Shown here: one piece after another, positions 1 to 48,366 of the stretch | Position numbering within the stretch: the stretch's first letter is position 1 | Layout of the letters: each line of letters begins with the position of its first letter | Source of the DNA: Klebsiella phage KpnP_VR7901 | Direction: 5' to 3' (one strand) | Sequence record: OM103162.1 | DNA: 48,366 bases | Position numbers and translations under genes: made by a program | Notes under the pieces: model-generated | Database searches by the model: none | Seen by the model: only the letters and a program-made list of their open reading frames with translations | What the model was told of the DNA's origin: nothing

Positions 1-1752
1 ATGGCAAGTAAAGTAGCCAGCCTTACTTCAGAACTACATCCAGACAATGCATCAGACTGGATTGTACGTCTGTGGGACAATTTTCACAACCAACGCCGTG
101 TTAAAGTAGATGAGTGGAAAGAACTGCGTAATTACATCTTTGCCACAGATACACGTTCTACTTCCAACCAAACGCTGCCTTGGAAAAACTCTACTACAAT
201 TCCTAAGATTTGTCAGATTAGGGACAACCTCCATTCAAATTATATCAGCGCTCTTTTCCCCAATGACAATTGGCTATTATGGGAAGCAGCGGATATGGAC
301 AGCGCCACTCGTCAGAAAGCGGACACCATCAAGGCGTATATGGATAATAAGACGCGGATGGGCCATTTCCAGACAGAAATGAGCAAGCTGCTGTATGACT
401 ATATCGACTACGGCAATGCCATTGCTACAGTAACCTTTGAGCGTAATTACCATGAACTTAATGGGGAACTTATCTCTGAATACGTTGGACCTCGCGTCTA
501 CCGGGTTTCTCCTCTGGATATTGTTTTTAATCCTTTAGCAGCTACCTTCGATGAAAGCTTCAAGATTGTACGTTCTGTACGCACTCTAGGGGACCTTGCA
601 AAGCTTGCTAAGACCAACCCTGACCAAGCCTATTGGCAGAAGGTAATCGACGACCGTGAGCGCTTACGTGAGCATTTTGGGGCATATACGATTGAGGACT
701 GGGATAAGTACGAAGGGTTCCAAGTAGATGGCTTTGGGAACATGTACGAATACTACATGTCAGACTTTGTAGAAATTCTTGAGTTCTATGGAGACTGGTA
801 CGACATTGCCAACCGGGAGCTGCATGAGAACGTTCATATTGTCATTACAGACCGCCGTGCAGTGTTGCACGAGGAACCTATTCCTAACTGGTTCGGCACT
901 TCACCATTCTTCCATGTAGGATGGCGTTTCCGCTCTGACAACTTGTGGGCTATGGGGCCTCTGGATAACCTTGTTGGTATGCAATATCGCATCGACCACT
1001 TGGAAAACCTTAAAGCGGATGCTATGGACCTTGCTGTCCACCCAATGCTTAAGATTATCGGTGATGTGGAAGACTTCGATTGGGAACCGGGCGGGCGTAT
1101 CTATTTAGACAGCGATGGAGACGTTCAGGAGCTTGGCATGGGACTCAATGGAGTCATTGCAGCCAACAACGAAATAAACCTCTTAGAGCAGCGTATGGAG
1201 ACGTATGCAGGCGCTCCTAGAGAAGCTATGGGGATTCGTTCTCCGGGGGAGAAAACTGCATTCGAAGTACAACAGCTCCAGAATGCCGGTGGCCGCATCT
1301 TCCAAGAGAAAATTACCAATTTTGAGATTGAACTCTTAGAACCTGTCCTTAATGCTATGTTGGAAACTTCTCGTAGGAACATGGACGGAAGTGACACCAT
1401 CCGCGTAATGGATGGGGATACAGGAGCTGCTCTGTTTGAAACAATTACCAAAGAGGACATTGTAGCCACAGGACGTTTACGTCCAGTAGGTGCTCGTCAC
1501 TTTGCTAAACAGGCTCAAGACCTGCAGAACTTGATGGGTGTATTCTCTAATCCAGCTGTTACGCAGATGATTGCTCCTCACGTATCTGCCATCAATCTTA
1601 CGCAGTTCATTGAGGATGTAACAGGTCTTAAAGGTTATGGCATCTTCAGTCCTAATGTGGCTGTCGGTGAGAACCAAGAGACAGCTCGTCAGGCTGGTCA
1701 GGCCCAAGAGGACTTGGCTGTTGAACAATCTGTTGGTGCAGGTGGTATGTAA
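1..1752 (+). CDS. portal (head-tail connector) protein
   Basis: 583-aa ORF immediately downstream (by circular wrap) of the large terminase and upstream of scaffold/capsid, the T7-like order. The size is typical of podovirus portals. No motif-level proof. Confidence 0.65.
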   Translation: MASKVASLTSELHPDNASDWIVRLWDNFHNQRRVKVDEWKELRNYIFATDTRSTSNQTLPWKNSTTIPKICQIRDNLHSNYISALFPNDNWLLWEAADMDSATRQKADTIKAYMDNKTRMGHFQTEMSKLLYDYIDYGNAIATVTFERNYHELNGELISEYVGPRVYRVSPLDIVFNPLAATFDESFKIVRSVRTLGDLAKLAKTNPDQAYWQKVIDDRERLREHFGAYTIEDWDKYEGFQVDGFGNMYEYYMSDFVEILEFYGDWYDIANRELHENVHIVITDRRAVLHEEPIPNWFGTSPFFHVGWRFRSDNLWAMGPLDNLVGMQYRIDHLENLKADAMDLAVHPMLKIIGDVEDFDWEPGGRIYLDSDGDVQELGMGLNGVIAANNEINLLEQRMETYAGAPREAMGIRSPGEKTAFEVQQLQNAGGRIFQEKITNFEIELLEPVLNAMLETSRRNMDGSDTIRVMDGDTGAALFETITKEDIVATGRLRPVGARHFAKQAQDLQNLMGVFSNPAVTQMIAPHVSAINLTQFIEDVTGLKGYGIFSPNVAVGENQETARQAGQAQEDLAVEQSVGAGGM

Positions 1753-2015
1753 TGAATACGCTATGGACTAAAGGGTTGAAACGCGGAAGTCAAGAGGCTA
1801 AGGATATTCAGGACGCTTTCAAGGCGTCCTCCTTCCTGAGACGAAGAATGATGGAGATGCTCCAGTCTATGTTAGACGAGGAGCTTTCTTCTAAAACTTC
1901 TGATAACGCGTATGACAACCCTAATTGGGCATTTAAACAAGCTGATTCAGTAGGTTACGCGAGAGCCATCAAGAGAATGATGTCTACGCTAGAAGAAAAA
2001 GAAAAAAATATTTAA
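1752..2015 (+). CDS. hypothetical protein (head module)
   Basis: 87-aa ORF. Its ATG overlaps the portal stop (TAATG). Confidence 0.4.
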   Translation: MNTLWTKGLKRGSQEAKDIQDAFKASSFLRRRMMEMLQSMLDEELSSKTSDNAYDNPNWAFKQADSVGYARAIKRMMSTLEEKEKNI

Positions 2016-2056
2016 TAGAAAGTTGTACGAACTTGCAACTAAGAATGGTTATATAG

Positions 2057-2115
2057 TATGGGGGATTTAGGGGGCATAGTTAATTATATAATATTTAATA
2101 TAATAATTAATTACT
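2057..2115. repeat. G-box (GTATGGGGGATTTAGGGGGCAT) plus AT-rich tract; copy A of a 2-copy direct repeat
   Basis: Seen directly. An almost identical box at 39548..39571 is also followed by a TATAAT-rich AT tract. This copy lies between the head gene and scaffold. Confidence 0.6.
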
Positions 2116-2179
2116 CTTAAATCTTCTATAACAATTAAAGTATAAACCCTTATACTTAATAATACAGGAATTATTAGTC

Positions 2180-2926
2180 ATGACTGACATTTTTGAACAG
2201 AAGCCAACTACCCAAGAGGCTCCTGAAGTAACTAATACGTCTTCTGCGGACATCTTTGCCCACCAGCTTATGTCCATTAAGAATGAACGCGGTGAACCTA
2301 AGTATAACTCGATTGAAACTGCTCTTGACGCGTTAAAGCATAGCCAAGAATACATTCCCCAGATTAAATCTGAGGCGGAACGTTGGAAGGCAGAAGCTGA
2401 GCGGCTCCAAGCAGAACTTGCACAACGTGCGTCTATCGAAGATACTATCTCCAAGTTCACCCCCCAACGTACACCTGAAGCACCTTCTACCACCACTGAA
2501 GCACCGAAGGCGTTGGATGAAAGCGCTGTTGAAGCAATGTTACAGCGTGCTCTCACTGCCCGTGAGCAAAAGCAATTAGCCGAACAGAACCTTTCTGCGG
2601 TATCTGCCCAGCTTACTCAGAAGTATGGTGAGAAAGCAAAAGAAGTTCTAGCCAGTAAAGCTGCTGAATTGGGAATGTCTATGGAGAGCGTAAAACAAAT
2701 CGCAAGCTCCAGCCCATCTGCGGTATTAGCATGGTTTAACACTTCCTCTCCTGCGCCTTCAGGCGCTCCTGTGCGGTCAACAGTATCGCTCCCGGACACC
2801 CCTCGAGACACCGAGTTGAAAAGTCCGAGTAAGTCGCTGCTCCGTGGAGCCTCATCTAAAGACCAGATTGAGTTCCTGAAGAAGATTAGGGAAGAGGTTT
2901 ATCGGAAACACGATATTGACAGTTAA
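2180..2926 (+). CDS. scaffolding protein
   Basis: 248 aa, acidic, Ala/Glu/Gln-rich with predicted coiled coil, placed between portal and major capsid. RBS AGGAAT precedes the ATG. Confidence 0.65.
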   Translation: MTDIFEQKPTTQEAPEVTNTSSADIFAHQLMSIKNERGEPKYNSIETALDALKHSQEYIPQIKSEAERWKAEAERLQAELAQRASIEDTISKFTPQRTPEAPSTTTEAPKALDESAVEAMLQRALTAREQKQLAEQNLSAVSAQLTQKYGEKAKEVLASKAAELGMSMESVKQIASSSPSAVLAWFNTSSPAPSGAPVRSTVSLPDTPRDTELKSPSKSLLRGASSKDQIEFLKKIREEVYRKHDIDS

Positions 2927-2956
2927 CCTGTCTCCTCTGATTATTAAGGAAATTAA

Positions 2957-3898
2957 ATGGCTCAATTAACTACTAACACCACTGCCTTCATTGAAGCAGA
3001 GCAGTATTCCCAATTTATTCTGCTCAACCTTCATGATGGTCTGCTTGGTGAGCAGTTCTACCGCAACGTAACCGACTTCGGTTCTGGTACTACGCTGCAC
3101 ATTAAAACCATCGGCTCTGTAACCGTACAGGATGCGGCAGAAGACGTTCCGCTGGTATACAACCCGATTGAATCTGGTGAAGTAACTCTTACCATCACTG
3201 ATTACAAAGGTGACGCATGGTATGTTACTGACGACCTCCGTGAAGACGGTGCCCAGATTGATGCACTGATGGCCCAGCGTGCTGCTGAAGGTACTCGTGC
3301 TATTCAGGAAGTGTTTGAAACTCGCTTCTTGGCTACTGCTAACGCAGGTCAGCAAAACGAAAACCCTAACACCATTAACGGCTTCCCGCATCGTATCGCC
3401 TCCACTGAAACCAACAACGTGTTTGCTCTGAGTCAGCTCATTGCAATGCGTCTGGCTTTCGATAAAGCTAACGTACCAGACACCGGCCGTGTGTTCATTG
3501 CTGACCCGATTGTTGAAGCTACTCTGAACGGCTTAGTTACCATCACTCACGATGTAACTGATTTCGGCGCTAACATTCTCCGTAGCGGTCTCGCTTCCGG
3601 TATGCGCTTTGTTCAGCAGCTGTTTGGTTTCGACATCATCCTGTCTAACCGCCTGCCTCGTGGTACTTTCTCTGATGGTACTACTTCTGTATCCAATGCC
3701 GTAGCAAACATCGCTATGTGTGTTCTGGATGACCAGACTAAGCCTGTTATGGTTGCATGGCGTCGTATGCCGAAAACTGAAGGTGAGCGTAACAAAGACC
3801 GTCGTCGTGACGAGTTCGTTACCACCTGCCGTTACGGTATGGGTGTACAGCGTGTTGACACCCTTGGTGTTATCATCACTTCTGCTGTTAAGTACTAA
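2957..3898 (+). CDS. major capsid protein
   Basis: 313-aa ORF directly after scaffold, strong RBS (AAGGAAATTAAATG), high-expression codon usage, followed by a strong terminator at 4271. Confidence 0.8.
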   Translation: MAQLTTNTTAFIEAEQYSQFILLNLHDGLLGEQFYRNVTDFGSGTTLHIKTIGSVTVQDAAEDVPLVYNPIESGEVTLTITDYKGDAWYVTDDLREDGAQIDALMAQRAAEGTRAIQEVFETRFLATANAGQQNENPNTINGFPHRIASTETNNVFALSQLIAMRLAFDKANVPDTGRVFIADPIVEATLNGLVTITHDVTDFGANILRSGLASGMRFVQQLFGFDIILSNRLPRGTFSDGTTSVSNAVANIAMCVLDDQTKPVMVAWRRMPKTEGERNKDRRRDEFVTTCRYGMGVQRVDTLGVIITSAVKY

Positions 3899-3906
3899 GG
3901 AGAATT

Positions 3907-4263
3907 TTGATGGCTTATGAAAAGACTAGCGGCTTAGGAGTTAACAACTTCTATGGCCCTCGTACTGCTACTGGTGCTCAAGGCCCGGATGAAAGCTCCG
4001 GTGTACTGAATTCCTTTGTTTGGCAGTATGATTCCTCCGCCCTGCTTGATGACCGCTTTGTAATCCCGGCTAGCTCTGCCATTGTCGATGTTATGAAGCC
4101 TGCTGGTGTCACCTCTGTTACAGTTGGTGATACGGAAGTTGCAGCTGCTACTTGGGCTGCCCCTGTGATTGCAGGTGGTGCTGTAGCCCTCACTGGTGCA
4201 ACCACTGGTGACAAGGTTATCATCACTTATCAGAAAATTGTTGGCGCTCTCGCAGGTGCTTAA
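3907..4263 (+). CDS. small structural protein (possible capsid decoration/Ig-like)
   Basis: 118 aa, Gly/Ala/Thr/Val-rich. RBS AAGGAG. Sits between capsid and terminator. Confidence 0.45.
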   Translation: MMAYEKTSGLGVNNFYGPRTATGAQGPDESSGVLNSFVWQYDSSALLDDRFVIPASSAIVDVMKPAGVTSVTVGDTEVAAATWAAPVIAGGAVALTGATTGDKVIITYQKIVGALAGA

Positions 4264-4270
4264 GAACTCT

Positions 4271-4300
4271 GGGGAGGCTTCGGCCTCCCTTTTTTGTTTC
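4271..4300 (+). terminator. rho-independent terminator after capsid genes
   Basis: Stem GGGAGGC-TTCG-GCCTCCC followed by TTTTTTGTTT. Confidence 0.8.
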
Positions 4301-4313
4301 TATGGAGAGTTAA

Positions 4314-5072
4314 ATGGCCAAGCTAACCCTTCTTGATATCACTCAGGATATTTTAAATGACCTCTCTGCTGACCCAGTTAACTCCATCACAGATACAGTG
4401 GAGAGTCAACAGGTAGCTCAGATTGTCAAGAGCACATATTTTGCTTTAATGCATGTACGCAATTGGAGAGGAAACCAACAGCTTCTTAATCTAATTGCTT
4501 CGGGAGATGCTTCTCTTCCTACACATGTAACCCTTCCAGAGAACCTCAGCGAACTCTCCTTTGTCAACTACGATTGCCGCTTACAATCAGACAATAGGAA
4601 AGTGTATAGGGCTGTCAGGTATGTCTATCCAGATGAGTTTCTGCGTAGACAGAATCAGTATGATGACACTGTAGATTATATTGATGTCATCCAAGACCCT
4701 TCAGGTGTACAGCTCCTCATTCGTAACGATGTGCCCCCCACTGTATGGACTTCCTTTGATGACAAGGTATTGGTGTTTGATTCCTACAATAAGAACGTAG
4801 AGGACACCATCCAGAGTTCCAAGATACAGGCAATGGGGTATGTAACTCCTAATTGGTTAATGGAAGATGATTTCATTCCTGTGTTGCCAGAGGAAGCTTT
4901 TACGCTGTTGCTGGAAGAGGCTAAGAGCCGCGCTTCCATGAAACTCAACCAACAGGCTGACCAGAAGGCAGAGCAAGAGGCTGTACGACAGAATCGATGG
5001 CTTGCCGGTAAGCAATGGAGAGCCCACAAAGGAGCCCGAACACCAAACTTCGGTCGCCGGGGATATAAATGA
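4314..5072 (+). CDS. tail tubular protein A (T7 gp11-like)
   Basis: Position before the large tail tubular B gene. The N-terminal pattern resembles gp11 (LxxITQDILNDLSADPVNSI vs T7 VNDILASIGEPPV). Confidence 0.65.
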   Translation: MAKLTLLDITQDILNDLSADPVNSITDTVESQQVAQIVKSTYFALMHVRNWRGNQQLLNLIASGDASLPTHVTLPENLSELSFVNYDCRLQSDNRKVYRAVRYVYPDEFLRRQNQYDDTVDYIDVIQDPSGVQLLIRNDVPPTVWTSFDDKVLVFDSYNKNVEDTIQSSKIQAMGYVTPNWLMEDDFIPVLPEEAFTLLLEEAKSRASMKLNQQADQKAEQEAVRQNRWLAGKQWRAHKGARTPNFGRRGYK

Positions 5073-5237
5073 TTATTGAATATAAATCTTATTTTATCAA
5101 AGGGAATGGGATGGGAATGTACACCATCTCTAATGTAGGCAAAGGCGTCCTCGCTTCACTGTTGCGGGGCTTATACACCTCGCCGTCTTTCGCTATGCTA
5201 GCGATTGACGCTTATTTGGATGGTAAGGCGGACAAGA

Positions 5238-7544
5238 ATGGCAAGACAAACAGCGGCGATTGAGGTTAACACCTTTGTTCGTGGAATAATCACAGAAGCC
5301 TCCCCACTAACATTCCCAGAGAATGCGTCTATTGATGAGCAGAACATGGTCTTGAATAAAGATGGTTCTCGTGAAAGGCGCTTAGGGATGGACTATGAGG
5401 AGGGATACGCCACTTTCTCAGCAAATGTATCTGCGGCAGAGAATCCTGTATTTAATTCCTTTGTGTGGAAACAGCCGGGGGGCTTCACTGAGAGTGAATT
5501 CTCTGTTGTGCAATCAGGACGTAGACTCACCTTCATTGATAACACAGCGACAGTGCTTAGCGCTGCTGTAAAGGCCACCTACGACATTGGGAACAACGTC
5601 ACTAGCAAGATATCCCTAGCAGCTGTTGATGGCATCCTAGTGGCTGCCACGGGCTCTGGTGACATATACGCATTCGATTACGATGGCACTAACATCTCCC
5701 AGACTGCTTCCCGTCTTAAGATACGAGACATGTTTGGGGTAGAAGATACAATTAACGGGCAAGATCTTCGTACAGGACAGGGAGTACAGGTAAGACCTTC
5801 TATTCAGACAGACGCTCATATTTACAATCTGCGTAATCAAACTTTCGCCTACCCTCGCTACCGTGGTGATGGGGATGATGCTGAAACTTCAACTTGCCCT
5901 ATCTTCTCTTTCCATGAAGAAGAGGGGACATTCCAAGCCAACTCTGACAACCTAATTACCTATCTGTACGCTAACGCTAACGACAGCGATGACCGCAATA
6001 CCCGTCGATACTTCCAGAAAGATAACTTGAATAACCCCCTGGGTACTAACCTAGCCCCTATGGGTTTCTTTATTATCGACGCCATGAACCGTGGAGCGTC
6101 TCGCTTAGAAGCTGTACATGATTTGTATAACACGTACCCAGAGCTTCAATATCCAATTACTTCCTTGCCAACAGATTCTACCCCAGGAGGGGCCTCTGTA
6201 GTAGCTACTTACGCGGGACGTGCTTGGTTTGCGGGGTTTAGTTCTCAGGTTGTAGATGGAGATAAAGAATCACCTCGAATGACCTCCTATGTTCTGTTTA
6301 GCCGTTTAGTAGATAAGATTTCAGATATCTATAAGTGTTATCAAGACGGGGACCCAACCTCCTCCGAAACACCAGATTTGGTGGATACAGACGGAGGCTT
6401 CTTACGACTGGATGGGGCCTACAACATCTCTGCGATGGTTAACGTAGGCGATGCCTTGATGGTTGTAGCTGAGAATGGAGTGTGGAAGATTACAGGGGGC
6501 AGTGGCTACGGTTTCTCTGCCACCAACTACATGACCACCAAGCTGGCTGAATACGGTTGTATCTCTCCGGGCTCTGTAGTGTCAGTAGATAGCACCTTCA
6601 TGTACTGGTCTGAGGATGGAATTTATCATGTCACTAAGAATCAGTACGGAGATTGGGCTGCTAATAACATCTCTAACACTACAATCCAAGGCCTATATGA
6701 TGACATAGCCTACGGCAATAAAGTTGCTTGTCAGTCCACATATGACCGCTATACACGATGTGTAAGATGGATGTTTAATAATCTAGCGTCCTCCTCTGGT
6801 TCTACTAGAGAGCTGATTCTAGATATTAACTTATCCTCGTTCTATATATCAGATGTAGCACCAGTATCTGGGACATTTCCTAGAATGGTTGCTTATGTAA
6901 AAACTCCCCCGTTTAAGATTACCACAGAGTCTACGCAGGTAATTACTGGGGCACAGGATACAGTGGTTGACTCCTCCATCAATACTGTGGTGGTACAGGA
7001 TTCCTCTGTACTGTCTGGAGTGTCTGAGACGTATTTTGTCACTATAGACAGCGAGCAAGCGGGGGACATTAAGCTCACCTTCTCTTATTATAGAGATGGT
7101 ACATTCACCGACTGGGTAAGTAAGAATGGAACAGGTGTTGACGCAGCAGCATATCTACTAACTGGATGGACAGGTGGTGGGGACTACCAGCGTCAGAAGC
7201 AAGCACCGCTCCTCACTGTGCATTGCATTAAGACAGAGACAGGGTTTGATTCAGAATATGAACCAGTTAATGCCAGTTCTGTATTAGTGCAGGGGCAGTG
7301 GAGTTGGACAAACTTAGCAGCTTCTAACAAATGGACCTCAACATTCCAAGCTTACAGACATACACGGTTGTGGGCCCCAGAGGACAACTCTTCTCCATTC
7401 AACGATGGGAACCATGTAGTTGTCACAAGGAATAGGCTGAGAGGCCGTGGAAGAGTGCTGTCCCTGCTGTTTAAAACAGAGCCTAAGAAAGCGTTTAAGC
7501 TTCTGGGTTGGTCCCACGTAATGATGGTTAACGGGAGCGTTTAA
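5238..7544 (+). CDS. tail tubular protein B (T7 gp12-like)
   Basis: About 770 aa, a gp12-like size and position. The ORF track starts at 5205, but ATG 5238 (MARQTAAIEV...) is the more plausible start. Confidence 0.7.
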   Translation: MARQTAAIEVNTFVRGIITEASPLTFPENASIDEQNMVLNKDGSRERRLGMDYEEGYATFSANVSAAENPVFNSFVWKQPGGFTESEFSVVQSGRRLTFIDNTATVLSAAVKATYDIGNNVTSKISLAAVDGILVAATGSGDIYAFDYDGTNISQTASRLKIRDMFGVEDTINGQDLRTGQGVQVRPSIQTDAHIYNLRNQTFAYPRYRGDGDDAETSTCPIFSFHEEEGTFQANSDNLITYLYANANDSDDRNTRRYFQKDNLNNPLGTNLAPMGFFIIDAMNRGASRLEAVHDLYNTYPELQYPITSLPTDSTPGGASVVATYAGRAWFAGFSSQVVDGDKESPRMTSYVLFSRLVDKISDIYKCYQDGDPTSSETPDLVDTDGGFLRLDGAYNISAMVNVGDALMVVAENGVWKITGGSGYGFSATNYMTTKLAEYGCISPGSVVSVDSTFMYWSEDGIYHVTKNQYGDWAANNISNTTIQGLYDDIAYGNKVACQSTYDRYTRCVRWMFNNLASSSGSTRELILDINLSSFYISDVAPVSGTFPRMVAYVKTPPFKITTESTQVITGAQDTVVDSSINTVVVQDSSVLSGVSETYFVTIDSEQAGDIKLTFSYYRDGTFTDWVSKNGTGVDAAAYLLTGWTGGGDYQRQKQAPLLTVHCIKTETGFDSEYEPVNASSVLVQGQWSWTNLAASNKWTSTFQAYRHTRLWAPEDNSSPFNDGNHVVVTRNRLRGRGRVLSLLFKTEPKKAFKLLGWSHVMMVNGSV

Positions 7545-7843
7545 TGGAAAGTAGAATTGAAGACCTCTACGTAGGAGATGACTTCTATGCAAGAGGGGAA
7601 TACGCTGGAGGTTTTCTTTTCTTCCATTGCGAGCTGTATATTCACAATAAATCTACTATTAAGAAAATAAGACAGGCCCTCCGAGAAACTATTGAGCAGG
7701 CTAGGGAAATGGGGTATGACAAGCCCGTCTTCTCTTATGTTGAAGCGGGGCCTAAAGGAAAACTCAGTAAGATGGCTGGAGGGGTGCTGTGCAATACCTT
7801 TGAAGCCGAGGGTAAGAGATTTGAGGTGTATAAATGGGAATAG
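7544..7843 (+). CDS. hypothetical virion protein
   Basis: 99 aa, translationally coupled (TAATGG) to the tail tubular B gene. Confidence 0.4.
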   Translation: MESRIEDLYVGDDFYARGEYAGGFLFFHCELYIHNKSTIKKIRQALRETIEQAREMGYDKPVFSYVEAGPKGKLSKMAGGVLCNTFEAEGKRFEVYKWE

Positions 7844-8373
7844 AAACGGCAGGTATTATAGTTGCTGCTGTTGGTGCAGCATCTACAGTTTACAGTGTGT
7901 CAGAGCAGCAGCGTCAATCTAAGAAGGCCGCAGGGGCTCAGAAAGAGGCATCAGCTATTGCAGAAGCCCAGCGCAAGAATGAAGAGATGGACCAGCGCAG
8001 GCAGCAGATTAGACAGCAGAGAATCAGGGCAGCACAGATAGAGCAAGGGGCTGCTAACCAAGGGGCCTCAGATAGTTCAGGAGAACTAGGCTCTCTTTCC
8101 GCCCTCTCTTCTAATGTCGCTAGTAACCTAGCTACAATGTCTGGCCGTTCAGCTGCGGCATCTGGAATCTATTCAGCTAACCAGCGAGCCCTCAATGCAC
8201 AGAGTGCTGCACAGACAGCAGGAGCTATCGGGCAGATTGGTGGAGCAGCTATGAACTTAGCCGCCCCAGCAGCTGGAGCAGGACTTGCTAAACTCTTTGG
8301 GGACAGTACAGGGGTTAGCGGGCTAAGCGAACAGCTGGACACTACGATTCAGAATAATCCAAGTATTTTTTAA
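7834..8373 (+). CDS. internal virion protein (gp14-like)
   Basis: 179 aa, Ala/Gln/Ser-rich low-complexity protein with an N-terminal hydrophobic segment, upstream of giant internal proteins. Confidence 0.5.
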   Translation: MGIETAGIIVAAVGAASTVYSVSEQQRQSKKAAGAQKEASAIAEAQRKNEEMDQRRQQIRQQRIRAAQIEQGAANQGASDSSGELGSLSALSSNVASNLATMSGRSAAASGIYSANQRALNAQSAAQTAGAIGQIGGAAMNLAAPAAGAGLAKLFGDSTGVSGLSEQLDTTIQNNPSIF

Positions 8374-8382
8374 GGAAGACAC

Positions 8383-11300
8383 ATGGCAGAGCTTGACCAG
8401 TTTAACACAGGCGCAACTAATGATTTGGCAGACTTTCAAACTGACGACCAGCTTGCTGCTCCGGTGACGAACGCAAGCTCTAACCAAAACATTGCTGCCC
8501 ATGTATCAATGCTATCATCCAATCCTGGAGATACGGCTGGTACATACAACACCATTCGCGATGAATATGATACGCTTGGCTACAGCCCTACAGCCGATGA
8601 GGTGACTAAGGCTGCTAAGGAAGATAACACACAAGCCTATCGTCGCTCCTCAGCCGATTTCTTAACCAACCCAGCAGTGGCTGATGAGTTTAAAGCTAAT
8701 GCTCTTGCTCGTATCAATGACCCCAATTCTGACTTATATCGTCTACGAGCTATGGTTGGTACGCAGGAAGCAGCGAAACCTGCCCCGAATGAGACGCAAG
8801 AAGCAGCTTCAATGCGCGGGGTGTGGGCAGCAGGAATCAACACTGTTCTTGAATACCAGCGTGAAAAGCAGAAGATTTATAATCAAATGCAGCTGGAGCA
8901 GGACGCTACTAAAACTGCCACCTATGTGGGGATGGCTGAAGACCTTGTTCCAACTGTGTGGGGATACAAAGCTGCATCTCTGGCGCAGGATATTGCGGGG
9001 GGTGGGGTATTATCTAAAATCTGGGGAACAATTCTCCCCGGAGAGGCCACAAAAGAGGCAGCAGACGCGTTTAACAAAATCCCATTTGAACAACGTGCCG
9101 CTGCTCTCCAGAAAGTTGTAGACATGGCTGCTGAACGTGGCTCCACTATCTTCCTCCCAGAAGAGCGTGACCACGCCAACTTCGCCCTTGTGCGTAGTAT
9201 GACTGAAACAGGCGATTTTGATGTCACTGACAGGACTGTTGCCAACGTAATCGGGGTATTGGATGTAACAGGGTTGCTGGGAGCCATTAAACTTGTTGGC
9301 GGGACGGCTGCGGCCGCCACAAGAACATTGCGAGCCGGTGATGACCTAGCGGAAGGGGCCCGGTTTGGAGGAGGTTCCCCAAGAAGGCCGTCTCCTCAGA
9401 CAGACTGGAAAACTGGAAAACAAGAGGGCCCTCGTACATTCGACCAAGAGGGGAATCTGGTTACAGGGAATGAGGTAGCTGTCAGTAATGCCCGTAGGCA
9501 GTTCACCACTACTGATGTACAGCCCACATCTCTCTCGCAGGTAATTAAAGATGCTAATCCAGAAATGGCTCGTAATCTTTTTCAGGCTGTTGAAAAAGAC
9601 ACTACTGGAGATATCGCAAATGGTGCTTTTGGTGCTAGTCGTGAAGATGCTATTGCACATAGCGTCTCCCCTCAAGTAGCCACTGAGAGCGGGTCGGTCT
9701 CCTCCAAGACTTCCCACCCAGAGCGTAACTCTGACTTTGAGTTCATGCCTGATGCTGACGTTATCAACTGGTATTCCAACAGCTCTGGATTCTCCCATCT
9801 CACACTGTCTGAGAAAGCTGCCCTAGACGCTAACGTAACTAATGACTTCATGAACACGCTTGGAATGGTGGCCCGTAAAGAAATGTCTTCTATTTCTGCG
9901 GAAGGGGGGCCTCTTAACATTAAAGCCGTATATGGCCCATCTGACAGCGGATGGTCTAGTGTTAAAGATGCTGTAGACAAGGCTCAGTATGCACTGCGTA
10001 AATATGGCATAACTCAGGATGAGATTGAAATCCTAGTTCGTCGGGGGGATGACTATGCCCCTATATCTAAGGAGGACAAAGCCGCTCTTCTCGCCGGAAA
10101 GGGAGCGGAGCTTAATGGGGACTACCTGTTACAAATTAGCCATAAGTATAACTATGACCACTTAGACTTGGACGCACCGCAGTTCAGTTCTCTGGATGTT
10201 AAATGGAACTATACAGACCGTTTTTCAAAAGCTCCGGGCTCTTCCGGGGAGGGGTCTTTCACCACTAACCTGTTCACTCCCGATTCCATCTACCACCCTG
10301 ACCTAATGAAGGGTGCTGTAGTAGCAGGTACAAGAGGGGCCCGTCTGGAGAAGCTTCTGCACAAAGCTGCCGATGACTTCATCAAAGGAACTAAGACCTT
10401 AAACTGGGGACGTGTCCGAGCCTTGGATGATAAAATCAAGGAGATGAACTTCAAAGGGCAGCCTCTGAATTATGCCCAGTTGCGTGCAGAGGGATTCAGC
10501 CAGAAAGAGATTGGAATGCTCGAAAGCTGGAAGAGCGTACAAGATACTAACTGGTGGCTGAACAACCAAGCTGTTGTGCGTAACTATCAGAAACGTGGGT
10601 ATGGTCTGTTAGAGATTCCAGAGGTAGGTTTCAAGAAAGCTGCCCGGGATTTATCAGCGTCCCGTGTTGCCGATAATACAGCTGTCTACGACGCTCTTAC
10701 AGACACTGTGCGTAATCTGTCCCGTCATGAGATAGATACCCTGTACGCAGAAGGAAAGGCTGTTTCTAAAATGGCTCACTCTATAGATGTGAACGGGGTA
10801 AAAGCTCTGCACGTCATCAACCCTAATGCAGCAGGTAAAGGATATATCAGAGCTTTCCGTCAGGATGATGTAATGCTCAACTATCGTCATGGCTACTATG
10901 CTGTACGCTATAAAGACCCGCACTTCATTGAGCGTAAGGTTACTGATGGCTCAGGCAATGTGTCTTGGGAAGCCATTGCTACGGCGCCCGACGCAGTCAG
11001 CGCCAACAAGTATATGACGAGCATGACAGAGAAAGCCGGTGGTGAATACCGAGTACGTGGGGACTATCGTGGAGGTGACAGGGATAAAGCGGAGGGGCAG
11101 GTAATGCTATCCGGAGGAATGTCTGCAGAGCGTCTACGCGGTAAGCGCTTAGAGAATGCTTACGGGACTAATGCGGGCATGGAACATATGCACATTCAAT
11201 CCCCTTCCGAGAGCTTGATGGCATCAATCAGAGCATTGTCAGACCGAGTGTCTTATCAGAACTGGAGTGATACAGCTAAGGCGCGTTTCATGGCACAGTT

Positions 11301-13194
11301 TGGGGAAGTTCTTCCTACCGTTAAAGGGCAGCAGAAGTTTCCTCGCACCGTGGATGAGATTGAGGGAACCAGTAAGCTCGCAGCTGATGCACGAACCACG
11401 TGGGAGTATATCAGGGCGCAGGATAATGGATATACCAACCGAGTAGATGACCTCTACAAAGGAACTGCTAATGGGGTAGCTACTGCACTGGGAGAGGCGG
11501 GTTTTGGTAGACTAGAGCGTACAGTACGAACTGCATCTGACTGGAGCCCGACCACTACTGCTAAATCTCTGGTATACAACCTCTACTTGGTTATGGCACC
11601 GCTTCGGCAGTTGGTAGTTCAGTCAGCCCAGTCTTTAGCTCTGTTTGCTATTAAACCAGCAGAAGGGCTCAGAATGGTTGACGATTTGGTATTATACTCT
11701 TTGTACCATACTAGGAACGGTCAGGTGTCAAATCAAGTTCTTAAAATGTACGGGAGAGATGAGAAGTTCCTAGACATGGTGGAATCTTTCCGCAGCAGTG
11801 GTATGGCAGACGCTGTTAGTCATAATGAATTCATCGATTCAATGAAGACATTGACTACCAACGCCTCAACCACAAGAGCTGCCGCTGTTAAAGATATTAT
11901 TACATCTCCTGTTAGGAAGACCTTAGGGATAGCGCGTAAGTACGGCTTTGATTTAGGGGAGCATATCAACCAGTTTATGGCGTATAAGACTTTTTATTAC
12001 GACAAACTGGGAAGGAAAGCAGGGAAAGCCACTCCGGCAGAGATTGAGGATATAATCCATAAAGCACGTAATTTCACAGGTAACTTTGATAGACGTGCTG
12101 GGGTTATGCCGTACACCCGTGCCTCTGTGGCGATGGTAACTCAGTTTATGAACGTCCCTCATAAGTTCATCAGCTTAGTCACCACTAACCGTGTACTTAG
12201 TACCAAGCAGAAGCTGCAGGTAGGGGCTGCGTTTGTTATGATGTACGGTGCAGGAACTGAAACCATCTACAGAGCTTTCTCTGATGAATTGCCAGAGAAC
12301 CCAGTGTTGCGAGAGATTGTAACTCAAGGTCTGGTATCAGCGTTCATCAATAACAGCTTGGGCTTGATGTTCAGTGGCGGGAAGTCTCCAGAGCTGTCGG
12401 TGAAAGGGAGCATGAACCCAGTGGACCCGCAAGGGGTGCTGGACATGGCCTCCGCTCTATTTGACGAAGGAATCGGTGGGATGGTTGCGGAGTCCCCGGC
12501 AGGGAGCTTATTCTTTGGGGCCAACCCGCGTGTTACCAATCTTCTGAAGACTTTGGGCTCTTTGATGGGGCTTGGGGGTAAAGCTGACGAAGCGCTGCCG
12601 GTCCGTTATGGTAATATTATAACAGACGTTGGCAATATGGCATCGGGCACATCGGCTGCATTCCACGCCCTCCACATTCTTAAATATGGGCAGAAGTTAA
12701 ACTCCTACGGGGGTGTAATCGCTGATAATATGACCACAACGCAAGCTATTGCTCAGGCGTTTGGGATACCCACTCAAGGAGAGGTGAACTATTATGAGCT
12801 TATGAAGAAGGCTTCTACCTTGAATGAGAATATGGAAAAGGATGTTAAGGCTGTCTATAAGGAGTTTGCACGCAGGGCTTCTCAGGACAATCTAACTAGA
12901 GACCAGCTCATGTACCAAGTGCAAGTAATGAACGCCGCAATGTCAATCTATGGACATAACCCAAGAGCCCAACAGATATTCATGGGTGAGCTTAAGAAGT
13001 CTATTGCTGATGGGGATATGCGGGTATTCAAAACTATTATGCAATTGTCTGAATGGGCAGATAATGATGAAGTGAACGCGTTGTTTGATAAGGCGCCTCT
13101 TTCTCCAGAAGAGAAGGACAACCTCAAAGCTATCGTTGACATGAATCAGGAAGCTCTAAAACAATTGGCGGAAGAAAATAAGAAGGGTAAATAA
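8383..13194 (+). CDS. large internal virion/ejection protein (gp16-like)
   Basis: 1603-aa ORF in the position of the podovirus core/ejectosome proteins. No catalytic domain recognisable by eye. Confidence 0.6.
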   Translation: MAELDQFNTGATNDLADFQTDDQLAAPVTNASSNQNIAAHVSMLSSNPGDTAGTYNTIRDEYDTLGYSPTADEVTKAAKEDNTQAYRRSSADFLTNPAVADEFKANALARINDPNSDLYRLRAMVGTQEAAKPAPNETQEAASMRGVWAAGINTVLEYQREKQKIYNQMQLEQDATKTATYVGMAEDLVPTVWGYKAASLAQDIAGGGVLSKIWGTILPGEATKEAADAFNKIPFEQRAAALQKVVDMAAERGSTIFLPEERDHANFALVRSMTETGDFDVTDRTVANVIGVLDVTGLLGAIKLVGGTAAAATRTLRAGDDLAEGARFGGGSPRRPSPQTDWKTGKQEGPRTFDQEGNLVTGNEVAVSNARRQFTTTDVQPTSLSQVIKDANPEMARNLFQAVEKDTTGDIANGAFGASREDAIAHSVSPQVATESGSVSSKTSHPERNSDFEFMPDADVINWYSNSSGFSHLTLSEKAALDANVTNDFMNTLGMVARKEMSSISAEGGPLNIKAVYGPSDSGWSSVKDAVDKAQYALRKYGITQDEIEILVRRGDDYAPISKEDKAALLAGKGAELNGDYLLQISHKYNYDHLDLDAPQFSSLDVKWNYTDRFSKAPGSSGEGSFTTNLFTPDSIYHPDLMKGAVVAGTRGARLEKLLHKAADDFIKGTKTLNWGRVRALDDKIKEMNFKGQPLNYAQLRAEGFSQKEIGMLESWKSVQDTNWWLNNQAVVRNYQKRGYGLLEIPEVGFKKAARDLSASRVADNTAVYDALTDTVRNLSRHEIDTLYAEGKAVSKMAHSIDVNGVKALHVINPNAAGKGYIRAFRQDDVMLNYRHGYYAVRYKDPHFIERKVTDGSGNVSWEAIATAPDAVSANKYMTSMTEKAGGEYRVRGDYRGGDRDKAEGQVMLSGGMSAERLRGKRLENAYGTNAGMEHMHIQSPSESLMASIRALSDRVSYQNWSDTAKARFMAQFGEVLPTVKGQQKFPRTVDEIEGTSKLAADARTTWEYIRAQDNGYTNRVDDLYKGTANGVATALGEAGFGRLERTVRTASDWSPTTTAKSLVYNLYLVMAPLRQLVVQSAQSLALFAIKPAEGLRMVDDLVLYSLYHTRNGQVSNQVLKMYGRDEKFLDMVESFRSSGMADAVSHNEFIDSMKTLTTNASTTRAAAVKDIITSPVRKTLGIARKYGFDLGEHINQFMAYKTFYYDKLGRKAGKATPAEIEDIIHKARNFTGNFDRRAGVMPYTRASVAMVTQFMNVPHKFISLVTTNRVLSTKQKLQVGAAFVMMYGAGTETIYRAFSDELPENPVLREIVTQGLVSAFINNSLGLMFSGGKSPELSVKGSMNPVDPQGVLDMASALFDEGIGGMVAESPAGSLFFGANPRVTNLLKTLGSLMGLGGKADEALPVRYGNIITDVGNMASGTSAAFHALHILKYGQKLNSYGGVIADNMTTTQAIAQAFGIPTQGEVNYYELMKKASTLNENMEKDVKAVYKEFARRASQDNLTRDQLMYQVQVMNAAMSIYGHNPRAQQIFMGELKKSIADGDMRVFKTIMQLSEWADNDEVNALFDKAPLSPEEKDNLKAIVDMNQEALKQLAEENKKGK

Positions 13195-15029
13195 TGGCAG
13201 GTGGACTTTTTGATACATCAGATGTTAGTGGAGTGTCTGGAGGTGTGCAGCCGCAGCAGGCGGTTGCCCCTGCCCCTTCCACAGCAACAACTATTGCGGG
13301 GAGTGGCCTATTCCAAGGGATTGGTAATTTGGCTACAGGGCTGGCTCAAGGCTTTGCTCAAGGAGAGAAGGCGGCTAAGCAGGCTCAGGCAGATAAAGCC
13401 CTTGCTGGATACGCTAAGAGAGTGAGTTCTCTTAATGCGGCAGTAGAGCAGGGAGCTCTATCCCAAGCCAGTGCGCAGCGTCAACAGCGTGCTCTGTACA
13501 ATGAAATCTTGGCTAACCGTCCAGACTTGGCTGAACAGCTCACCACATTCTCCAAGAGCCTCTCAGGCACTGAGGGGATTGGTGATACGCTGGCACAGGG
13601 CACAGCTGTAGACCAGCAGATTAAGGCAGACACTAAGGCAGCTACAGCTGCTGGCTTCATCAATCCGGGAATGACTCCAGAGCAGCAGGAGGAGGGCCTT
13701 AATCAATATAGGGCTCAACAGCATCAGATTAACCAGATGGAATTCTATTCTAAACAGCTGGGAATCACTCAGCAGAAACTGGCTATTCAATCCTCTCAGG
13801 AATCAATTGCTGCTTCCCGTGTGTCTCGTGCTAACGCTGCTATGGACTTACAGCTTAAGCGTAATAAGATGCGGGTGCAGCAGGCTACGGCAGATGTTGC
13901 CACTTCTTATTTCGATAAGACACGCTCTAGCCTAGAGCAGCTCTCTAATGATGTAGCAACAGGGAAGATTTCTCAGGAAGCTGGTATTGCTCAGCTGGAG
14001 AAGATGAAGGCTGACTTTGCAGGACTCACTATGCCAATTCGTGGTGTAGCTGGTGCTGATTATGTCGATGCGATGACTAAACCTATCAATGACATTATCG
14101 ACGCACAGAAAGACTTCATGTCTGGCAAGATTACCAAAGAGGTGTACCAGAACCAGCTTGACGTCAAGACAGTACATGCCAATCTGGAAATCATGAGTGA
14201 CCCTAAGATGGCTCAGATTGTTACACTGTCTAAAGCTATGGGAGCCAACTTCGATTTGAAGATTCTGTCTCAGACTGGCACCACAGTGGTTAACTACCTC
14301 AAGCGTACTCTGGAAGGGGCCCCCGCTGGTAACATGACTCCTGATGACCCAGCAGAGCAGGCTCAGACTAAAGTGTTCCTTGACACTCTCCGTCAGGCCA
14401 CCAAGAACTTGGGGAATAAAGACCCTCGTATCGCTGACCCTAAAGAAACCTTTAAGGAAGTGGAAGCTCACGCTAACCAAGTGTTGCAAGGCATCTCAGA
14501 CTTCTCCTCTGCTCAGAAGAATCCTTCCCAGCTTAACGCGGCTATTGATTATTTAGCCTCTCCTGAATTCTTAGCGTTACAAGCCAATGGGGCTAAGTTC
14601 AATGTAGACGCAGTGGAAGGGGCTAAGAACGCTGTACAGATTAACTACAATGATAAGCTCATTCCAGCTGTACGTGATGAATGGGAGAAGAATAAAACTG
14701 TTCTCTCTTCCTCCCTGCCAGCAGGGGGCTTCCCAGCGATGGGGGGCGCTTCTCCGACAGGCTCTGTCACTCAGGAAGCCACCCCTACGGCGGTTCGTTA
14801 TGTATGGACAGGGAACAGCATCCGCTTCTCCCCAGCTCCTGGCTTTGAACGTAACCCTAACGTTATGGCTAAGGCAAGAGAGCTACAGAAGAAAGTGGCC
14901 CCTCTTATCAACAAGAGCATCCGTGCAGCCGCTCATATGGACGGTAGCCAAGACTACTCCAAATACTTTAAACAGAATGAGGAGGCGTTCTTCGGCTCTT
15001 CTCCTGACAACATCCAAGAGGTACAGTGA
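13194..15029 (+). CDS. internal virion protein (gp15-like)
   Basis: 611 aa, Q/A-rich with extensive predicted coiled coil, coupled (TAATGG) to the preceding gene. Confidence 0.55.
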   Translation: MAGGLFDTSDVSGVSGGVQPQQAVAPAPSTATTIAGSGLFQGIGNLATGLAQGFAQGEKAAKQAQADKALAGYAKRVSSLNAAVEQGALSQASAQRQQRALYNEILANRPDLAEQLTTFSKSLSGTEGIGDTLAQGTAVDQQIKADTKAATAAGFINPGMTPEQQEEGLNQYRAQQHQINQMEFYSKQLGITQQKLAIQSSQESIAASRVSRANAAMDLQLKRNKMRVQQATADVATSYFDKTRSSLEQLSNDVATGKISQEAGIAQLEKMKADFAGLTMPIRGVAGADYVDAMTKPINDIIDAQKDFMSGKITKEVYQNQLDVKTVHANLEIMSDPKMAQIVTLSKAMGANFDLKILSQTGTTVVNYLKRTLEGAPAGNMTPDDPAEQAQTKVFLDTLRQATKNLGNKDPRIADPKETFKEVEAHANQVLQGISDFSSAQKNPSQLNAAIDYLASPEFLALQANGAKFNVDAVEGAKNAVQINYNDKLIPAVRDEWEKNKTVLSSSLPAGGFPAMGGASPTGSVTQEATPTAVRYVWTGNSIRFSPAPGFERNPNVMAKARELQKKVAPLINKSIRAAAHMDGSQDYSKYFKQNEEAFFGSSPDNIQEVQ

Positions 15030-15265
15030 TGGAGAATAAATATGTAGTGGCAGGACAAGCCAGCTCTGGGGGGATGCTTATATGGCTGAGTAATCTAGAC
15101 CTCGCATCATGGAGCTACATTGTTGGTATCTTAGTAGCTCTCATTGGTCTGGTGGGCGGTGCCTACTGGCAATGGAAGAAGGACAAGCGGGACGCAGAGA
15201 TGCACAAAGCTATTCTGGAATCCATTAAGACACGTGGGGTTAACGTAGATGAACACTTGGATTAA
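15026..15265 (+). CDS. holin (pinholin-type)
   Basis: 79 aa, dual-start-like MMENK..., two hydrophobic segments (LIWLSNLDLASW.. and IVGILVALIGLVGGAYW), charged C-terminus. Immediately upstream of and overlapping the endolysin. Confidence 0.7.
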   Translation: MMENKYVVAGQASSGGMLIWLSNLDLASWSYIVGILVALIGLVGGAYWQWKKDKRDAEMHKAILESIKTRGVNVDEHLD

Positions 15266-15785
15266 GCGTCTCACTATCGGGGGTGGCTTTCTGGCTGCCT
15301 CAGTGGTGGGAGTGGTGAAACACAATGAGGGGTACAGTGAGAGGGCATACTATGATGGGGCTGGAGTTGCTACGATATGTTACGGTGAAACCAAAGGTGT
15401 TAAGCTTGGCGAGGTCCGTTCTAAATCTCAATGTGACAAACAGCTTCAAGAAAGCCTTGTTGCTCACGCGAAAGTGTTTGATGGCATCCCTTCCTCCACT
15501 CCTGATGTGGTGGCTCTTGGTGTATTAGACATGGCTTACAACATTGGCGTAACAGGCTTCAATAATTCTAAAGTGAAGAAAGCTATCATCAAAGGTGACT
15601 ATCGGATGGCGAGTAAATACGTATTAGAATGGAAGTATATTACGCGTAATGGTAAGAAATATGACTGCTCCATTCCGGGAAACAAAGTGTGCTATGGTTT
15701 GTGGAAGCGTAGGCTGTGGCAGAGCCAAGCTATAGGCAATGGTTTTAAATCCCCACAGGAGGCTCTCAATGCCCTTAAGCGTTAA
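15249..15785 (+). CDS. SAR endolysin (GH24 lysozyme, phage 21 R / P1 Lyz-like)
   Basis: N-terminal weakly hydrophobic Gly/Ala-rich signal-anchor-release segment (LTIGGGFLAASVVGVV). Catalytic E-x8-D-x5-T signature (EGYSERAYYDGAGVAT). Confidence 0.75.
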   Translation: MNTWIKRLTIGGGFLAASVVGVVKHNEGYSERAYYDGAGVATICYGETKGVKLGEVRSKSQCDKQLQESLVAHAKVFDGIPSSTPDVVALGVLDMAYNIGVTGFNNSKVKKAIIKGDYRMASKYVLEWKYITRNGKKYDCSIPGNKVCYGLWKRRLWQSQAIGNGFKSPQEALNALKR

Positions 15786-16104
15786 GCAAATCGCTCTAGG
15801 AGCGGCTGTAGTGGCTTTTGTATTGATGGCTGTAGGGTTGGTATACCAGCACTCTACAATAGCCTCACAGGACGCTACAATCGCTTCTCAGCAGCAAACC
15901 ATAGACACTTTCGAGAAAGATAAGAAGGCACAGGATAAAGCTGATAAACAGCTCAAGGCAGATAAGGAGGGGATTGCTAAAGAGCGTCAAGACTGGAAGG
16001 AAAAACTAAATGAAGCGCTCAAGGGTAATACTTGTAATGATGTGCCTTTTGACGATAACACTCAGCGGATGCTCAACGAACTATACGGTAAGCAAGGTTC
16101 CTGA
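15739..16104 (+). CDS. i-spanin (Rz-like)
   Basis: 121 aa, N-terminal TM helix (IALGAAVVAFVLMAVGLVY), charged coiled-coil periplasmic domain. Overlaps the endolysin end. Confidence 0.7.
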   Translation: MVLNPHRRLSMPLSVKQIALGAAVVAFVLMAVGLVYQHSTIASQDATIASQQQTIDTFEKDKKAQDKADKQLKADKEGIAKERQDWKEKLNEALKGNTCNDVPFDDNTQRMLNELYGKQGS

Positions 16105-16255
16105 CCGCTATCTAGAACCTACTCCCTACCCGGAGAATGTTCCCACCACCTTTGGTGAATGTGTAAAAGAGGCCATCCCAGACTGGAAGGCCGCATTGGA
16201 TAGTGCTAACGCAGATAAGGCAGCAGCTAGGAAATATCAAGAGGAGATGAACTAA
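16010..16255 (+). CDS. o-spanin (Rz1-like lipoprotein), overlapped architecture
   Basis: Starts in the +1 frame inside Rz. Lipobox LTITLSG-C, Pro-rich mature region. Confidence 0.7.
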   Translation: MKRSRVILVMMCLLTITLSGCSTNYTVSKVPDRYLEPTPYPENVPTTFGECVKEAIPDWKAALDSANADKAAARKYQEEMN

Positions 16256-16536
16256 TGCCTGCGAAGGGACAATATAAGAAGGGGGCTAAACCTGACAGTG
16301 TACGTCAGCGTAAGTACAACTCGTCCCCGGAACAAAAGAAGAGACGTGCAGAACGGAACGCGTCAAGACGTAAGATGGAGAAGGCAGGGAAGGTGAAGAA
16401 GGGGGACGGCAGGGACGTGGACCATCGTAATAAAAATACAGCGGACCAGTCGACTAAGAATCTTCGGGCCCGTTCAGTGAAGGCCAATCGTGCTGATAAC
16501 CGGGGAACCGGTGGACGTAAAAAGGAAAATAAATAA
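16255..16536 (+). CDS. small highly basic protein
   Basis: 93 aa, very Lys/Arg-rich (KKRRAERNASRRKMEKAGKVKKGDGRDVDHRNKN...). ATG overlaps the Rz1 stop. Confidence 0.45.
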   Translation: MPAKGQYKKGAKPDSVRQRKYNSSPEQKKRRAERNASRRKMEKAGKVKKGDGRDVDHRNKNTADQSTKNLRARSVKANRADNRGTGGRKKENK

Positions 16537-16976
16537 TGGCTACAAACTATCGTACTGAGAGTCAGAAGTTCTTCAATGCTCAGACTTCTCAGAACCATCG
16601 CTCTTGGGCGAAGGCTGCTGCGGCTTACTATCGTCAGGTTGGTTCTACTACCAAGACTAACTTCGTAGACGCAATGGCGGCATATTATGCAAAGATTAAT
16701 GCTGGTACTATCTCTGCTCCTGTATCTCCTACTGCTACTCAAGCGGTTGTCAGCAATGGGGGTACTGTAACAGCTGCCAACTCTGCTAACACTAAAACTG
16801 TTAGCGCCACCTATGTCATCTCTGGAAGCGCTGTACAGCGTGTAAGCCTCCCGGATAACGCCGCCATCATCACTTCCGCACAAACCCTCACAGGTGTCGC
16901 TCCTACTGGCGACTATTCCACCACGGTTACATTCACTGTAGCCAACGGTGTCATCACAGCTATCGCTCTTAGCTAA
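16536..16976 (+). CDS. putative structural protein
   Basis: 146 aa, Thr/Ala/Ser/Val-rich, coupled TAATGG start. Confidence 0.4.
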   Translation: MATNYRTESQKFFNAQTSQNHRSWAKAAAAYYRQVGSTTKTNFVDAMAAYYAKINAGTISAPVSPTATQAVVSNGGTVTAANSANTKTVSATYVISGSAVQRVSLPDNAAIITSAQTLTGVAPTGDYSTTVTFTVANGVITAIALS

Positions 16977-16985
16977 GGAGAATAT

Positions 16986-17432
16986 ATGGCCAATGTTCAG
17001 CATTCCTCGCTGACAGGTGCTGACCTCCATGAGTGCAAAGGGGCAGCTTCGGCTGTCTCTGGTCAAGTTCCTGTAGCTAATGGGAGTGGCTCTGCTCCAT
17101 TCGGATTTCTACCGTATTCTGCATTGACAGGAAAACCTTTAGTCCCTGTTGTATATAACGGCAACACCGCAACTGGTGCCACTCCTCAGGTGAGGGTGTT
17201 TACAGCCACAGCCGTTGCTGGCCTGTTCACCGTGAGTATTACGGGCCTGTCCTCCATTCTAGGAGTTAGCGCATCTGTTGTATCAGGGGCTGGCGGTATT
17301 GGAGTAACGGCAGTAGCCTCTATCAACACTGCCACCAACACAGGAGTGTCAGGCACAGTGGTTGTACTAGGGGCTTCTGGAAACACTCTTGGAACTAACC
17401 AAACGGTGTACGTAACCGTGATTGGTGTGTAA
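16986..17432 (+). CDS. putative fibre-like structural protein
   Basis: 148 aa, Gly/Ser/Thr/Val repeats. RBS AAGGAG. Confidence 0.4.
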   Translation: MANVQHSSLTGADLHECKGAASAVSGQVPVANGSGSAPFGFLPYSALTGKPLVPVVYNGNTATGATPQVRVFTATAVAGLFTVSITGLSSILGVSASVVSGAGGIGVTAVASINTATNTGVSGTVVVLGASGNTLGTNQTVYVTVIGV

Positions 17433-17441
17433 TCAGGAGGA

Positions 17442-17966
17442 ATGATGGCTTGGAATGAAGGGGTACTGAGGGCCTTAAGGGATGGGTCTATTATTCAGGA
17501 AGGGACTAGGACAGGAAGGCTTTATAACGCATCTCGAAGGGTTACTGGGGTGGCGGCAGGAGCTAACGTAGACAGTATCTTCACTGTGGGGGCATTGCCT
17601 GTCTATCTGTTCCAGAGGGAGGTAGGGAGGAGTGGACTGGGAGTTAGTGCTTCTATTTACAGGGGCCCTACGTTTACAGGTGGTACTCTAGACCCGGTGT
17701 ATAGCGTTAATGACCTGACTGGGGATGGGGACTTATCTACTATCCAATTGCGTATTGGGCCTACAGTGACGGCGGTTGGTACGCAGACTATAGCCACCTC
17801 TTACGCTATTGGGAATACTTCCAACCAAGGGCAGGGAGGTATTGCAGAGCTTAAGCAGCCATTGTATATGCTCCCTAACACTGCCTATCTTCTGCGTATA
17901 ACTAGCTTAGACTCTCAGGCTCAGGATATTACAGCAAGTATTGCTTGGTATGAGGGGTATTTATAA
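17442..17966 (+). CDS. putative structural protein
   Basis: 174 aa. RBS AGGAGG. Confidence 0.4.
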   Translation: MMAWNEGVLRALRDGSIIQEGTRTGRLYNASRRVTGVAAGANVDSIFTVGALPVYLFQREVGRSGLGVSASIYRGPTFTGGTLDPVYSVNDLTGDGDLSTIQLRIGPTVTAVGTQTIATSYAIGNTSNQGQGGIAELKQPLYMLPNTAYLLRITSLDSQAQDITASIAWYEGYL

Positions 17967-18100
17967 TGCCGTACAGTGTAATTAAGACAGGAAAGAATAA
18001 AGGGAAGTATCGCGTTACTGGAGGGAAGATGAAAGGTAAAGTAATTAGCAAGGCTCAGATGCAAGCTATTGAGATTAGTAAACATAAGAAGGGTAAATAA
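17966..18100 (+). CDS. small basic protein (44 aa)
   Basis: Hand-translated: MPYSVIKTGKNKGKYRVTGGKMKGKVISKAQMQAIEISKHKKGK. ATG overlaps the upstream stop (TAATG). Confidence 0.35.
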   Translation: MPYSVIKTGKNKGKYRVTGGKMKGKVISKAQMQAIEISKHKKGK

Positions 18101-18102
18101 GA

Positions 18103-18228
18103 ATGCCAAGTAATACTCAGCAGGGTTCTCAAGGACTTCCGTCCTGTAAATGCAAGATGGTAAACACTGATAAGAAGCTGGCTCCTCCTAAGCAGGGCAG
18201 CATTATTATTAGTCGTGGTAAGAAATAA
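18103..18228 (+). CDS. small protein (41 aa)
   Basis: Hand-translated: MPSNTQQGSQGLPSCKCKMVNTDKKLAPPKQGSIIISRGKK. Ends at the A-run of the terminator. Confidence 0.3.
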   Translation: MPSNTQQGSQGLPSCKCKMVNTDKKLAPPKQGSIIISRGKK

Positions 18229-18259
18229 AAAAAAAAGAGGGCGCCCTTTCGGGCCCCTC
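18227..18259 (-). terminator. intrinsic terminator at the convergence point of late (+) and early/middle (-) transcription
   Basis: A10 run, then GAGGGCGCCC-TTTC-GGGCCCCTC (9-bp GC stem with one bulge). On the minus strand this gives hairpin plus U10, a strong terminator. On the plus strand the hairpin lacks a T-run, so it is weaker. Confidence 0.8.
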
Positions 18260-18323
18260 CGCTTAGTCTATTCCTAAGAGCCAAGATATTTGGACCACCC
18301 CCTGTTAAATAAGTTCTGTAGAG

Positions 18324-19298
18324 TTATTGCGTGTTAACACTCTTGACCCCCTTAACTCGTTTAGTGGAACGGAATGAATGCCCGGTAGGACCCTTATAAC
18401 TTTGGAACTTACTCTGAGCGGTGTAAGCAAATCCATCTTCTACTACCTCCGTGCTCCCCGTCACTGGGTCGCGTAAAGCATCATCATCAAAATACAAGCT
18501 GAGATTAGGTGCGCTCTTATCGTAAGAACGAAGTCGTAAGTAAACCTCTTCAAGCAGCTTAACGTCATATCGGTTATACTCCACCATATATTCCCACGCC
18601 TCTTTCTTCCCTTCCATACAATCAATCCAGAGCTGGAAGTCAGTGTCTAGCTTAGGAACCTCAATCCCCAAATAAATCCCCAGCTCTTTTAGAGAATTCG
18701 CTGGAAAGCGGAAATACTTCTTCGCAATCTTGCAAGTATCCACAACTTTAAACGGCGACGGCATCCCAAGGTTGTGATAAGCAAAACGGCTATTGAGATA
18801 AGGGAGGTCGAAGCGAAGCCCGTTGTGTGCAACAACCACATCAGCACTATCCAGCAGATGCCACATACTAGCAACAATCTCACGGTCATCTTCCTCTTTG
18901 TATTCCCCCTTGTCCAGTGTGTAGGCCCCTCGCTCATCTATATCATGAGAGTACCACGGACGATGGTTAGGAATCGCGTCATCTAGCACATCATCCTCAC
19001 CAAGCCACTTAGCGCTCCATGTCAACATAAAGCTTCGTTGCTTCACTTGAACAGGAGCAAGGAATTGCTTAAAGCGTCCCCACACATACCCAAGCTCTGG
19101 GCTTGTCTCAATATCAAAGATTAAGATGCGTGGGCCTTCTTTCTTCTCCTGCTTATTGTAATAATATTCATTAAGGAGGTACCACACGGAGGACGCTGCT
19201 GTCTTCTTTCCAAACACTTGCTTAGCAATACTACGGTGTGTTACTCCCGCTTTCTTTAGGGCGATTACGGCTGAGATTGTTTCTTTCGAATAGTTCAT
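18324..19298 (-). CDS. DnaQ-like 3'-5' exonuclease with N-terminal HTH domain
   Basis: Exo I (ILIFDIETSP), Exo II-like (VVAHNGLRFD) and Exo III (Y..D) motifs. N-terminal resolvase-like HTH (ISAVIALKKAGVTHRSIAKQV). Confidence 0.55.
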   Translation of the reverse strand: MNYSKETISAVIALKKAGVTHRSIAKQVFGKKTAASSVWYLLNEYYYNKQEKKEGPRILIFDIETSPELGYVWGRFKQFLAPVQVKQRSFMLTWSAKWLGEDDVLDDAIPNHRPWYSHDIDERGAYTLDKGEYKEEDDREIVASMWHLLDSADVVVAHNGLRFDLPYLNSRFAYHNLGMPSPFKVVDTCKIAKKYFRFPANSLKELGIYLGIEVPKLDTDFQLWIDCMEGKKEAWEYMVEYNRYDVKLLEEVYLRLRSYDKSAPNLSLYFDDDALRDPVTGSTEVVEDGFAYTAQSKFQSYKGPTGHSFRSTKRVKGVKSVNTQ

Positions 19299-19382
19299 AG
19301 TCTCTCTCTTTTTTAGTATTATTATATGGAGTATTTTTATAACATTCCCAGCGAGGGTCCATCCCCGCCCTTTGCCAATTAT

Positions 19383-19862
19383 CTACGTTCTGCTCCATCG
19401 TGTAGTCTCCCCACCACTGCCAGTGTCTGTCTTCATGGCCTGTACAACAGCATCTAAAGGGTCGCAATCTGTGGATGTTAAGTAGTGAAGCGCCACAGTT
19501 CCTCCGCTCCCAATAGCCCACGGGCAGCCATCTGGAATCTCTACAAAATCTAGAATAGGGCTCTCCTCTTCAGCCTTAGATACAAACCAAGCTGTTCGCT
19601 CTGTAACAATAATGGCGGAGAACGTGTTAGGTGTGTCTAATGAAGAGGTGACTAACAGCCCTTCCCCCAACGCATACTCCAATACAGCCTTCTCAGAGAG
19701 ATAGCCGGCCAAAGCAAAGGCCAATACTTTCTCCCCCTGCATTGAATAGCTGCGTTCTTCACAGTCTACAATCTTTGGGAAGTTGTCAGTGACAAGTTGA
19801 TTCCCACGAGTCATGCGGCCATCTGCTGCTAATACACCATTGCGGAATGCGATAGTTGTCAT
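19383..19862 (-). CDS. HslV-like Ntn-hydrolase peptidase (proteasome beta-like)
   Basis: N-terminus MTTIAFRNGVLAADGRMTRGN aligns with HslV [22 protein letters not shown] (Thr1 nucleophile). Conserved AIGSGG motif near the C-terminus. Confidence 0.6.
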   Translation of the reverse strand: MTTIAFRNGVLAADGRMTRGNQLVTDNFPKIVDCEERSYSMQGEKVLAFALAGYLSEKAVLEYALGEGLLVTSSLDTPNTFSAIIVTERTAWFVSKAEEESPILDFVEIPDGCPWAIGSGGTVALHYLTSTDCDPLDAVVQAMKTDTGSGGETTRWSRT

Positions 19863-19863
19863 A

Positions 19864-20097
19864 TTACTTCTCCACTTGCCACTTATAGGATTTAGCTGGG
19901 GCTTCCAGCTCTACAGCACGCTTAGCACTCTCCAATATCTCAGCCATGTCCTGAGCCTTGTCCTTATGGCCCCTCAGCCCTGCACAGAGGGCTTTCTTGA
20001 CTAGATGCTGCAGGGCAGGGTTAGTTACATTAAAGGCGGCCAGTACATCGTAAACATCTAATGTGACGCCCTTACATACTCGGTTATACTTACTCAT
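19864..20097 (-). CDS. hypothetical protein
   Basis: The ORF track starts at 20136. ATG 20097 (MSKYNRV...) has the better RBS (GGGAGAAGAAAGATG). Confidence 0.4.
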   Translation of the reverse strand: MSKYNRVCKGVTLDVYDVLAAFNVTNPALQHLVKKALCAGLRGHKDKAQDMAEILESAKRAVELEAPAKSYKWQVEK

Positions 20098-20225
20098 CTT
20101 TCTTCTCCCTCTGCATCCACATCTTAGCCATTTCATAATAGACGAGCGCTCCTTTCTCGTCTCCTCGGTCTAAACATTCCTCTTGTTTCCTGCGGCAATA
20201 TTCTACAGGGGTTTCCTCTTTATTC

Positions 20226-20390
20226 AGCAACTTTATCCTCCACACGAACAATTGCCACCTGTAAACTGTCTACGCCGTCATAGCTTTCTTGCTTGAGCTG
20301 ATTAACAACGCTGGCGGCTGCCTTAGCAAACTTCTCAGCCACTTCATCACTCACACCTTCGAATTTAAAAGACAGAACATAATTAGACAT
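20226..20390 (-). CDS. hypothetical small protein (54 aa)
   Basis: Hand-translated MSNYVLSFKFEGVSDEVAEKFAKAAASVVNQLKQESYDGVDSLQVAIVRVEDKVAE. RBS GGAGGTATGTATG. Confidence 0.45.
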
Positions 20391-20446
20391 ACATACCTCC
20401 GATAAGAATAAACATAGTAGTGAACACAGAGAACATAAGCAGATTA

Positions 20447-20683
20447 TTAATGAGCTGTCGCATCTACTTCTGCCCCCACCCGCTTCTTAGTTTCATCAGC
20501 ATCTTTCTGAATGGACATGAGCATGGCTGCTACAGAGAGGCGCTCTTGTTCAGAGAAGTTCTCAAAATAGCTGCGTGTAGCTCGTTCCCCCTCTTCTTGA
20601 TGGATTGAGACAGCGGTGACGGCACGATTGTACGCACGGAGAATAGGATTCTCAATATCATTAAATAGTTCAGGTTTTTTCAT
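20447..20683 (-). CDS. hypothetical protein
   Basis: 78-aa ORF on the minus strand in the gene-dense early/middle block. Confidence 0.45.
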   Translation of the reverse strand: MKKPELFNDIENPILRAYNRAVTAVSIHQEEGERATRSYFENFSEQERLSVAAMLMSIQKDADETKKRVGAEVDATAH

Positions 20684-20723
20684 TACACTTGGTCCTTATT
20701 ATTTTTATTTGTATCGGACGAAA

Positions 20724-21086
20724 TTATCTACCTTTAGGGAGTGTTAGAGCTTTCTCTAAAGGCCACTTCTTTAATCTCTTTTTCATTGCGGTAAAGCTAA
20801 GACCCAGTTCATTTGCCCAGTCCATAATAGTTTTTGTTCCACCATTAAAGCAAATAAATACGTTGGTCCTTCTATTTCGTGCTTGCTCGTGGGGTGTGGC
20901 CCATTTGCAATTTTCAGGGGAATACCCTCCGTTGTTGTCAATACGTTCTAGTGTAAACCCGTCGGGTTTTAACCCCATATCCTCTAAGAAATTCTGGAAG
21001 GATTCCCACCTAGTGCATATAGATATTCCCCTACCACCGTGAGTATAATACCGGTGAGAGTTTGGATTTAGACAGCGCTGCCTCAT
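20724..21086 (-). CDS. HNH endonuclease (phage YGGRGI...NCRWAT-type)
   Basis: RCLNPNSHRYYTHGGRGISICTRWESFQNFLEDMG...RIDNNGGYSPENCKWATPHEQARN. The start was moved to ATG 21086 (RBS GGAGGG) to avoid overlap with the upstream gene. Confidence 0.65.
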   Translation of the reverse strand: MRQRCLNPNSHRYYTHGGRGISICTRWESFQNFLEDMGLKPDGFTLERIDNNGGYSPENCKWATPHEQARNRRTNVFICFNGGTKTIMDWANELGLSFTAMKKRLKKWPLEKALTLPKGR

Positions 21087-21102
21087 GTCCCTCCAGCACT
21101 GG

Positions 21103-21471
21103 TTAGTTCTTTTCAGCCTTAATTCTTCTTCGTTCAACCCCCTCCTCCTTAGACTTAATTGCGTGGCAAGTTTTACACAGAACTTGTAATCCATCTGCTT
21201 GGCAGAACATCCTCTTAATAACATCATCCCAGGAAATAAATCCAGTCAGTGGAATTACGCTTTCAATGTGATCTACTTGAACCTCTTTAGCTGGAAATAC
21301 CCCATGGCAGCGGGCACACTCATAGTGCTCAGCCAGACGCCCTGTGGAGTCATTGACCATCTTACCACGTTTCGCGGCATTTAACACCTCATATTTCGGC
21401 GGCCACCTAGTGGTGCCTTTACGTAATGTAGATTTAATGAATGATTGGAATTTGCTCTCTGTCCAATTCAT
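21103..21471 (-). CDS. HNH endonuclease
   Basis: CxxC...VDHIESVIP...LQVLCKTCHAIK zinc-finger/HNH signature. Confidence 0.65.
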   Translation of the reverse strand: MNWTESKFQSFIKSTLRKGTTRWPPKYEVLNAAKRGKMVNDSTGRLAEHYECARCHGVFPAKEVQVDHIESVIPLTGFISWDDVIKRMFCQADGLQVLCKTCHAIKSKEEGVERRRIKAEKN

Positions 21472-21947
21472 AGAGACCTCCTTTCATTCTCACGTTGATA
21501 GGCCTCCACAGCAGCTTCTAAGGTATCGAAAGAGCCCAGAGATTTTCTGATACCATTGGAACTAATCCTTGCCCGGTATTTATTGCTTTTCTCGTCCCAG
21601 GTCACTCCCTTACCGCCAGTAGAGTTATTCTTGAACAACCCAGTGTTCCAGCTGTTTTCAACGGGATAAACCTCTCTCAGATTCTCCGGCCTGTTATCCT
21701 TGCGGTCCCTGTTTATGTGGTCTAGGGGCAAGGTGGGGAACTTCCCATAAGTAATCAGCCACACTAACCGGTGCGCTAGATATGATTTTCCATTCAACCG
21801 GATATGCAAATACCCATCTTCCCTGAGAGTACCAGCCTCCTTATTGGACATTTTAGCATCAAACCAAGGGGAGCCTCTAGGCTTCCAGAAAAGAGACCCG
21901 CCTTCCAATCGCAGAACTTCCTTGGCCTGTTGCGCAGTTATTGTCAT
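21468..21947 (-). CDS. HNH endonuclease with AP2-like domain
   Basis: LDHINRDRKDNRPENLREV (HNH_3-like), then KYRARISSNGIRKSLGSFDTLEAAVEAY (AP2). Confidence 0.6.
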   Translation of the reverse strand: MTITAQQAKEVLRLEGGSLFWKPRGSPWFDAKMSNKEAGTLREDGYLHIRLNGKSYLAHRLVWLITYGKFPTLPLDHINRDRKDNRPENLREVYPVENSWNTGLFKNNSTGGKGVTWDEKSNKYRARISSNGIRKSLGSFDTLEAAVEAYQRENERRSL

Positions 21948-22147
21948 TTATTCTCCATATTAGGGTGAAGGGCTTCTTGTAACCAGCTTGCTATAGCTTC
22001 TGCCTCTTTATTGCTAAAGCATAAGCTGCTCTTTCCCAGACCGTCGTTCATTTCAATTTCAAAAGGGTATTCAAAATCTCCACTCTCTTTGATACTGAGA
22101 TTGATAATTTCATTGTCCCATTCATCTTTAAAGATTAAAGGTTTCAT
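21944..22147 (-). CDS. small protein, C-terminal -MENK (LENK-family variant)
   Basis: 67 aa. Ends ATGGAGAATAAATGA with the stop overlapping the next ATG. Confidence 0.5.
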   Translation of the reverse strand: MKPLIFKDEWDNEIINLSIKESGDFEYPFEIEMNDGLGKSSLCFSNKEAEAIASWLQEALHPNMENK

Positions 22148-22264
22148 TTGTTCTCCAAATCAATTAGGTTTTCATCCCACTCTACGACATGCAGCATTCG
22201 TTCTCTGTCTAGCCGAACTCCTATATTACTGACTTCTCCCCTTTTGTGAAGTGTCCCGAGGAAA

Positions 22265-23065
22265 TCAATCACCTCGGACCACCGGCCTAGTCCAAAATAC
22301 CGGATTTCCCTCATCATCTGCCCTCCGAATCATCCACGCTAATTGTGCTTGTTCATAAAGACGCTCTTCAGCCTCTTCACCGTATTTGTTAGTGTACGCC
22401 TCCAACACCCTCTCGTACATCTCTGCTTCTGTTGTTGCTCCGTCAAGGATGTTGAATGCTCGAATGGGACCACACCCTTGCAAACCATCATACGTATCTG
22501 TGGAGTCACCAGTAAGTAGCTGTGAATAGAAGAAAAGAGCACCAGTTCCTGTGAGCTTCTTAGGCCCCTTGAGGACGAGGCTCCCTATTTCTTCCACCCA
22601 TGCTGGCCCCCAACTGCCTTGTCTGCCGCACTCCCAAGTGTAATGGAAGCCTGGGCATTGCTTCAAATCCTTATCACGGCTACAGATTATTGTATCTCTA
22701 AACTCTAGGCGCTTAGTTTGTTCGATGCATAGGGCATCATCTGCCTCCATCCCATCTACCACCACTGCTCCCCATTGAGCTTGTAAATAAGCTTTAATGT
22801 AGGAATAGTAATGCGGCTTGATTTGTTTACGATTTCCTTTATACTCACGGCTCTTAGCCACGGCATGTCGGAAATTACCCTTACCCGTGATGAACAGTTT
22901 AGGAGGAGCTGTAGCATATACAGCTGCACAAATCTCCTTAATACGCTCATCAACCATTTCATTCACTTCTTCAACGGATTTTAAAATCAATCCTTCTTCT
23001 GTCTTCTGTTGAGCGGCAAAGCCAATCTCGTAAAGAAGAATGTCTGCGTCAATAAGAGGAATCAT
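22265..23065 (-). CDS. 5'-3' exonuclease / flap endonuclease (T7 gp6 / PolI 5'-exo family)
   Basis: N-terminal IDADILLYE acidic cluster and GMEADD motif characteristic of the FEN/5'-exo family. Confidence 0.65.
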   Translation of the reverse strand: MIPLIDADILLYEIGFAAQQKTEEGLILKSVEEVNEMVDERIKEICAAVYATAPPKLFITGKGNFRHAVAKSREYKGNRKQIKPHYYSYIKAYLQAQWGAVVVDGMEADDALCIEQTKRLEFRDTIICSRDKDLKQCPGFHYTWECGRQGSWGPAWVEEIGSLVLKGPKKLTGTGALFFYSQLLTGDSTDTYDGLQGCGPIRAFNILDGATTEAEMYERVLEAYTNKYGEEAEERLYEQAQLAWMIRRADDEGNPVFWTRPVVRGD

Positions 23066-23141
23066 GCATCACCATTTTATTATATAGGGCTTCCTTGCCC
23101 GTTGTCATTATCTATCTAATTAAAAGCCCCAGTTCTCTTCA

Positions 23142-23870
23142 TTACCACGGATTGTCATCGTCTTCTCCTTCTGTCACATCAGGCTCTACAGGCTCCTGTA
23201 CGGGCTTCTCAGCCACTTTCTCCTCCTTCTTGACCTGCCCTGCAGCCTGCCCCTCTAAAGCTACCTGAAGCTTGCTTCCTTCGAAATCCAAGTTAGCCTT
23301 AATCCGCTCCTGAATCCACTCAGGGAATGAACGGAAGATATCAAGGTCTGGCTCATCCAGAGAGAACACCTTAGGCTCATTCTTAAGTTCTGCCACCATC
23401 ATGCCCTTCATTGGCTTGGAGACATTCCCCACCTTAGCACTGCCATTCTTCTTATGCGCTACAGTTACTGCACAAGGAGCTGTCAACACTTTCCCCCAAT
23501 CTCCTTGATAGAGGGAGAAGTCTGGGTCAAATGCCTTCATACGCTTAGTGGAAGTGGCAAGGTCACTGTCCAATGCGTATAGAGGGAACTCCTCTGACAG
23601 CCAACGCGGCTTATCCTCCAGCTCATTACCTGCTTCATCCTTCATGAACTCTGTAGTGAATTCATAAGTGAGGCGCAGTAGGTGAACAGGAGCTTTATCA
23701 TATGCCACCTCAAACTTCTTAGTTGCGTCATTCCACACTTCCTTGTGGTGACGTCCCATGTCAATCACTTGGGCCACACGGCATGGATAGTTGTCCACTG
23801 GCAATTCTTCTTGCTTAACGCGGTTAGCTGCTGGACGTTTCGGAGTAGTAGCGGGTGCTTTTAAAGCCAT
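23142..23870 (-). CDS. putative single-stranded DNA-binding protein
   Basis: 242 aa with an acidic C-terminal tail ending EGEDDDNPW (compare the DDDIPF-type SSB tails). Sits in the replication cluster. Inference only. Confidence 0.4.
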   Translation of the reverse strand: MALKAPATTPKRPAANRVKQEELPVDNYPCRVAQVIDMGRHHKEVWNDATKKFEVAYDKAPVHLLRLTYEFTTEFMKDEAGNELEDKPRWLSEEFPLYALDSDLATSTKRMKAFDPDFSLYQGDWGKVLTAPCAVTVAHKKNGSAKVGNVSKPMKGMMVAELKNEPKVFSLDEPDLDIFRSFPEWIQERIKANLDFEGSKLQVALEGQAAGQVKKEEKVAEKPVQEPVEPDVTEGEDDDNPW

Positions 23871-23891
23871 GTGTAATACCTCTTTTTATTA

Positions 23892-24080
23892 TTATTTTAA
23901 TTTTTTAACGGAACTAATGTTTACGGCATAAATTTCAGTTGTGTCTAACGGATTAAATAGAACAATCTCTTCCCCTTTTATCACTACAATACCAGCAACT
24001 TCTCCCTCTGTTGCCGCCTTAACAACACCCCCGTCATAGGGGATGTCTTTAGTTAACACCACTTTGCTTCCTGTTTTCAT
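23892..24080 (-). CDS. small protein (GDxV/KOW-like paralogue)
   Basis: 62-aa ORF in the early/middle block. Confidence 0.4.
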   Translation of the reverse strand: MKTGSKVVLTKDIPYDGGVVKAATEGEVAGIVVIKGEEIVLFNPLDTTEIYAVNISSVKKLK

Positions 24081-24265
24081 CAGATTTTACATGCTCCCGA
24101 TTCACAATCATCTGCGCCAATGTCAAGCTCTGCCAGTTGCTCCATGTAAACATCTGTCACAATGGCCTGCAGCTCCTCTTTGAATTGCTCAAGCTGTTCA
24201 AATGTCATGGGCTTAACATCATTGAAATAATAACGCCCAGTATATTTTTCATATGTTACTTTCAT
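24080..24265 (-). CDS. small hypothetical protein
   Basis: 61-aa ORF in the early/middle block. Confidence 0.4.
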   Translation of the reverse strand: MKVTYEKYTGRYYFNDVKPMTFEQLEQFKEELQAIVTDVYMEQLAELDIGADDCESGACKI

Positions 24266-24699
24266 TGTTTCCTCCAGTTTCTTTTCCGCCGATTAATTGT
24301 GGCTCTGTCTAAATTAAATATCTCACACAGCTGTGTGGTATCAGTTATCCCTAGCTCCAGGGTTAACAGAACCGCAGCTCTTCTGTCGTCACATCTTTCT
24401 CTATTAGTTTTGGCTTTATGTTCTGAGATGGGTAGGAGTTGTAGGTGCTGAGGGTTTTGACAGGCCCTATTTCGACACATGTGGTCAACCTCATAACCAT
24501 CTGGGATGGCTCCTATCTCAGTCTCATAAACGTATCTATGGTACATTGTCATCCTAGGTCTACTTTCAGATGGCCCTCTTCTGTCTAAGACTCGCAGGTA
24601 TCCATCCTTGTTTAAGCAGTGGCTTGTGCATATAATACAGCCAGAATCCAGTTTAATAAACTTTAATTCACGCATCCCCATTAGTGTGTCTCGCTCCAA
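24262..24699 (-). CDS. HNH endonuclease with C-terminal HTH
   Basis: VDHMCRNRACQNPQHLQLLPISEHKAKT HNH core. Overlaps the 3' end of the DNA polymerase gene by 19 nt. Confidence 0.6.
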   Translation of the reverse strand: MERDTLMGMRELKFIKLDSGCIICTSHCLNKDGYLRVLDRRGPSESRPRMTMYHRYVYETEIGAIPDGYEVDHMCRNRACQNPQHLQLLPISEHKAKTNRERCDDRRAAVLLTLELGITDTTQLCEIFNLDRATINRRKRNWRKQ

Positions 24700-26615
24700 T
24701 TAATTCCGATATCTGCCTCTCCTTCTTGTGGAACCTCCAATTTATAAAATTTACTCGACGCCGCGATACTAGCCTCCGATATTTTTGCAACATCCTCCGC
24801 AATTTCCCTCCGACATTCCACTTGGAACTCATCGTGTATCCACCCAACTATCTCGAAATCCACTCCTCGTTTGTACTTAGCTTCGAGCTTCTTATTTAGG
24901 AAGTTATAAGCTCCTGACATGAATATAGCTTCATCGGATTGAAGGGTGTAAACCAACAACGTATGCTCAAGTTTAATGAAGATTGGGGCCCCATCGAGTC
25001 CATTAATCCATCCGTCATAGTACTCTAATTTTCCCCAACGGTTCATCCTTCGTTTAGCATTACCTCGCCATTCAGCTGTCAGGCGGTCAATCAAGGCTTG
25101 CTGTGCTGGGAATACCCTGCCGAGAGCGGCACGAATCTCCTCGCCAACTTCCTTACTCCCCCCTGCCATCCTACCTAACTTGTTGTCACTGGCCCCAAAT
25201 TTCCAACCGTAATTAAAGTTTTTAGCTGTACCACGGTTGATTGGATGCAGTTTGTATCTGGCCAAGACTTCGTTTATTGCATCACGGGCTAGGGAGTGAC
25301 CATCTGTCCCTTCATCCTTATCCCCCTCTAACATCATTTTAGTAAAGTCTGCACTACCGGCTCTTGCTGCGAGCATTCGGTCTTGGCAACTCGCCGCGTC
25401 TGTCCCCACTAACACCCATCCAGGTCGGGCTATGAAAGATCTTCGCATTTGATGACCAAAGAACGCATTGGAGTTGGGAACGTTGACAACACCAGCGTGC
25501 TTCATCCTTCTGGTGTCGGCTATCCCCGTAACTCGTGCCGAGATTCTTCCATCAGGTCTCATCCTTGCCAACCAACCTTCTAAATTAGAACGACGATGTA
25601 CAGCTTTAGCACGCTTGGCATATAACCTTCCTGCCTTTCCTTCCACTCCCGGAAACTCTCCATCCTTTGGCATCTTAGGAGAGCGTTGGTTCCCTTCATC
25701 ATCTAAGTTCCATTCAGCAGGTTCCCACCCCTGAGACAGCATCCAATCTTTTACTTCAGCAGAGCTTCCTAAATCTATCGGGCGAAAAGCTATCCTAGTA
25801 AAAGGCCCACAAACAGCCCCAGAAGATAAAAGGCAAGCACCTCCCACCCCGTCCAAATTTTCTTGTCCATAATGTTTCTCCACAGATGCGGAATACTTCC
25901 CGCTCTTCATGAAAGGTTTACGAACATAATTGTATTCACCGTCTTTCTTAGTTTCTAGTATATCCATTGTTAGGGGAAGATATTTAGCTAATACGCGGTC
26001 AATACGTTCTATCCAATGTGTTAACAGCTTAATGCTCTTATGAATATACGCTTCATCCAGAAGCCACCCAGCTTGCTCTTGCTTCCACAGATTCTCCCAG
26101 AGAGTGAAAGTCATTAGATGGGCATCTCTCCAATTCTGCCCCTTCCCTTCTTTCTTTAGAGCGTGATATGTAGCAACGTTAATGCGGACATCTTCCTCAC
26201 ACCGGTGTAATATCTCTGGTGTATATTCATCCCAATATTCTATCTCTGGTTTATCAATGCCAACTCGTACACCCCATGCATACAAGCCATGCACCTTCAT
26301 CGCCTCCTTCTTATTCTGAGCTTGTGGGGGAGCTGTGCGGTGGGGATTCTGTAAGCGTGACATGAGGAGGGTGTCTACCTTCTTACCAGTAAACTTATAC
26401 CCCAATACTTTCTCCACTACGGGAATGTCGTATTGTAGGATATTGTGCCCTATCCAAATATCAACAGTCTTCAGAAACGCTACAAACTCATCCATCTGCG
26501 TATTGTCGAAGCGTCTTACATCTTTACCATCTAGGGTTGACGCTACGGCACAATGCAGCTTAGTCACTGTATCGTAGAGGCCATTAGCCTCAAGGTCAAT
26601 CACCCAAGGTGTCAT
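24681..26615 (-). CDS. DNA polymerase, family A, with 3'-5' exonuclease domain
   Basis: Exo I VIDLEANGL. Motif A GTDAASCQDRML, motif B RGTAKNFNYGWKFG, motif C GWIHDEFQVEC. Confidence 0.85.
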   Translation of the reverse strand: MTPWVIDLEANGLYDTVTKLHCAVASTLDGKDVRRFDNTQMDEFVAFLKTVDIWIGHNILQYDIPVVEKVLGYKFTGKKVDTLLMSRLQNPHRTAPPQAQNKKEAMKVHGLYAWGVRVGIDKPEIEYWDEYTPEILHRCEEDVRINVATYHALKKEGKGQNWRDAHLMTFTLWENLWKQEQAGWLLDEAYIHKSIKLLTHWIERIDRVLAKYLPLTMDILETKKDGEYNYVRKPFMKSGKYSASVEKHYGQENLDGVGGACLLSSGAVCGPFTRIAFRPIDLGSSAEVKDWMLSQGWEPAEWNLDDEGNQRSPKMPKDGEFPGVEGKAGRLYAKRAKAVHRRSNLEGWLARMRPDGRISARVTGIADTRRMKHAGVVNVPNSNAFFGHQMRRSFIARPGWVLVGTDAASCQDRMLAARAGSADFTKMMLEGDKDEGTDGHSLARDAINEVLARYKLHPINRGTAKNFNYGWKFGASDNKLGRMAGGSKEVGEEIRAALGRVFPAQQALIDRLTAEWRGNAKRRMNRWGKLEYYDGWINGLDGAPIFIKLEHTLLVYTLQSDEAIFMSGAYNFLNKKLEAKYKRGVDFEIVGWIHDEFQVECRREIAEDVAKISEASIAASSKFYKLEVPQEGEADIGINWSETH

Positions 26616-26800
26616 TTATTCTCCAGTGTAGGGATGTATTCTTCCCATTCGTTTTCAAAGAAACCAGTGTCTAGAGAGTTTACAGAAGCAAAGCCATGTT
26701 CATCAATAGCGTCTGCATTTAGAACAGTTCCTGCTTTTAACACTCGGTTGTTATAATGCCATCCTAAATTAACATCTACAGTTAGAATGATTTCTTTCAT
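26612..26800 (-). CDS. small protein, C-terminal -TLENK
   Basis: 62 aa. Ends CTGGAGAATAAATGA, overlapping the polymerase ATG. Confidence 0.55.
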   Translation of the reverse strand: MKEIILTVDVNLGWHYNNRVLKAGTVLNADAIDEHGFASVNSLDTGFFENEWEEYIPTLENK

Positions 26801-27276
26801 TTCAAAGCCTCTCTCACTTTATTTGCATGGAACCTAACAGTGGTGAAAGGCACCCCAACAATCTCTGTCACTGTACGTAATGCCACTCCCTCCAACAGAT
26901 GTAAATACAGCCCTGTCTTCATTGGCTCTTTATAACGCTCAATAAGCTTTAAGGCATTCTCTGCTGTACTAAGGGCCTTCCATTTATCCTCCACCTCTCC
27001 ACCGAATGTATGATGCTCATCAATCTCTTCAGCGTCAATGCGGTCAGACATATAGTCTTTAATACGATTAAACAATGCAGCCCTCATTAAATATTTAATG
27101 TCATAACGACCATGTAAGCGAGGAGCTGCCTTTAGGAGAGCTTCATACGTATCCATCAGGGCATCCTCTGCCCATAGATTCCCTAATTTATTATTAGCAA
27201 TACGTAGAAGGTTCTTATAATCTGTACGGAAGTTCTCCTCAATCAATCCGTACATAGTGTCTGAGGTGTAAGTCAT
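26797..27276 (-). CDS. ECF-like sigma factor (sigma-70 regions 2 and 4)
   Basis: Region 2-like YLMRAALFNRIKDYMSDR. Region 4 HTH LYLHLLEGVALRTVTEIVGVPFTTVRFHANKVREALK. The start is placed at ATG 27276 (ATGA overlap with the upstream stop); the track ORF extends to 27390. Confidence 0.6.
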   Translation of the reverse strand: MTYTSDTMYGLIEENFRTDYKNLLRIANNKLGNLWAEDALMDTYEALLKAAPRLHGRYDIKYLMRAALFNRIKDYMSDRIDAEEIDEHHTFGGEVEDKWKALSTAENALKLIERYKEPMKTGLYLHLLEGVALRTVTEIVGVPFTTVRFHANKVREALK

Positions 27277-27851
27277 TTTCCGTGCCTCTCTGTGTACCCC
27301 AGTCTGGCGGCAACCTCTGCCCTCACAGAACAAGCCTCTTCGTAGGTGTCGTACTGACCAATACTGATGTTTGACACAATCACCCTCCACTTGCTGTTAT
27401 CTTTTCTAAAATAAACCCCCGTCGCCCCACTACTGTTGTCCTTGCGCTTCTTCATGTTTCGGCTATTAACCTCTACGTTTGCATCTCTAAGATTTACCCA
27501 CCTATTATCATCTCTAACTCCGTTCATATGGTCTACGCATTCAGGCCAAGCCCCCAGCATATACATAAAGGCGAGTCGATGAGCTTGATACTGAAGACCT
27601 TTCATGCCGGGGACGCTGATTCTTACATAACCCTTCCCTGTGATGAATCCAACCTCATCCCCGGCCCTATGATGTTTAGTATCTACTCTCGTGGTAAATA
27701 TGCCAGTCTCTGGATTATAATCCAATACCTCTCTTAAATACTCTTTTGTAATCATAGTTCTGTAAACATCCCATTTGCTTTGTTCCAGTATAAGTTTGTT
27801 GGACCAACTTCTCCGAATTCCCTGTCCTCCAAGAGAACAAGTTGTCGGCAA
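27273..27851 (-). CDS. HNH endonuclease with AP2-like domain
   Basis: VDHMNGVRDDNRWVNLRDA HNH_3-type, then GVYFRKDNSKWRVIV...YDTYEEACSVRAEVAARLGY. Confidence 0.6.
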   Translation of the reverse strand: MPTTCSLGGQGIRRSWSNKLILEQSKWDVYRTMITKEYLREVLDYNPETGIFTTRVDTKHHRAGDEVGFITGKGYVRISVPGMKGLQYQAHRLAFMYMLGAWPECVDHMNGVRDDNRWVNLRDANVEVNSRNMKKRKDNSSGATGVYFRKDNSKWRVIVSNISIGQYDTYEEACSVRAEVAARLGYTERHGK

Positions 27852-29407
27852 TTTCTATCCTCTTCTGCAAGCTCCGGGTCTTTATTCCCCTCAATACCAA
27901 ACATATAGTTACAAGAACGTGCCATAGCACGGCTCCCTGCAAACTGAGAGGACAGCACCTTCCCACCACGTTCATGGGGAGTGCCGCTCTCTGGATTACG
28001 CAAGTGACAGAAGATGAAGATGACAATATCTAAATCCAATGCCATAGCTGCCAGCTCCTGTGCAATCTCTTGCAACTTGGTGTTAGCTGTTGCTGCGTCC
28101 ATACCATTCACTAAGTTGGTGATGGGGTCAATGAATACAGCCTTCACCCCCTGAGCCACTGACGCCCTAATATCAGCCTTCAGTGTCTCCCAGCCTAAGT
28201 GTTGGTACAGATTGAGCAACACCACCTTGCCCCTCATCACCTCACATGCTTGGTCATAACGTCGTTCATCAAATGGAATTTCAGGGTCATGGAAGATGGC
28301 CTGTGCTATTTTACCAGCCAGAAGCTTAACGCTCTTAACGTTAGCTTCCTCTGGTTTAGCCAGCAACACCTTAAGCCCATGCTCCTTAATCAAGTGAGCG
28401 GCAATGGCATTCACCACCTCACTCTTACCCATCTTCTGAGCCGCACCAATGTAGATGGTTTCCCCAAAGCGTATGCCACGAGTTTTCTTAGTGGTTTCTC
28501 TCCAAGGCCAAGACAGGCCATATTCAGCTGGCTTCTTACCTGCTTCAAATAAGTCCTCAGCATACACTAGACGAGTGTTCTTAGGAGTGCCAGCATCAAA
28601 CATTACCGATTTAAATAATGCCTTAATATGGCCTTCCAAGACGCATTCGTTAACATCTTTTCCGGGGACTGTTGCAACCTTTGCCTCCGGCAAGATTTTA
28701 AGAACTTCATCCACAGCAGCCTTTCCAGCCGCATCATTATCGAATACCAGAACCACCTCTTTAAAGTGCTTCCTAATGTCGGACAGCACCAGTGCAATGT
28801 CCCGACTTGCAGCCGCCGCTCCGTGAGGGACAGAGACAACCGCAGGTATATTTCCTTCATATTGACCACCTTTATTACGCTGCATAATGACAGAGAAGAG
28901 GGACATAGCATCAATCTCCCCCTCTGTAATAAACAGCTTAGGACTGCCTGATTGAATGGCCTTGCTCCACCCGAAAGGAAATACACGCTTGCAATTGCCT
29001 AAGCTGCGTATCACTTTACCTTCCACAATGCGGAATTTATATCCTGACAACTTGCCAGTTTCATAGCTCTCATATGGATAGTAGTGGATAGCCACATGTT
29101 CTTGACGCTCTTGGTCTAAGCTCACTTTAACCCCGAAGTAGTCTACAGTGGCTTTACCAATCTTGCGGTCATCCAGCCCTCTCACCGGATAGGAAGAGAT
29201 TTCATCCATTTCTTCCTGGATTTCTTCTGGTGTACGAGCTGTACGTTCAATGCCAGCCCTCTCCATTGTATTCCCATTTAATGGGTCAGGCTCATATTTA
29301 TGGCAAGCGAAACACCATCCGTTAACACTGCCATCCTCCTCTTGGTACAGATTTAACCCCTGCCGGGTCCCGCAGTGATGCCCAGTTCTCCCCACCAGCA
29401 TAGCCAT
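27752..29407 (-). CDS. primase-helicase (T7 gp4-like)
   Basis: N-terminal Cys4 zinc ribbon (HHCG...CFACH). TOPRIM ITEGEIDAMSL. DnaB-type Walker A IGAAQKMGKSE and Walker B-like DLDIVIFIFCH. Confidence 0.8.
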   Translation of the reverse strand: MAMLVGRTGHHCGTRQGLNLYQEEDGSVNGWCFACHKYEPDPLNGNTMERAGIERTARTPEEIQEEMDEISSYPVRGLDDRKIGKATVDYFGVKVSLDQERQEHVAIHYYPYESYETGKLSGYKFRIVEGKVIRSLGNCKRVFPFGWSKAIQSGSPKLFITEGEIDAMSLFSVIMQRNKGGQYEGNIPAVVSVPHGAAAASRDIALVLSDIRKHFKEVVLVFDNDAAGKAAVDEVLKILPEAKVATVPGKDVNECVLEGHIKALFKSVMFDAGTPKNTRLVYAEDLFEAGKKPAEYGLSWPWRETTKKTRGIRFGETIYIGAAQKMGKSEVVNAIAAHLIKEHGLKVLLAKPEEANVKSVKLLAGKIAQAIFHDPEIPFDERRYDQACEVMRGKVVLLNLYQHLGWETLKADIRASVAQGVKAVFIDPITNLVNGMDAATANTKLQEIAQELAAMALDLDIVIFIFCHLRNPESGTPHERGGKVLSSQFAGSRAMARSCNYMFGIEGNKDPELAEEDRNCRQLVLLEDREFGEVGPTNLYWNKANGMFTEL

Positions 29408-29853
29408 TACTCCACCTCCTTTAAAAGGTTGAAAAATTCATTATAGGCATCTTGCGCCTCCTCTTTAGTGTTAAACACTCCTATATAGACGAAACGGTCA
29501 TAGTATGTCAGGAAAGCTTGCCACTTATTTCTATGTTTTCTGAATCCCGGGGAGTTATCCTTACGATTCAGTTGGTTATCCCTTGGCGAGACAACCCTTA
29601 GATTTTCGATACGATTGTCTGTTTTATCCCGGTTTATGTGGTCAATTTGCATTCCTTTAGGGACAGGTCCGTTATGGAGCTCCCATACACATTGGTGAAC
29701 ACTTCTTGTCCTGCCTTGGATTGTTATGTAGCAATACCCGTTCTTGTTGTTGAGATGCCCCTTCACAACACAATCGGCTTTGGCTTTGGTCCCTCTATTA
29801 ACCTTATTATAGAGTTCCCCTTCCTTGTAATAAAGTAAATCTGATATACTCAT
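29407..29853 (-). CDS. HNH endonuclease with AP2-like domain
   Basis: QIDHINRDKTDNRIENLRVVSPRDN, then NKWQAFLTYYDRFVYIGVFNTKEEAQDAYNEF. Confidence 0.6.
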   Translation of the reverse strand: MSISDLLYYKEGELYNKVNRGTKAKADCVVKGHLNNKNGYCYITIQGRTRSVHQCVWELHNGPVPKGMQIDHINRDKTDNRIENLRVVSPRDNQLNRKDNSPGFRKHRNKWQAFLTYYDRFVYIGVFNTKEEAQDAYNEFFNLLKEVE

Positions 29854-29891
29854 CTTGTCTCCTTTATAATTATTGTTATGGAGAATATTTA

Positions 29892-30119
29892 TTATTTATT
29901 TTCTAGTGTGAAATGATGCTTAAGCTCCACCTTATCGTAATCAACCGACCATACTCCATCGTCAACCCACTTTGGGCCTTTAAACCATGGGGAGGTTGAG
30001 GCATCATCTATGTACAAAACAACTTCATCTCCAATTTTAAAATACCTACCACCATAATTGTCCTTAATTATAAATACATCCCCCTCTCTCCATCCTCTAC
30101 TCTCACATGGTGTCATCAT
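29892..30119 (-). CDS. small protein, C-terminal -TLENK (CTA GAA AAT AAA TAA)
   Basis: 75 aa. Contains a GDVFIIKD / IGDEVVLY SH3/KOW-like pattern. Confidence 0.55.
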   Translation of the reverse strand: MMTPCESRGWREGDVFIIKDNYGGRYFKIGDEVVLYIDDASTSPWFKGPKWVDDGVWSVDYDKVELKHHFTLENK

Positions 30120-30328
30120 TTATTCTCCAATTCAACATGGACAGGTATTAGTTCCCACCCCACCTCTGTAAGACTCTCTACTGAGTGAGTACCAGTCCCC
30201 CATTTCCCGGATGGGAAGCGAACGTGTCCAGTTTTAATATTAAAATAAAATCCCTCAAGGTCTCTGTATACCATCTGGTGTGTAATTTCATCCATTGAAC
30301 ACCTCCTGAAAGCGTTGCTTATAACCAT
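30116..30328 (-). CDS. small protein, C-terminal -ELENK
   Basis: 70 aa. TTG GAG AAT AAA TGA overlaps the next ATG. Confidence 0.55.
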   Translation of the reverse strand: MVISNAFRRCSMDEITHQMVYRDLEGFYFNIKTGHVRFPSGKWGTGTHSVESLTEVGWELIPVHVELENK

Positions 30329-31058
30329 CCAGCGTAGTGCCTGACAGGCCCGGAGCCGTGTTCACCTCTAACACATAATACTTATCTTCACGAGCATTAA
30401 AGATGAGGTCTACAGCCCCAAAATCAAGTCCTAATGCAGCTACAGCCTTAACAGCCTCCTCAGACGCTACAGGAGAAGCTACAACGCCTTCACGAGCGAA
30501 GATAAACCCACCATCAAGGTTACGCACTTGCCAGTTCACAGCGTCGTCTGGGACGTCACGTTTACGTGCTTTACGCTGAATGTCCACCACTTGCCCCATG
30601 AATACATGGTAACGATATTCTTCCTGCTTTTTCACATAAGCAGTGTAGAGAGGAGCCAGTACAACGGCGTCGCTGTTATCACAAATAACAATACCAGCCC
30701 CGCTATGCCCATTAAGGACAGTGCGGCATACAACGCTTGAGTTAGGAGTATTTTGAAGATATTCACATGCGTCAGCCTTACTTGTGAAGAATGGGGGGAT
30801 AGTGACACCGGCTTCTTGGAAAAGTTCAAAACTTTTTAATTTATTTGAGGCTTTACGAATGGCCTCTGGCTTGTTGAGGATGCGTTGACATGCCATCACT
30901 TGGTCAGGCAATGTGCCAGCTCCCCAATTGATGATAGCTTTTCCCATTCCCCCACGGAACTTGCTGTTGCCATGCTTGATGCGTTTTACGTTCAACGCTT
31001 GAGATAGGAGCTTAGCCCCTTCAGAATGCGGATTGTGTGAATAGATGTACACTTTCAT
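30288..31058 (-). CDS. ATP-grasp ligase (RimK/GshB-like)
   Basis: C-terminal ATP-grasp signature DKYYVLEVNTAPGLSG and a Lys/Gly-rich N-terminal nucleotide-binding region. Confidence 0.65.
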   Translation of the reverse strand: MKVYIYSHNPHSEGAKLLSQALNVKRIKHGNSKFRGGMGKAIINWGAGTLPDQVMACQRILNKPEAIRKASNKLKSFELFQEAGVTIPPFFTSKADACEYLQNTPNSSVVCRTVLNGHSGAGIVICDNSDAVVLAPLYTAYVKKQEEYRYHVFMGQVVDIQRKARKRDVPDDAVNWQVRNLDGGFIFAREGVVASPVASEEAVKAVAALGLDFGAVDLIFNAREDKYYVLEVNTAPGLSGTTLDGYKQRFQEVFNG

Positions 31059-31117
31059 TTATTTATTCTCCAGAGAAAATGGAGCTAGCATGAGGGTGTA
31101 AAAGGGCAGAGAGGTCC

Positions 31118-31258
31118 TCATGAGATTCCCCCTTTCCCATCATCACGCCTGAACCAAAAAAGATTTTCATCAATTTTTTTTTCAACTGTAGCACAAGACT
31201 TCTCCCAAGAGCTGCCTTTTAAATTGATGAACTGTACTCTGTCACCTACATTGTACAT
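31118..31258 (-). CDS. small protein (GDxV paralogue, 46 aa)
   Basis: The track ORF 31118..31363 overlaps the upstream gene by 104 nt. The internal ATG 31258 (MYNVGDRVQF...) sits 1 nt after that gene's TAA. Confidence 0.4.
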   Translation of the reverse strand: MYNVGDRVQFINLKGSSWEKSCATVEKKIDENLFWFRRDDGKGGIS

Positions 31259-31259
31259 A

Positions 31260-32066
31260 TTACCAATCCCCCAAATAAGCAAATTGTTGTACACGACGAA
31301 TGCTGTCGTAGACAGACAATTCATATTTCTCTTCCCAAGGGATGTCCTTAGCGTATTTACCAAGAATCATCTTGTAGAAACCTTCTGGCCGCAGGTCACT
31401 CACTGAATAGACAACAGCGGTTGGGTTGTCAATCTCACGCGCCAGTCCTTTCAGATGTTGCAACAGCCCGCACCACCATTCAATAGCCGCTAAATCCCCA
31501 TCAGAGCGCCACGCTCTAAACTCAAGGGAGCCATAGTCCCCCAGAGCTTTAACGTTCACAGAGGCATAGCGGAGGTCGTCAGTGTGCAGTACAGACAGGT
31601 TTTGCTCTTTAATTGCAACACCCAGCATGTCAATCAAATATTCAGCGTCACACGCTCTCAGGCAGAACAGGTTGCCAATACGATGCTGCCCGCAGGTGTT
31701 CACCAGAATGTCTTCCACCACCAGATATAGAGACAGGAAGTTGAACAACTGCGTCACTGTCAAATCCCCACAGTTGATGTGAACATGCACACCAGCATTA
31801 GGGCTGTCTTTAATAACAGCTTCATTGCTTTTCCAAGCTTCTTCCATTAACGCTAAGGCCATCTTCGTTTCATTAAATGGAATGGGCTTCCGCAATACAT
31901 ATTCAAAGCTCTCTCCGCGTAAAGAGGGGTCGTTCTCACTCTTCCACACACCGTCTTCTACACGAGGGAGGTTAGTCCCTTCTGCCTCAATCTCAATACC
32001 AATATGGTCGGTGAGACGGCTCTGGAGCTTCAACACATCACGCACTAATTTTCTTTCAAAGGACAT
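31260..32066 (-). CDS. carboxylate-amine ligase, GCS2/YbdK/PafA-like amidoligase (copy 1)
   Basis: GIEIEAEG (compare YbdK GIELEMQV), ESFEYVL, NAGVHVHINCGD (compare QHVHVGCASGD), GSLEFRAWRSD (compare GTVEVRVMD). Confidence 0.6.
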   Translation of the reverse strand: MSFERKLVRDVLKLQSRLTDHIGIEIEAEGTNLPRVEDGVWKSENDPSLRGESFEYVLRKPIPFNETKMALALMEEAWKSNEAVIKDSPNAGVHVHINCGDLTVTQLFNFLSLYLVVEDILVNTCGQHRIGNLFCLRACDAEYLIDMLGVAIKEQNLSVLHTDDLRYASVNVKALGDYGSLEFRAWRSDGDLAAIEWWCGLLQHLKGLAREIDNPTAVVYSVSDLRPEGFYKMILGKYAKDIPWEEKYELSVYDSIRRVQQFAYLGDW

Positions 32067-32306
32067 TTATTTATTCTCCAACACTATATTTTCATGCTTC
32101 AATTCAGTATAGTGAACAAAATACCCGGAGGTATCTGTATGTTCGGCCAGTCCAAAGTTATGGTGCCCTTCGTAGAAGTTTTCAAACACAACTCCTAGGA
32201 ATCCGCTGTCCTCCCCTCTGGGTCCAAAACACACTACCTTACCCACCTTCCTCTTAAGAAAGCTTGTATGCCCAGTAAATTTAACACGATCCCCTACTTT
32301 AAACAT
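32067..32306 (-). CDS. small protein MFKVGDRVKF..., C-terminal -IVLENK
   Basis: 79 aa. TTG GAG AAT AAA TAA ATG junction. Confidence 0.55.
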   Translation of the reverse strand: MFKVGDRVKFTGHTSFLKRKVGKVVCFGPRGEDSGFLGVVFENFYEGHHNFGLAEHTDTSGYFVHYTELKHENIVLENK

Positions 32307-32887
32307 AGCGCTAACACCTCTTGCAGATAGAAACGTTCAGGCATGAGCTTAACACTCTGGTCTCCTACATACCCCACTACATCTCCACGATACATAAGAC
32401 ACAGCTCATCTTCTTTATCAGCTACAGCCCATTCACGATGGAAAGGGACAATCTTAGAAGCTCCAGAGCGTACAGCTTGGAATGCTTCTCCAATGTCAGG
32501 GAAGTCCCCTACAATCGTCTTAGCGACGCTTTTACTGAAAGGGCTCACCTCACTACGTCCCTGTCCAAATAAACGCTCTATGGGCTTCTCAAGGGCGTTA
32601 AAAGCGAAGAAGTTCTCCTGTGTCAGCCCTTGCTTGTATTTACGGACAGGTTTACGCATTGAGAAGAATACACGGCCACGGTCATCAATGACATAGCCCA
32701 GCTTAGCTGCATCAGGGGCCAAGTTGAGAGCTTCAATGCGTACAGAGCTGCTACGTCCTGTCAGCAAATCCTTTACAATCACCTTGTCCTTGCTCTCTGC
32801 TGCCTGAACAACAACAGGACGCTTCTCCCACATCACTAATGAATGACGCAGGCGAAGCTCTACATCTCTTTCGCTTTCGTAATACAT
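32294..32887 (-). CDS. hypothetical protein
   Basis: 197 aa, no recognisable motif. Embedded in the ligase cluster. Confidence 0.45.
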   Translation of the reverse strand: MYYESERDVELRLRHSLVMWEKRPVVVQAAESKDKVIVKDLLTGRSSSVRIEALNLAPDAAKLGYVIDDRGRVFFSMRKPVRKYKQGLTQENFFAFNALEKPIERLFGQGRSEVSPFSKSVAKTIVGDFPDIGEAFQAVRSGASKIVPFHREWAVADKEDELCLMYRGDVVGYVGDQSVKLMPERFYLQEVLALCLK

Positions 32888-33087
32888 TATTTATTCTCCA
32901 AGCTGGGAATATAAACATCAAATTCACATTCCCTTTCATCAAAATTGCAAATACCGCCTTTCGGGAGGTCTACAGTAATCAGGTCCCCGGGAAGCACTTC
33001 GAAATACCCAGACATGGCTTCTTTGCACACCTCGCAATTGCCACATGTGGTTTTTATAAGCCTAACCTTATCTCCAACATTAATCAT
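32887..33087 (-). CDS. small Cys-rich protein MINVGDKVRL..., C-terminal -PSLENK
   Basis: 66 aa, CGNCEVC plus C..C (possible zinc ribbon). TTG GAG AAT AAA TAA TG junction. Confidence 0.55.
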   Translation of the reverse strand: MINVGDKVRLIKTTCGNCEVCKEAMSGYFEVLPGDLITVDLPKGGICNFDERECEFDVYIPSLENK

Positions 33088-33899
33088 AATACAATCCCCG
33101 CTGGGAGAAGCAGCCCCTCTTCCTTGATGATGCGGGAAGCAGATGCCTTATCCGAAGTGTTGACAATACGTTGAGCTTCATCCCCGTATTTATCGAACAG
33201 GGAAACGCCCCGCTCAATACGCTCCATAGCGTCCATAGATGCCTTGTATGCCCAACGCTTCAGGTTGTCATCCTTCAGCCACTGATTGGAGAGAGTTCGG
33301 TATTCCATGCCATATTTCTTAGGACGGAATGCACCAGCTTTGCCGTACAGCTCACGACGTTTAGTGTCACTGTCGTAGAACAGAGAAGGAAGGCCCAGAT
33401 AGAAGTCCAGCTCCCGCACTTTAGCCGCCAGCCAAGCAATATAATCTGCATCATTCACTGGAGCATCATTACCAGTTTCAGGCAAGCCGAAGTGTATATG
33501 ACCAGCAGCAGAGCGGAACGGGAGTTCCCCGTTAGGACGTGGGTTAACATCGACAGTGTATGCGTCATAATCAGGGTCACAGCCAAGCTCCTTAGCTTCT
33601 TCTGGTTGAGCACGAATGTATTCAAAGCCGAAGTCTGCTACCGGGATGCACTCCAGCTTGTAGTCCGGCACCATGCTTGCCAAGATTTCCATGACGCCGT
33701 TGATATTGTCCATCCACGCCTGCTCACTATCTGCCGCGTCGATGTTAAATTCAAGGGCCATGCCATCCACTTGGACAGCACCACGATTTACTTTGAGGGG
33801 GTCGTGTTTACTGCCTTTGATGAGGCCATGAGCACTCACCAGTTTACCGTTACGAGAAACAAAAATTTCCGGGTCAGCACCAATTAAGATTTTAGACAT
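33084..33899 (-). CDS. carboxylate-amine ligase, GCS2/PafA-like amidoligase (copy 2)
   Basis: IGADPEIFV, GMALEFNI, AGHIHFGLPE, GMEYRTLSNQW: the same four-motif pattern as copy 1 and YbdK. Confidence 0.55.
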   Translation of the reverse strand: MSKILIGADPEIFVSRNGKLVSAHGLIKGSKHDPLKVNRGAVQVDGMALEFNIDAADSEQAWMDNINGVMEILASMVPDYKLECIPVADFGFEYIRAQPEEAKELGCDPDYDAYTVDVNPRPNGELPFRSAAGHIHFGLPETGNDAPVNDADYIAWLAAKVRELDFYLGLPSLFYDSDTKRRELYGKAGAFRPKKYGMEYRTLSNQWLKDDNLKRWAYKASMDAMERIERGVSLFDKYGDEAQRIVNTSDKASASRIIKEEGLLLPAGIVL

Positions 33900-33926
33900 G
33901 ATATATTCCTATGTTTGATGATAGCA

Positions 33927-35231
33927 TTAATTTGATAAAGTTTTTACACGGCATCCGGGAAGGAGGCGGCTACGCTGTTCACTAGTTAGCCCCTTGATAT
34001 CTTCCCAACAGGTCTTACAACAAATGTGGGCATCAGGAGAGGTGTAATACTCCTTCACTAACGTGCGGCAATACGAGCAACCCACTTTATAATTGAACTT
34101 ATGAAACTTCACCCCCGCTGGGAGCTGTTCCTCCTTCTTGCTTTCAGCTAAGGCAGCCTCTTCTAAATCCTCTAGCGTATAATAACATTTATCCGCTGTA
34201 TAGATAGAGAGGTATAGCCCAGCCTGTCCTGAATAATTCACTTTAGCAGTGAACACCATTTTATCTTCTGCCCACATCTCAGTGACTAAATCGTCATGAA
34301 CATCCAGCCTTACTTGAGTGATGCGGATAGGAACATCTTTGAGAGTTTTACCGATGATGTCTACATAATTGGCACCGTTCTGTACAAAATCACGGATGGT
34401 GTCCACTGTAAACTCTACAAAGTCACCGGTGTTTACGCCCTCTCTGTCGAGCCATTTGTCTTCTTCTCCCCAGCTTCTGCTGTAATTTCCGTAATAGCTT
34501 CCCGACCACTTTGGGGCTACATACGGCTCAACCTTAGTGGTCGTCCAGTCCACAATGTCGGTTGCTTTTTCAGGGAGAGTAAATTTATAGTGCATATCAA
34601 TCTGCACTTCACGGGGGGGTTCATCAAGCTTTAAGTCTTGACGCCCACAGGCTGCATGAATCATCCAGAATTCAGAAGCCCACACCAGAGTGCGTCCTTT
34701 GTTAGCTGTGCTAAACCACAAAGGGCGCTCTTTATTACGCAGGAAGTTAACAGTGTTGTCTGTCTTATCAATCCACGTTAAGGCGGCTGCTCCGTTTAAC
34801 TTGCCCCACAGAGAAGCTACGCCATTCTGGTTAAGCTCAGAGAATGCAGCTTGGCTATCCACTGCGTATTTCTCTTGCTCGAACAGGGTGTATTGGGAAA
34901 GAAGACTGCCGTTGTGTGCCCCAATAATATTAGGGAATTCAAATGGATGGGCATTCTCCTGAATGATGGCCCCCTTAGTGGCCCAACGATTGTGACCAAT
35001 AAGGATGTGATGCTTCTTAGCCATCAAATCAGAGAAGCCTTTCAAGTCCATGAAATCAACAGCGTTAAGCTTGTCCTTAAACACAGCTGTCTTGAATTCA
35101 TTCCCAATCTTATGCAATGAAGCAATGCCAGTGGAATGCTTCCCACGGATAACATCTAACAAGAGAAGGTCTTTAAACACTTTCTCTTCTTTAAAGGAGA
35201 TGTCTCCTGCCAGTCCAACGAGTCCGCAAAT
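33927..35231 (-). CDS. class II (Ntn) glutamine amidotransferase domain protein with Cys-rich C-terminal domain
   Basis: CGLVGLAGDIS (compare GlmS MCGIVG), LIGHNRWATKGAIIQENAHPF (compare [21 protein letters not shown]), GAHNGSL (compare HNGIIEN). The catalytic Cys codon (35228..35226) lies upstream of the first canonical start (GTG 35180). The only in-frame candidate start is ATT 35231..35229, 7 nt after a GGAGGA RBS. Confidence 0.55.
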   Translation of the reverse strand: MCGLVGLAGDISFKEEKVFKDLLLLDVIRGKHSTGIASLHKIGNEFKTAVFKDKLNAVDFMDLKGFSDLMAKKHHILIGHNRWATKGAIIQENAHPFEFPNIIGAHNGSLLSQYTLFEQEKYAVDSQAAFSELNQNGVASLWGKLNGAAALTWIDKTDNTVNFLRNKERPLWFSTANKGRTLVWASEFWMIHAACGRQDLKLDEPPREVQIDMHYKFTLPEKATDIVDWTTTKVEPYVAPKWSGSYYGNYSRSWGEEDKWLDREGVNTGDFVEFTVDTIRDFVQNGANYVDIIGKTLKDVPIRITQVRLDVHDDLVTEMWAEDKMVFTAKVNYSGQAGLYLSIYTADKCYYTLEDLEEAALAESKKEEQLPAGVKFHKFNYKVGCSYCRTLVKEYYTSPDAHICCKTCWEDIKGLTSEQRSRLLPGCRVKTLSN

Positions 35232-35262
35232 AGTATTATCCTCCGAAAGCCTGTGGCTTTGC

Positions 35263-35517
35263 TTATTTATTTTCTAAAGACAGATTGAAGAATTCAAGGT
35301 CGTCCTCATGGAACCACCAACCCCAGTCTATACCAAATTCTGGAGCGTGTAGGTATACGCTGTTGTATCCGATTCTTTTAACTTCCATGGGAAATCCTGA
35401 CACAGCAGCGCTCATGTTTCTCCCTCCGTCGCCACATTTAATTACTGTGAGGGAGTCGTCCCACATATCCAGAGGTATAGTGCAATATACAATATCCCCC
35501 TCTTTAAACTTGGGCAT
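35263..35517 (-). CDS. small protein MPKFKEGDIVY..., C-terminal -LSLENK (TTA GAA AAT AAA TAA)
   Basis: 84-aa ORF. A GDxV/SH3-like paralogue. Confidence 0.55.
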   Translation of the reverse strand: MPKFKEGDIVYCTIPLDMWDDSLTVIKCGDGGRNMSAAVSGFPMEVKRIGYNSVYLHAPEFGIDWGWWFHEDDLEFFNLSLENK

Positions 35518-36154
35518 ACAGCTCCTCCAGTTTATCGAAATACCATTGCTGACACGGGTGGTCTGAACTTACAAATTCAGGATGGGGTTGATAACAGAAC
35601 GCTTTAGTAGATGGGTAGAAACAAGCCTCCACTTCCACATCTGTATCTACATCCACTACTTCCCCCGGCTCTTCATGTGCAGGGGTCATCATGAATTTAC
35701 GAGAGCTGCGCATAACACTGCTCTTGCCCAACAAAATCCCGCACTCCCCGACAATCATCATCTGGTGGTGGAGAGAGGACACCGGGACCAGCTTACCAGT
35801 CTCTACATCCAGCATGTCATGAGTGCCATGAATGCCATGCCCCTTAACATCCTGATACATGTTACCACCAGACAGGGCATTGAGGAGCTGCCCGCCACGA
35901 CATACACCAGCAAGGAACTTGCCCTTCTGCTTTCCTTCTACAAAGGCTGCATACTCTTCACGGTCACGGCCCGGAGAGGTGTAGGTGGTGGGGTGTTCAT
36001 GTTGATTGTAGAACTTGGGGGAAATATCAGCTCCCCCCGTGAATTGTACAATGTCGGCCTCGTCAATGCTGTCTACGATTGTATAACCGCGCTTAGTGTA
36101 CATTGAATGGAATTGATGGAAGAAGGAAGTGCCTACGATGAATACTTTTTTCAT
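35504..36154 (-). CDS. class I glutamine amidotransferase-like / peptidase C26 (gamma-glutamyl hydrolase-like)
   Basis: Nucleophile elbow GVCRGGQLLN and C-terminal YQPHPEF (the vQfHPE motif). Confidence 0.6.
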   Translation of the reverse strand: MKKVFIVGTSFFHQFHSMYTKRGYTIVDSIDEADIVQFTGGADISPKFYNQHEHPTTYTSPGRDREEYAAFVEGKQKGKFLAGVCRGGQLLNALSGGNMYQDVKGHGIHGTHDMLDVETGKLVPVSSLHHQMMIVGECGILLGKSSVMRSSRKFMMTPAHEEPGEVVDVDTDVEVEACFYPSTKAFCYQPHPEFVSSDHPCQQWYFDKLEELYAQV

Positions 36155-36349
36155 TTATTTGTTCTCCAGGCTGAGGTGATGAATGGATAAGTGATGTTGA
36201 TTGTAGTGGGCAGCGCCTCCTCCCTCCCATTCTACTCTATATTCATAATCCCTTCGGGATTTATAATCCGTACTAGTTATTACCCCGACCTTTTTACCGA
36301 AGTTATTGCTGGGAAATTTAAACAGAGCTAGTTGCGTTGGCTCTACCAA
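36155..36349 (-). CDS. small protein, C-terminal -LSLENK (CTG GAG AAC AAA TAA)
   Basis: 64 aa. Stop followed immediately by the ATG of the GATase I gene. Confidence 0.55.
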   Translation of the reverse strand: MVEPTQLALFKFPSNNFGKKVGVITSTDYKSRRDYEYRVEWEGGGAAHYNQHHLSIHHLSLENK

Positions 36350-36373
36350 TCCCCTACCTTAAACAAGCTCATA

Positions 36374-37765
36374 TTACACCCCGTGCTTCGCCATCCAGTC
36401 TTCAATTAAATCACACACCCGGTCTACGCATTCATCGATAGGAAGCGAAGCCCCCCACTGACCGCCACCTTTAACAGCACTGAGTTTGCTGAACATCTCG
36501 GACTTGTTCTCCTTGAAATCCTTGCTCCACATCCCATCTACGCCATAGTCATTGCTGCCTGACGCATTGAAACTCTCGCTGTATTTCTTCTTACCAGCGC
36601 GTTCGGGGGTGTGTTTGATGAAATTGAGGATGCATTTGTCAGACAGGCCGCTGTTATTCAGGTGACTATGTCCATTCCCCGCCTCTGACATTTTCATCTT
36701 ACCATTTGCGTATTCGCTGGTTTGGCAGCCAAACACAAAGGCAACATCCAGAGGAATGCCCGCTTTGTACAGCTCAAGGAAGCCCTCAGCTCGTGCCGGT
36801 TTCTCCCAGATTTGACGAGTGGCAAAGCAAGCCCCTACAAGAATACAATTAGGAACGTCAGCTGTTAACACATAGCCATATTTCTTAATGTATTCAGGGT
36901 CTTTAGTGAGGAATGCGTCAGCATACGGGCTGTAGCTGGTGAGGTAGGCAATCCACAGGTCAGTGGCTTCCTCACTTGCTTTCCCTTTCACCCAACCGTT
37001 GTTATCTTTTACATCGTTGATGCCGATGGTGGTGACATATGCCACCTTACGCACTGTACATTCACGTTGTAAATCAGCATGACACGCTTGTCCTGTGCTC
37101 TTGCTTACCTTCGTCAACTCTGCGTTGTGACGAGAGAAGGATACGTTAGAACGATGGTTTTCACGTAAAGCGTTGAGCGTAGGTGTCAGCTTGTCAATTA
37201 CCTCTTGATGCTCAACGCTTACAGGCTTTGGGGGCAGAGGCAGCTCTACCGCACCAATTCCCATACGTTCAGCACGAGGAATGCGCCATTCAGGAGCCTC
37301 AGCCGGGAAGATGGAGGACATGAGGAAGTTGTTAGTGTAGGGCTGGTTTGTATCGGGGTCGATGGTTTCCCCTTTATGCCGTAGCAGCGTTAGCCCAAAG
37401 CCCTGTGAGCGCCCATCACGGTCAAGGTGTAGCTCTGCACTGTCAAACTTAAACACCTTGCCTTGCCAGCCCTCAGCTTGCATACGAGGGGTGAAGCGAG
37501 GCCATGCATTGAAGTCGGAGCAGTTGACAACAACGTTCGTATCAGCAGAGGATGGGTCATAGGCCCAAGCCCCCGCTGTTTCAGTGCTAAAACGCAGCTC
37601 TGTCTTTGTGCCTAACACCTGCACTTTAACACTTTTCGCGGCTTTACTAATCACTTTGCAGAACAGGCCATTAGGCACATTCAGCACTTTGCTTTTCGGA
37701 TTGTGAGCTACAATAATCTGGTTCACTTCCAGACGAGCATTAGTGAGCTTTCTATACTGACTCAT
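36374..37765 (-). CDS. hypothetical protein (463 aa) adjoining the ligase cluster
   Basis: Long ORF, no motif recognised by eye. One GATGATAGCATT box lies ~125 bp upstream. Confidence 0.5.
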   Translation of the reverse strand: MSQYRKLTNARLEVNQIIVAHNPKSKVLNVPNGLFCKVISKAAKSVKVQVLGTKTELRFSTETAGAWAYDPSSADTNVVVNCSDFNAWPRFTPRMQAEGWQGKVFKFDSAELHLDRDGRSQGFGLTLLRHKGETIDPDTNQPYTNNFLMSSIFPAEAPEWRIPRAERMGIGAVELPLPPKPVSVEHQEVIDKLTPTLNALRENHRSNVSFSRHNAELTKVSKSTGQACHADLQRECTVRKVAYVTTIGINDVKDNNGWVKGKASEEATDLWIAYLTSYSPYADAFLTKDPEYIKKYGYVLTADVPNCILVGACFATRQIWEKPARAEGFLELYKAGIPLDVAFVFGCQTSEYANGKMKMSEAGNGHSHLNNSGLSDKCILNFIKHTPERAGKKKYSESFNASGSNDYGVDGMWSKDFKENKSEMFSKLSAVKGGGQWGASLPIDECVDRVCDLIEDWMAKHGV

Positions 37766-37901
37766 TAGTCACCTCTTTAGGTTGATTGATTTTAAGGCCC
37801 ACAGGGGCCTCTACAGGACACTTTAGAATGAAGGCATACCATCGTATACCCTCATGGCTTAAAACCGCTCACAATGCTTTACAGAGCGTTTGATGATAGC
37901 A

Positions 37902-38096
37902 TTATTGTCCACGCCCCCACTTGAGTGCAGATTCTATGAGAAACCCCACTAGAGAGATGGGCCAAAGAACAGACGCTAAAATAATACTTAATGTTACAAC
38001 CCCTACGTGGTAACGTGTGTCCTTCATGTTTGCTATGGTGGAGAAAAGCATCCACACAATAATTCCGATGATGTAGATTGTTGATGCCATAATCAC
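37902..38096 (-). CDS. small membrane protein
   Basis: 64 aa, two predicted TM helices. Confidence 0.45.
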   Translation of the reverse strand: MIMASTIYIIGIIVWMLFSTIANMKDTRYHVGVVTLSIILASVLWPISLVGFLIESALKWGRGQ

Positions 38097-38332
38097 ACCT
38101 TATTCAATTCGTTCCCATTGAGAACGATGTTATACGGAAGGTCTGGATGAGCCTTCACATGTTCATCAATCAACGCCTGTACATAATCACTACAGATGCC
38201 GTTAACTACGATGGTGGGTTGACCAGTGCGTTCAATGACACACCCTTCTCCAACTTCCATGTACCCCGGATTTTCGTGTACTACGAACAGGGAATGTAAC
38301 GCTATTGTAATGACAATGAGAGACGTTGACAT
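38093..38332 (-). CDS. small secreted/periplasmic protein
   Basis: 79 aa, N-terminal signal-like segment MSTSLIVITIALHSLFVV. Confidence 0.45.
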   Translation of the reverse strand: MSTSLIVITIALHSLFVVHENPGYMEVGEGCVIERTGQPTIVVNGICSDYVQALIDEHVKAHPDLPYNIVLNGNELNKV

Positions 38333-38340
38333 GATGTCAC

Positions 38341-38670
38341 CTATAATTCATCAGCTACACATGCCAAGACGAATCCTATAATAACGCCCAAAACAACACT
38401 CGCCCTGAATGTTGCCCAGCCCACCTGGCTAGCAGCCTCTTTAAAAACGGAAGCATCCCATGTAACGAACACAGCCCCTATTACGAGGATAATCCTTATC
38501 AAGTATAGCGCAACTATCACGACTGTTGTGCCCAACAGCCAAAGTCCAAAGAACTCTTTCATACCCCACCTCTTAAAAGTATTTCTTACCTTTCTGGTAA
38601 GCTGCCCGTTTACCTGTAGAAGTACGCAGGATGTGAGGAACAAAGTTGAATTGCTCCGTACCATCTTCAT
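38341..38670 (-). CDS. membrane protein
   Basis: 109 aa, three or more hydrophobic helices. Confidence 0.45.
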   Translation of the reverse strand: MKMVRSNSTLFLTSCVLLQVNGQLTRKVRNTFKRWGMKEFFGLWLLGTTVVIVALYLIRIILVIGAVFVTWDASVFKEAASQVGWATFRASVVLGVIIGFVLACVADEL

Positions 38671-38794
38671 TCAGCCGCCCATTGGGCACAGCCACAGTTT
38701 TAACAACCTTGTCGTTGTATTCACGTTCCGCAGAAGGAACGAAGCCAATCAGTTTACGCAGAAGTTTAGATTGTTTATGGCTCATAGTTTTCAC
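38573..38794 (-). CDS. small basic protein
   Basis: 73 aa. Overlaps the 38341..38670 ORF in another frame, so one of the two may be mis-started. Confidence 0.3.
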   Translation of the reverse strand: MKTMSHKQSKLLRKLIGFVPSAEREYNDKVVKTVAVPNGRLNEDGTEQFNFVPHILRTSTGKRAAYQKGKKYF

Positions 38795-39529
38795 CTATTT
38801 AAGTTTATAAAGTTTTTCCCAGCCTGCTAATGTTACGCTGTCTGGGGTTGTTATTTCATACGGCAGTGGGTTAAGGGGTACGCTGTCTTTATTGAACAGC
38901 GGGGATAGGTTTGCAATAAGCTGCATCTCAACGATGTGCATCATGCAATCAGGCAACTGTGTTACCCTTACATCTGTAACTTTGTATCTGATATCTTCGG
39001 TGTAGAACTTAGTGGGGTCGCTCAGATGCACTCTAAGACGGCTTCTCAAATCTAAGGACTTCCCTACATACAGGGGAACATCTCCGCTCCACACCTCATA
39101 CACGCCGCCTAAGATGCACATATCCTCCTTCATCTCTCTCTTTAGGGATGCTGCGGGGATTCTCCAGAGGATTCCTTCTTTGTCAGTGAATACCACCTTA
39201 GCTTGGGCAGGGTAGGGATATCCCTCCGTGGCTGAAGATATGTATTCTATGTCCTCAATGCACCATCCTTGCTTCCTCATCCAAGCTGTAAGCTCTGAGG
39301 TGTACGCAGCCTCATTGAATACCTTAACACGATGTTCCGCGTCATAGCTGGTATTTAGCGTCCCTTTCTCCTCCTTTACAGCCTTAACGGAGGCTGCATA
39401 GTATGACGCGTTAGTTCCAAGGTCTGACGCATGAGACCCATAGTCATAAGGAGCCTGTGCGGAGAGCCTCCCCTCTCCAAATCTTGCGATTTTATCAAAG
39501 AATTTTTTACTCATGTTGTACAAACTCAC
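38795..39529 (-). CDS. GIY-YIG nuclease-domain protein
   Basis: GGVYEVWSGDVPLYVGKSLDLRSRLRVH around residues 140-170 (GIY...YIG...R...H pattern). The domain is unusually central/C-terminal. Confidence 0.5.
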   Translation of the reverse strand: MSLYNMSKKFFDKIARFGEGRLSAQAPYDYGSHASDLGTNASYYAASVKAVKEEKGTLNTSYDAEHRVKVFNEAAYTSELTAWMRKQGWCIEDIEYISSATEGYPYPAQAKVVFTDKEGILWRIPAASLKREMKEDMCILGGVYEVWSGDVPLYVGKSLDLRSRLRVHLSDPTKFYTEDIRYKVTDVRVTQLPDCMMHIVEMQLIANLSPLFNKDSVPLNPLPYEITTPDSVTLAGWEKLYKLK

Positions 39530-39547
39530 GTTTAAAGGTGGATATAC

Positions 39548-39635
39548 TGTATGGGGGATTATAGGGGGGCATCCTTTTAGTCTTTTATTATTTATTTATT
39601 ATCTATTATAATTAATATAATATATAATAGAATGT
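39548..39635. repeat. G-box (GTATGGGGGATTATAGGGGGGCAT) plus AT-rich tract; copy B of the direct repeat
   Basis: Seen directly. Intergenic between the minus-strand genes 38795..39529 and 39672..39869. On the minus strand it reads CCCCCCTATAATCCCCC. Confidence 0.6.
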
Positions 39636-39671
39636 ATGAACGAATGAAATGAGTGAATGGCTAATAGAGTA

Positions 39672-39869
39672 TTAATCTACTCTTTCATAACCTTTATCCT
39701 TATGCCATAACATTAGATACTTTAGGAATGCTTGAGCTGTTAGCTCCGAGTCACTTGCGTTCTCAGAGAGCAACTCCCAGCCTTCACCATCACGCATAAG
39801 AAGGATGATAGCATTCCCTTCCTTGACCAGCTTGCGTACATCACCAGTCTTTTTGTTAGTGAATACCAT
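39672..39869 (-). CDS. small hypothetical protein
   Basis: 65 aa, preceded by the CTGGAGAATAAATAATG cassette. Confidence 0.45.
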   Translation of the reverse strand: MVFTNKKTGDVRKLVKEGNAIILLMRDGEGWELLSENASDSELTAQAFLKYLMLWHKDKGYERVD

Positions 39870-39874
39870 TATTT

Positions 39875-40048
39875 ATTCTCCAGCGTAATGGGTGGATGTT
39901 CTACAACCTCAAAGGTATCTGTACCTTCTTCAAGGTTACGCACCGTAAATACCGATGGATACCAAACGACTTTGTCACTGGAGAGGTACACCCTATCCCG
40001 GCTTACTTTGTAATACTTATGGTTGAGTTTGTTTCTGTAGAGAGTCAT
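39875..40048 (-). CDS. small protein (57 aa), C-terminal -ITLENK
   Basis: Hand-translated MTLYRNKLNHKYYKVSRDRVYLSSDKVVWYPSVFTVRNLEEGTDTFEVVEHPPITLENK. Falls below the 60-aa track cutoff. Confidence 0.5.
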
Positions 40049-40404
40049 TTCTTCTTCTCCAATTGATAGAGGGCCTTACGCATTAATTTAATTTTCATTG
40101 CGTCAGGGATGACATCATGCTTAACAAAGCAATCAAGCTGTGCTTTATGGTTGTTAGCAGCGTTGCTCACCATCACTACGTTCCCTTTTACGTAACCAAG
40201 ATTTGGATTGACGCGTTCAAATGTAGCGTCTTTCAGGTTAATAAAAGGGGTGTCAGTGTATGCGCAATTGCCGTTTCCAAGCATATCAAGCACATCTTGT
40301 GCTGAGAATTGCATGATGTCACATTTCTTATCCTTAGTGGTATTCTTCTTAGCTTGAAACTTCTGGACTAAGAAGTGGAATGGGACATCCGTAAGCAGGT
40401 TCAT
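40045..40404 (-). CDS. hypothetical protein (possible degenerate HNH-like)
   Basis: ERVNPNLGYVKGNVVMVSNAANNHK loosely resembles an HNH core. Weak. Confidence 0.35.
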   Translation of the reverse strand: MNLLTDVPFHFLVQKFQAKKNTTKDKKCDIMQFSAQDVLDMLGNGNCAYTDTPFINLKDATFERVNPNLGYVKGNVVMVSNAANNHKAQLDCFVKHDVIPDAMKIKLMRKALYQLEKKK

Positions 40405-40634
40405 AGCTTAAGCCTCGCTCTTTCCTGTTCCACTTGTTTGCTCACTGCCTTATGACTTCCATAATGTACGTCGCTCTGTCCTGTACTAGATCTAGACAAT
40501 TGAGTGGGAGGAGTGGATTGTTTAAACTTCTTACCACCTTGCTTGTACGTAGTACGCTTAGTGGACGGTTCATTCTTCAATGGCTTGCCCTCAGTGAGGG
40601 GCCATTGGTAGAGGGGTTTAATACGTGGCATCAA
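40401..40634 (-). CDS. small basic hypothetical protein
   Basis: 77-aa ORF in the early block. Confidence 0.4.
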   Translation of the reverse strand: MMPRIKPLYQWPLTEGKPLKNEPSTKRTTYKQGGKKFKQSTPPTQLSRSSTGQSDVHYGSHKAVSKQVEQERARLKL

Positions 40635-40827
40635 TCACCTCCAAATCATCTGGATGGAACATCACCACTTCAGCGCCGTAGACGCAACGACAGCCGTCCT
40701 CTTTGACAATGGCTGTAGGGTATTCAGTGCCTGCTTTAACGTCGCCTAGACGCCATACAGTGCGTCCTATCCACTCTTTGTTATAAGGTTTACGTACACC
40801 AATAACTTTGCATAACATATCAATCAC
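40618..40827 (-). CDS. small hypothetical protein
   Basis: 69-aa ORF in the early block. Confidence 0.4.
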   Translation of the reverse strand: MIDMLCKVIGVRKPYNKEWIGRTVWRLGDVKAGTEYPTAIVKEDGCRCVYGAEVVMFHPDDLEVIDATY

Positions 40828-40959
40828 CTTTCAGCTTGAGGACTATCTCTGCCCTCACTGGAATGTAATAATGGCGGTCAGTACGATTGATGTACGCTTG
40901 AGCCTCTTCTTTAGTGGAGAAGGTTTGCGTATAATCGTATTGGTCATATGTCTTTAGCT

Positions 40960-41112
40960 TTAAAATCCAAACAACCATTTAACACCTCCCCAAAAGAAAG
41001 TGAGAATGCCTTTGATGATTGCGCTGCCTAACAGGAAGTTAAACAGCACAAAGCCGATGGTGCAGGTGGTAAAGAAAGCAATAATGATGATGTTAAAGAT
41101 GAATTGCAACAT
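40960..41112 (-). CDS. small membrane protein (50 aa)
   Basis: The start was moved to ATG 41112, which has a strong RBS (AGGAGGACGGAACATG); the track ORF starts at 41145. Two TM helices. Confidence 0.5.
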   Translation of the reverse strand: MLQFIFNIIIIAFFTTCTIGFVLFNFLLGSAIIKGILTFFWGGVKWLFGF

Positions 41113-41573
41113 GTTCCGTCCTCCTATGTAATTAATAAAGGGCATTGATACCCCTACCGAATACCCTTAGTTAATTATATAGCGTCTCTTATATCAACGG
41201 GCTTTTCTCTCCGATACGTGGCACTCTGTTACGCAGCGGATGGTGACATTGATGATAGCATTTCTCATTGCTACAATGTCCCTAGCGCTGTTGCTTTAGC
41301 ATTGTTTAAAAGGAATTGTTTGTTGGGACGTCTCCCACATAGCCCACTTAGGCAATGAGCTATAGGGAAGAAAGTCAAAAGGCTGTAGCCGCAGGTGTAT
41401 ATGGGAAATAGATGTGAGCGCTATGCTCTGACATACCGCCCTGCAGATTCTCACGCTTTGCTTGAGCCTTATCGAATACGTGATACATACTCTTAGGCAA
41501 TGACTTCTCATTGCGTGACGGGGTGAGATTGGAATTGTAATTAGTGATGTTCATCTTCATCATCCTTTGGGAA

Positions 41574-41657
41574 TTAGTTGATAATATAAGCGTTCAATGC
41601 AATATCTGCAACAATAGCAAACAGCATTACAACGCCTAAGATGTAGAGGATTAGCAT
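41574..41657 (-). CDS. tiny hydrophobic peptide (27 aa)
   Basis: MLILYILGVVMLFAIVADIALNAYIIN. RBS GAGGATTTAGTATTATG. Confidence 0.3.
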   Translation of the reverse strand: MLILYILGVVMLFAIVADIALNAYIIN

Positions 41658-41830
41658 AATACTAAATCCTCGATACGTTCCCACGTGTAACGTGGAGGGA
41701 TACGCTCACTAGCAGATACATATCCCCACCCAACCATGCACATAGTCATTCCATCTACATCTCTTGGGGAAAGCAGGACAGTTCCCTTGTCCTTGCCATT
41801 GGTTAAACGTACACTATCTCCGCGTTTCAT
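41651..41830 (-). CDS. small protein (59 aa, GDxV/KOW-like)
   Basis: Hand-translated MKRGDSVRLTNGKDKGTVLLSPRD.... RBS AAGAGGTGAAACTATG. Confidence 0.45.
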   Translation of the reverse strand: MKRGDSVRLTNGKDKGTVLLSPRDVDGMTMCMVGWGYVSASERIPPRYTWERIEDLVLC

Positions 41831-41911
41831 AGTTTCACCTCTTACATGTGCATGAATACCATACCTTGCGACATTTCTTACATAATATTACATCGCCATA
41901 TGAAAGGATTT

Positions 41912-42472
41912 TCATGCTGCCTTGTCCTGTGCCTGTGCTGCCAGTTCCCCAGTGAGGGCAAGCAAATCATCTACACTAATGCCTCCAGCCATTACAGCCT
42001 TGAGGGCGTCAATAGCTGATACATGCCCGTCTTTCAATGCCTTTTCCGTAGCTTTAGTCAGCTTAGACACGTAGTCCACCGGCTTCGGTTCCATCTGTAC
42101 GTTGTCTTTCTGCCACGTCCAAAGGTCAGCTTCTGGATTAGACAGGAATGCACTTACCTTGTCTGCATATTTGTCGAACTGTTTACCTTTCATCTTGCCG
42201 AAGATAATTTGAGTGTCAACATCCCCTTCTACGCTGAAAGGAGTAAATTCTTTAAAGAAGCGGTTGGCAATACGACGGTTAGCCGGAGACAATACAGCCT
42301 TGCCTGTCTCATCCACACCTAACAGCATGTTAACAGGGCGAACGTCTTTAGTTTCAATTACAAAAGCAATTGCTTCGCGGCTAAACTTGGACAGTTCTGC
42401 CTTGCTGATACGCTCTGATTCACGGATGGTATTGATGGAAGCAATGAGTGTTTCGATAGTAGTTTTAGCCAT
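41912..42472 (-). CDS. first early protein (unknown function)
   Basis: The track ORF starts at GTG 42481. ATG 42472 (MAKTTIETL...) with RBS AGGTGATTATCATG is preferred. It is the promoter-proximal gene of the minus-strand block. Confidence 0.55.
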   Translation of the reverse strand: MAKTTIETLIASINTIRESERISKAELSKFSREAIAFVIETKDVRPVNMLLGVDETGKAVLSPANRRIANRFFKEFTPFSVEGDVDTQIIFGKMKGKQFDKYADKVSAFLSNPEADLWTWQKDNVQMEPKPVDYVSKLTKATEKALKDGHVSAIDALKAVMAGGISVDDLLALTGELAAQAQDKAA

Positions 42473-42512
42473 GATAATCACCTATGTTTGTTGAGGCCGC
42501 GCTATTGGCGGC

Positions 42513-42524
42513 GATGATAGCATT
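42513..42524. promoter_or_regulatory. GATGATAGCATT box (1 of 6 copies; minus-strand reading AATGCTATCATC is an extended -10-like TGcTATCAT)
   Basis: Other copies at 33918..33929, 37892..37903, 41251..41262 and 42921..42932, plus the variant TTCGATAGCATT at 42545..42556. All lie in intergenic positions upstream of minus-strand genes. Confidence 0.45.
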
Positions 42525-42996
42525 CGCAAGACTGAGCTTGCTCATTCGATAGCATTATTTATCTACGCTTGAGAACGTATATTATAGCTCGCTATCTGGT
42601 TAGTTAGGCAGTGTACTAATTCCCCACTGTGCCAGCTAACGAGCTATTGTTATTCGCTCTTATGCTAGACGGCTTTATCTGGTTACTCTTTACATGGAGG
42701 CGCTAGTAACCCCCTTGTATACCTTCCCCATTTAGCCAGTGACTTTCGCTCACCACACGGGCAACGTTTGCTAGACGTTATGTGCCATCAAATTGTCTAC
42801 GCTTACATAAATACTTCTATGTTTTCTGCGTAAAGAGCATACCGCTCACACTTGCAATTATTCATGCACGTATGTGCATGCGTCTAAGGGTTACTGATGG
42901 TGCCTGCATTCTCCGCGCTGGATGATAGCATTTCTTCCGCATCATGCTAACTAGCATATTGAATTGGTCAATGCCGCCGCATCTTGTCCCGCTTGA

Positions 42997-43024
42997 ATAC
43001 TAACAGGTATTAGTTCCTTGTCAG
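42997..43024 (-). promoter_or_regulatory. sigma70-like promoter P2 (cTGACAAG-N16-TAGTAT), leftward
   Basis: On the minus strand: -35 at 43024..43019, -10 at 43002..42997. Confidence 0.4.
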
Positions 43025-43087
43025 TGTGAGCCATATTTTTAAAGAGCGTGTGATTGTCACCAATCACGTTGTTACTGCTTGCAATCT

Positions 43088-43116
43088 ATACTACCTTACT
43101 TCCTACTACTTGTCAA
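43088..43116 (-). promoter_or_regulatory. sigma70-like promoter P1 (cTTGACAAG-N17-TAGTAT), leftward
   Basis: On the minus strand: perfect TTGACA at 43116..43111, 17-nt spacer, TAGTAT at 43093..43088. Confidence 0.45.
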
Positions 43117-43248
43117 GCTAGAATGTTTCCTATTCGGTACACCATTCTATTTAGCAATCAACCCGTGAGTTTTAACGTCTTTATCTTTGACTGATTGGTG
43201 ATTGCCTTGCTTGCTGTTTGTGTTCACAAGTTGCCTTGCTTGCTTACT

Positions 43249-43276
43249 AATATACACTAACCATTCCCCTTGTCAA
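43249..43276 (-). promoter_or_regulatory. sigma70-like promoter P3 (gTTGACAAG-N16-TATATT), leftward
   Basis: On the minus strand: TTGACA at 43276..43271, TATATT at 43254..43249, preceded by TG. Confidence 0.4.
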
Positions 43277-43959
43277 CATTCTTTTTCATTCTTTCTATAA
43301 ACGTAGTGACGACAACATAAGCAACATACATATCATGCTCAGTGCCAAAGGCAAAGCTATCCCCAGCATAAGCTTGGATAGTGTCATCATCACTAGCGTC
43401 AACCTCTATTAACCATCTGGCCATAATCACCTCACGTGCACGTTAGTGCGGCAGCAGTAGCTCAGAGTCACTACCTTTCCTCCTCGCAGTAGTTTCGTGT
43501 CGGCACTGCCTCCACTCAAGCAATAGCCCGTGTGCCAATGCACACAACATATACCATATAGACGCATGGCTGATGCCATGCACGTATGTATATACAGGGG
43601 CATAAGAGAATGTGCAAGCTTGCTTGCGTCTATATGGCGTAAGTGTATGACGCATAAAGAGAAATAGGGAAGGAAGGGTGAATGAATGCAGGACGAGAGG
43701 CCTGGCTATCCATACACCACTGTAAATTTGAACAGGGGTAGGCTGGAAGTCGACAAGGGGGTGTACGGGGGGACGAGGTTAGGTGCATTACCCCTCCAAA
43801 TTTTCTCACAAAAATTCTCCACTATCCAAAATTTCAATGACGCCCCGTTCCAATGGGCATACAATGTGGCCTGTTCTTTTCCTGGCCTATAGACGCATCT
43901 TCGATGCACGTGCAGCTTAGCTGCGTTTACGCGTAAGTGAATAAAGGAGTAAAAGAAAA

Positions 43960-46266
43960 ATGGCAATAGTATTAAATAATATTACTAGTGGGTACAACCT
44001 AGCTAAGATAAATGCCAATTTCCAGAATATTGAAGATTATATTAATGACAAGCTATTAGCTAGAGCAGACACTGGTGTAGCTGGTGAGGCTTTGATGGAA
44101 AGGGATTTAGATATGGATGGACATGCCATTCTAAATGTCTCTACAGGTAGTAGCTCTGGTAGCTTAGTCACCAAAGGTTATGTAGATGCGGCTGATGCGG
44201 CATTACAATTACAGATTAATAACAGCTTACGGTTCACAGATTCCATTCCAGCCGCTACGTATGGGGCTGCTGGCAGAGCAAGCAGTTTACAAGGGTATGA
44301 CAGCCTAGGAAAGCCAATTCCGGTATTCTCTTATACAGCCACAGCGGATTTAGCTATTAAATTAGCTAGCTTAGATGGGATGAAATTAATAGGCAGTGCT
44401 GCCTCATTAACAGAATTGCGTTCCATTACTGGGGTGTCTAATGGGGCAGTAGTGAGGCTGTCTGGAGATAGAGAAGGGTTCTGGAGAGTAGATACAACAG
44501 ACACCACTTCTGCAGATAATAGTGGCACGGTGGTTGTTACTACAGGGGGGGTGAGACTTAAGCGCATCTTTTCAGGGCATGCTAAAGCCTCTTGGTTTGA
44601 ATCAATCGCTTTAATAAATTCATATCTTTCTGCGGATAATGCTAAACTCTCTATAGATATCCCCCTCACTCAGACATCTAGCCTGATTCTTAAATCTGGC
44701 GCGGATATCACATTTGAAGGTGCAGGCTGCCTACAAAATCCCACCAGTGCTATACAGGCAATCACAGCAACAGGGACAGCTCCTTCATCTTGGGTTTCTC
44801 TTTCTGCGGACGCTAGCGCCAAAGATTACACTGTTACACTAACTTCTGTAACAGGTATTAGTGTAGGGGATTGGGTGGAAATTAGAAGCGAGGCTTTATA
44901 CCCTGCTCCTAACAAACAAGCTGTTAAATACGGAGTTGTGCGCAAAGTTACCCAGATATCTGGAAATACTTTATATCTAGATAAAACTTTAGACCATAGC
45001 TTCCTAGTGGCAGATACAGCTGTAGCTGGTAAAGTTGGGATGCTTGAAAATATTAAAGTGTCCAATGCTGTAATAAACAAGGATGGGTACACTTCTCAAT
45101 ATGCAATTTCTATGTCCTTTAAGTATGTTGAAAATCTTAAAATAGACAATTGCCACGTAATAGGGAGTAAAGCTAAATATGCTGCAGATGTATCTGGGCG
45201 TTCTGCTATAAAAGTAAATACCTGCAGGAATGTTACCGTAACTAAGTGTAGAACAGAACATCAAGGCTGGTACGGCGTAGAAGTTTCAGGGGCATCTGAG
45301 GATGTTTGGGTTAATGAGCTGTACGCGCAAGATGTACGTCATGCCGTCTCTATTAACTGGTCTGAACCTTATGGTCAGCCTAATGGGTGTACTATAGAAA
45401 ATAGTACAGCAGCGGACACTACACTCTCTGGATTTGATACGCATGACCGTGGAGTTAATTTAACATTCATTAACTGTCGGTCTTATAAGGCAGGGGATGA
45501 TGGCTTCCAAGCACGTGCTACAGGTACTAAGTGGGTAAACTGCTATGCATTTGGTGCGGTTAATGACGGATTCTCAGGCCTAGATGATGCCTTCAATTTA
45601 CGCGGAGAATCGTGTATCGCGGAATCGTGCGGTCGTAACGGATTTAACTTGGGGTATGAAGGTGGATATCTTCAAAACTGTCAAGCTTCTGGAAACCAAT
45701 ATGGAGTAGTAATACTGGGGGGACGTCTCCTGAATTGCCGCTTTGTTGATAATAAAGTTGCTGCTATTGACTGCGGAGGTAACTTTAGTTCAGCTCAGTT
45801 TAATCTCTTTATTGATAACTGTACACTGCCTGCATCAGCCACTCAAGTTCGCGGTGTATATTTCCGTGGGTCAAGCGGTGTTCGTCCTGAGTTAGTAACA
45901 ATAACCAATAGTAATATGATTGGATATGGCGCTAACTGGTATTTATTAGGAGGATATGCCTCACAGCCACTGCCTCCTATCTTAATTAATAACACCCTTG
46001 ATACTAATGCTGTAGCTGCTCCTACTTCTGGTATTGCCCAGTTAACTGCTGGTGCAGTTACTATATCTACTAGTGCTGTAAGAATTGCAACCGCAACCTC
46101 TGCTAGATCCCTTCGGTGGGCAAGCAATATTAGATTTAGAAAGATAACTACACCATCTACAACGGGAAGCCTGTTTGTTTCCTCCATAACAAATGGAACA
46201 TCTTTTGATGTAAAATCTTCAAATGCTTCAGATTCCAGCATCTTCTATTGGGAGATTACATTGTGA
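43960..46266 (+). CDS. tailspike protein with right-handed parallel beta-helix (putative polysaccharide depolymerase)
   Basis: 768 aa. N-terminal virion-attachment-like segment, then repeated beta-helix rungs (NCHVIGS.., NTCRNVTVTKC.., NCRSYKAG.., NCYAFGAVNDG.., NCQASGN..) typical of pectate-lyase-fold tailspikes. RBS AAAGGAG. Confidence 0.65.
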   Translation: MAIVLNNITSGYNLAKINANFQNIEDYINDKLLARADTGVAGEALMERDLDMDGHAILNVSTGSSSGSLVTKGYVDAADAALQLQINNSLRFTDSIPAATYGAAGRASSLQGYDSLGKPIPVFSYTATADLAIKLASLDGMKLIGSAASLTELRSITGVSNGAVVRLSGDREGFWRVDTTDTTSADNSGTVVVTTGGVRLKRIFSGHAKASWFESIALINSYLSADNAKLSIDIPLTQTSSLILKSGADITFEGAGCLQNPTSAIQAITATGTAPSSWVSLSADASAKDYTVTLTSVTGISVGDWVEIRSEALYPAPNKQAVKYGVVRKVTQISGNTLYLDKTLDHSFLVADTAVAGKVGMLENIKVSNAVINKDGYTSQYAISMSFKYVENLKIDNCHVIGSKAKYAADVSGRSAIKVNTCRNVTVTKCRTEHQGWYGVEVSGASEDVWVNELYAQDVRHAVSINWSEPYGQPNGCTIENSTAADTTLSGFDTHDRGVNLTFINCRSYKAGDDGFQARATGTKWVNCYAFGAVNDGFSGLDDAFNLRGESCIAESCGRNGFNLGYEGGYLQNCQASGNQYGVVILGGRLLNCRFVDNKVAAIDCGGNFSSAQFNLFIDNCTLPASATQVRGVYFRGSSGVRPELVTITNSNMIGYGANWYLLGGYASQPLPPILINNTLDTNAVAAPTSGIAQLTAGAVTISTSAVRIATATSARSLRWASNIRFRKITTPSTTGSLFVSSITNGTSFDVKSSNASDSSIFYWEITL

Positions 46267-46757
46267 TTGATAAATCTCAACTAAAAACAGCCAACGGTAT
46301 TCCCCTTACCCAAGGTTTGTTTTTAGAAATAGGGTATAAGGAATATGCGGTATTTACCACTAAAGATGAAGACTATGAATATAATGGGAAGGTGTACCCT
46401 TCCCTAAAACGTCTTTATCTAGAAATGGAAGATGTCGGTGAATATGAATTTGCTACTACTTATCTTTTAGGTTGGAATCATTGGCAACGCCTGTGCAGCA
46501 ACAAGGAGGTTGCTAAACACGTGGATGAGTGGCGTTATGAGCTGGAGCTAAAGCTCCGCTCTAAAGCTATTAAAAGCATCCTAAAGAAAACTAATGTAGA
46601 GCAGGGTATCAACGCGGCTAAATGGATTGCTGAGAAGGGCTGGGATAAGCGTAAAGCAGGGCGTCCTACCAAGGAAGATATCCAGAAAGAAACGCGCATT
46701 CAAGCTGACTTGGACAGACAGTTCCAAGAAGACCTTAAACGGTTGGAGGGTATTTAA
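46263..46757 (+). CDS. terminase small subunit
   Basis: Position immediately upstream of TerL and a GRPTKEDI HTH-like motif. The start is placed at GTG 46263 (RBS GGGAGA 8 nt upstream); the track uses TTG 46248. Confidence 0.5.
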   Translation: MIDKSQLKTANGIPLTQGLFLEIGYKEYAVFTTKDEDYEYNGKVYPSLKRLYLEMEDVGEYEFATTYLLGWNHWQRLCSNKEVAKHVDEWRYELELKLRSKAIKSILKKTNVEQGINAAKWIAEKGWDKRKAGRPTKEDIQKETRIQADLDRQFQEDLKRLEGI

Positions 46758-48352
46758 TGGAAGATTGGTTGAGGGATGCGTATACAGCAATAGAACGTAT
46801 GCCTAAGCCTGTTCAGGAGATTAGGGAATTAGCAAAGGAGGACCTGTTTACATTTGCTAGACTGGTCCATCCCGGCTATATGTACGGGGATATTCATAAA
46901 GAGTTTTATCGCTGGATACAGGAATACAATCTCTATGGAATGGGAGAAGGGCTTTCCAGTAACAAGCTCATTATGCTTCCCCGTGCCCACCTGAAGAGTC
47001 ACATGGTTGCTACTTGGTGCGCATGGATGATTACTCGTCATCCTGAAATTACTATTTTCTATGTCTCTGCAACTGCAGAACTGGCATTAGTTCAGCTTAG
47101 CGCTATTAAGAACATTTTAGAAAGCTCGGTGTATCAGCGTTACTTCCCAGAATATATTCATCCGCAGGAAGGTAAGCGGGAGAAATGGACAGAGACTAAG
47201 ATACACATTGACCATCCACGTCGCCGTCAGGAAGGTGTACGTGATGCCACAATCGCCACAGCGGGTCTTACTACTAACACCACAGGATGGCACGCAGATG
47301 TAATCGTAGCGGATGACTTGGTGGTCCCTGAGAATGCGTATACGGAGAAAGGCCGTGAGGATGTAAGTAAGAAAGCCTCCCAGTTTACCTCTATCCGAAA
47401 TGCTGGCGGATTTACTCTAGCCTGCGGTACTCGCTACCACCCTAGCGATATCTACGACACTTGGCGTAAACAGACCTATGAGCTGTATGATGAAGACGGT
47501 GTAGTGTTAGACTACTCTCCTGTATGGGAGATTAAAGAATACGCTGTAGAGACCGACAATCGCTTTATATGGCCTCGTGTAGTACGTCCTGACGGTAAAG
47601 CCTTTGGGTTTGACTTACAGGTGTTGGCGCGTATCCGTGCGGAGTATGAGGATAAGGTTCAGTATTACGCACAGTATTACAACAACCCAAATGACCCAGG
47701 CTCTGCCCGTATTACTGACGATAAGTTCCAGTACTATGACCCTAAGCATCTATCCTATGATGGGCATTGGCACTACAAGGATAAGCGTCTTAATGTCTAT
47801 GCTGCTGTGGACTTTGCATATACCACAGGTAGACGTTCTGACTATACAGCCATTGTGGTGATTGGAATGGACGCTGATGGGGATGTGTATGTCTTAGATA
47901 TAGACCGTTTTAAGACAGATAGGGCCATAGACTATTACAAGCATATTCGTTCCCTGCATTCTCGTTGGAACTTCAAAAAGCTTAGAGCAGAAGTTACAGC
48001 TGCGCAGATAATCATTGTTAATGATTTAAAAGACTTCATCAAGAAAGATGGAATGTCTATTTCTATTGATGAGTTTCGCCCTAGTTCTAAAGAGGGCACT
48101 AAAGAGGAGCGTATTGCTGCGGCTCTTGAGTATCGTTATGAAAACTTACAGATGTGGCATTTCCAAGGGGGATATACTCCAGTGTTGGAAGAAGAGCTAA
48201 AACAAGCCCGCCCTGCTCATGATGACGTGAAGGATAGTTTAGCATCTGCCGTGTCAATAGCCGTAAAACCCTCTCAGAAGCGTTCTGGGGCGTTTTTTAC
48301 TAAATCTAATAGACTGCCTACCCATAGCCGCTTTGGTGGCGTTAGCAGGTGA
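46757..48352 (+). CDS. terminase large subunit
   Basis: 531 aa. ATPase region with VIVADDLVVPE (Walker B-like) and a C-terminal RNaseH-fold nuclease pattern (AAVDFAYT...DYTAIVVIGMDADGDVYVLD). Coupled to the portal by circular wrap. Confidence 0.8.
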   Translation: MEDWLRDAYTAIERMPKPVQEIRELAKEDLFTFARLVHPGYMYGDIHKEFYRWIQEYNLYGMGEGLSSNKLIMLPRAHLKSHMVATWCAWMITRHPEITIFYVSATAELALVQLSAIKNILESSVYQRYFPEYIHPQEGKREKWTETKIHIDHPRRRQEGVRDATIATAGLTTNTTGWHADVIVADDLVVPENAYTEKGREDVSKKASQFTSIRNAGGFTLACGTRYHPSDIYDTWRKQTYELYDEDGVVLDYSPVWEIKEYAVETDNRFIWPRVVRPDGKAFGFDLQVLARIRAEYEDKVQYYAQYYNNPNDPGSARITDDKFQYYDPKHLSYDGHWHYKDKRLNVYAAVDFAYTTGRRSDYTAIVVIGMDADGDVYVLDIDRFKTDRAIDYYKHIRSLHSRWNFKKLRAEVTAAQIIIVNDLKDFIKKDGMSISIDEFRPSSKEGTKEERIAAALEYRYENLQMWHFQGGYTPVLEEELKQARPAHDDVKDSLASAVSIAVKPSQKRSGAFFTKSNRLPTHSRFGGVSR

Positions 48353-48366
48353 TACAGGAGCTTTAA

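Follow-up and report, generated by a model that had tools for sequence, protein, structure and literature searches.

The primary origin of phage T7 consists of the phi1.1A/B promoters and an A/T-rich region, and oriF and oriG of phage T4 comprise a promoter and a DNA unwinding element, with priming from an R-loop. I-TevI represses its own promoter, and its operator and autorepression, together with the target sites of free-standing GIY-YIG (Seg-type) endonucleases, constitute a further system for comparison. In T4-like phages, the promoter-early stem-loops (PeSLs) have been described as terminator/promoter cassettes mediating modular shuffling (PMC2839356, PMC4122927). The relative phiEco32, which the Klyazma paper sets next to Zobellviridae (PMC9960094), encodes the phage sigma gp36 and employs single-element middle and late promoters with AATGTA centered at -11.5 (PMC12276001). 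In the literature, we found no promoter, terminator, or origin mapping for Klyazma or CVT22 and no transcript data for Citrovirus.

The window analyzed here is the whole 48,366-nucleotide sequence of a Klebsiella podophage (Zobellviridae, Citrovirus) with a GC content of 46% and approximately 95% identity to vB_KpnP_Klyazma. Two intergenic sites lying 11 kb (or 37 kb) apart, A between ORF87 and the scaffold gene and B between the gp75-like and gp74-like early genes, were found to share a repeated module (Table 1). The earlier note had described a direct repeat of a G-rich box at these sites, and both copies were present, with the original coordinates off by 1 nt (GGTTATATAGTATGGGGGATTTAGGGGGCAT at 2047-2077 and GGTGGATATACTGTATGGGGGATTATAGGGGGGCAT at 39537-39572). 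The repeat is genuine and longer than first described, as the similarity reaches further left, to GTTGTAC. In a gapped local alignment of the two copies, 43 of the 58 aligned positions were identical, and their Smith-Waterman score was 42, against 25.5±2.5 (maximum 36) in 200 dinucleotide shuffles, the pair being the longest two-copy direct repeat of the genome. An 18-mer taken from the box (GGWTATAKWGTATGGGGG), searched with up to three mismatches, matched only at sites A and B, where 0.09 matches were expected, and the claim of only two copies is true for the full box. When only the first half of the box (GTTGTACRAACTY) was searched, a single one-mismatch match turned up at 7303 in a tail gene, and the rest of the box does not follow there. 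Upstream of the tail-fibre gene, the plus strand has a third pair of G runs (GGGGGTGTACGGGGGG, 43757-43772), which otherwise shows no similarity to the box. Database scans for the box in viral and metagenome contigs returned only close relatives of the species cluster and chance matches; by rough estimate, about 20 chance occurrences of an exact 17-base pattern are expected in IMG/VR. Sites A and B are also points at which metagenome assemblies of these phages are prone to break.

Table 1. Features of sites A and B and of their surroundings (coordinates of the window)
Feature	Coordinates	Strand	Basis or remark
ORF87 (phrog_8956), gene 5' of site A	1752..2015	+	
Copy A of the repeated module: GTTGTAC..., -10-like TATAGT, G5-ATTTA-G5-CAT	2022..2077	+	Sequence; repeat family; local alignment with 39515-39572
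Long imperfect hairpin, predicted in plus-strand RNA only	2057..2131	+	G-box pairs with ACTCTTAAATCTTCTATA (G-C, G-U), enclosing an A/T palindrome
G-box A (GGGGGATTTAGGGGG)	2060..2074	+	
A/T tract A, sharing with tract B the highest A/T content in the genome	2078..2139	+	
Small hairpin AAGTATAA-ACCC-TTATACTT, just before the scaffold ribosome-binding site	2138..2157	+	Identical in Klyazma and Asterion
Scaffold protein gene (phrog_7931), first gene 3' of site A	2180..2926	+	
Phage sigma-like protein (159 aa), candidate reader of the module	26797..27276	-	
gp74-like early gene (MSHKQSKLLRK...), conserved flank of site B	38573..38785	-	blastp to CVT22 gp74, Pecta 45858-46082, Asterion CDS0023
GIY-YIG homing-endonuclease-like gene (239 aa), ORF-only insertion separating module B from the gp74-like gene	38795..39514	-	Pfam GIY-YIG, 22.6 bits
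Copy B of the repeated module: GTTGTAC..., TATACT, G5-ATTATA-G6-CAT	39515..39572	+	Sequence; local alignment
G-box B (GGGGGATTATAGGGGGG)	39553..39569	+	
A/T tract B, including the C/U-rich G-box partner (39573-39588) and an A/T palindrome	39573..39635	+	
Purine-rich GAATG(A) repeats downstream of copy B	39627..39660	+	Similar repeats after the B copies of CVT22, Asterion, L021, L042
gp75-like early gene, opposite conserved flank of site B	39672..39869	-	

Conservation in related genomes had been proposed as a check on the box, and its outcome was divided: the G-box was absent from Asterion, CVT22, and Pecta, whereas the module was kept there, each of these phages having an element of its own, present in two copies that agree with those of the analyzed phage in syntenic location and in orientation. 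When the site-A element of each genome was aligned within that genome, a second copy was recovered in the early block in direct orientation in the analyzed phage (score 42), Asterion (59), and Pecta (40), against approximately 25±2.5 in shuffles. In CVT22, the second copy (score 61, 23232-23274) is inverted and sits at the convergence of the late and middle blocks, and a further direct copy was detected in the early block at 44146-44173 (blastn, 89% over 28 nt, E = 0.001). The copies are alike within a genome and unlike between genomes; their identity within a genome is 74-85%, perfect matches are confined to short cores, long identical tracts being absent, and the best-conserved part lies downstream of a hairpin (GGAGTGTATATAC in Asterion, GTATGGGGGATT in the analyzed phage). 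Such co-variation implies that A and B either work together or exchange sequence in a directed way. Common to the module copies is a core in which an A/T-flanked hairpin is followed by GGAGT and then by a -10-like TATA..GTAT motif, and in Asterion, CVT22, and Pecta the module opens with this hairpin directly after the upstream stop codon. At site A, TAGTAT was found in sense orientation in the analyzed phage, Klyazma, CVT22, Pecta, and L025, and Asterion carries the variant TATACATAT...GGGTAT. The difference between the analyzed phage and Asterion at this site is a sharply bounded swap of approximately 100 bp. At site B of L021, the box is 83% identical, the adjacent endonuclease gene 69%, and the A/T tract 52%, and the box at site B is, judging from these alignments, under constraint. 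Taken across the genus, the G-box is one lineage's version of a two-site control cassette rather than as its conserved core, and the module is probably a promoter/leader-type signal.

The A/T-rich tract with multiple TATAAT hexamers reported after each box was borne out. No other 60-nt windows of the genome are as AT-rich as tracts A and B (91.7% each; the next reaches 81.7%), which hold two and three plus-strand TATAAT hexamers, respectively, plus one on the minus strand in each, out of 40 on both strands of the genome. The space between ORF87 and the scaffold gene harbors the most AT-rich 60-nt window in all five genomes compared (the analyzed phage, Klyazma, Asterion, CVT22, and Pecta). At site A, the G-box lies within a long hairpin specific to the plus strand, with a predicted minimum free energy of -24.6 kcal/mol against -8.3 for the opposite strand and z-scores of -5.9 to -6.75, none of 300-500 shuffles folding as well. 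When the stem was drawn out from the sequence, G faced U at each of the five positions where a G lacks its Watson-Crick partner. The same search for a long leader hairpin at site A gave z = -1.7 in Asterion, -1.5 in CVT22, and +0.15 in Pecta, and a genus-wide conserved leader RNA structure was discarded, since the signal was significant only at the Klyazma-like site A and moderately so in Asterion B'. The covariance models of Rfam 15, applied at the gathering score, had no match anywhere in the genome. Each copy contains two G runs, and four runs of at least three G within a short span, the pattern of an intramolecular G-quadruplex, were not present; a two-tetrad or bimolecular G-quadruplex could still form at the boxes.

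The earlier note held copy A, upstream of the scaffold/capsid operon, to be a plausible strong late promoter. A control region at this position was supported, but no canonical sigma-70 promoter was found: a scan for TTGACA/TATAAT-like hexamers 16-18 nt apart, or for an extended -10 (TGnTATAAT), returned no site in or near either box. TTGTAC stands 21-23 nt from TATAGT/TATACT, TTGCAA stands 13-15 nt from a -10-like hexamer, no TGn is in register, and sequence inspection across lineages gave no consistent -35 element. A promoter or leader role at A is nonetheless plausible because a homologous -10-like TAGTAT and an extreme A/T tract occur there in every Citrovirus examined. The -10-like motif, (T/C)(A/T)GTAT, is common to most module copies, with two to three sites per genome, and the sigma-like protein is weakly sigma-like. 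Since the motif is nearly palindromic (ATACNGTAT), its strand is not settled by the sequence. Genome-wide, a 13-nt weight matrix of the core gave no further convincing sites, and promoter-family searches (TATAGTAT-type 8-mers, NNGTATGR, and TGTAT) yielded neither enrichment nor convincing extra sites. The module cannot be a general late promoter, as each genome has only these two to three copies and none of them precedes the tail-fibre, terminase, or portal genes.

Copy B opposes all neighboring genes, so that a plus-strand promoter there would have no obvious gene to drive. A separate promoter-like motif, TGCTATCATC (GATGATAGCA on the plus strand), occurs seven times against 0.1 expected, and six of the seven copies face minus-strand genes; the minus-strand block thus being served by a class of its own, the A/B module is a different kind of signal. 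The idea that the box is a sigma-specific site read on the minus strand (CCCCCCTATAATCCCCC) was not supported, its linker differing among copies (TAAAT, TATAAT, TTAAT). Coupling or co-evolution of the G-box with the phage sigma was rejected because Asterion, which has no G-box, encodes a sigma-like protein of 100% identity. A tblastn search of this protein against a phiEco32 record gave no match.

Together, we tentatively favor a composite terminator/promoter-leader module whose copy A controls the scaffold/capsid operon, with the G-box as the 5' arm of a 75-nt leader hairpin formed on the plus strand only, even if we hold this account to be somewhat short of an even chance. On the plus strand, such a module would begin just past the upstream gene with a hairpin set between an A run and a T run and would continue with a GGAGT(C/G) or GGT motif, a -10-like TATA..(T/C)(A/T)GTAT motif, a variable GC-containing box (G5-N5-6-G5/6 in the Klyazma-like lineage), and an A/T-rich tract. 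The G-box would then constitute a lineage-specific, promoter-proximal portion of a composite intergenic control module. At copy A, transcription would probably start at or beside the first G run, and the G-box, paired through G-C and G-U pairs in the predicted hairpin, could confer stability on the most abundant late mRNA or direct its processing. Copy B would be the paralogous early-region module, opposing the early genes, where it might yield a short antisense or non-coding RNA. What we infer from these patterns is that the module acts as a promoter, where transcription starts, and what the hairpin does.

Next to this composite module, a pair of transcription-primed replication origins was considered, which we regard as rather unlikely. 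Here, the promoter-like element would fire into the G runs on the non-template strand, an R-loop would form, and the A/T tract would act as an unwinding element onto which the T7-like primase/helicase and polymerase load. Such an arrangement would agree with the highest A/T content of the genome being reached in the two stretches directly behind the boxes, with an A/T tract that follows the box at A and B alike, irrespective of how the flanking genes are oriented, with the iteron-like GAATG(A) repeats beside the A/T tract of site B, and with the T7-type primase/helicase, DNA polymerase, and exonucleases that the phage encodes. In Klyazma, site A also falls at 7766 of 50298, approximately 15% of the genome length from its left end, a relative position similar to that of the T7 primary origin. 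However, site B is not notably AT-rich in Asterion and CVT22, an R-loop role of the G runs cannot be general because these runs are absent from Asterion, CVT22, and Pecta, and a strong promoter or translation enhancer would account equally well for an A/T-rich leader before the capsid operon.

Direct DNA repeats in oppositely transcribed blocks yield complementary RNAs, and pairing between a rightward late leader from A and a leftward early/middle polycistronic mRNA containing B might keep the copies alike. In this unlikely scenario, late transcription would be coupled to the breakdown or translational silencing of the message directly upstream of the endonuclease or gp74-like gene or, alternatively, early leak of scaffold/capsid expression would be restrained, probably with involvement of RNase III. 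The direct orientation in opposite transcription blocks is kept in all four lineages, although the third copy of CVT22 is inverted, and the copies match within each genome while the best-matching core differs among lineages, so that identity itself, and not one universal motif, looks conserved. The predicted A(+)/B(-) duplexes reach -39 to -70 kcal/mol, but any repeat gives good duplex energy by construction, and mismatches between A and B exhibit no wobble bias (12 wobble-compatible changes, 10 opposite transitions, and 30 transversions). The B(-) RNA itself is probably made, given a TGCTATCATC promoter-like site at 39804-39813, approximately 230 nt upstream of B on the minus strand, and in the analyzed phage the homology of copy B extends as far as the start codon of the endonuclease gene and takes in its ribosome-binding region. 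A functionally coupled pair obliged to match, whether by RNA pairing or by one lineage-specific factor, is likewise unlikely; with RNA pairing, the early/middle mRNA would contain at least 55 nt antisense to the scaffold/capsid mRNA leader, and new variants may be brought in by the site-specific GIY-YIG endonuclease at site B. If true, coupling would explain both the joint replacement of the two loci between otherwise 90-95% identical phages and the genus-wide direct orientation in opposite transcription blocks.

Whether the conserved part is instead a transcription boundary was judged from its hairpin, which, flanked by an A run and a T run, could act as a bidirectional terminator that ends the portal-ORF87 unit at A and splits the early/middle genes at B, the remaining similarity traveling along. 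The A/T-run-flanked hairpin that opens the modules of Asterion, CVT22, and Pecta after the upstream stop codon is in agreement with this, as is the extra CVT22 copy between converging late and middle blocks, where a terminator is expected. We nevertheless find such a boundary improbable: the terminator-like hairpin and U run of those three phages are degenerate in the analyzed one, where the hairpin lacks a U run and an intrinsic terminator scan of both strands (2016-2180 and 39515-39680) detected none at either site; the stems are almost wholly A-U; and the best within-genome conservation falls downstream of the hairpin.

The repeat may also have no function, being an old intergenic duplication that occasional gene conversion has kept similar. 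Recombination is frequent in phages, the patch at site A was replaced with sharp borders, and just two to three copies exist per genome, all of which such an origin would accommodate. What renders it improbable as well is the retention of a syntenic, same-orientation pair across genomes whose sigma-like proteins are only 31% identical, the better conservation of the box than of the adjoining coding and A/T sequence, and the 74-85% identity around short perfect cores where recent conversion would leave long identical tracts.

The GIY-YIG gene next to copy B encodes the conserved GVY..YVGKS..R..H..E..N motifs, and an element related to it was weighed in two forms, an operator of the endonuclease or a homing/immunity site at which G-box alleles would be cleavage-resistant versions driven into A and B. 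The box abuts the endonuclease start codon, lies beside homologues 74% and 43% identical in protein (next to the latter as G6-ATTTA-G6 with an A/T tract), and occurs at both sites in all six endonuclease-bearing genomes or assemblies whereas Asterion has neither box nor gene, a correlation resting on one endonuclease-free close relative. Moreover, Asterion A' and B' share GTTG(C/T)ACAAA by the insertion point, so that one enzyme could in principle cut both. An integral part of an endonuclease cassette was in fact first favored for the box, as Asterion lacks 38800-39680 and thereby the GIY-YIG gene, and the L021 and L041 homologues carry the box. This was ruled out by the empty site of Asterion, in which module B' is present with a 22-nt spacer in place of the 720-nt ORF, and by the syntenic pairs of CVT22 and Pecta, which also lack an endonuclease at site B; with the module in place before the ORF, the endonuclease arrived second. 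Additionally, the endonuclease homologue of L042 is accompanied by an Asterion-type GGAGTGTATATA module that has no G-box, and site A, approximately 11 kb from the endonuclease gene, is far past usual co-conversion tracts, which leaves an endonuclease-related element quite improbable. Two further candidates were discarded. In L048, C5-N6-C5 and TATACTGTATA upstream of a GIY-YIG protein proved to be a false lead, namely a bacterial cho/UvrC-like gene with a LexA box, and a minus-strand upstream ORF (ATG-CCC-CCC..., Met-Pro-Pro) over the endonuclease start has its frame broken by the G5/G6 length variation among near-identical genomes and its ATG absent in L041.

Lastly, a minus-strand host sigma-70 promoter for the endonuclease at copy B, with CCCCCC-TATAAT-CCCCC as -10 and the A/T tract as UP element, is highly improbable, for despite a perfect TATAAT between C runs in the analyzed phage and Klyazma and an A/T tract upstream in the minus orientation, L021 has TTAAT as its linker and both L041 and copy A have TAAAT, no -35 element or minus-strand site was found by the scan, and the minus-strand block uses the other repeated promoter-like motif, TGCTATCATC.

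For Citrovirus, these analyses provide two precise, conserved, and experimentally addressable sites as well as the separate seven-copy TGCTATCATC promoter-like class. The pattern itself, in which distant elements co-vary, are jointly swapped as sharp 100-bp patches, and keep a fixed orientation across the genus, is unusual. Site B, as a landing pad for a site-specific homing endonuclease, bears on the shuffling of regulatory DNA in therapeutic Klebsiella phages.

Compared with the described systems, the module resembles the I-TevI and Seg-type loci in having a conserved sequence immediately 5' of a GIY-YIG gene, overlapping a promoter-like motif, and in the presence/absence polymorphism of the endonuclease among near-identical phages; it differs in being older than the endonuclease and existing without it, in a G-rich strand antisense to the endonuclease gene, and in a second copy approximately 11 kb away. 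With phiEco32, the analyzed phage shares the state of a podophage that has no RNA polymerase of its own and encodes a small divergent sigma, along with a single -10-like element containing GTA(T). Unlike the phiEco32 promoters, however, the module motif (T/C)(A/T)GTAT(A/G) is a weak match to AATGTA, is limited to two to three sites per genome, and is accompanied by a G-box that varies while the sigma-like protein stays identical. As in the T7 and T4 origins, the DNA of highest A/T content in the genome follows directly on a promoter-like element, the phage encodes a T7-type replisome, and G clusters on the non-template strand would favor R-loops, whereas here the G clusters are limited to one lineage and one copy doubles as the upstream region of the capsid operon. 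The PeSLs likewise are short composite intergenic cassettes, repeated within a genome, in which a stem-loop is followed by a promoter-like motif; in both cases, gene insertions or replacements adjoin the element (here the GIY-YIG ORF, Asterion CDS0021, and another right flank in L019) and recombination borders at it are sharp. In contrast to PeSLs, which number dozens in hyperplastic regions, the module is confined to two to three copies at fixed syntenic sites, lacks a recognizable sigma-70 early promoter, has one copy facing against its gene block, co-varies between its copies from lineage to lineage, and in the Klyazma-like lineage adds a paired G-run box and an extreme A/T tract.

The direct repeat proposed in the earlier note, in which paired G runs (G5-N5-6-G5/6, the G-box) precede a TATAAT-rich A/T tract, was confirmed at 2047-2077 (copy A) and 39537-39572 (copy B), 1 nt from the positions first assigned, with three and four TATAAT hexamers in the tracts when both strands are counted. 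The similarity reaches left to GTTGTAC (2022-2077 vs 39515-39572, 43 of 58 columns identical), and the Smith-Waterman score of 42 compares with 25.5±2.5 (maximum 36) for dinucleotide shuffles. Among two-copy direct repeats in the window it ranks first in length, and the tracts following the boxes exceed every other 60-nt window of the genome in AT content (91.7% each; the next, 81.7%). Neither a canonical sigma-70 promoter nor an intrinsic terminator was found at site A or site B, and an Rfam search of the window gave no match.

The window represents a Klebsiella podophage genome (Zobellviridae, genus Citrovirus) in circularly permuted form, 94-95% identical to vB_KpnP_Klyazma and 89-94% to vB_KpnP-Asterion, with Citrobacter phage CVT22 and Erwinia phage Pecta as distant relatives. 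A phage-encoded RNA polymerase is absent from the window genome, which has a small sigma-like protein; the Klyazma paper (PMC9960094) says this too and draws a comparison with phiEco32.

Features of the window and copies of the site-A element in four genomes
Genome	Feature	Position	Strand/orientation	Remarks
Window	Late genes	43960 to window end, then 1 to ~17966	+	
Window	Early and middle genes	~43700 down to 18324	-	
Window	Copy A			164-nt gap between ORF87 and scaffold gene
Window	Second small hairpin	2138-2157		5' of ribosome-binding site
Window	Strong intrinsic-terminator-like hairpin (GGGGAGGCTTCGGCCTCCCTTTTTT)	4264-4313		3' of capsid gene and next 118-aa ORF
Window	Small sigma-like protein	26797-27276	-	weak matches to sigma region 2 and ECF-type region 4
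Window	HNH endonuclease ORF (HNH_3, phrog_99)	27273-27851	-	between sigma-like and primase/helicase genes
Window	gp74-like gene	38573-38785		
Window	GIY-YIG nuclease-domain protein, 239 aa	38795-39514	-	Pfam 22.6 bits; conserved catalytic motifs
Window	Copy B			142-nt gap in early block
Window	gp75-like gene	39672-39869		
Window	GATGATAGCA	33917, 37892, 39804, 41251, 42513, 42921	+	
Window	GATGATAGCA	8510	-	
Window	Third G-run pair (AAGGGGGTGTACGGGGGG)	43757-43772	+	~200 nt upstream of tail-fibre gene
Window	Site A; second copy	2022; 39515	direct	score 42
Asterion (window orientation)	Site A; second copy	6647; 43875	direct	score 59
Pecta	Site A; second copy	7383; 46172	direct	score 40
CVT22 (L027)	Site A; second copy	6366; 23232-23274	inverted	score 61; late/middle gene convergence

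When the site-A element of each genome was aligned against the rest of the same genome (shuffles ~25±2.5), a significant second copy was recovered in every genome aligned, and the early block of CVT22 also holds a direct copy at 44146 (blastn, 89% over 28 nt, E = 0.001). Site B is syntenic, lying between gp75-like and gp74-like homologues, and the highest AT content of any window falls at site A in five of five genomes. The shared core of this module runs from an A/T-run-flanked hairpin through GGAGT(C/G) (GGT in the window) to TATA..(T/C)(A/T)GTAT. The sequence 3' of it is lineage-specific, yet common to the copies within one genome: paired G runs in the window lineage, small GC hairpins GAAACGAAGTTTC and CTTCGAACGAAG in Asterion, and AAGAGATAAG and AGACGATAGG in CVT22. 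Site A of the window matches that of Asterion at 40-50% identity across a patch (~2025-2121) that is sharply bordered by flanks of 93-100%. This patch, together with the within-genome matching of the lineage-specific parts, shows that sites A and B were replaced in concert between lineages. Concerning conservation in relatives, which the earlier note had raised, the module pair is genus-wide, but the G-box is absent from Asterion-type modules; the G-box itself is not the conserved functional core.

Downstream of the inverted CVT22 copy, in its own orientation, hairpins ending in T runs occur within ~170 nt, a layout that would be expected for a small RNA gene. Several independent assemblies of close relatives from metagenomes and IMG/VR (L029, L030/L020, L035) stop at A or B or no more than tens of bases away; OGWW is in two pieces (44.3 kb and 6.2 kb), and OGLO contigs begin or finish at the boxes. 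Short-read assemblies are apparently broken by the G runs and the extreme A/T tract.

The start codon of the GIY-YIG endonuclease adjoins the left end of copy B. The box is also found beside endonuclease homologues, in L021 (74% protein identity; box 83%, gene 69% and A/T tract 52% identical) and in L041 (43% protein identity), where a G6-ATTTA-G6 box and A/T tract occupy the same relative position, and Asterion lacks window 38800-39680; the box was thus first thought to be endonuclease-owned. That idea was dropped because site B of Asterion carries its own module copy in the absence of the ORF: a 22-nt A/T spacer stands where the window has the 720-nt ORF, and after it comes GTTGTACAAAACGTGTTTTTTGGAGTGTATATAC..., which repeats the site-A element of Asterion itself (AAAGTTGCACAAATCGACTTTTTTGGAGTGTATATAC...). 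This arrangement indicates that the module was already present when the endonuclease entered, as a bare ORF, between it and the gp74-like gene. In L042 the endonuclease homologue (43% protein identity) has beside it an Asterion-type GGAGTGTATATA module that lacks the G-box.

Homing endonucleases are numerous, at varying positions, in the window, Klyazma and Asterion genomes: Klyazma is annotated with only a 189-nt ORF at the position of the window HNH ORF, and the Asterion primase/helicase is split by an HNH gene. Purine-rich GAATG(A)/GAACGAA repeats, which resemble iterons or the body of a non-coding RNA, lie 3' of early-region module copies in the window (39627-39660), Asterion (B'), L021, L042 and CVT22 (~44230-44260); CVT22 also has them at ~23190-23225 (-), downstream of its inverted third copy, and the relative L031 lacks most of them. 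Just upstream of site B in the - strand sense, an early gene (40045-40404, -) matches the PHROG 'decoy of host sigma70', the Srd anti-sigma factor and also HNH-like families, which fits a host-takeover early region. Farther along the - strand (~30288-36154) lies a cluster of genes for ATP-grasp, amidoligase, COOH-NH2 ligase, glutamine amidotransferase and aminotransferase proteins, with names taken from the annotation of Klyazma, CVT22 and Asterion; sets of this kind are typically found in pathways that hypermodify DNA or protein.

As to function, the module may act as a + strand signal of promoter/leader type. In every genome copy A lies in sense orientation directly 5' of the late genes with the highest expression, the early-region copies are all oriented like it, and the best-conserved piece across genera is the -10-like motif; in copy A, TATAGT immediately precedes the first G run (+ strand). 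The copy A hairpin is confined to + strand RNA: G-box A pairs with ACTCTTAAATCTTCTATA (~2114-2131) through G-C and G-U, enclosing an A/T palindrome, and the 75-nt structure has a predicted energy of -24.6 kcal/mol (opposite strand, -8.3; z = -5.9 to -6.75; no shuffle folds as well). At B, + strand RNA forms weaker hairpins, with z from -1.1 to -2.8. The - strand genes have a separate repeated promoter-like motif, TGCTATCATC, and in phiEco32 single-element promoters (AATGTA at -11.5) are read by small phage sigmas (PMC12276001). Against a promoter stand the absent -35 logic, the mere 2-3 sites per genome, the lack of a gene for copy B to drive and the nearly palindromic -10-like motif. Weighing both sides, we tentatively favor a composite terminator/promoter-leader. 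The late promoter first suggested for copy A is a reasonable candidate.

The order of box and A/T tract and the GAATG(A) repeats at B would also suit a replication origin of the T7 or T4 oriF type; this is unlikely, as neither the G runs nor the A/T richness at B is general across the genus. Slightly less probable is pairing between A(+) and B(-) transcripts, which would account for the direct orientation conserved in opposite transcription blocks and for the within-genome matching, but the A-B mismatches have no wobble bias. A boundary terminator, less probable again, would suit the relatives as well as the copy at the CVT22 convergence, but it does not fit the sequence of the window. An endonuclease-related role is weakened to a low probability by modules found without the enzyme. 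Finally, the variable linker between the G runs argues against a - strand TATAAT promoter or sigma site, which we consider very improbable.

The sigma-like protein is 100% identical in the window and Asterion (31% with CVT22), which rules out the G-box as a sigma specificity determinant. TGCTATCATC, whose + strand form is GATGATAGCA, occurs seven times (0.1 expected), six facing - strand genes, and on the coding strand of that block reads as an extended -10-like TGnTATCAT motif; it probably represents the early/middle host-polymerase promoter class. One copy (39804-39813) is just upstream of B, and another (8510-8519) faces late genes. With the terminator-like hairpin after the capsid gene, the downstream tail genes would need read-through or another promoter. 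The block 3' of AAGGGGGTGTACGGGGGG, to ~43830 (GGTGCAT..CCCTCC..ATTTCTCACAAAAATT), is conserved in Klyazma, CVT22, Pecta and Asterion near the terminal-repeat boundary, and the region could be a late-operon control or packaging-related site. At 2022-2039, relatives L010 and L034-L036 have TACGAC for TGCAAC, and both changes leave the small + strand hairpin GUUGUA/U(G/A)C(A/G)AC fully paired (G-U to A-U and vice versa).

More interesting than the G-box is the genus-wide, co-varying module pair with a site-specific endonuclease inserted beside one member. By analogy, the closest described class would be the PeSL composite terminator/promoter cassettes of T4-like phages, which are repeated and mark gene indel borders (PMC2839356, PMC4122927). 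Unlike PeSLs, the Citrovirus module is fixed at two sites in the same orientation, lacks a sigma-70 promoter, is replaced in concert between lineages and carries lineage-specific additions (G runs, extreme A/T tract). It would be best filed among repeated phage regulatory cassettes.

Follow-up and report, generated by a model that had tools for sequence, protein, structure and literature searches.

The window, the whole 48,366-nucleotide stretch of DNA analysed here, comes from a Klebsiella podophage (Zobellviridae, Citrovirus). On its minus strand 11 ORFs terminate in [L/M]ENK, comprising ten intact small genes and one frameshifted remnant (Table 1). Citrovirus and Salinovirus phages have such tail genes in their middle-gene block, and the products are small (55-100 aa). 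The recurrence of LENK at C-termini is far beyond chance: it ends nine of the 318 six-frame ORFs of at least 40 aa in the window, and every other C-terminal 4-mer occurs at most twice. As judged from comparison with relatives, the tail ORFs are real genes, with dN/dS from 0 to 0.63 overall. Ten of ~30 small genes carry the tail, versus none of the 21 large genes (p=0.003). Nor is the tail a coupling device in general use, because no large gene carries it and the other overlapping junctions use different Shine-Dalgarno (SD) frames and different tails, ending WRKQ, KEVE, RRSL and similar.

Table 1. Tail genes and surrounding enzyme operon, by position in the window; for tail genes the first coordinate is the stop edge.
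Feature	Coordinates	Strand	C-terminus	Cassette or sequence	dN/dS	Context
Small protein, 67 aa	21944..22147	-	...HPNMENK	ATGGAGAATAAATGA	0 to 0.07 vs orthologues	Stop overlaps start (ATGA) of HNH endonuclease gene 21468-21947
Small protein, 57 aa	22144..22317	-	...LIDLENK	TTGGAGAACAAATGA	0.52 to 0.58	Coupled to 21944 gene
Small protein, 62 aa	26612..26800	-	...YIPTLENK	CTGGAGAATAAATGA	0 to 0.04	Coupled (ATGA) to DNA polymerase gene 24681-26615
Small protein, 75 aa	29892..30119	-	...HHFTLENK	CTAGAAAATAAATAA		Uncoupled; GGAG removed by two synonymous G→A changes; RBS of the next gene (HNH endonuclease, 29407-29853) is separate and lies 38 nt downstream
Small protein, 70 aa	30116..30328	-	...VHVELENK	TTGGAGAATAAATGA		Coupled to 29892 gene
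'Gamma-glutamyl/amide-bond' operon	30288..37765	-				Tail genes interleaved
RimK-like ATP-grasp	30288-31058	-				Operon member
Frameshifted small gene	31059..31363	-	...APFSLENK	CTGGAGAATAAATAAATG		Two ORF pieces; cassette feeds ATP-grasp gene
Amidoligase_2	31260-32066	-				Operon member
Small SH3-like protein, 79 aa (MFKVGDRV start)	32067..32306	-	...ENIVLENK	TTGGAGAATAAATAAATG	0.27	Coupled to Amidoligase_2 gene
Conserved 197-aa protein	32294-32887	-				Operon member
Small protein, 66 aa	32887..33087	-	...YIPSLENK	TTGGAGAATAAATAATG		Coupled to gene of 197-aa protein
phiEco32-type COOH-NH2 ligase	33084-33899	-				Operon member
Class II GATase	33927-35180	-				Operon member
Small protein, 84 aa	35263..35517	-	...FNLSLENK	TTAGAAAATAAATAA		Uncoupled; synonymous GGAG loss; 82-nt gap before class II GATase gene
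Peptidase_C26 GATase	35504-36154	-				Operon member
Small SH3-like (DUF4314/MIB_HERC2-type) protein	36155..36349	-	...HHLSLENK	CTGGAGAACAAATAAATG		Coupled to Peptidase_C26 GATase gene
463-aa protein	36374-37765	-				Operon member
Small protein, 59 aa	39869..40048	-	...HPPITLENK	CTGGAGAATAAATAATG		Coupled to 65-aa gene 39672-39869

A sequence-only reading of this DNA had described a C-terminal LENK shared by at least ten small proteins, and the 11 ends bear this out. The ten ends that it listed are real, but it overlooked the one at 22144. The stops that it placed at 39875 and ~31062 are at 39869 and 31059, the former lying outside the span of 19383-36349 to which it assigned the set. The 20-aa ORF at 31059, listed among the small proteins, is no separate gene but the C-terminal piece (31059-31121) of a small gene broken by a 1-nt indel, the other piece being an 81-aa ORF (31118-31363) that starts MYNVGDRV...; the orthologue in an IMG/VR relative (locus L011) is intact, at 100 aa. 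Serine or threonine, thought to precede LENK throughout, is found at position -5 in just 7 of 11 cases. The reported codon variants were all recovered (CTG, TTG, CTA or TTA; GAG or GAA; AAT or AAC; stop TAA or TGA), as was the loss of GGAG at 29892 and 35263, where AGAA stands in its place and LENK is retained. A 1-nt deletion near 36350-36375 has cost the 36155 gene its MSLFKVGD N-terminus, leaving a 64-aa ORF with a TTG start. The plus-strand ORF at 16536, which ends KKENK, does not belong to the set: it is a variant, by a 1-nt indel, of a gene whose product in relatives ends ...RKKGK.

Last residues and protein bodies across relatives

The last residue of the tail differs by genome, with LENK in Klebsiella phages, LEND in Erwinia phage Pecta, LENE in Citrobacter phage CVT22 and LEENV in Salinivibrio phage CW02. 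Beside the nine LENK ends of the window, the top C-terminal 4-mers are LENK in Klyazma (11) and Asterion (13), LEND in Pecta (16) and LENE in CVT22 (17). L.P..LEEN[VILA] ends 8-10 ORFs of CW02, and IMG/VR relatives have x-E-N-E or hydrophobic-x-N-K ends. Asn at -2 is the sole residue universal across the tail-bearing relatives. The last residue does not simply follow phylogeny, since the E-type relative L013 is nearer to the K-type window than is the K-type L012.

The bodies that precede the tail are heterogeneous, with at least two folds. Although the earlier reading called the set paralogous, each of the ten window proteins forms a phmmer cluster by itself once its last eight residues are trimmed. 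Of the folds that it had suggested for checking, an SH3-like barrel was predicted in one of the two proteins modelled with AF2 and a ubiquitin-like fold in neither. The barrel, with YorP as its best PDB match, is that of P0005, a 72-aa orthologue of the 36155 protein (pLDDT 87.5), whose tail lies outside the barrel. The 21944..22147 protein is modelled as a sheet of four strands with a helix at 46-60, and its tail residues 63-67 have pLDDT <50. The tail is thus modelled as disordered on two different folds, a low-pLDDT coil in both AF2 models, one of which derives from a shallow 3-sequence alignment and reaches only pLDDT 76.

Some of the tail proteins, among them 36155-36349 and, with less certainty, 32067-32306, can be placed with the SH3-like DUF4314/MIB_HERC2/YorP proteins on the basis of weak Pfam matches, the AF2 barrel and the YorP match. 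That domain is widespread (1594 representative matches), often multidomain and generally without an Asn-X end; unlike this group, other tail proteins fold differently, as in the model of four strands and a helix.

Peptide and ribosome-binding site within one cassette

The same 12-15 nucleotides serve two purposes, as RNA and as peptide. As RNA, they provide a GGAG SD sequence, an A-rich spacer and a stop overlapping or abutting the next start (ATGA, TAATG, TAAATG), so that the downstream gene is translationally coupled. As at other coupled junctions (ATGA/TAATG, with the SD inside the upstream ORF), GGAG stands 5-9 nt before the next start, and stop overlaps or abuts start in 104 of 125 tails. 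Where no start follows, GGAG decays: it is intact in 96 of the 104 coupled tails versus 4 of the 21 uncoupled ones (Fisher 1e-11). Many of the counts given here take in orthologous cassettes and are hence non-independent. Ordinary coupled junctions have the SD in any frame and no fixed peptide, whereas the tail cassettes always use the same frame. Unlike at ordinary junctions, the Asn and last-residue codons, which the SD does not include, are under constraint at the level of the amino acid, and the tail persists when uncoupled.

As peptide, the cassette encodes a hydrophobic residue, usually Glu, an invariant Asn and then a genome-uniform last residue (K, D, E or V by lineage). Selection on this peptide beyond the overlapping ribosome-binding site (RBS), which the sequence-only reading had proposed, agrees with the count of substitutions: in body-defined orthologue groups, the minimum changes are 0 non-synonymous and 8 synonymous at Asn(-2), 1 and 4 at Glu(-3), and 65 and 19 at positions -5 to -7, the synonymous-only pattern being partly confounded with mutation bias, because every tail polymorphism seen is a transition, which is also the most frequent kind of mutation. 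When clusters were defined without reference to the tail, Asn(-2) was present in all members of 20 of 23, and the three exceptions are a frameshift variant, an antisense artefact and a pseudogene. Uncoupled tails at three orthologous positions (K-type phages, CVT22/L024) still have Asn and the genome's own last residue. The CVT22 orthologue of the 29892 gene is likewise uncoupled and ends LENE; the positional equivalents of the 35263 gene end SLINE in CVT22 and SLLNE in L024, and thus Asn-Glu is retained and Glu(-3) lost. RBS use is separable from the peptide, because uncoupled tails lose GGAG synonymously yet keep Asn and the last residue. Selection on the tail peptide, beyond the RBS, is supported by these comparisons because variation is synonymous-only, uncoupled tails hold the last residue and large coupled genes are without the tail. 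It is mainly the RBS that maintains Glu(-3) and, in codon -4, the third base, and protein-level selection that maintains Asn(-2) and the last residue.

Could the peptide be a by-product, maintained by descent, of a purely nucleotide-level RBS or coupling module, or of a recombination linker or the operator of an RNA-binding regulator? We regard this as quite unlikely. The 15-nt cassette is highly conserved, with GGAG kept only where a start follows, and in L013 position -4 is free in amino acid while its codon still ends in G when coupled. Close relatives also have non-homologous alternative small genes at the same junction, the homology breakpoint coinciding with the 5' edge of the cassette, and HNH genes are inserted directly behind cassettes. 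In Klyazma, for example, two other small genes replace the 32887..33087 body, and homology with the window restarts at 32902, directly upstream of the tail Leu codon. As short conserved sequences at swap boundaries, the cassettes resemble the boundary or linker sequences between modules of mosaic phages such as the lambdoid ones, which are considered to work as DNA; in contrast to those, tail conservation tracks codon positions and the last residue is genome-uniform in protein. Asp tails use only GAT or GAC and Glu tails only GAA or GAG, Pecta having GAY alone, and CVT22 and L013 GAR alone. AAR never occurs at the Asn codon, although A would suit the RBS spacer, and the SD is lost by third-position G→A changes but never by GAG→AAG. 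Each genome has 8-11 different cassette haplotypes with unlinked synonymous sites, and so gene conversion is not homogenising them. Uncoupled copies with a decayed GGAG have still switched from K to E, only 4 nt away, and the position of the motif is fixed to the stop, not to the start, the spacing from GGAG to ATG being 5, 8 or 9 nt. Another explanation, which we consider unlikely, is that codons and tRNAs (Glu, Asn, then Lys/Asp/Glu) or nascent residues at the stop tune the hand-over between genes, the mature tail being functionless. The cassette spacing (SD, 3 nt, last sense codon, stop) matches that of the prfB frameshift site, and most tails are coupled. Asn, Lys, Asp and Glu are each presumably read by a single tRNA species, and a tRNA-level constraint would therefore also yield synonymous-only variation. 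Counter to this are the Asn-X and genome-specific last residue of the uncoupled tails, the absence of the tail from large genes with the same ATGA/TAATG overlaps, and the CW02 motif, which stretches ~10 residues upstream (L.P..LEENV). Moreover, the Klebsiella, Citrobacter and Erwinia hosts are all Enterobacterales, whose ribosomes should be near-identical, so that a demand for K in one phage but for E or D in another should not come from the ribosome.

A candidate docking peptide and its alternatives

The [L/M]-E-N-K ends appear to be a genuine C-terminal short linear motif on a tail that is predicted to be disordered. Some ten unrelated small phage proteins with a common tail look like the bearers of an undescribed recognition tag, and we see an even chance that the tail is a docking or recognition motif for a putative lineage-specific reader. 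The proteins that bear the tail are otherwise unrelated, evolve fast and are easily exchanged; the tail would then connect them, as many different small binding domains, to one such reader, whose specificity for the terminal residue may have shifted between phage lineages. An argument against a shared reader is that co-evolution would not easily reverse the terminal charge, from K to D or E, in 10-18 genes. No protein of at least 60 aa restricted to tail-bearing genomes was found.

That the tail is instead the structural C-terminal strand of a single fold, in one expanded paralogous family, and overlaps the RBS by chance seems very unlikely. Many members do have an M-x-x-V-G-D start and are SH3-like, of DUF4314/MIB_HERC2-type, and duplication is suggested by the occurrence of tail genes two or three in tandem. 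Against this, 81 tail-trimmed proteins form 51 phmmer components, more than one predicted fold bears the tail, and the tail extends beyond the last strand or helix. Asn is at -2 in 31 of 47 further small DUF4314-like metagenome proteins; the other 16 are without it, and the tail is therefore not constant for the fold. The enzymes around the tails suggest another possibility, that the tail is a substrate end for the neighbouring RimK-like ATP-grasp enzyme and amidoligases, or a degron for an HslV-like peptidase. As a handle it may act through addition to the alpha-carboxylate, or through Asn-dependent transpeptidation with the last residue leaving, and an invariant penultimate Asn beside a variable last residue would suit such leaving-group chemistry. 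It fits that protein C-termini (S6, LysW) are where RimK-family ATP-grasp enzymes act. Within the ligase operon lie 7 of the 11 window tail genes and 8 of ~10 in CW02, translationally coupled to the enzymes; the operon is present in every tail-bearing lineage with enough sequence, and VPMCC5 is without both. Yet Pseudomonas phage Ty, Vibrio phage KIT05, Pseudoalteromonas phage HP1 and PaP3 all have the ATP-grasp/Amidoligase_2/COOH-NH2-ligase/GATase operon and no enriched C-terminal motif, which leaves the tie to this gene block drawn in the sequence-only reading unsupported. The HslV-like protein included in that tie, the sole phage peptidase candidate, is missing from tail-bearing CVT22 and CW02, and the supposed PafA-like amidoligases, which gave no Pup-ligase family hit, match Amidoligase_2 and phiEco32-type COOH-NH2 ligase. 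Tail genes also precede DNA polymerase, HNH endonuclease and other small genes. A terminal K, D, E or V leaves no common side-chain chemistry, and no enzyme residue, including those of ATP-grasp and Amidoligase_2, co-varies with tail type above control partitions. We consider a handle or degron improbable, and nothing in these tests favours a tag or ligation handle over a plain docking motif.

Known C-terminal handles include the GG of ubiquitin, the GGQ/E of Pup with PafA, and the ends of ribosomal protein S6 with RimK and of LysW with LysX. The tail proteins are like these in being small, with a conserved extreme C-terminus, and in their setting beside ATP-grasp and carboxylate-amine ligases. 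The known handles have one dedicated carrier fold, whereas the tail has dozens of unrelated bodies, and it is without the GG or constant acidic end of ubiquitin and Pup. With C-degrons (ssrA ...LAA and other non-polar ends) it shares the form of a short C-terminal signal on many proteins; unlike them, it is polar or charged in most lineages, and we know of no ClpXP or Tsp motif that its variants resemble.

A docking peptide would have its nearest counterparts in the capsid-targeting sequence of T4 internal proteins and the cargo-loading peptides of encapsulins, which are ~10 aa long and have a known reader (scaffold or shell), the T4 sequence being N-terminal and cleaved off. Like these, the tail is a short terminal peptide, on a flexible extension, borne by unrelated small proteins of one genetic element. 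Unlike them, it consists of 3-5 residues ending at the free carboxylate, and the tail proteins are encoded in a replication and metabolism block and not among late genes.

A shared tail at coupled gene junctions

The Klebsiella phages vB_KpnP_Klyazma (Zobellviridae, Citrovirus) and vB_KpnP-Asterion are ~92% nucleotide-identical to the 48.4-kb window, which is a podophage genome. Early, replication and metabolic genes lie in a long minus-strand block (~18.3-44 kb) and structural genes in plus-strand blocks. A six-frame scan of the window found [L/M]-E-N-K ends on 11 minus-strand ORFs, bearing out the sequence-only reading, which had claimed at least ten small proteins with an ENK-type tail. Its list was mostly right, with 22144 missed and two coordinates slightly off, and it had correctly described the synonymous choices of Leu, Glu, Asn and stop codons. 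Among the C-terminal 4-mers of window ORFs of at least 40 aa (n=318), LENK occurs nine times and every other 4-mer at most twice. The 11-nt core GGAGAAYAAAT is found nine times on the minus strand, each time at the end of a tail ORF, and once on the plus strand, at a gene's N-terminus (MENK...). This plus-strand gene, from 15026, starts M-E-N-K on ATGGAGAATAAAT (15026-15040), the same 11-mer as in the tail junctions, probably by coincidence. A plus-strand KKENK end at 16536 was rejected as a tail and is unrelated to the others, because it is a frameshift variant of a gene that ends RKKGK in all relatives. The 20-aa ORF 31059 is the C-terminal fragment of a small gene split by a 1-nt indel.

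Positions in the window of the tail ORFs (named by stop edge), free-standing HNH endonuclease genes and 1-nt indels
Feature	Position (nt)	Strand	Remark
Tail ORF	21944	minus	
Tail ORF	22144	minus	
Tail ORF	26612	minus	
Tail ORF	29892	minus	uncoupled
Tail ORF	30116	minus	
Tail ORF	31059	minus	
Tail ORF	32067	minus	
Tail ORF	32887	minus	
Tail ORF	35263	minus	uncoupled
Tail ORF	36155	minus	
Tail ORF	39869	minus	
HNH gene	20724-21227	minus-strand block	
HNH gene	21468-21947	minus-strand block	
HNH gene	29407-29853	minus-strand block	
HNH gene	40045-40404	minus-strand block	listed in addition to the other three
1-nt indel	~16520-16536		end of plus-strand gene stopping at 16536 altered
1-nt indel	~31118-31125		small gene 31059-31363 split
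1-nt indel	36350-36375		N-terminus of 36155 gene truncated

In the cassette formed by the tail codons and the stop/start junction, YTGGAGAAYAAATRA, GGAG lies 5, 8 or 9 nt ahead of the next start, and the stop either overlaps this start or lies right next to it (ATGA, TAATG or TAAATG). As read from the sequence, this is a working translational-coupling junction, with a Shine-Dalgarno element at working distance and a stop/start overlap. Tails are coupled in 104 of 125 cases, and GGAG is kept in 96 of the 104 coupled copies versus 4 of the 21 uncoupled ones (Fisher 1e-11; ten genomes, orthologous copies not being independent). The ribosome-binding layer is therefore real. The tail is nonetheless not a general coupling device; in the window it is carried by 10 of ~30 small genes but by none of the 21 that exceed 110 aa (p=0.003), and the Shine-Dalgarno element sits in a different frame at other overlapping junctions, where the ends are WRKQ, KEVE, RRSL or LEKKK.

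Programmed frameshifting or read-through fusion was rejected; by inspection there is no slippery heptamer, D- and E-type cassettes (named for the last tail residue) are also non-slippery, and the next gene starts in frame 0 or -1. In a promoter and terminator scan, cassettes did not exceed shuffled expectation. A short hairpin, AAAGCC-NNN-GGCTTT, at 35246-35260 directly follows the uncoupled tail gene 35263; the transcript may end or be processed there, ahead of the class II GATase gene.

Selection on the tail peptide

Over orthologue clusters of tail-trimmed bodies, the minimum non-synonymous/synonymous changes are 0/8 at the penultimate Asn(-2), 1/4 at Glu(-3) and 65/19 at positions -5 to -7. 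This count had been proposed as a check by the sequence-only reading, and it finds every change at Asn(-2) to be synonymous. Where clusters were built without any tail condition, Asn is invariant across members in 20 of 23, the other three being artefacts or frameshifts. The last codon is about equally GAT and GAC in Erwinia phage Pecta, never GAR, and GAA or GAG in Citrobacter phage CVT22 and the relative L013, never GAY. At the Asn codon AAR is never seen, though an A there would suit the spacer of the ribosome-binding site. Loss of GGAG in uncoupled tails proceeds via two third-position G→A changes, never via GAG→AAG. Three orthologous positions are uncoupled in the K-type phages and also in CVT22/L024, and these ends still carry Asn and the genome's own last residue. 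At one of them Glu(-3) is replaced (SLINE, SLLNE), which shows Glu to be mostly a by-product of the ribosome-binding site, unlike Asn-X.

Part of the synonymous-only pattern stems from mutation bias, because all observed polymorphisms are transitions. Homogenisation by gene conversion was rejected as the source of the uniform last residue, because each genome holds 8-11 cassette haplotypes with unlinked synonymous sites. Amino-acid-level selection is independent of coupling, and we consider it highly probable that the tail peptide is its target. The earlier claim of selection beyond an overlapping ribosome-binding site stands, both on the counts at Asn and Glu and on the persistence of Asn-X in uncoupled tails.

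The tail extends well past the closest relatives. An unbiased C-terminal 4-mer count gives LENK 11 times in Klyazma and 13 times in Asterion, LEND 16 times in Pecta (DNA polymerase 68% identical), and LENE 17 times with one LENK in CVT22 (polymerase 55% identical). Salinivibrio phage CW02, from another Zobellviridae genus, has 8-10 small ORFs with L.P..LEEN[V/I/L/A] ends, and relatives from IMG/VR and metagenomes end in x-E-N-E (L013), hydrophobic-x-N-K (L012) or LENE (L024), as well as MENV and VVND/IVNV. Vibrio phage VPMCC5 (polymerase 50% identical) shows no comparable C-terminal enrichment. Searched with the profile of one tail family, 1.84 billion representative proteins gave 47 more single-domain relatives, 31 of them with Asn at -2 (LENE, LENK, LEND, MENV, MRNK, MEENV and others), a share somewhat inflated because the profile contained the tail. 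Word-indexed searches with the 21944 and 29892 proteins returned close relatives only.

Asn(-2) is the only universal residue; the last residue is constant within a genome and differs between genomes. Lys stands last in the window, in the close Klebsiella-phage relatives and in L012; CVT22, L013, L024 and Pecta have Glu or Asp there, and CW02 has Val, Ile, Leu or Ala. Tail type is not a simple function of phylogeny. Judged by three genes (ATP-grasp, primase and polymerase), E-type L013 is nearer than K-type L012 to the K-type window, so that the last residue has changed on more than one occasion. The L012 DNA polymerase shares 76% identity with the CVT22 enzyme and only 56% with the window's, whereas the ATP-grasp and primase of L012 are nearer the window, a sign that replication genes have been exchanged in mosaic fashion within the genus.

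Some features are confined to particular lineages. Gln stands at -5 (QLEND) in 11 of the 15 LEND tails listed for Pecta, so that the motif is one residue longer there. A 268-aa exonuclease of Pecta, ending LENE, is the sole large protein seen with a tail. An N-terminal A-P-E/S/L-W-A-T-H motif (for example MMQAPEWATH or MEAPEWATH) recurs on tail-bearing small proteins of L001 (Klyazma), L002, L004 (Pecta) and L005 (CVT22), and is found on none of the window's ten tail proteins.

Heterogeneous and exchangeable bodies

The sequence-only reading had taken the tail proteins to be a paralogous set. When the last eight residues were cut off, 81 tail proteins from six genomes fell into 51 phmmer components, and the window's ten fell into ten separate ones. 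The tail proteins are not one family, and their bodies are heterogeneous. Purifying selection, with dN/dS of 0 to 0.63, marks these bodies as real genes. Pfam and PHROG scans assigned no named function to the ten window proteins; there were three weak PHROG matches, all to families of unknown function.

For 36155-36349 and its relatives, AF2 predicts an SH3-like barrel, probably of DUF4314/MIB_HERC2 type (pLDDT 87.5), with its last strand at residues 62-64, the final eight residues as coil and confidence falling at the extreme end. Its closest PDB match is the SPbeta prophage protein YorP (E=3.9e-3, TM 0.72). Weak Pfam matches link 11 of 29 aligned family members to MIB_HERC2 (best E 1e-3) and seven to DUF4314 (best 6e-4), and the window copy has no Pfam match. 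The 21944 protein is modelled from a shallow alignment as four strands and a C-terminal helix (pLDDT 76), with residues 63-67 below 50. On these models the tail is predicted to be disordered. Of the folds suggested earlier for checking (ubiquitin, SH3 or KOW), an SH3-like barrel is predicted for the 36155 group, and neither modelled protein is ubiquitin-like.

Bodies are exchanged as cassettes between relatives. Homology between the window and Klyazma (L001 18019-18490) ends at 33077 and resumes at 32902, directly 5' of the tail's Leu codon. Between these points (32902-33077) a 174-nt small-gene body is replaced in Klyazma by 472 nt with two other small genes, with flanks 95-99% identical and breakpoints just after the start codon and directly 5' of the tail cassette. 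At this one junction tested, the tail cassette shares with mosaic-junction linkers that it is a short conserved DNA at the boundary of exchanged segments.

HNH endonuclease genes are inserted directly behind cassettes, and their presence and position differ among the window, Klyazma and Asterion. The HNH gene at 21468-21947, directly behind the cassette of tail gene 21944, uses that cassette as its ribosome-binding site, and relatives have other genes at the junction. The 119-aa protein encoded at 40045-40404 has PHROG matches to 'decoy of host sigma70' and 'Srd anti-sigma factor' as well as to HNH-type families. It ends ...QLEKKK on TTGGAGAAGAAGAAATGA, which resembles a cassette that has diverged and has Lys for Asn.

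Neighbouring enzymes and the reading of the tail

Seven of the 11 window tail genes are interleaved with an operon (30288-37765, minus strand) that encodes a RimK-like ATP-grasp, an Amidoligase_2, a phiEco32-type COOH-NH2 ligase, a class II GATase and a Peptidase_C26 GATase (Pfam matches RimK, Amidoligase_2, COOH-NH2_lig, GATase_6 and Peptidase_C26), in a block that also holds an HslV-like peptidase. Iyer et al. 2009 reportedly defined these amidoligase families. The RimK match (PF08443, 30288-31058, E=8e-7) lies directly downstream of a tail cassette. The operon is present in every tail-bearing lineage with enough sequence. LUZ24-like phages and phiRIO-1 also carry it, with unknown function (PMC4819975).

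All enzymes named in the sequence-only reading are thus present, except that no PafA-like one was found; a Pfam scan of the operon enzymes gave no Pup-ligase family match at E<=0.001. The functional link it drew between tail and enzymes was not upheld. The operon occurs without the tail motif in Pseudomonas phage Ty, Vibrio phage KIT05, Pseudoalteromonas phage HP1 and PaP3. The HslV-family homologue (19383-19862; PHROG match, no Pfam match) occurs in the Klebsiella phages and Pecta (45% identity), and was not detected by tblastn in CVT22, CW02, VPMCC5, Ty, KIT05 or HP1. Comparing gene content between tail-bearing and tail-less genomes by tblastn and iterated HMM search found no protein specific to the former; two tblastn candidates, operon proteins of 197 and 463 aa, were rejected on HMM homologues in tail-less Ty and KIT05. 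Six Amidoligase_2 columns separate the tail classes, some of them charge-complementary (N32R, E211A), and this is no co-variation signal, because control partitions swapping L012, L013 or Pecta yield 4-7 columns. In the ATP-grasp, primase and polymerase, zero columns track tail type.

Known tagging systems offer partial likenesses. Ubiquitin ends in a conserved GG and Pup in Gly-Gly-Gln/Glu, and each is one tag protein of a single kind (beta-grasp, or disordered Pup), whereas the phage ends ([L/M]ENK, LEND, LENE, LEENV) lack GG and sit on 51 components, with SH3-like barrel and sheet-helix models. Nor was a cognate ligase of PafA/Dop or E1 kind found among the operon enzymes, with no ThiF match at the same threshold. 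The RimK/LysX substrates S6 and LysW, like the phage tails, have a RimK-family ATP-grasp encoded alongside, but there an acidic Glu end is modified, while the phage last residue is Lys in the window, acidic in some relatives and Val, Ile, Leu or Ala in CW02; ligase and tail also fail to co-occur across genomes. An ssrA-like C-degron has non-polar last residues read by ClpXP, Tsp or FtsH, whereas window tails end Glu-Asn-Lys.

We favour, at about even probability, a docking motif. The tail would be dual-coded: as RNA, the ribosome-binding site and stop/start overlap of the next gene, and as peptide, a short linear motif at the C-terminus (a hydrophobic residue, mostly Glu next, Asn, X-COOH) on a disordered extension. 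We infer a single partner that would read it and whose terminal-residue preference would have shifted between lineages. A ligation or degron handle, which would give the neighbouring enzymes a role, is unlikely, since the operon occurs tail-less and the HslV-like peptidase is absent from two tail-bearing lineages, CVT22 and CW02. The lack of a tail-specific protein, co-variation, a Pup-ligase match or a ubiquitin-like fold likewise gives the tag, degron or ligation idea no support. A bolder reading is also unlikely: the tails as handles of a novel phage protein-tagging or C-terminal modification system, in which a lineage-specific enzyme would read ...Asn-X-COOH on varied small carrier or adaptor proteins. 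It might act by RimK-like alpha-carboxylate extension, by Asn expelling the last residue with ligation to a target (transpeptidation), or by delivering variable SH3-like bodies to a common machine.

Selection for a termination or re-initiation context is unlikely to the same degree as a ligation handle. A cassette conserved purely at the nucleotide level has the coupling layout in its favour, but RNA function alone does not explain why Asn and the last codon vary only synonymously, uncoupled tails that retain Asn-X, or coupled large genes without a tail; we hold it to be improbable, somewhat more so than the handles just described. A single structural family is very improbable, given the many components left after trimming and two different modelled folds.

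If the tail is a recognition peptide, each genome would field 10-18 interchangeable small proteins for one common reader, a modular system for host takeover or regulation whose like has not been described in phages. The tagging reading, if true, would mean that a virus encodes a counterpart of ubiquitin/Pup or LysW chemistry with many carriers. The motif is similar in kind to dual-coded gene junctions and to terminal peptides that proteins share for targeting or docking, and we found no description of it in the searchable literature. To our knowledge there is no close precedent for so short a C-terminal tail (3-5 residues) on many small phage proteins that are unrelated to one another, for its invariant penultimate Asn, or for a last residue that changes in step from lineage to lineage. 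This concerted K/D/E/V switch across unrelated proteins is a natural co-evolution experiment that could help find the reader. The locus is an unusually clean case of dual coding, in which naturally uncoupled copies make selection on the ribosome-binding site and on the peptide separable. The motif flags real small genes that pipelines annotate as 'hypothetical', and hydrophobic-x-N-X-stop atop GGAG is a signature for metagenome searches.

The three 1-nt indels relative to close relatives fall in short homopolymer runs (for example GGGGATTG against GGGGATTTG) and could be assembly errors or real pseudogenisation.

Follow-up and report, generated by a model that had tools for sequence, protein, structure and literature searches.

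A cluster of three amide-bond ligases and two amidohydrolases beside the primase/helicase gene of Klebsiella phage KpnP_VR7901

The window, i.e. the whole 48,366-nucleotide stretch that we analysed, comes from Klebsiella phage KpnP_VR7901 (OM103162.1), a Citrovirus-like podophage with 92-94% identity to the Klebsiella phages Asterion and Klyazma. Five enzyme ORFs lie at 30288-36154, all on the minus strand. As the initial annotation had noted, and as the minus-strand ORF list confirms, they are interleaved with small ORFs whose products end in LENK, six of which are in the cluster (36155-36349, 35263-35517, 32887-33087, 32067-32306, 30116-30328 and 29892-30119, minus strand). The cassette comprises three ATP-dependent amide-bond ligases, two glutamine/gamma-glutamyl amidohydrolases and a small non-enzymatic barrel protein (f197), in the order C26 hydrolase, Ntn glutamine amidotransferase (GATase), COOH-NH2 ligase type 2, f197, Amidoligase_2 and RimK-like ATP-grasp. 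It is flanked upstream by a 463-aa accessory protein and downstream by its conserved neighbour, a gene annotated in relatives as a DNA primase/helicase (27752..29407, minus strand). The module genes share one strand and are separated by gaps of 38 nt or less or overlap, and promoter and terminator matches within the module were no commoner than in shuffled sequence; by these measures the module is a single transcription unit. All of its proteins are predicted to be soluble. Searches with Pfam and PHROG profiles assigned all five enzymes to the families first proposed for them, the PHROG matches (E 1e-49 to 1e-93) being far stronger than those to Pfam. All of the module enzymes retain their catalytic residues, and the signatures are invariant among distant orthologues.

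The ATP-grasp ligase (30288..31058, minus strand, 256 aa) is RimK-like with a reduced N-terminal domain, and matched PF08443 at 29.2 bits (cut-off 21, E 8e-7) and phrog_2599 at E 1e-93. Its sequence matches in the PDB were alpha-L-glutamate ligases, which are its closest characterised relatives, and RimK (7qys, 5zct and 4iwx, E ~1e-7), and its invariant residues are the H118-S-G-x-G122 loop and D217/E231/N233. The 268-aa Amidoligase_2 (31260..32066, minus strand), a GS-like carboxylate-amine ligase, matched PF12224 at 41 bits (cut-off 22, E 2.6e-10) and phrog_7469 at E 3e-84; it has orthologues in LUZ24 gp18 and 172-1 ORF104 and invariant residues E27/E29, E55, H94/H96 and E182-F183-R184. The 271-aa phiEco32-like COOH-NH2 ligase type 2 (33084..33899, minus strand), from the glutamine-synthetase/GCS2-like superfamily, matched PF14395 at 37.9 bits (cut-off 25, E 1.6e-9) and phrog_3815 at E 3e-84, and its invariants (D9-P10-E11, E50, H134/H136 and E199-Y200-R201) extend through Citrovirus, LUZ24, Kuravirus and crAss-like phages. 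Both GS-like ligases carry the signature ExE...E...HxH...ExR. The initial label "GCS2/PafA-like" is appropriate at the superfamily level, but the Pfam matches of the five ORFs included no Pup_ligase or GCS2. No solved (PDB) relative of either GS-like ligase was detectable by sequence.

The glutamine amidotransferase gene (33927..35231, minus strand) encodes a class II (Ntn) GATase domain at about residues 1-240 (GATase_6 PF13522, 47.4 bits, cut-off 27, E 2.4e-12; phrog_4736/18128) followed by a lineage-specific C-terminal extension that ends in a putative CxxC...CxxC zinc ribbon, read from its Cys motifs. Its C-terminal half had only three close homologues among 5.8 billion proteins. The start at 35231 proposed by the initial annotation is an ATT codon (35231-35229) directly 5' of that for the nucleophile (Cys2), with GGAGG 8 nt upstream, and is corroborated by the starts of relatives (ATC-TGT, ATT-TGC, TTG-TGT and ATG-TGC) and by the two PHROG profiles, which align from position 1-2. 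The mechanical/GenBank GTG start at 35180 drops the catalytic Cys; the ATT codon is the right start and improves on the GTG annotated in GenBank relatives. The GATase invariants are C2, R82, N107-G108 and D125; they align to GlmS R73 and N98-G99, and an equivalent of D123 is also retained. The second amidohydrolase (35504..36154, minus strand, 216 aa) is a class I GATase-fold Peptidase_C26 of the gamma-glutamyl hydrolase type, which matched PF07722 at 62.5 bits (cut-off 20.5, E 6e-17) and phrog_7218 at E 9e-49. It resembles PuuD-type hydrolases (PDB sequence matches to Lin1909 3fij, 3e-8, and to 7d4r), and its C85/H191/E193 triad is conserved with crAss cr108_1.

Overlooked by the initial annotation, f197 (32294..32887, minus strand, 197 aa) is confidently assigned as a non-enzymatic tandem SH3/Tudor/KOW-like small-barrel protein. 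It has an invariant loop, R78-x-P80-x-R82-x-x-K85-Q86-G87 (RxPxRxxKQG), in which K85 is 76% conserved. Since its gene separates those of the two GS-like ligases in 79 of 80 IMG/VR loci, it is a core member of the module. Its profile misses LUZ24 gp17 and gives only a weak match to 172-1 ORF105; position and size suggest that it may be universal outside Zobellviridae-like lineages. The accessory 463-aa protein (p463; 36374..37765, minus strand), directly upstream of the C26 gene, has N-terminal Tudor-like barrels and a C-terminal domain of unrecognised fold.

The module adjoins primase/helicase genes in LUZ24-like, phiEco32-like, crAss-like and many uncultured phages, and LUZ24, Kuravirus 172-1 and crAss cr108_1 hold orthologues of its genes. 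Across the 80 IMG/VR loci, COOH-NH2 ligase type 2 was found in all 80, Amidoligase_2 and the class II GATase in 78 each, the ATP-grasp in 74, C26 in 69 and gamma-glutamyl cyclotransferase (GGCT), which takes the place of C26 in LUZ24 and Kuravirus, in 11; the primase/helicase followed the module in 72, as it does in LUZ24 and 172-1. The order GATase, COOH-NH2 ligase, f197, Amidoligase_2 was kept in nearly all of these loci, and other, more divergent loci kept the last three in the same order. The COOH-NH2 ligase and f197 families are almost absent from cellular genomes: there were only 45 matches among 185,579 species genomes, mostly MAG contigs, many of them 45-50 kb (the size of a phage genome) with the same module genes. 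The cluster is already known, as close relatives carry these same annotations and 314 phage records contain the COOH-NH2 ligase, and its novelty had been overstated. As the initial annotation proposed, the combination is the phage amidoligase system predicted by computation; later genome papers credit the prediction to Iyer et al. 2009 (PMC11945000, PMC10580990), and literature searches found no biochemical study of the module, in agreement with the initial annotation.

With a confidence a little above even for the explanation as a whole, we read this region as the Citrovirus form of a conserved amidoligase module that is essentially confined to phages and is expressed together with the early/middle replication genes. 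Its function would most likely be ATP-dependent gamma-glutamyl/amide modification; whatever goes beyond the description as ATP-dependent amide ligases plus glutamine/gamma-glutamyl amidohydrolases we infer from family chemistry. The two GS-like ligases would turn a carboxylate into an acyl-phosphate and couple it to an amine; the carboxylate would most likely be the gamma-carboxylate of a glutamyl group, by analogy with GshA, PuuA and PafA. The ATP-grasp ligase would add a further amino acid. The Ntn amidotransferase, which appears to keep a pocket suited to a glutamyl group whose alpha-amino and alpha-carboxyl functions are free, may either supply ammonia from glutamine to amidate an activated carboxylate or cleave a gamma-glutamyl amide, and C26 would remove a gamma-glutamyl group. 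From the chemistry of these families, the pathway would therefore build and trim a gamma-glutamyl or amide-linked adduct, and the alternation of C26 with GGCT, the conserved GATase pocket and the PuuD-like character of C26 follow the same gamma-glutamyl logic. The target would most likely be a macromolecule, either a phage or host protein recruited by f197 or f197 itself, modified on its invariant basic loop. The f197 barrel and loop, the GATase zinc ribbon and the Tudor-like barrels of p463 hint at such a target, although such barrels are also known as nucleic-acid binders and f197 may act as a scaffold, not as an acceptor.

The initial annotation had instead seen the LENK proteins as obvious substrates or tags, either because the RimK-like ATP-grasp adds amino acids to their C-termini or because the GS-like ligases conjugate them in the manner of Pup, a reading that we now consider very improbable. 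The tails are real and stereotyped, with 10 LENK here, 17 LENE in CVT22 and 16 LEND in Pecta, and the proteins show no detectable homology beyond them. In a DNA-based search the stop-adjacent copies differed almost solely at synonymous sites, and copies without an adjacent downstream start had lost GGAG through synonymous change while keeping LENK. C-terminal acceptors of RimK-family ligases also have precedents in S6 and in LysW (with LysX). However, the claim finds no support, because the tails span the whole early/middle region and are absent from most module-bearing phages. The ten LENK ends and one MENK lie between 21946 and 39871, beyond the cluster and including positions beside DNA polymerase and sigma-factor genes, and no recurrent C-terminal tail was found in LUZ24, Kuravirus 172-1, crAss-like cr108_1 or about 67 of 80 related uncultured phage loci. 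No module component tracked the presence of the tail. In 8 of 10 cases the LENK codons constitute the Shine-Dalgarno GGAG and the spacer for the gene that follows, with its ATG overlapping the stop codon or adjoining it; moreover the tails of relatives end in different residues (K, E, D, I, V, M or L), the FKGNK tail type lacks any acidic residue, and there were no Pup-like GGQ/GGE ends. The LENK cassettes, which differ among the window, Klyazma, Asterion and CVT22, are variable and lie outside the conserved module. The LENK proteins are therefore probably not its substrates, and f197 is the more plausible acceptor or adaptor.

Among other candidate targets, stem peptides, with their gamma-D-Glu linkages, free carboxylates and amines, would suit GS-like and ATP-grasp ligases, as known from Ddl and MurT/GatD. 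The ATP-grasp also weakly matches D-Ala-D-Ala ligases, and soluble proteins fit cytoplasmic murein precursors, on whose stem peptide the ligases could add or change unusual peptide linkages, with amidation by the GATase, to block superinfection or prepare the wall for lysis. This is the published prediction: in genome papers the cluster goes by the name "putative peptidoglycan modification module", with reference to Iyer et al. 2009 (PMC10580990, PMC11945000). We nevertheless think it unlikely, as the module has no Mur-ligase, transpeptidase or membrane component and always lies in the replication block, its hosts (Pseudomonadota, Bacteroidota for crAss-like phages, and MAG bins labelled Patescibacteria and Bacilli) have very different walls, and a Tudor/KOW-like f197 and a GATase zinc ribbon are unexpected for a nucleotide-sugar-peptide substrate; we found no supporting experiment. 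About equally doubtful is a pathway ending in a small molecule (a gamma-glutamyl amine, polyamine or short peptide, as in Puu or glutathione metabolism) or in auxiliary nitrogen metabolism, with no macromolecular target. A GS-like ligase with C26 follows the logic of PuuA/PuuD, a GCS2-like ligase with an ATP-grasp that of GshA/GshB, and a GCS2-like ligase with a class II GATase-like amidohydrolase that of EgtA/EgtC; the GATase pocket would suit free glutamine or gamma-Glu-X, and marine phage papers class these genes as auxiliary metabolic genes (PMC10580990). Yet the near-absence of two of the families from cells is odd for a borrowed metabolic pathway, and the zinc ribbon of the GATase and the invariable position of the non-enzymatic f197 between the ligases also speak against it. 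The location next to the primase/helicase, the ability of small barrels and zinc ribbons to bind nucleic acid, and the presence of amidoligase and amidotransferase genes alongside genes for thymidine hypermodification in certain viral contigs (PMC8989533) would instead fit decoration of a phage DNA base for restriction evasion. We give this little credence, since the early-region ORFs scanned had no match to an enzyme installing a base handle, we found no report of unusual DNA in relatives, and close relatives have been sequenced and assembled routinely.

Several known systems resemble the module in part. RimK, the S6 poly-alpha-glutamate ligase, and its family (MptN, CofF, LysX) are the closest sequence relatives of the phage ATP-grasp, which conserves their Mg/ATP residues and flexible Gly loop. 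It scores below both the RimK family cut-off (49 bits against 143) and that of the S6 ligase equivalog (37 against 331), its N-terminal substrate domain is called shortened because the RimK alignment begins at residue 38-39, and we identified no acceptor resembling S6 or LysW. The Pup-PafA-Dop system is related through the carboxylate-amine ligase superfamily, to which PafA, Dop and the two GS-like ligases all belong; it also shares with the module the pairing of a ligase with a deamidation/amidation enzyme, and the phage likewise encodes an HslV/proteasome-beta-like peptidase. However, the phage has no Pfam match to Pup_ligase and no Pup-like small protein ending in GGQ/GGE, and the HslV-like gene is 10 kb away and unlinked to the module in other phages. 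PuuA (gamma-glutamylputrescine synthetase) with PuuD (gamma-glutamyl-GABA hydrolase), and EgtA with EgtC in ergothioneine synthesis, likewise combine a GS/GCS2-like ligase, which attaches a gamma-glutamyl group, with an amidohydrolase of the C26 or class II GATase-like type that takes it off again; the phage module differs in having three ligases rather than one, a non-enzymatic barrel and phage-restricted families, and no oxidase, dehydrogenase or other tailoring enzyme. EF-P is a KOW/SH3-like barrel whose conserved basic hairpin-tip loop is amide-modified by a dedicated ligase, and f197, too, is a barrel with an invariant basic loop; the likeness to EF-P/eIF5A (EpmA beta-lysylation, hypusination) is a resemblance only, without sequence homology and with phage ligases unrelated to EpmA.

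The closest counterpart is the phiEco32/LUZ24-type module predicted by Iyer, Abhiman, Burroughs & Aravind (2009). Four enzyme families are common to both (COOH-NH2 ligase type 2, Amidoligase_2, class II GATase and RimK-like ATP-grasp), and their members are detectably orthologous. The two also agree in core order, a protein of roughly 190-205 aa lying between the GS-like ligases, and in their place upstream of the primase/helicase. In the window, however, Peptidase_C26 rather than GGCT is the gamma-glutamyl-cleaving enzyme, the GATase lies upstream and not downstream of the ligases, the 463-aa protein stands in place of the two roughly 320-aa upstream proteins of LUZ24 and Kuravirus, and variable small cassettes separate the module genes.

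The window holds a podophage genome, complete or almost so, that belongs to the Citrovirus group (Zobellviridae). Its module genes are all on the minus strand and form part of the early/middle block leading to the primase/helicase, a sigma-like factor and the DNA polymerase. Across the 5.9-kb module region the DNA is 92% identical to Klebsiella phage vB_KpnP-Asterion and 94% identical to vB_KpnP_Klyazma, whose annotations already name an ATP-grasp protein, an amidoligase, a COOH-NH2 ligase, an amidotransferase and a glutamine amidotransferase. The initial annotation had described a cluster of five enzyme genes at this position; the cluster is real and was correctly described, and each ORF scored above the Pfam gathering threshold for the family claimed, i.e. 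RimK-type ATP-grasp (30288-31058), Amidoligase_2 (31260-32066), COOH-NH2 ligase type 2 (33084-33899), GATase_6 (33927-35231) and Peptidase_C26 (35504-36154). PHROG profiles gave the same assignments (E 1e-49 to 1e-93), and all of the expected catalytic residues were invariant in alignments with the orthologues from LUZ24, Kuravirus 172-1 and the crAss-like phage cr108_1.

Both of the glutamine synthetase (GS)-like ligases contain the ExE, E, HxH and ExR metal and ATP residues (Amidoligase_2, 41 bits vs a threshold of 22; COOH-NH2 ligase, 37.9 vs 25), and PDB sequence searches with them returned no match. The C26 protein, which has the class I GATase fold (62.5 vs 20.5 bits), keeps the C85, H191 and E193 triad, its nearest PDB sequences being Lin1909 and a Pseudomonas 'probable glutamine amidotransferase' (7d4r). 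For the ATP-grasp protein the nearest solved proteins were alpha-L-glutamate ligases and RimK, but it passes only the Pfam RimK ATP-grasp domain (29.2 vs 21 bits) and was rejected as a RimK/ribosomal protein S6-L-glutamate ligase, scoring 49.2 against a cut-off of 143.4 for TIGR00768 and 37 against 331 for PRK10446.

The co-directional genes for a type 2 COOH-NH2 ligase, an Amidoligase_2 protein, a class II GATase and an ATP-grasp protein define the phiEco32/LUZ24-type amidoligase module, and all four are present here, with detectable orthology to LUZ24 gp16/18/19/21 and 172-1 ORF106/104/103/100. The LUZ24 module runs from the COOH-NH2 ligase (gp16) through a 189-aa protein (gp17), Amidoligase_2 (gp18), class II GATase (gp19) and ATP-grasp (gp21) to GGCT (gp22), with primase/helicase (gp24) after it, and the module of Kuravirus 172-1 follows the same order. 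Relatives of the COOH-NH2 ligase were found by tblastn in 314 phage records, including Pseudomonas LUZ24/PaP3- and O4-like phages and Escherichia phiEco32-like Kuravirus phages, as well as Vibrio, Aeromonas, Proteus, Salmonella and Cronobacter phages, one crAss-like phage and Cellulophaga phi14:2.

Relatives of this ligase are likewise encoded on at least 453 IMG/VR contigs. We used the ligase to retrieve 80 loci, whose ORFs were scored with a profile of each component. The COOH-NH2 ligase was present in all 80, the 197-aa protein f197 in 79, Amidoligase_2 and the class II GATase each in 78, ATP-grasp in 74, the primase/helicase in 72, C26 in 69, the 463-aa protein p463 in 30 and GGCT in 11. 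Nearly all of the loci are ordered class II GATase, COOH-NH2 ligase, f197, Amidoligase_2; more divergent loci have a LUZ24-like order, yet retain the run from COOH-NH2 ligase through f197 to Amidoligase_2. GGCT is absent from the module in the window, where the gamma-glutamyl-cleaving enzyme is Peptidase_C26, as in cr108_1, whereas the prototypes have GGCT/AIG2; we infer that the two are functionally equivalent. The module genes are tightly packed (gaps of at most 38 nt, or overlaps) and their products are all predicted to be soluble. Promoter and terminator scans gave matches that did not rise above shuffled controls, and a tRNA search found none.

When one genome per species was searched across 185,579 bacterial and archaeal species, the COOH-NH2 ligase family gave only 45 hits. 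Most of these were MAG contigs that carry the same module genes, many of them about as long as a phage genome (45-50 kb), and therefore most look like binned phage DNA; in practice the family is restricted to phages. The cluster is not a new kind of system: it is a known, computationally predicted phage module, uncharacterised so far. A LUZ24-like genome paper names the same Pfam families (PMC3890496), and later papers refer to a 'putative peptidoglycan modification module' or a possible superinfection block, all citing Iyer et al. 2009 (PMC10580990, PMC11945000); a 2023 paper states that the functions of the set remain to be explored. Our literature search for experimental or biochemical characterisation of the module returned genome descriptions only, and an mBio 2025 paper on phage amino-acid reprogramming proved to concern JBD44 Eht1/2, which is unrelated. 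What the present analysis adds is a correction of the GATase start, a conserved six-gene core that includes f197, the alternation of C26 and GGCT, the phage restriction of the family, and the dissociation of the LENK tails (a C-terminal end shared by small ORFs) from the module.

Few enzyme sets of unknown role are as widespread in lytic podophages as this module. The ligase that marks it is virtually absent from cells, and its carriers include therapeutic phages of Pseudomonas, Klebsiella and E. coli as well as a gut phage of the crAss-like type. Identifying the product of the module would account for a step of infection that is conserved and might uncover amide-ligation chemistry not seen before, and the window offers a compact form of the module in a culturable Klebsiella phage.

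The start of the class II GATase gene had been placed at 35231 in the initial annotation, i.e. at a rare ATT codon (minus strand, 35229-35243 region) with GGAGG 8 nt before it. A mechanical ORF call and the GenBank entries for Klyazma and Asterion instead start at a GTG 17 codons past the nucleophile Cys, and therefore omit the catalytic residue. Upstream of the GTG the frame is open and encodes I-CGLVGLAGD. Two lines of evidence show that 35231 is right and that initiation is at ATT/ATC: the first positions of the PHROG profiles are aligned only if the upstream extension is included, and the relatives agree, reading ATC-TGT in Klyazma (a synonymous Cys change), ATT-TGC in Asterion, TTG-TGT in CVT22, ATG-TGC in Pecta and ATG-TGT in LUZ24. 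Only with this start does the protein have the features of a class II (Ntn) amidotransferase, and a protein expressed from the GTG would lack the catalytic Cys. Just upstream of the Shine-Dalgarno (SD) sequence there is a 6-bp hairpin, AAAGCC-ACA-GGCTTT (minus strand, 35246-35260), whose stem is preserved in Asterion and Klyazma (with one G-U pair) while the loops differ (TGT, ATA), and which could be a regulatory element for the gene that starts at ATT. In the Kuravirus 172-1 orthologue, ORF103 (position 10672 of its locus), the N-terminus as annotated lacks the MCG nucleophile motif, which may reflect a wrongly assigned start or an interruption of the gene.

With the extended N-terminus, C2, R82, N107-G108 and D125 are invariant and align to GlmS, and the protein matches the N-terminal domains of GlmS and PurF. 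It is not GlmS, as the relatives' annotation 'L-glutamine-D-fructose-6-phosphate aminotransferase' would have it: TIGR01135 gave 31 bits against a cut-off of 418, with the match limited to residues 2-109, and GlmS identity requires C-terminal SIS isomerase domains, whereas the C-terminal half here has no Pfam match. A homologue search with that half returned only three close homologues, all near-identical fragments. Its last segment is a CxxC...CxxC zinc ribbon, which is also found at the end of the LUZ24 and Kuravirus orthologues.

The sixth core gene (32294-32887, minus strand), passed over in the initial annotation, encodes f197, which has no Pfam or NCBIfam match but belongs to a family of 3146 representatives (50% identity cluster level, E <= 1e-3). 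Its AlphaFold2 model (pLDDT 91) consists of two small beta-barrels with flanking helices, and conservation is strongest in an inter-strand loop, where R78, P80, R82, Q86 and G87 are conserved at 91-100% and K85 at 76%. BLAST and a 144-sequence HMM gave no match to the positional equivalent LUZ24 gp17 and only a weak one to 172-1 ORF105 (E 1.5e-5), so that these two proteins are at most putative homologues; a locus search with a close f197 alignment recovered 8 loci only. f197 is a defined non-enzymatic core partner of the module and a candidate acceptor or adaptor. The p463 gene (36374-37765, minus strand), which lies directly upstream of C26 in the 30 loci that have it, encodes Tudor-like barrels at the N-terminus and, after them, a C-terminal domain that was modelled with confidence and has no PDB match. 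C228-H229 and H366 of p463, all invariant, hint at enzymatic function.

Several homing-endonuclease-like genes of the HNH type (in some cases with an AP2-type DNA-binding domain) and of the GIY-YIG type are found beside or between the replication and module genes (29407-29853, 27273-27851, 21468-21947, 20724-21227 and 38795-39529). Klyazma and Asterion have such genes at other positions, and there the primase/helicase is split by an HNH gene. In the slot that separates Amidoligase_2 from ATP-grasp (31059-31260, minus strand) there is a small ORF, MYNVGDRVQF..., whose stop falls in a G5 run; one additional G would join it to a downstream frame with a LENK end, and it could reflect a frameshift, an error in sequencing or pseudogene formation. 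The same slot holds an unrelated cassette bounded by the same conserved junctions in Asterion and an HNH nuclease in Klyazma.

LENK ends occur on ten minus-strand ORFs (ends at 39871, 36157, 35265, 32889, 32069, 31061, 30118, 29894, 26614 and 22146, with a MENK variant at 21946) and on no plus-strand ORF, and are distributed throughout the early region. The tail DNA is YTGGAGAAYAAAT[AG]A, and in eight of the ten copies the GGAG within it serves the next gene as its SD, the ATG of that gene overlapping the stop codon or lying directly against it. The same device with another last residue is found in CVT22 (17 LENE ends) and Pecta (16 LEND ends), and more distant phages have EELI, ERLV, EDYM, EDWL, KGNK and VENE tails; each of these contains a purine-rich SD, and thus much of the pattern is a translational-coupling cassette. 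Coupling does not fully account for it, because stop-adjacent copies vary almost only at synonymous sites (DNA-based search, two mismatches allowed), as do the tails of related phages (LENE in CVT22, LEND in Pecta), and because copies without an adjacent start lose the SD synonymously but keep the peptide, e.g. TTA GAA AAT AAA at 35277 and 29906, and GAA GAA CTT ATC in the IMG/VR locus L085. This pattern of codon use looks like a constraint at the amino-acid level on top of the coupling cassette. The tails are not the signature of a paralogue family, since no homology between the tailed proteins was detectable outside the tail.

Several uncultured module phages have tails of their own (FEELI, VERLV, LEDYM, LEDWL and FKGNK, at L085 12193-13517, L093 13311-14404, L066, L073 and L020), each with an SD and an ATGA-type overlap, and here too copies lacking the overlap diverge at synonymous sites only. 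LUZ24 gp19 (position 11040 of its locus) ends in ...CVIENK, which fits the origin of ENK-type ends from a GAGAAYAAA SD-spacer outside Citrovirus as well. The proposal that the LENK proteins are the substrates or tags of the ligases failed a test of tail/ligase co-occurrence across genomes: the module occurs without the tails in LUZ24, Kuravirus 172-1, cr108_1 and about 67 of the 80 loci, and no module component co-varies with them. The tails therefore cannot be a general substrate of the module, could at most be connected with it in a single lineage, and are a separate curiosity in which translational coupling and protein sequence constrain each other.

Modification of peptidoglycan, the published model, is a possible role for the module, but it leaves the barrel protein f197, the zinc ribbon of the GATase and the constant placement beside replication genes unexplained. 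DNA hypermodification is supported by that placement only; no initiating enzyme such as dUMP/dCMP hydroxymethylase, 5-hmU DNA kinase, aGPT-Pplase, DpdA or TET/JBP turned up in the scan of early-region proteins, which covered part of the small ORFs. A small-molecule pathway agrees with the logic of the enzymes and fits poorly with the families, which cells do not possess. The Pup analogy drawn in the initial annotation fails, as Pup_ligase was not among the Pfam matches and no ORF of at least 30 aa ends in GGQ, GGE or EE, and pupylation by PafA/Dop and Pup was therefore rejected. The genome does encode a 159-aa HslV/proteasome-beta-like Ntn peptidase (19383-19862, minus strand; N-terminus MTT; phrog_1040, E 4e-23; no Pfam or PDB sequence match), which was ruled out as a partner because its homologues, found in 47 phage records that are mostly from jumbo phages, are distributed differently from the module.

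GS/GCS2-type ligases convert a carboxylate to an acyl-phosphate, which is then joined to an amine, and in GshA, PuuA and PafA the activated carboxylate is the glutamyl gamma-carboxylate. The GATase retains the residues that bind the alpha-carboxylate and alpha-amino group of glutamine in GlmS, so its expected substrate is either free glutamine or a gamma-glutamyl amide whose alpha groups are free. C26 and GGCT substitute for each other between phage lineages, and PuuD-type C26 hydrolases and GGCT both require a gamma-glutamyl group with free alpha groups. On the simplest reading, the pathway would make an adduct that is amide-linked and contains a gamma-glutamyl group, and that may be amidated with ammonia from glutamine; the adduct would then be trimmed. 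We favour a macromolecular target, chiefly for the indirect reason that the barrels of f197 and p463 and the zinc ribbon of the GATase are domains that usually hold macromolecules.

A further-reaching reading is a phage-specific protein-modification system, which we consider unlikely. Both GS-like ligases and the ATP-grasp protein would build a gamma-glutamyl or peptide adduct, the GATase and C26 would edit it, and the acceptor would be either the invariant basic loop of the KOW/Tudor-like f197 or a host translation or transcription factor recruited by f197. The amino-acid-constrained LEN[K/E/D] tails, carried by a dozen unrelated early proteins in Citrovirus-like phages, could be a second and possibly connected recognition signal. 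The proposed modification of f197 or of a host factor would resemble EF-P beta-lysylation or pupylation.

Follow-up and report, generated by a model that had tools for sequence, protein, structure and literature searches.

This Klebsiella podophage and all its relatives carry, on the transcribed-sense strand, repeated copies of a strict, strand-specific and conserved box of 12-14 bases, AAWGCTATCATCAA. The window, by which we mean the whole stretch of 48,366 nucleotides analysed, is a complete Citrovirus-like podophage genome with 93% identity to Klebsiella phage Klyazma. The search of related phages that an earlier, sequence-only reading had proposed gives, over ten related genomes, 74 sites resembling the box on the sense strand of the early genes, and only two on the other strand. 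Rather than being a simple promoter, the box more likely marks places, a genome end among them, where the DNA is nicked or cut by the phage itself, and the best reading, which we hold tentatively, is that an endonuclease specific for site and strand recognises it. The motif has no match in the searchable literature.

In the window, exact GATGATAGCATT, which is AATGCTATCATC when read on the minus strand, lies at 33917, 37892, 39804, 41251, 42513 and 42921, with one further exact box in the opposite orientation at 8508; these seven copies compare with none in 100 dinucleotide shuffles. There are also three variants (42545, 30930 and 15579). The sequence-only reading is confirmed in its observation of the box and partly supported in its interpretation. 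Four of its exact copies are where it put them and a fifth, given as 33918, is off by one; it missed those at 39804 (in a 65-aa ORF) and 8508 (plus strand, in a 1603-aa ORF), and it recognised the variant at 42545 and overlooked the two at 30930 and 15579. Its listed copies, the 42545 variant included, are indeed intergenic, with 17-448 nt between them and the start codon that follows; the ORF start nearest to its supposed gene start at 41112 is at 41145.

Along the direction of early transcription, box 1 (42921-42932, minus strand, an exact AATGCTATCATC) lies downstream of three strong sigma70-type promoters clustered inside the repeat described below (42997-43276, minus strand; TTGACA-16-TATATT, TTGACA-17-TAGTAT and CTGACA-16-TAGTAT with TG). 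Its extended flank, ...AAGAAATGCTATCATCCAGCGCGG, is kept in the relatives L011 and L015, as is the palindrome ATGCTAGTTAGCAT (42944-42957), a pair of inverted left half-boxes that precedes the box by 11 nt. The inverted TAGCA/TGCTA partners described earlier near 42921 and 41251 exist, the former as this palindrome. The variant AATGCTATCGAA (42545-42556, minus strand) is 32 nt upstream of box 2 (42513-42524, minus strand, exact), which lies near a mosaic breakpoint and has the first early gene (ATG 42472) 40 nt downstream. Box 3 (41251-41262, minus strand) is exact and intergenic, 105 nt upstream of the ORF start at 41145, with AATGCTA and TAGCA half-sites upstream. Box 4 (39804-39815, minus strand, exact) falls within the 65-aa ORF (39672-39869), in the frame N-A-I-I, and is syntenic in Klyazma, Asterion and L011. 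Homology to relatives breaks exactly at box 5 (37892-37903, minus strand, exact; a 463-aa ORF lies 126 nt downstream), and breakpoints in homology between relatives coincide with boxes. Box 6 (33917-33928, minus strand, exact), syntenic in nearly all relatives, fills the gap between the amidotransferase gene, whose TAA overlaps it, and the ATG of the COOH-NH2 ligase gene (33899). The variant AAAGCTATCATC(AAT) (30930-30941, minus strand) lies 117 nt into the ATP-grasp ORF. The two plus-strand sites, namely the exact box at 8508-8519 within the ORF of the internal virion protein and the variant AAAGCTATCATC(AA) at 15579-15590 within the endolysin ORF, are co-directional with the late genes, and both are kept in Klyazma and Asterion.

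What is such a box for? Its consensus over related genomes is rraAAWGCTATCATCAA, and ten positions are invariant or nearly so over 73 sites, even though identity of the anchor protein among these genomes is just 39-80%; the core shows no excess of degenerate variants. The box contains near-consensus TGcTATCAT, and the earlier descriptions of an extended -10-like element and of a missing -35 both stand. The flanks are not conserved, and the ten related genomes show neither a conserved -35 nor a conserved downstream element at the boxes. Extended -10 (TGnTATAAT) sigma70 promoters include -35-independent middle and late ones where a phage disables sigma region 4, as in P23-45. The boxes could accordingly be read as -35-independent middle promoters, each with the single element AAWGCTATCATCAA and a start a few bases downstream, used either by holoenzyme carrying the phage sigma, in a single-element mode like that of gp36 or T4 gp55, or by host sigma70 on TGnTATCAT, possibly after a phage factor has disabled -35 recognition. 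We regard this explanation, the main rival to the endonuclease reading, as doubtful. TGcTATCAT fits T-15, G-14, T-12, A-11, T-10, A-8 and T-7, with T-12, A-11 and T-7 essentially invariant, whereas the invariant A-17, A-16, C-13, C-9 and C-6/A-5/A-4 are not sigma70 determinants. Moreover, A0, A1, C4 and C8 of the box never change in the 73 sites while the T of TG is replaced in 19 of them and the G in 5, so that host sigma70 acting alone on an extended -10, as first suggested, does not account for the pattern; roughly one site in three does without TG, which is thus dispensable there, as do most sites of the lineage L016, which mostly uses AAAG.

The placement of the boxes bears on the same question from both sides. 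Orientation always follows local transcription (74 early-sense and two late-sense sites, none antisense), the intergenic share of sites is 39% against 13% of the sequence, an approximately 3-fold enrichment, and window boxes stand 17-126 nt upstream of the ATGs at 33899, 37765, 41145 and 42472, all as expected of promoters. This enrichment, and the fact that the box makes a very good extended -10 in a phage with its own sigma, count against the endonuclease reading. In the relatives, however, about 45% of sites lie inside ORFs, the following start being 635-1300 nt away in some cases, and 16% overlap the very start codon that would have to be served, which is a poor fit to simple promoters of adjacent genes. 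Terminator-promoter modules were looked for and none was found. Boxes within ORFs are under selection at the nucleotide level: some are invariant at synonymous positions, and the ATP-grasp box (30930) uses the single codons GCT ATC ATC AAT in all eight genomes.

A promoter role might be expected to involve the sigma factor that the phage encodes (159 aa, 26797-27276, minus strand), alongside an Srd-like 'decoy of sigma70' protein. Profile comparison with the PDB matches this protein to RpoE (1or7, E = 2-4e-5, spanning sigma2 and sigma4), and it also matches TIGR02937, sigma70-ECF (E = 4.8e-6), and, weakly, Pfam Sigma70_r2; by these matches it is a two-domain ECF-type factor with a full sigma4, with no detectable likeness to gp36. 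The comparison with gp36 matters because phiEco32, whose group neighbours that of the window and has the amidoligase module in common with it, likewise has no RNA polymerase of its own, codes for a small sigma factor and uses middle and late gp36 promoters of a single element, tAATGTAtA, with no specific -35. Their AATGTA, centred at -11.5, is read at A-14, A-13, T-12 and G-11; AATG is thus common to promoters and box, and it is at AA that the box varies least. The box is nevertheless longer and far stricter, and half of its sites lie within genes or on start codons; the validated phiEco32 promoters, on the other hand, are few, more degenerate and all intergenic (two that were checked lie about 35-40 nt before the start codon). 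In no genome does a box precede the late operon, and almost all boxes lie upstream of the sigma gene. The late operon is instead preceded by a single-copy conserved block (43755-43816, plus strand; AAGGGGGTGTAC-N16-RTGCATWG...CCTCCAAATTTTCTCACAAAAATT), which is a candidate bipartite -35/N16/-10-like promoter at which the phage sigma could act, or alternatively part of a pac or ori. The earlier suggestion of phage-sigma promoters is therefore borne out as to the presence of a sigma, whereas its ECF type and this separate block speak against its use at the boxes.

A pointer to DNA breakage comes from the genome ends. The long terminal repeat (LTR) of Klyazma is annotated at 1-711 and 49588-50298, its ends having been determined by PhageTerm and Sanger sequencing, and this experimentally mapped boundary coincides with a box: the start of the repeat falls within the first box, at AATGC^TATCATC, and its opening letters are GCATT (GATGATA^GCATT). 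Box 1 of the window is the counterpart of the Klyazma unique/right-LTR junction, which places the repeat start at 42928. The other Klyazma boundary, CATGGC^TATCCAT, has the same GC^TATC hexamer, inverted; its match in the window, ...TGGC^TATCCATAC (43701-43715, plus strand), has the hexamer flush with the cut and, compared with box 1, inverted. A repeat of 779 bp, 42928-43706, is predicted for the window. The Klyazma authors describe a big signal drop exactly at the box-1 junction, 'especially from the right end', and primer Right_term-F (48994-49014, plus strand) copies the minus strand. The same Sanger read crosses an exact box at 49130-49141, about 120 nt from the primer, where they report no drop, which implies that minus-strand nicking cannot be frequent at every box. 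For Asterion, PhageTerm gives the termini as 'Redundant, multiple', and PhageTerm is known to take nicks for termini.

A DNA end, or discontinuity, inside the first Klyazma box is not predicted by the promoter and operator readings made earlier. A further possibility, which we think improbable, is that the box is a non-template-strand signal for elongating RNA polymerase, either a sigma-dependent pause or an ops-like loading site, with box 1 doubling as a concatemer-junction signal that recruits terminase. Sequences resembling a -10 in transcribed DNA induce sigma70 pausing, and a pause signal would suit the strict co-orientation with transcription, the lack of a -35 and of a fixed register to genes, the copies within ORFs and just past gene starts, and the strong sigma70 promoters upstream of all copies. 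Box 1, at the repeat boundary downstream for early transcription, also has the topology of the T7 concatemer junction in a phage whose packaging module is T7-like. There the class II pause site ATCTGTT reportedly lies 3 nt inside the terminal-repeat boundary; like box 1 it is transcription-oriented, a few bases from the boundary and on its early-gene side. The T7 signal, however, is single-copy and belongs to a single-subunit polymerase, absent from the window phage, which carries its box in several copies and has only the host polymerase at its disposal. Seven to nine such sites per operon are without known precedent, the invariant positions go further than sigma70 recognition would require, no factor like NusG/RfaH or Q was identified, and the support is entirely inferential.

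Quite improbable, in our view, is a site of RNA-level cleavage or binding on early mRNAs (RegB/RegA-like or boxA-like), or an operator for a phage DNA-binding regulator. All copies are on the sense strand, many in translation-initiation regions, between Shine-Dalgarno and ATG or containing the ATG, and the upstream flank is purine-rich; yet the register to start codons varies, neither conserved structure around the box nor an Rfam match was found, and an RNA role leaves the DNA end unexplained. The likeness to rrn boxA TGCTCTTTAACAA is loose (9/13 with one gap in our own comparison) and leaves its core GCUCUUUA unmatched. The operator proposal finds a local footing in L016 and L017, where the first box lies within the 17-bp spacer of a TTGACA...TAACAT sigma70 promoter, but an operator needs neither strict strandedness nor invariant intragenic copies, and does not explain them.

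The endonuclease reading draws its closest precedent from phage tf and LUZ24-like phages and, more loosely, from T5 and phiKMV-like phages. Phage tf has 14 proven nick sites, TACT^RTGMC, on one strand only, 11 of them in the early half and in positions kept among relatives. In both cases the top k-mer of the genome is a short and asymmetric word that hardly varies; its copies, some 7-14 in number, are strand-specific, concentrated in the early half on the sense strand of the early genes, and kept in position among relatives. Three tf sites fall exactly on start codons and others within ATP-grasp and amidoligase genes, as box copies also do, and the two phages share an early module at 25-41% identity (COOH-NH2 ligase, amidoligase, amidotransferase, ATP-grasp, primase/helicase, DNA polymerase and 5'-3' exonuclease). 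The words themselves are unrelated, the box being longer (12-14 nt against 9 nt), and the tf nicks are proven while those at the window boxes are proposed. One box coincides with a terminal-repeat boundary, which no tf nick site does, and the clade of the window also encodes a sigma factor. Two boxes of the window lineage, at 8508 and 15579, lie on the opposite strand, breaking the one-strand rule of tf, T5 and phiKMV; their co-direction with late genes hints at a link to transcription.

We favour the endonuclease reading because a DNA end maps inside box 1 in Klyazma, because the tf nick sites behave alike in a phage with a common early module, because the box is all-or-none, with strict positions and no enriched degenerate variants, and because of the sites in ORFs and on start codons and the synonymous fixation of the ATP-grasp copy; the multiple Asterion termini, the breakpoints at boxes and the presence of HNH and GIY-YIG nucleases lend weaker support. 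A phage endonuclease would bind the asymmetric 12-14-bp word AAWGC^TATCATC(AA) wherever present, mostly on the early-gene sense strand at a spacing of 0.4-4 kb, and would break one strand between AATGC and TATC or, if the choice of strand were the other, the complement at GATA^GC. If copies other than box 1 were also nicked, virion DNA would carry localized single-strand interruptions, as in tf/LUZ24, T5 and phiKMV. Box 1, with its extra half-sites, and the weaker inverted GC^TATC some 0.7-0.8 kb away would mark the repeat boundaries, so that the same cleavage chemistry would help to make the genome ends.

As to the enzyme, protein comparison with tf gave no nuclease common to the two phages, which counts against the endonuclease reading, as does Asterion, which keeps boxes while lacking the GIY-YIG gene. 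The candidate that we infer for the nicking or end-forming nuclease, possibly acting with terminase, is a conserved small HNH-type protein of 93 aa encoded in the late cluster (16255-16536, plus strand); its positional equivalents in Klyazma (orf020) and CVT22 (gp21) bear the annotation 'putative endonuclease'.

The observation of a repeated box in this genome is confirmed and greatly extended. Read on the minus strand, GATGATAGCATT is AATGCTATCATC, and this word has seven exact copies, six on the minus strand (42921, 42513, 41251, 39804, 37892 and 33917) and one on the plus strand (8508), and 100 of 100 dinucleotide-preserving shuffles of the window contained none. The sequence-only reading had listed five of the minus-strand copies, one of them displaced by a single nucleotide (33918 for 33917), and had overlooked those at 39804 and 8508; to the variant AATGCTATCGAA that it placed at 42545 we add two copies of another, AAAGCTATCATC, at 30930 (minus) and 15579 (plus). 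Its six intergenic sites stand, lying 17-448 nt before the next start, and a further four window sites fall within ORFs. The boxes are spaced 0.4, 1.3, 1.4, 1.9, 4.0 and 3.0 kb apart. Comparison of the flanks of the window copies showed nothing in common.

The genome in the window is complete and circularly permuted. It belongs to a podophage that shares 93% identity with Klebsiella phage vB_KpnP_Klyazma (Zobellviridae, Citrovirus) and 90% with Asterion. Structural and late genes occupy the plus strand from 43960 to the end and then from 1 to ~18100, early and replication genes the minus strand from ~42470 down to 18320, and the 1.5-kb non-coding region separating the clusters holds three strong sigma70-type promoters that face the early genes. 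The boxes are syntenic between the window, Klyazma and Asterion. Citrobacter phage CVT22, whose sigma factor is just 31% identical, carries seven exact copies of AATGCTATCA, all on the early-sense strand, and each of eight further relatives, the early regions of which were fetched via homologues of the 463-aa ORF (39-80% identical), carries four to nine, invariably on the same strand. The search of related phages that had been proposed from the sequence thus yields 74 box-like sites on the early-sense strand across ten genomes, against two on the opposite strand; these two are the window's own late-region copies at 8508 and 15579, both co-directional with late genes. Syntenic copies precede the COOH-NH2 ligase gene and lie within the ATP-grasp gene and the 463-aa ORF.

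The logo of 73 sites, rraAAWGCTATCATCAAt, is invariant at A0, A1 and C4-A9 and partly conserved at T2 (54/73, with A in 18), G3 (68/73), T10 (69/73) and C11 (58/73); AAAG and AATA, although variants, are also conserved and look functional. The motif is all-or-none, since no enrichment of degenerate core variants was found, and in the same logo the -35 region and the sequence downstream of the box have zero information content. Scanning IMG/VR for the 14-mer AATGCTATCATCAA gave just single chance matches among the matches listed, and an IMG/VR related-locus search with the 463-aa protein returned near-identical contigs only. The motif is new to the searchable literature, where the only matches to the string are unrelated mouse PCR primers.

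Placement was classified for 56 sites in the eight metagenomic relatives. Intergenic positions account for 22 sites (39%), although intergenic sequence is only 13% of that scanned, and 25 (45%) lie within ORFs; at five (9%) the ATG of the box is the annotated start codon, and at four (7%) the start codon adjoins its 3' edge (GGA-AATGCTATC-ATG). In six of the eight metagenomic loci the ATP-grasp site is found 117 nt inside the ORF, and the window has it at the equivalent position, with the next start ~635 nt off; the conserved site of the 463-aa ORF lies ~75 nt into the ORF, with the next start ~1300 nt off. At the former (GCT ATC ATC AAT) only one codon is used at each position in 8/8 genomes, whereas conserved Gly, Lys and Phe codons nearby appear as two to five synonymous codons each, implying selection at the nucleotide level. 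A peptide-level cause, through MLSS mini-ORFs or the residues N-A-I-I, is rejected, as the frames vary among copies while synonymous positions are fixed. The ATG in each intergenic box (42921, 42513, 41251, 37892 and 33917) does start a mini-ORF of 7-15 codons, MLSS first; in four of the relatives (L013, L016, L017 and L018) that ATG is annotated as the start codon of a small early gene that is conserved (MLSSKP...), and a purine-rich, Shine-Dalgarno-like stretch lies 5' of the boxes. That the box acts as an RNA-level site or as an operator seems to us quite improbable; upstream terminators, terminator-promoter modules and flanking RNA or DNA hairpins show no enrichment over controls, and Rfam gives zero matches at gathering threshold over the entire window.

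What, then, recognises the box? One copy coincides with a reported DNA end. The GenBank record of Klyazma gives 711-bp terminal repeats (1-711 and 49588-50298), determined by PhageTerm and outward Sanger reads. The repeat starts GCATTTCTTCC, so that the boundary, GATGATA|GCATT, falls within the first box, the copy at 42921-42932, at AATGC^TATCATC (window 42927|42928), and the authors report a large drop in Sanger signal there, above all from the right end; this indirect evidence concerns the one copy. The second boundary, CATGGC|TATCCATAC (window 43706|43707), likewise has a GC^TATC hexamer directly at the cut, in inverted orientation, the GC halves pointing into the repeat. A random boundary would fall within one of seven 12-bp boxes with a chance of ~0.002. 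The repeat is unusually long, other family members having 74-138 bp, and PhageTerm reports 'Redundant, multiple' termini for Asterion; nicks are known to give peaks in PhageTerm output that may be taken for termini (PMC7291057). Among the contig ends of the metagenomic relatives, checked as independent termini, none lies at a box. In phiEco32 both boundaries of the 193-bp terminal repeat read GCT|AG (GTGCT|AGCC and CGGCT|AGGC; phiEco32 ends, L007 1-10 and L008/L020), a direct-repeat cut-site signature that differs from the inverted GC^TATC pair of Klyazma.

Our tentative preference is to regard the box as the recognition and cleavage site of a site- and strand-specific endonuclease, which would produce both localised nicks and the terminal-repeat boundary. 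The closest known parallel we draw on is Pseudomonas phage tf, in which 14 experimentally proven nicks occur at TACT^RTGMC, on one strand only and with 11 of the 14 in the early half, at positions conserved in LUZ24 and PaP3; they are seen as Sanger signal drops on native DNA (PMC3517423). In the tf record the nick sites sci1, sci4 and sci11 fall exactly on start codons, sci8 lies in the ATP-grasp gene and sci7 in the amidoligase gene, and some of the remainder are near gene starts or ends. The two phages have an early module in common (COOH-NH2 ligase, amidoligase, amidotransferase, ATP-grasp, primase/helicase, polymerase and 5'-3' exonuclease; 25-41% identity). The nick motif is the top k-mer of tf, as is the box in the window; both are short asymmetric consensus sequences in multiple copies, with positions conserved among relatives. 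In copy number, strictness, strandedness and placement the box is closer to the tf nicks than to the promoters of phiEco32. It departs from tf in the late-region copies, which change strand with transcription as the tf nicks do not, and this hints at a link with transcription.

Other findings count against nicking. The right-end read of Klyazma, from primer Right_term-F (Klyazma 48994-49014, plus strand), copies the minus strand, which bears the box, and crosses a further exact box at 49130-49141, ~120 nt from the primer, where no drop is reported. It is therefore unlikely that all boxes are nicked at high frequency on the minus strand; nicks may be partial or on the complementary strand, or the first box alone may be cleaved. 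A tblastn search found no nuclease common to tf and the window. A 93-aa HNH protein of the late cluster (16255-16536), for which the same-position genes of Klyazma and CVT22 are annotated as putative endonucleases, is a candidate only. The window and Klyazma also encode a GIY-YIG protein (38795-39529, minus) similar to the N-terminal domain of Cho/UvrC (E = 1.6e-7). It is unlikely to be the nickase, as Asterion is without the gene yet keeps its boxes, and this same distribution makes it probably a mobile homing endonuclease. The box shows no evident match to Chi, the DnaA box, IHF, ops or rolling-circle nick sites.

A different and more doubtful possibility is that the box is a -35-independent promoter, read by a phage sigma factor or a modified host holoenzyme. 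It holds a good extended -10, TGcTATCAT (TAnnnT in 69/73 sites, G-14 in 68/73 and T-15 in 54/73), and its orientation always follows transcription. The Klyazma record has no annotated phage RNA polymerase, and its authors point out that the family is without one. The phage does encode a sigma factor of 159 aa (26797-27276), the family profile of which hits E. coli RpoE over both sigma2 and sigma4 (E = 2-4e-5) as well as SigW and SigH; TIGR02937 sigma70-ECF also matches (E = 4.8e-6). Moreover, the Klyazma authors place phiEco32 beside Klyazma's family, and the gp36 sigma factor of phiEco32 uses single-element promoters, AATGTA, read at A-14, A-13, T-12 and G-11 (PMC12276001), which share AATG with the box. 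Against this, the window sigma factor has no detectable likeness to gp36 (hhalign probability 0.3-2.7%), and the PDB matches of its family profile are RpoE, SigW and SigH, gp36 chains being absent. An ECF-type sigma factor that has a complete sigma4 domain should require a -35 element; a bipartite -35/-10 with a fixed spacer of ~16-17 nt is not seen at the boxes, where positions -40 to -5 carry no information. Exactly this architecture is present, in contrast, in a single-copy block upstream of the late operon (43755-43816, plus), AAGGGGGTGTAC-N16-RTGCATWG...CCTCCAAATTTTCTCACAAAAATT, in which a conserved leader follows RTGCATWG, and late genes have no preceding box. The block recurs in Klyazma, CVT22, L013, L017 and L018, six lineages in all, with a spacer variable in sequence and fixed in length, and it resembles a bipartite late promoter of ECF type that the phage sigma would use; a pac or ori element is the other option.

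Nor does the distribution of the boxes favour a promoter. The TG is missing from about one-third of sites, including most of those in L016, and a position upstream of the gene served is contradicted by the 25/56 intragenic sites and the 9/56 that overlap a start codon. The phiEco32 promoters, of which there are few, show more degeneracy and are without exception intergenic, the two checked being ~35-40 nt from the ATG; their type has AATGTA at -14 to -9, a few tens of nucleotides before middle and late genes. AATG is all that the box shares with them, and the phiEco32 genome has no over-represented strand-specific 10-mer. Membership among gp36-type promoters is rejected, as no homology between the sigma factors was found and the site distribution differs; a MotA box acting by sigma appropriation is likewise rejected, as the region 11-13 nt downstream of the box holds no conserved -10. 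We conclude that a pure sigma70 extended -10 is insufficient, and that a promoter read by the phage sigma, though possible, is a strained reading.

The position of the first box raises a further alternative. The class II pause signal of T7, ATCTGTT, is found 3 nt within the repeat boundary, and concatemer processing requires the polymerase to pause at it. The first box stands at the equivalent boundary, the one downstream relative to early transcription, where a T7-type signal would be placed, but the phage encodes no RNA polymerase, and a pause or concatemer-junction-like signal is in our opinion improbable. A signal on the non-template strand, read by the transcription complex, would account for the strict co-orientation, the missing -35 and the lack of a fixed register to genes, and could couple to end formation. 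Such a bridge is speculative and has little chance of being right. In one form, which we rate just as low, the non-template-strand box would stall or capture the host RNA polymerase holoenzyme, and a packaging nuclease would be recruited; the first box, with its extra half-sites, would become the genome end, and the other copies would be nicked only. If true, this would be the host-polymerase counterpart of T7 concatemer-junction pausing, and could explain the positions of the localised nicks in tf-like phages, which have the same early module: the early-sense strand, close to gene starts or directly on them. An explanation outside the nuclease, promoter, pause and RNA or operator readings takes the remainder.

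We know of no explanation, over several decades, for the role of sequence-specific nicks in phage genomes such as those of T5, phiKMV and tf. A strictly conserved site of 12-14 bp in a clade of enterobacterial podophages that can be grown in the laboratory offers a tractable nick system, with one copy on a terminal-repeat boundary, clear relatives with and without the sigma factor, and simple experiments. Should the box prove to be a cleavage site, the enzyme would be a rare-cutting, strand-specific nickase of practical interest, and the published 711-bp repeat of Klyazma would have to be re-examined; should it act as a promoter instead, the boxes would mark out the regulon of a new phage ECF-like sigma factor or represent a -35-independent promoter class that is new. 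Annotations of the Klebsiella and Citrobacter phages, some of which are considered for therapy, at present omit the box, an omission that matters under either reading.

Several other features were seen in these genomes. Homology with Klyazma, Asterion and the relative L011 stops exactly at box 37892 (window 37904-38076) and again around boxes 42513 and 42545 (window 42495-42585), which places these boxes at mosaic (recombination) junctions. In L016 (3808-3836) and L017 (5172-5200) a canonical sigma70 promoter (TTGACA-gg-box-gtg-TAACAT or TAGCAT) has the first box, AAAGCTATCATC, precisely within its 17-bp spacer, and in L013 a TTGACA-17-TATGAT promoter begins 10 nt past the box. A 119-aa protein (40045-40404, minus) matches the PHROG 'decoy of host sigma70' (E = 4e-32) and the Srd anti-sigma factor (9e-12), and may serve in host takeover, with RNA polymerase or RNase E as its target. 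In Asterion (L001 13900-16231), and likewise in the contig of L005 and L015 (L005 7668-9999; L015 13179-15510), insertion of an HNH endonuclease gene has split in two the primase/helicase gene, which is unbroken in the window (27752-29407). The contig of L016 runs on into bacterial-looking genes (93-2036; Pro_isomerase, Ribosomal_S30AE and PAP2), so that the assembly may be chimeric, or the element integrated or adjacent. Finally, the most frequent 12-mer of the window is a highly conserved translation-initiation word, TGGAGAATAAAT(A)ATG, with eight copies genome-wide, found for example before many minus-strand genes; its lineage versions are TGGAGAACAAATG in L012, GGAGAATGAAT in CVT22 and L018, and GGAGAACGA in L015 and L016.

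Follow-up and report, generated by a model that had tools for sequence, protein, structure and literature searches.

The class-II (Ntn) glutamine amidotransferase-like gene of Klebsiella phage KpnP_VR7901 is very probably translated from an ATT codon (35231..35229) and not from GTG 35180, with initiation by fMet driven by a strong Shine-Dalgarno (SD) sequence and subsequent removal of the Met exposing the catalytic Cys as residue 1. The codon appears to be selected, and the hairpin next to the SD appears to be part of the same cassette. The original prediction, which located the Cys upstream of any ATG, GTG, or TTG, had considered three explanations (initiation at AUU, processing of a propeptide, and an error turning ATG into ATT); the comparative data favor AUU initiation, since ATT and ATC recur among homologues and no start for a propeptide is present. 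Positions below are those of the window, the whole 48,366-nucleotide stretch that was analyzed (OM103162.1), and the start region is made up as follows.

35274..35276, minus strand: in-frame TAG that shuts the frame upstream of the ATT
35246..35260, minus strand: hairpin AAAGCC-ACA-GGCTTT (6-bp stem, 3-nt loop), 1 nt before the SD, identified by comparison
35239..35244, minus strand: SD GGAGGA, part of a conserved GGAGGAT, 7 nt 5' of the ATT
35229..35231, minus strand: ATT, the proposed near-cognate initiation codon; ATT, ATC, TTG, or ATG at the homologous position in 84 loci
35226..35228, minus strand: TGC, the catalytic Cys, proposed Cys1 of the mature enzyme
35178..35180, minus strand: GTG, probably an internal Val codon
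33927..35231, minus strand: proposed full coding sequence of the class-II (Ntn) glutamine amidotransferase-like protein (translation, Pfam GATase_6, homologues, AlphaFold/Foldseek)

All coordinates of the predicted arrangement were verified: the ATT stands directly 5' of the Cys codon and 7 nt past GGAGGA, the frame is open from the TAG to the GTG, and the GTG is the first canonical start in it, with no ATG, GTG, or TTG in between. Between the TAG and the ATT lie 14 open codons (K I N K Q S H R L S E D N T), the TGC is followed by GGA CTC GTT GGA (G L V G), and the 17 codons from the ATT through the last one before the GTG read ICGLVGLAGDISFKEEK. The spacer between SD and ATT is TAATACT (35238..35232, 7 nt), and the duplex energy of GGAGGA with the 3' end of 16S rRNA is -9.5 kcal/mol. 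Scanning the window for long open reading frames (ORFs) in which a near-cognate codon behind a strong SD precedes the earliest canonical start gave 14 matches, and when these were compared by eye with the gene map, the amidotransferase ATT was the only one opening its own long ORF, the other 13 belonging to short ORFs or lying inside or antisense to other genes; the arrangement is thus not a chance one. The scan gave no further credible gene in the window with an ATT or ATC (ATY) start, no tRNA gene able to recode ATT was found in the window, and no sigma-70 promoter was found around the initiation region. ATT-TGC also contains a UUG in another frame, at a distance of 9 nt from the SD, which opens an ORF of 12 codons and could compete with the AUU. 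As a part of the mechanism, a +2 UUG or GUG ORF was rejected, being short (median of 8 to 12 codons) in every start codon class and showing no class-specific signal.

Read from the ATT, the coding sequence has 434 codons including the start, and the mature protein would begin at the Cys; homologues of 434 aa, such as P0001, start with MCGLVG. The translation matches Pfam GATase_6 with 47.3 bits (cut-off, 27; E = 2.6e-12), and in a pairwise alignment its Cys2 stands opposite mature residue 1 of E. coli PurF chains. Among 85 homologues (alignment A2), C2 and G3 are nearly invariant and R29-G30, R82, N107-G108, and D125 are invariant. R82 and N107-G108 match R73 and N98-G99 of GlmS in a pairwise alignment to GlmS residues 69 to 112, and the conserved glutamine-binding and oxyanion residues (equivalents of GlmS R73, N98-G99, and D123) are present. 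In the AlphaFold model (pLDDT, 90.6), strand 1 comprises residues 3 to 9, with the Cys at the strand start as in Ntn hydrolases. The Ntn alpha-beta-beta-alpha fold is supported by Foldseek, with the GlmS glutaminase domain 1xff as the best match (E = 6e-11; TM-target, 0.71) and PurF, ASNS, and EgtC among the further top matches. Judged from its sequence and model, the protein is a class-II (Ntn, PurF-type) amidotransferase. It shares the class-II glutaminase fold and the catalytic residues with E. coli PurF and GlmS and B. subtilis PurF, but it is without a phosphoribosyltransferase (PRTase) or isomerase synthase domain and has instead a beta-rich C-terminal region that ends in a CxxC...CxxC motif.

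In enzymes of the PurF and GlmS type, the mature protein must begin with the Cys, as class-II amidotransferases need a free alpha-amino group on it. E. coli PurF and GlmS start with Met-Cys and have the Met removed, while B. subtilis PurF carries an 11-residue propeptide. A translated N-terminal extension of the B. subtilis type was not found here, as the window has no upstream start for it, and unlike the phage gene, the PurF and GlmS genes start at ATG.

The codon directly before the Cys was ATG in 41, ATT or ATC in 33, and TTG in 10 of 84 homologous loci, with no other codon, ATA included, observed. The original prediction had held that ATG in orthologues would speak against an ATT start; ATG does occur in part of them, but it alternates with TTG, ATT, and ATC, always directly before the Cys, and this alternation confirms the position as the start. 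ATT is found in Asterion, FBPa8, phiEco32, SU10, and SU7 and in 20 viral contigs, ATC in Klyazma and O4 and in 10 viral contigs, and TTG-TGC occupies the identical position in the close metagenomic relatives L003, L004, L133, and L135, relatives with TTG reaching 97 to 98% identity. On a neighbor-joining tree, Fitch parsimony required a minimum of 21 changes from ATY to a canonical start or back, and nearly identical pairs can differ in their start (O4 ATC versus PA11 TTG; L048 ATT versus L040 ATG). The residue right before the Cys is Ile in 16 and Met in 1 of 17 database predictions that are extended at the N terminus. Related DNA totaling 520 kb contained 27 ATY start configurations, 24 of them at the Ntn Cys, against 0 to 3 for each control codon. 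This apparent limitation to Ntn genes is partly a matter of ascertainment, since it is through the obligatory Cys1 that an ATY start can be recognized.

The start codon is also associated with the strength of the SD and with a hairpin, as seen in the best 80 of the homologues (467 viral and 315 from GenBank in total). The mean SD duplex energy was -8.4 kcal/mol for ATY, -8.7 for TTG, and -6.5 for ATG loci (Mann-Whitney test against ATG with kinship ignored, p = 1.6e-4 for ATY and 1.5e-3 for TTG), and by these calculated energies a stronger SD makes up in part for the weak start codon. A hairpin adjacent to the SD was present in 15 of 30 ATY loci but in only 3 of 51 canonical loci (p = 7.5e-6, kinship ignored). 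The stems in ATY loci have 5 to 7 bp and abut the SD, and their sequences vary with compensatory changes, as counted in an alignment of loci picked for hairpins in the same register (A4); the covariance model (CM) alignment A5, which handles variable loop lengths poorly, was left out of the pair counts. The stem has a U.G change in Klyazma and the loop differs in Asterion, and a CM built from the cassette matches the window at the amidotransferase hairpin only.

In a pattern search made independently of the hairpin, GGAGGAT-N6-ATY-TGY, with its fixed spacing, had 24 matches in viral contigs and the ATG version 2. All 14 unique GGAGGAT-N6-ATY matches before long Ntn genes have a hairpin containing G and C, 8 AT-rich matches before 227-aa genes have a weak A-U stem at most, and both ATG matches are without a hairpin. 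The cassette precedes the homologue in about 99 records of phiEco32-like E. coli phages and is borne by at least four distinct GATase_6 architectures. Bacterial genomes, taken one per species, gave 11 pattern matches, of which 2 were real Ntn genes, one probably from a phage and the other glmS-like, so that on pattern matches the cassette appears to be an essentially viral trait.

In the mechanism that we propose, the 30S subunit would be placed by a strong SD, GGAGGA(T), at 7 nt from the start codon, and initiator fMet-tRNA would read AUU as a near-cognate codon with two of three bases paired. Deformylase and methionine aminopeptidase would then take off the fMet; because Cys is permitted as the second residue, Met removal would expose Cys1 with its alpha-amino group free. 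The weak codon would be a selected and recurrent trait of phage Ntn amidotransferase genes that probably holds the initiation rate low or makes it conditional, and the covarying hairpin just ahead of the SD would probably serve to keep the initiation region both defined and accessible, to stabilize it, or to regulate it. Initiation from AUU, AUC, AUA, and CUG in E. coli reaches about 1 to 2% of that from AUG, and an AUC-initiated protein carried an N-terminal Met (bioRxiv 10.1101/063800). With another reporter, AUU was just 6- to 8-fold below AUG, and 5'-flanking hairpins at the initiation region stimulated expression (PMC3592434). By analogy with these reporters, a low yield from AUU or AUC is predicted, a point against the proposed start. 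It is conceivable, but we hold it only tentatively, that the hairpin, strong SD, 6- to 7-nt spacer, and AUU or AUC together form a dedicated mobile translational control cassette, selected specifically before phage Ntn amidotransferase genes and with a purpose beyond low expression. Such a cassette could make synthesis depend on the state of the host initiation machinery (for example, on temperature, ppGpp, or the supply of IF3), or, by slowing initiation, it could let fMet removal run to completion and leave every molecule with a free Cys1. If true, bacteriophages would here have their first module for noncanonical initiation that is structurally defined and spans a family.

Three other readings of the start were weighed against ATT initiation. 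Translation from GTG 35180 would give a 417-aa protein that does not contain CGLVGLAGDISFK and is without the Cys, its Ntn domain being inactive or repurposed and the upstream 51 nt untranslated. The GTG is the earliest canonical start in the frame and is used in two GenBank records (Klyazma orf057 and Asterion CDS0031), but the 17 codons upstream of it are conserved as protein across homologues of 30 to 98% identity, with mostly synonymous changes: Klyazma differs from the window in ATT>ATC and TGC>TGT, and L133 has five synonymous and two conservative changes there and GTA in place of the GTG itself. A good SD is absent before the GTG, all other catalytic residues of the family are kept, and the model has the Cys opening strand 1, as Ntn hydrolases do, all of which makes the GTG very unlikely as the start; a minor internal isoform may arise from it. 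We regard as highly improbable a longer precursor, made from an upstream start, by frameshifting, or by fusion to an upstream ORF, that processes itself to the Cys in the manner of B. subtilis PurF. Self-processing is possible for Ntn enzymes, the window has its 14 open codons 5' of the ATT, and 5 of 30 ATY loci have an in-frame GTG or TTG upstream. However, 25 of 30 viral ATY loci have no canonical in-frame start upstream, nor do the window, Klyazma, and Asterion, and the frame opens just 1 to 4 codons before the ATY in L037, L074, L022, L055, L064, SU7, and phiEco32, the last with a TAG two codons upstream of its ATT, so that a propeptide cannot be the general explanation. Moreover, the E-D of the supposed propeptide is the SD GGAGGAT read in frame, with only the Ile codon constant, and close relatives do not share one upstream neighbor, Klyazma having an HNH gene there and L003 an insertion of about 180 nt, which speaks against a fusion. 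An error in sequencing or assembly, or a pseudogene made by a recent inactivating mutation of ATG, is hardly credible at all, even though ATT is one base away from ATG and some close relatives have the canonical TTG. Many cultured phages and metagenomic contigs, sequenced independently of one another, have ATT or ATC at the exact position, which excludes a sequencing error; the reading frame is unbroken and evolves under purifying selection, a dedicated cassette of SD and hairpin goes with the codon, the SU10 protein has been detected, and ATA, the transition product of ATG and the expected commonest neutral mutation, is never seen.

For the hairpin, a role unrelated to translation, as a weak antisense terminator on the plus strand, an element of mRNA processing or stability, or a hitchhiker in a recombining cassette, is possible, though we think it rather doubtful. 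On the plus strand, 35246..35260 is a stem followed by a T-rich tail with a terminator-like score, close relatives swap whole initiation regions and not single bases, and the hairpin does not dominate the folding of its 71-nt context (minimum free energy z = +0.97, not significant), so that its support is comparative only. Against this, the 3' end of the hairpin lies 1 to 2 nt from the SD even in very divergent phages, and pairing is kept by compensatory changes, the U.G of Klyazma being an A-C mismatch on the other strand. The hairpin is enriched with ATY but not with the TTG and ATG starts of the same gene, and stems of 5 to 6 bp are weak for a terminator.

The ATT start of an Ntn amidotransferase is not unprecedented, as the GenBank coding sequences of the phiEco32 and SU10 homologues already begin at ATT. 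Their products, phiEco32 gp83 (phi32_83, ABY52884.1) and SU10 gp85 (SU10_085), are homologous Ntn amidotransferases from the same amidoligase and glutamine amidotransferase (GATase) cluster, and in an arrangement identical to that of the window, both phages have a hairpin, an SD, 6 to 7 nt, ATT, and TGY; the order is hairpin, AGGTGGAT, TAGAAA, ATT, and TGT. The proteins differ, with about 35% identity over the N domain and a length of about 676 aa, as do the stem sequences and the SD, which is AGGTGGAT there and GGAGGAT in the window. The SU10 amidotransferase was found by proteomics with nine peptides, a detection of the whole protein (PMC4281155). In the literature covered, to which the original phiEco32 description did not belong, we found no report on ATT starts of Ntn amidotransferases or on noncanonical phage starts, and the gene goes unmentioned in the Klyazma paper.

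The comparison with infC made in the original prediction holds at the codon level. infC and pcnB are the two confirmed AUU-initiated chromosomal genes of E. coli, and the AUU or AUC of infC is phylogenetically conserved (PMC5499595; bioRxiv 10.1101/063800). The likeness lies in an AUU read by initiator tRNA as an inefficient start under IF3 discrimination. Unlike that of infC, the phage product is not a translation factor, and autoregulation is therefore not expected. The phage codon also differs from those of infC and pcnB in that it alternates freely with ATG and TTG among relatives, is joined to a strong SD and an adjacent hairpin, and would serve to expose a catalytic N-terminal residue. 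Confirmed AUU and AUC starts are extremely rare in bacteria, with two in E. coli; here they would make up about one-third of one family, with many independent switches and with cultured phages of E. coli, Klebsiella, and Pseudomonas among the carriers. This offers a natural and genetically tractable system for asking how near-cognate initiation works and why it is selected.

The gene lies in a phiEco32-like amidoligase/amidotransferase cluster, in which ligase type 2, Amidoligase_2, and GATase genes are colocated.

35504..36154, minus strand: class-I GATase/Peptidase_C26 gene (Pfam)
35263..35517, minus strand: small ORF of 84 aa in another frame, ending ...LENK with TAA at 35265..35263, 2 nt before the hairpin
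33084..33899, minus strand: phiEco32-like COOH-NH2 ligase type 2 gene (PF14395), immediately downstream (Pfam)
31260..32066, minus strand: Amidoligase_2 gene (PF12224) (Pfam)

The cluster gene order is identical in Klyazma and Asterion, both of which also annotate an ATP-grasp gene.

Because the start is ATT instead of ATG, the catalytic residue is cut off in many database records. Apart from the phiEco32 and SU10 entries, most records hold a truncated protein; the deposited proteins of Klyazma, Asterion, O4, FBPa8, and SU7 are without the catalytic Cys, and gene callers limited to ATG, GTG, and TTG will go on truncating or wrongly extending Ntn amidotransferases. Wrong starts affect 26 of the 120 database homologues listed, and dozens of phiEco32-like records leave the start region entirely unannotated.

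The class-II glutamine amidotransferase (Ntn) gene of KpnP_VR7901 has a frame that is open on the minus strand well ahead of the first canonical start (ATG, GTG or TTG), and the catalytic Cys is encoded in this upstream part, directly after an ATT. On re-reading the minus strand, the coordinates of the original prediction all proved right:

35276..35274, minus strand: in-frame TAG, upstream end of the open frame
35244..35239, minus strand: Shine-Dalgarno sequence (SD) GGAGGA, with the 7-nt spacer TAATACT to the ATT
35231..35229, minus strand: proposed start ATT, 14 open codons after the TAG and followed by TGC GGA CTC GTT GGA ...
35180..35178, minus strand: GTG, first canonical in-frame start, downstream of the ATT

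Translated from TAG to GTG, the region reads stop-KINKQSHRLSEDNT-I-CGLVGLAGDISFKEEK-VFKD..., and no in-frame ATG, GTG or TTG occurs on the minus strand from TAG 35276 to GTG 35180, so that a mechanical ORF list begins the gene there, at 417 aa. No further credible ATY (ATT or ATC) start and no tRNA genes were found in the window.

In class-II amidotransferases, the nucleophile has to be residue 1, its alpha-amino group being free. The 434-codon reading from the ATT matches Pfam GATase_6 (47.3 bits; cut-off, 27), mature residue 1 of the E. coli PurF chains aligns to the Cys after the ATT, and R82 and N107-G108 align within GlmS residues 69-112 (the start codon being residue 1). Across 85 aligned homologues, C2 and G3 are near-invariant and D26, R29, G30, H80, N81, R82, N107, G108 and D125 are invariant. 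Strand 1 starts directly after the Cys in the AlphaFold model (mean pLDDT of 90.6), for which the top-ranking PDB structures are the GlmS glutaminase domain (1xff, E = 6e-11), PurF, asparagine synthetase and EgtC. The confidently modelled, beta-rich region C-terminal of the Ntn domain (33927..34600) has no Pfam match and ends in CxxC...CxxC (CSYC...CKTC), and it is therefore probably a zinc ribbon. The gene belongs to a phiEco32-type gene cluster with the following members:

35504..36154: Peptidase_C26 GATase
33084..33899: COOH-NH2 ligase type 2
31260..32066: Amidoligase_2

The ATT had been put down to initiation at AUU, to a processed propeptide or to a sequencing error. The last of these fails on the nearest relatives of this Citrovirus-like (Zobellviridae) Klebsiella phage, Klyazma (OP125547, 95.5% identity over the gene) and Asterion (PV891806, 91.7%), both annotated from the GTG as 417 aa, 17 codons late. 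At the aligned position, Asterion has ATT-TGC and Klyazma ATC-TGT, both changes being silent for the Ile/start codon and the Cys codon, which shows that the ATT is no sequencing error and that the Cys codon changes in the manner of a coding sequence. A further homologous locus, L133, differs from the window by five synonymous and two conservative changes in the 18 codons after the start and has GTA in place of GTG 35180, which is thus not conserved as a start. A propeptide or upstream start was rejected because 25 of the 30 ATY loci among the best 80 viral-contig homologues have no in-frame ATG, GTG or TTG from the upstream stop to the ATY, and because the frame opens only one codon (L037), three codons (L074) or four codons (L022, L055 and L064) before it in five loci, making either impossible there. 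Initiation at AUU is the reading that we consider well supported and very probably correct, as the SD lies at 7 nt, there is no alternative start, and the pre-Cys codon in all homologous loci read is ATG, TTG, ATT or ATC.

This last result comes from the comparison of orthologues suggested in the original prediction, for which we fetched the DNA of the best 80 viral-contig homologues and took the codon at the aligned pre-Cys position: ATG in 41, ATT in 20, ATC in 10 and TTG in 9, with no GTG, ATA, CTG or any other codon. ATA, which a single transition would produce from ATG, is absent, and this speaks against neutral decay; a plausible reason is that ATA-TGY (TGY being TGC or TGT) would create an out-of-frame AUG (AUAUG). 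Most of the 120 database homologues listed begin with MCG[LI]VG, while 17 carry short N-terminal extensions in which the residue before Cys is Ile in 16 and Met in 1 (e.g., ..EDSTICG, ..EDNTICG and GEFIICG) and 10 others begin downstream of the Cys; these extended and truncated N termini are the marks left by gene callers confronted with a noncanonical start. On a neighbour-joining tree of the N-domains, Fitch parsimony required ATY and canonical starts to have been exchanged at least 21 times; despite the crudeness of this tree, the recent switches are robust. Near-identical proteins have unlike starts in Pseudomonas phages O4 (ATC) and PA11 (TTG) and in loci L048 (ATT) and L040 (ATG). Metagenomic relatives with 97-98% protein identity to the window have TTG-TGC in a different SD context (GGAGGTGTAAT-TTG in L003 and GAGAGGTTTAAT-TTG in L004), TTG also occurs at 80-85% identity, and a 59% relative has ATG.

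The interval from the small upstream ORF to the amidotransferase gene is an insertion hot spot, with an HNH nuclease gene in Klyazma (L001:3576-4010) and an insert of ~180 nt in L003 (2486-2669), and near-identical coding sequences in close relatives are preceded by wholly different initiation regions.

The weak start classes carry stronger SDs. The duplex formed with the 16S 3' end has a mean energy of -8.4 kcal/mol at ATY starts and -8.7 at TTG starts, compared to -6.5 at ATG starts (Mann-Whitney p = 1.6e-4 and 1.5e-3, respectively, ignoring the kinship of loci). Many ATY loci share the fixed layout of GGAGGAT, six bases, ATY and TGY, and in a scan of all viral contigs GGAGGAT-N6-ATY-TGYGGNNTNNTNGG occurred at 24 loci, compared to 2 with ATG in place of ATY.

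A hairpin of 5-7 bp with a loop of 3-5 nt lies 1-2 nt 5' of the SD, its stem sequence varying between phages:

Window: AAAGCC/GGCTTT
O4: AACCTC/GAGGTT
L050: GAGGTC/GACCTC
L060: GAACCT/AGGTTC
L025: GCCCT/AGGGC
L092: CCGGC/GCCGG

SD-adjacent hairpins of at least 5 bp with at least two G-C pairs were present in 15 of 30 unique ATY loci and in 3 of the 51 canonical ones (Fisher p = 7.5e-6). In nine same-register sequences, a set biased by being picked for having hairpins, 45 of 45 cells pair and all five pairs show double changes, compared to only 16-51% pairing in slid controls. Unbiased support comes from the GGAGGAT-N6 pattern matches, selected regardless of hairpin: where a match precedes a long Ntn gene, a hairpin containing G+C is present in all 14 unique cases, while neither of the two ATG matches has one. 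In the Klebsiella clade, Asterion has TGT instead of ACA as its loop, and Klyazma has U.G in place of a stem C-G, a pair that can form only in this strand's RNA. The covariance model built for this cassette of hairpin, SD, spacer and ATY has its sole match in the window at 35224..35263. The fold is thermodynamically unremarkable in its 71-nt context (z = +0.97), and the evidence for the hairpin is thus comparative, not energetic. Read on the plus strand, the hairpin (35246..35260) is followed by a T-rich tail and has a terminator-like score; it could additionally act against antisense transcription.

In 520 kb of downloaded phage DNA, we looked for ATT or ATC codons that follow a strong SD and begin an ORF of ≥150 codons, with the first canonical start no fewer than 8 codons further on. 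Of the 27 sites obtained, 24 lie at the Ntn Cys (tandem ATY-ATY cases included); six control codons yielded 0-3 sites each. This specificity is partly ascertainment, since the obligatory Cys1 makes ATY starts recognisable. The cassette also precedes other GATase_6 proteins (227, 380, 409 and 507 aa); in bacteria (one genome per species), only 2 of 11 pattern matches were real Ntn genes. Three AT-rich phage contigs bearing the 227-aa ATT-start Ntn gene (L089, minus strand, ~2298; L098:1901; L107, minus strand, ~12716) have a second ORF of 246 aa, IVFVNKRGHHLC..., with a strong SD, CTGGAGGAAGGTTT, and an ATT 24 codons ahead of the first canonical start, possibly a further ATT-start gene. A Hyphomicrobiales MAG contig (L115, JAPLOW010000103, minus strand, ~2090-2119) has AGGAGGAT-N6-ATT-TGC at a 607-aa glmS-like ORF with an in-frame canonical start 23 codons upstream, which may be a bacterial glmS that starts at ATT or else an error in the MAG. 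In L051, a second hairpin-SD-ATC-TGT cassette (1253-1291) opens a 70-codon ORF, ICGLVGV..., 217 nt ahead of the TTG (L051:1501) at which the amidotransferase itself starts; this looks like an insertion duplicating the initiation region and the first six codons.

By tblastn, the family is present in 315 GenBank phage records (Pseudomonas, 121; Escherichia, 93; Vibrio, 22; and others). The phiEco32-like E. coli phages have the hairpin AAGGG-TTTA-CCCTT, a c, AGGTGGAT, TAGAAA, ATT and TGT, with a TAG two codons upstream of the ATT, and this start region is common to 99 records, 97 of them at ≥95% identity. The window gene is like that of phiEco32, an ATT-start Ntn amidotransferase already annotated as such: the CDSs phi32_83 (phiEco32) and SU10_085 (SU10) begin exactly at ATT, and annotators thus recognised this start in 2008. 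Most other GenBank records leave the start region unannotated or start the CDS late (by 10 codons in the SU7 RefSeq record, 37 in O4 and 14 in FBPa8). The SU10 amidotransferase was detected with nine peptides by proteomics (PMC4281155), and an ATT-start homologue is thus expressed. We found no discussion of the start codon or hairpin of this family in the literature searched, the phiEco32 paper being outside its reach. The scale of ATY use, with about a third of homologues and many independent switches, appears to be undescribed, as do the compensating SD and the covarying SD-adjacent hairpin, and all three can be tested in cultured phages of E. coli, Klebsiella and Pseudomonas.

Our comparisons demonstrate the position, SD, spacing and hairpin with their conservation, the lack of an alternative start and the essential Cys. 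From established knowledge, initiator fMet-tRNA would read the AUU or AUC, and deformylase and methionine aminopeptidase would then expose Cys1. In E. coli, initiation at AUU, AUC, AUA or CUG reaches ~1-2% of that at AUG, Met stood at the N terminus of a protein started at AUC, and the only confirmed AUU genes are infC and pcnB (bioRxiv 10.1101/063800). A different reporter placed AUU 6-8 fold under AUG, and its expression was stimulated by hairpins flanking the initiation region 5' (PMC3592434). Non-AUG starts also differ in sensitivity to IF3, temperature and ppGpp (PMC5499595). A weak start could have been selected for a low glutaminase dosage, for a link to the state of the host's initiation apparatus or for slow initiation allowing complete fMet removal.

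The ORF upstream of the amidotransferase gene ends in TTAGAAAATAAATAA (35277..35263), a degenerate copy of a gene-junction motif, TGGAGAAYAAATRA, that has 10 copies in the window with at most one mismatch (0.05 expected), at 15030 on the plus strand and at 21944, 22144, 26612, 30116, 31059, 32067, 32887, 36155 and 39869 on the minus strand. The protein upstream of the junction ends in ..LENK, and since the motif provides an SD (GGAG), the stop and the adjacent or overlapping ATG of the next gene, it resembles a junction for translational coupling or recombination.
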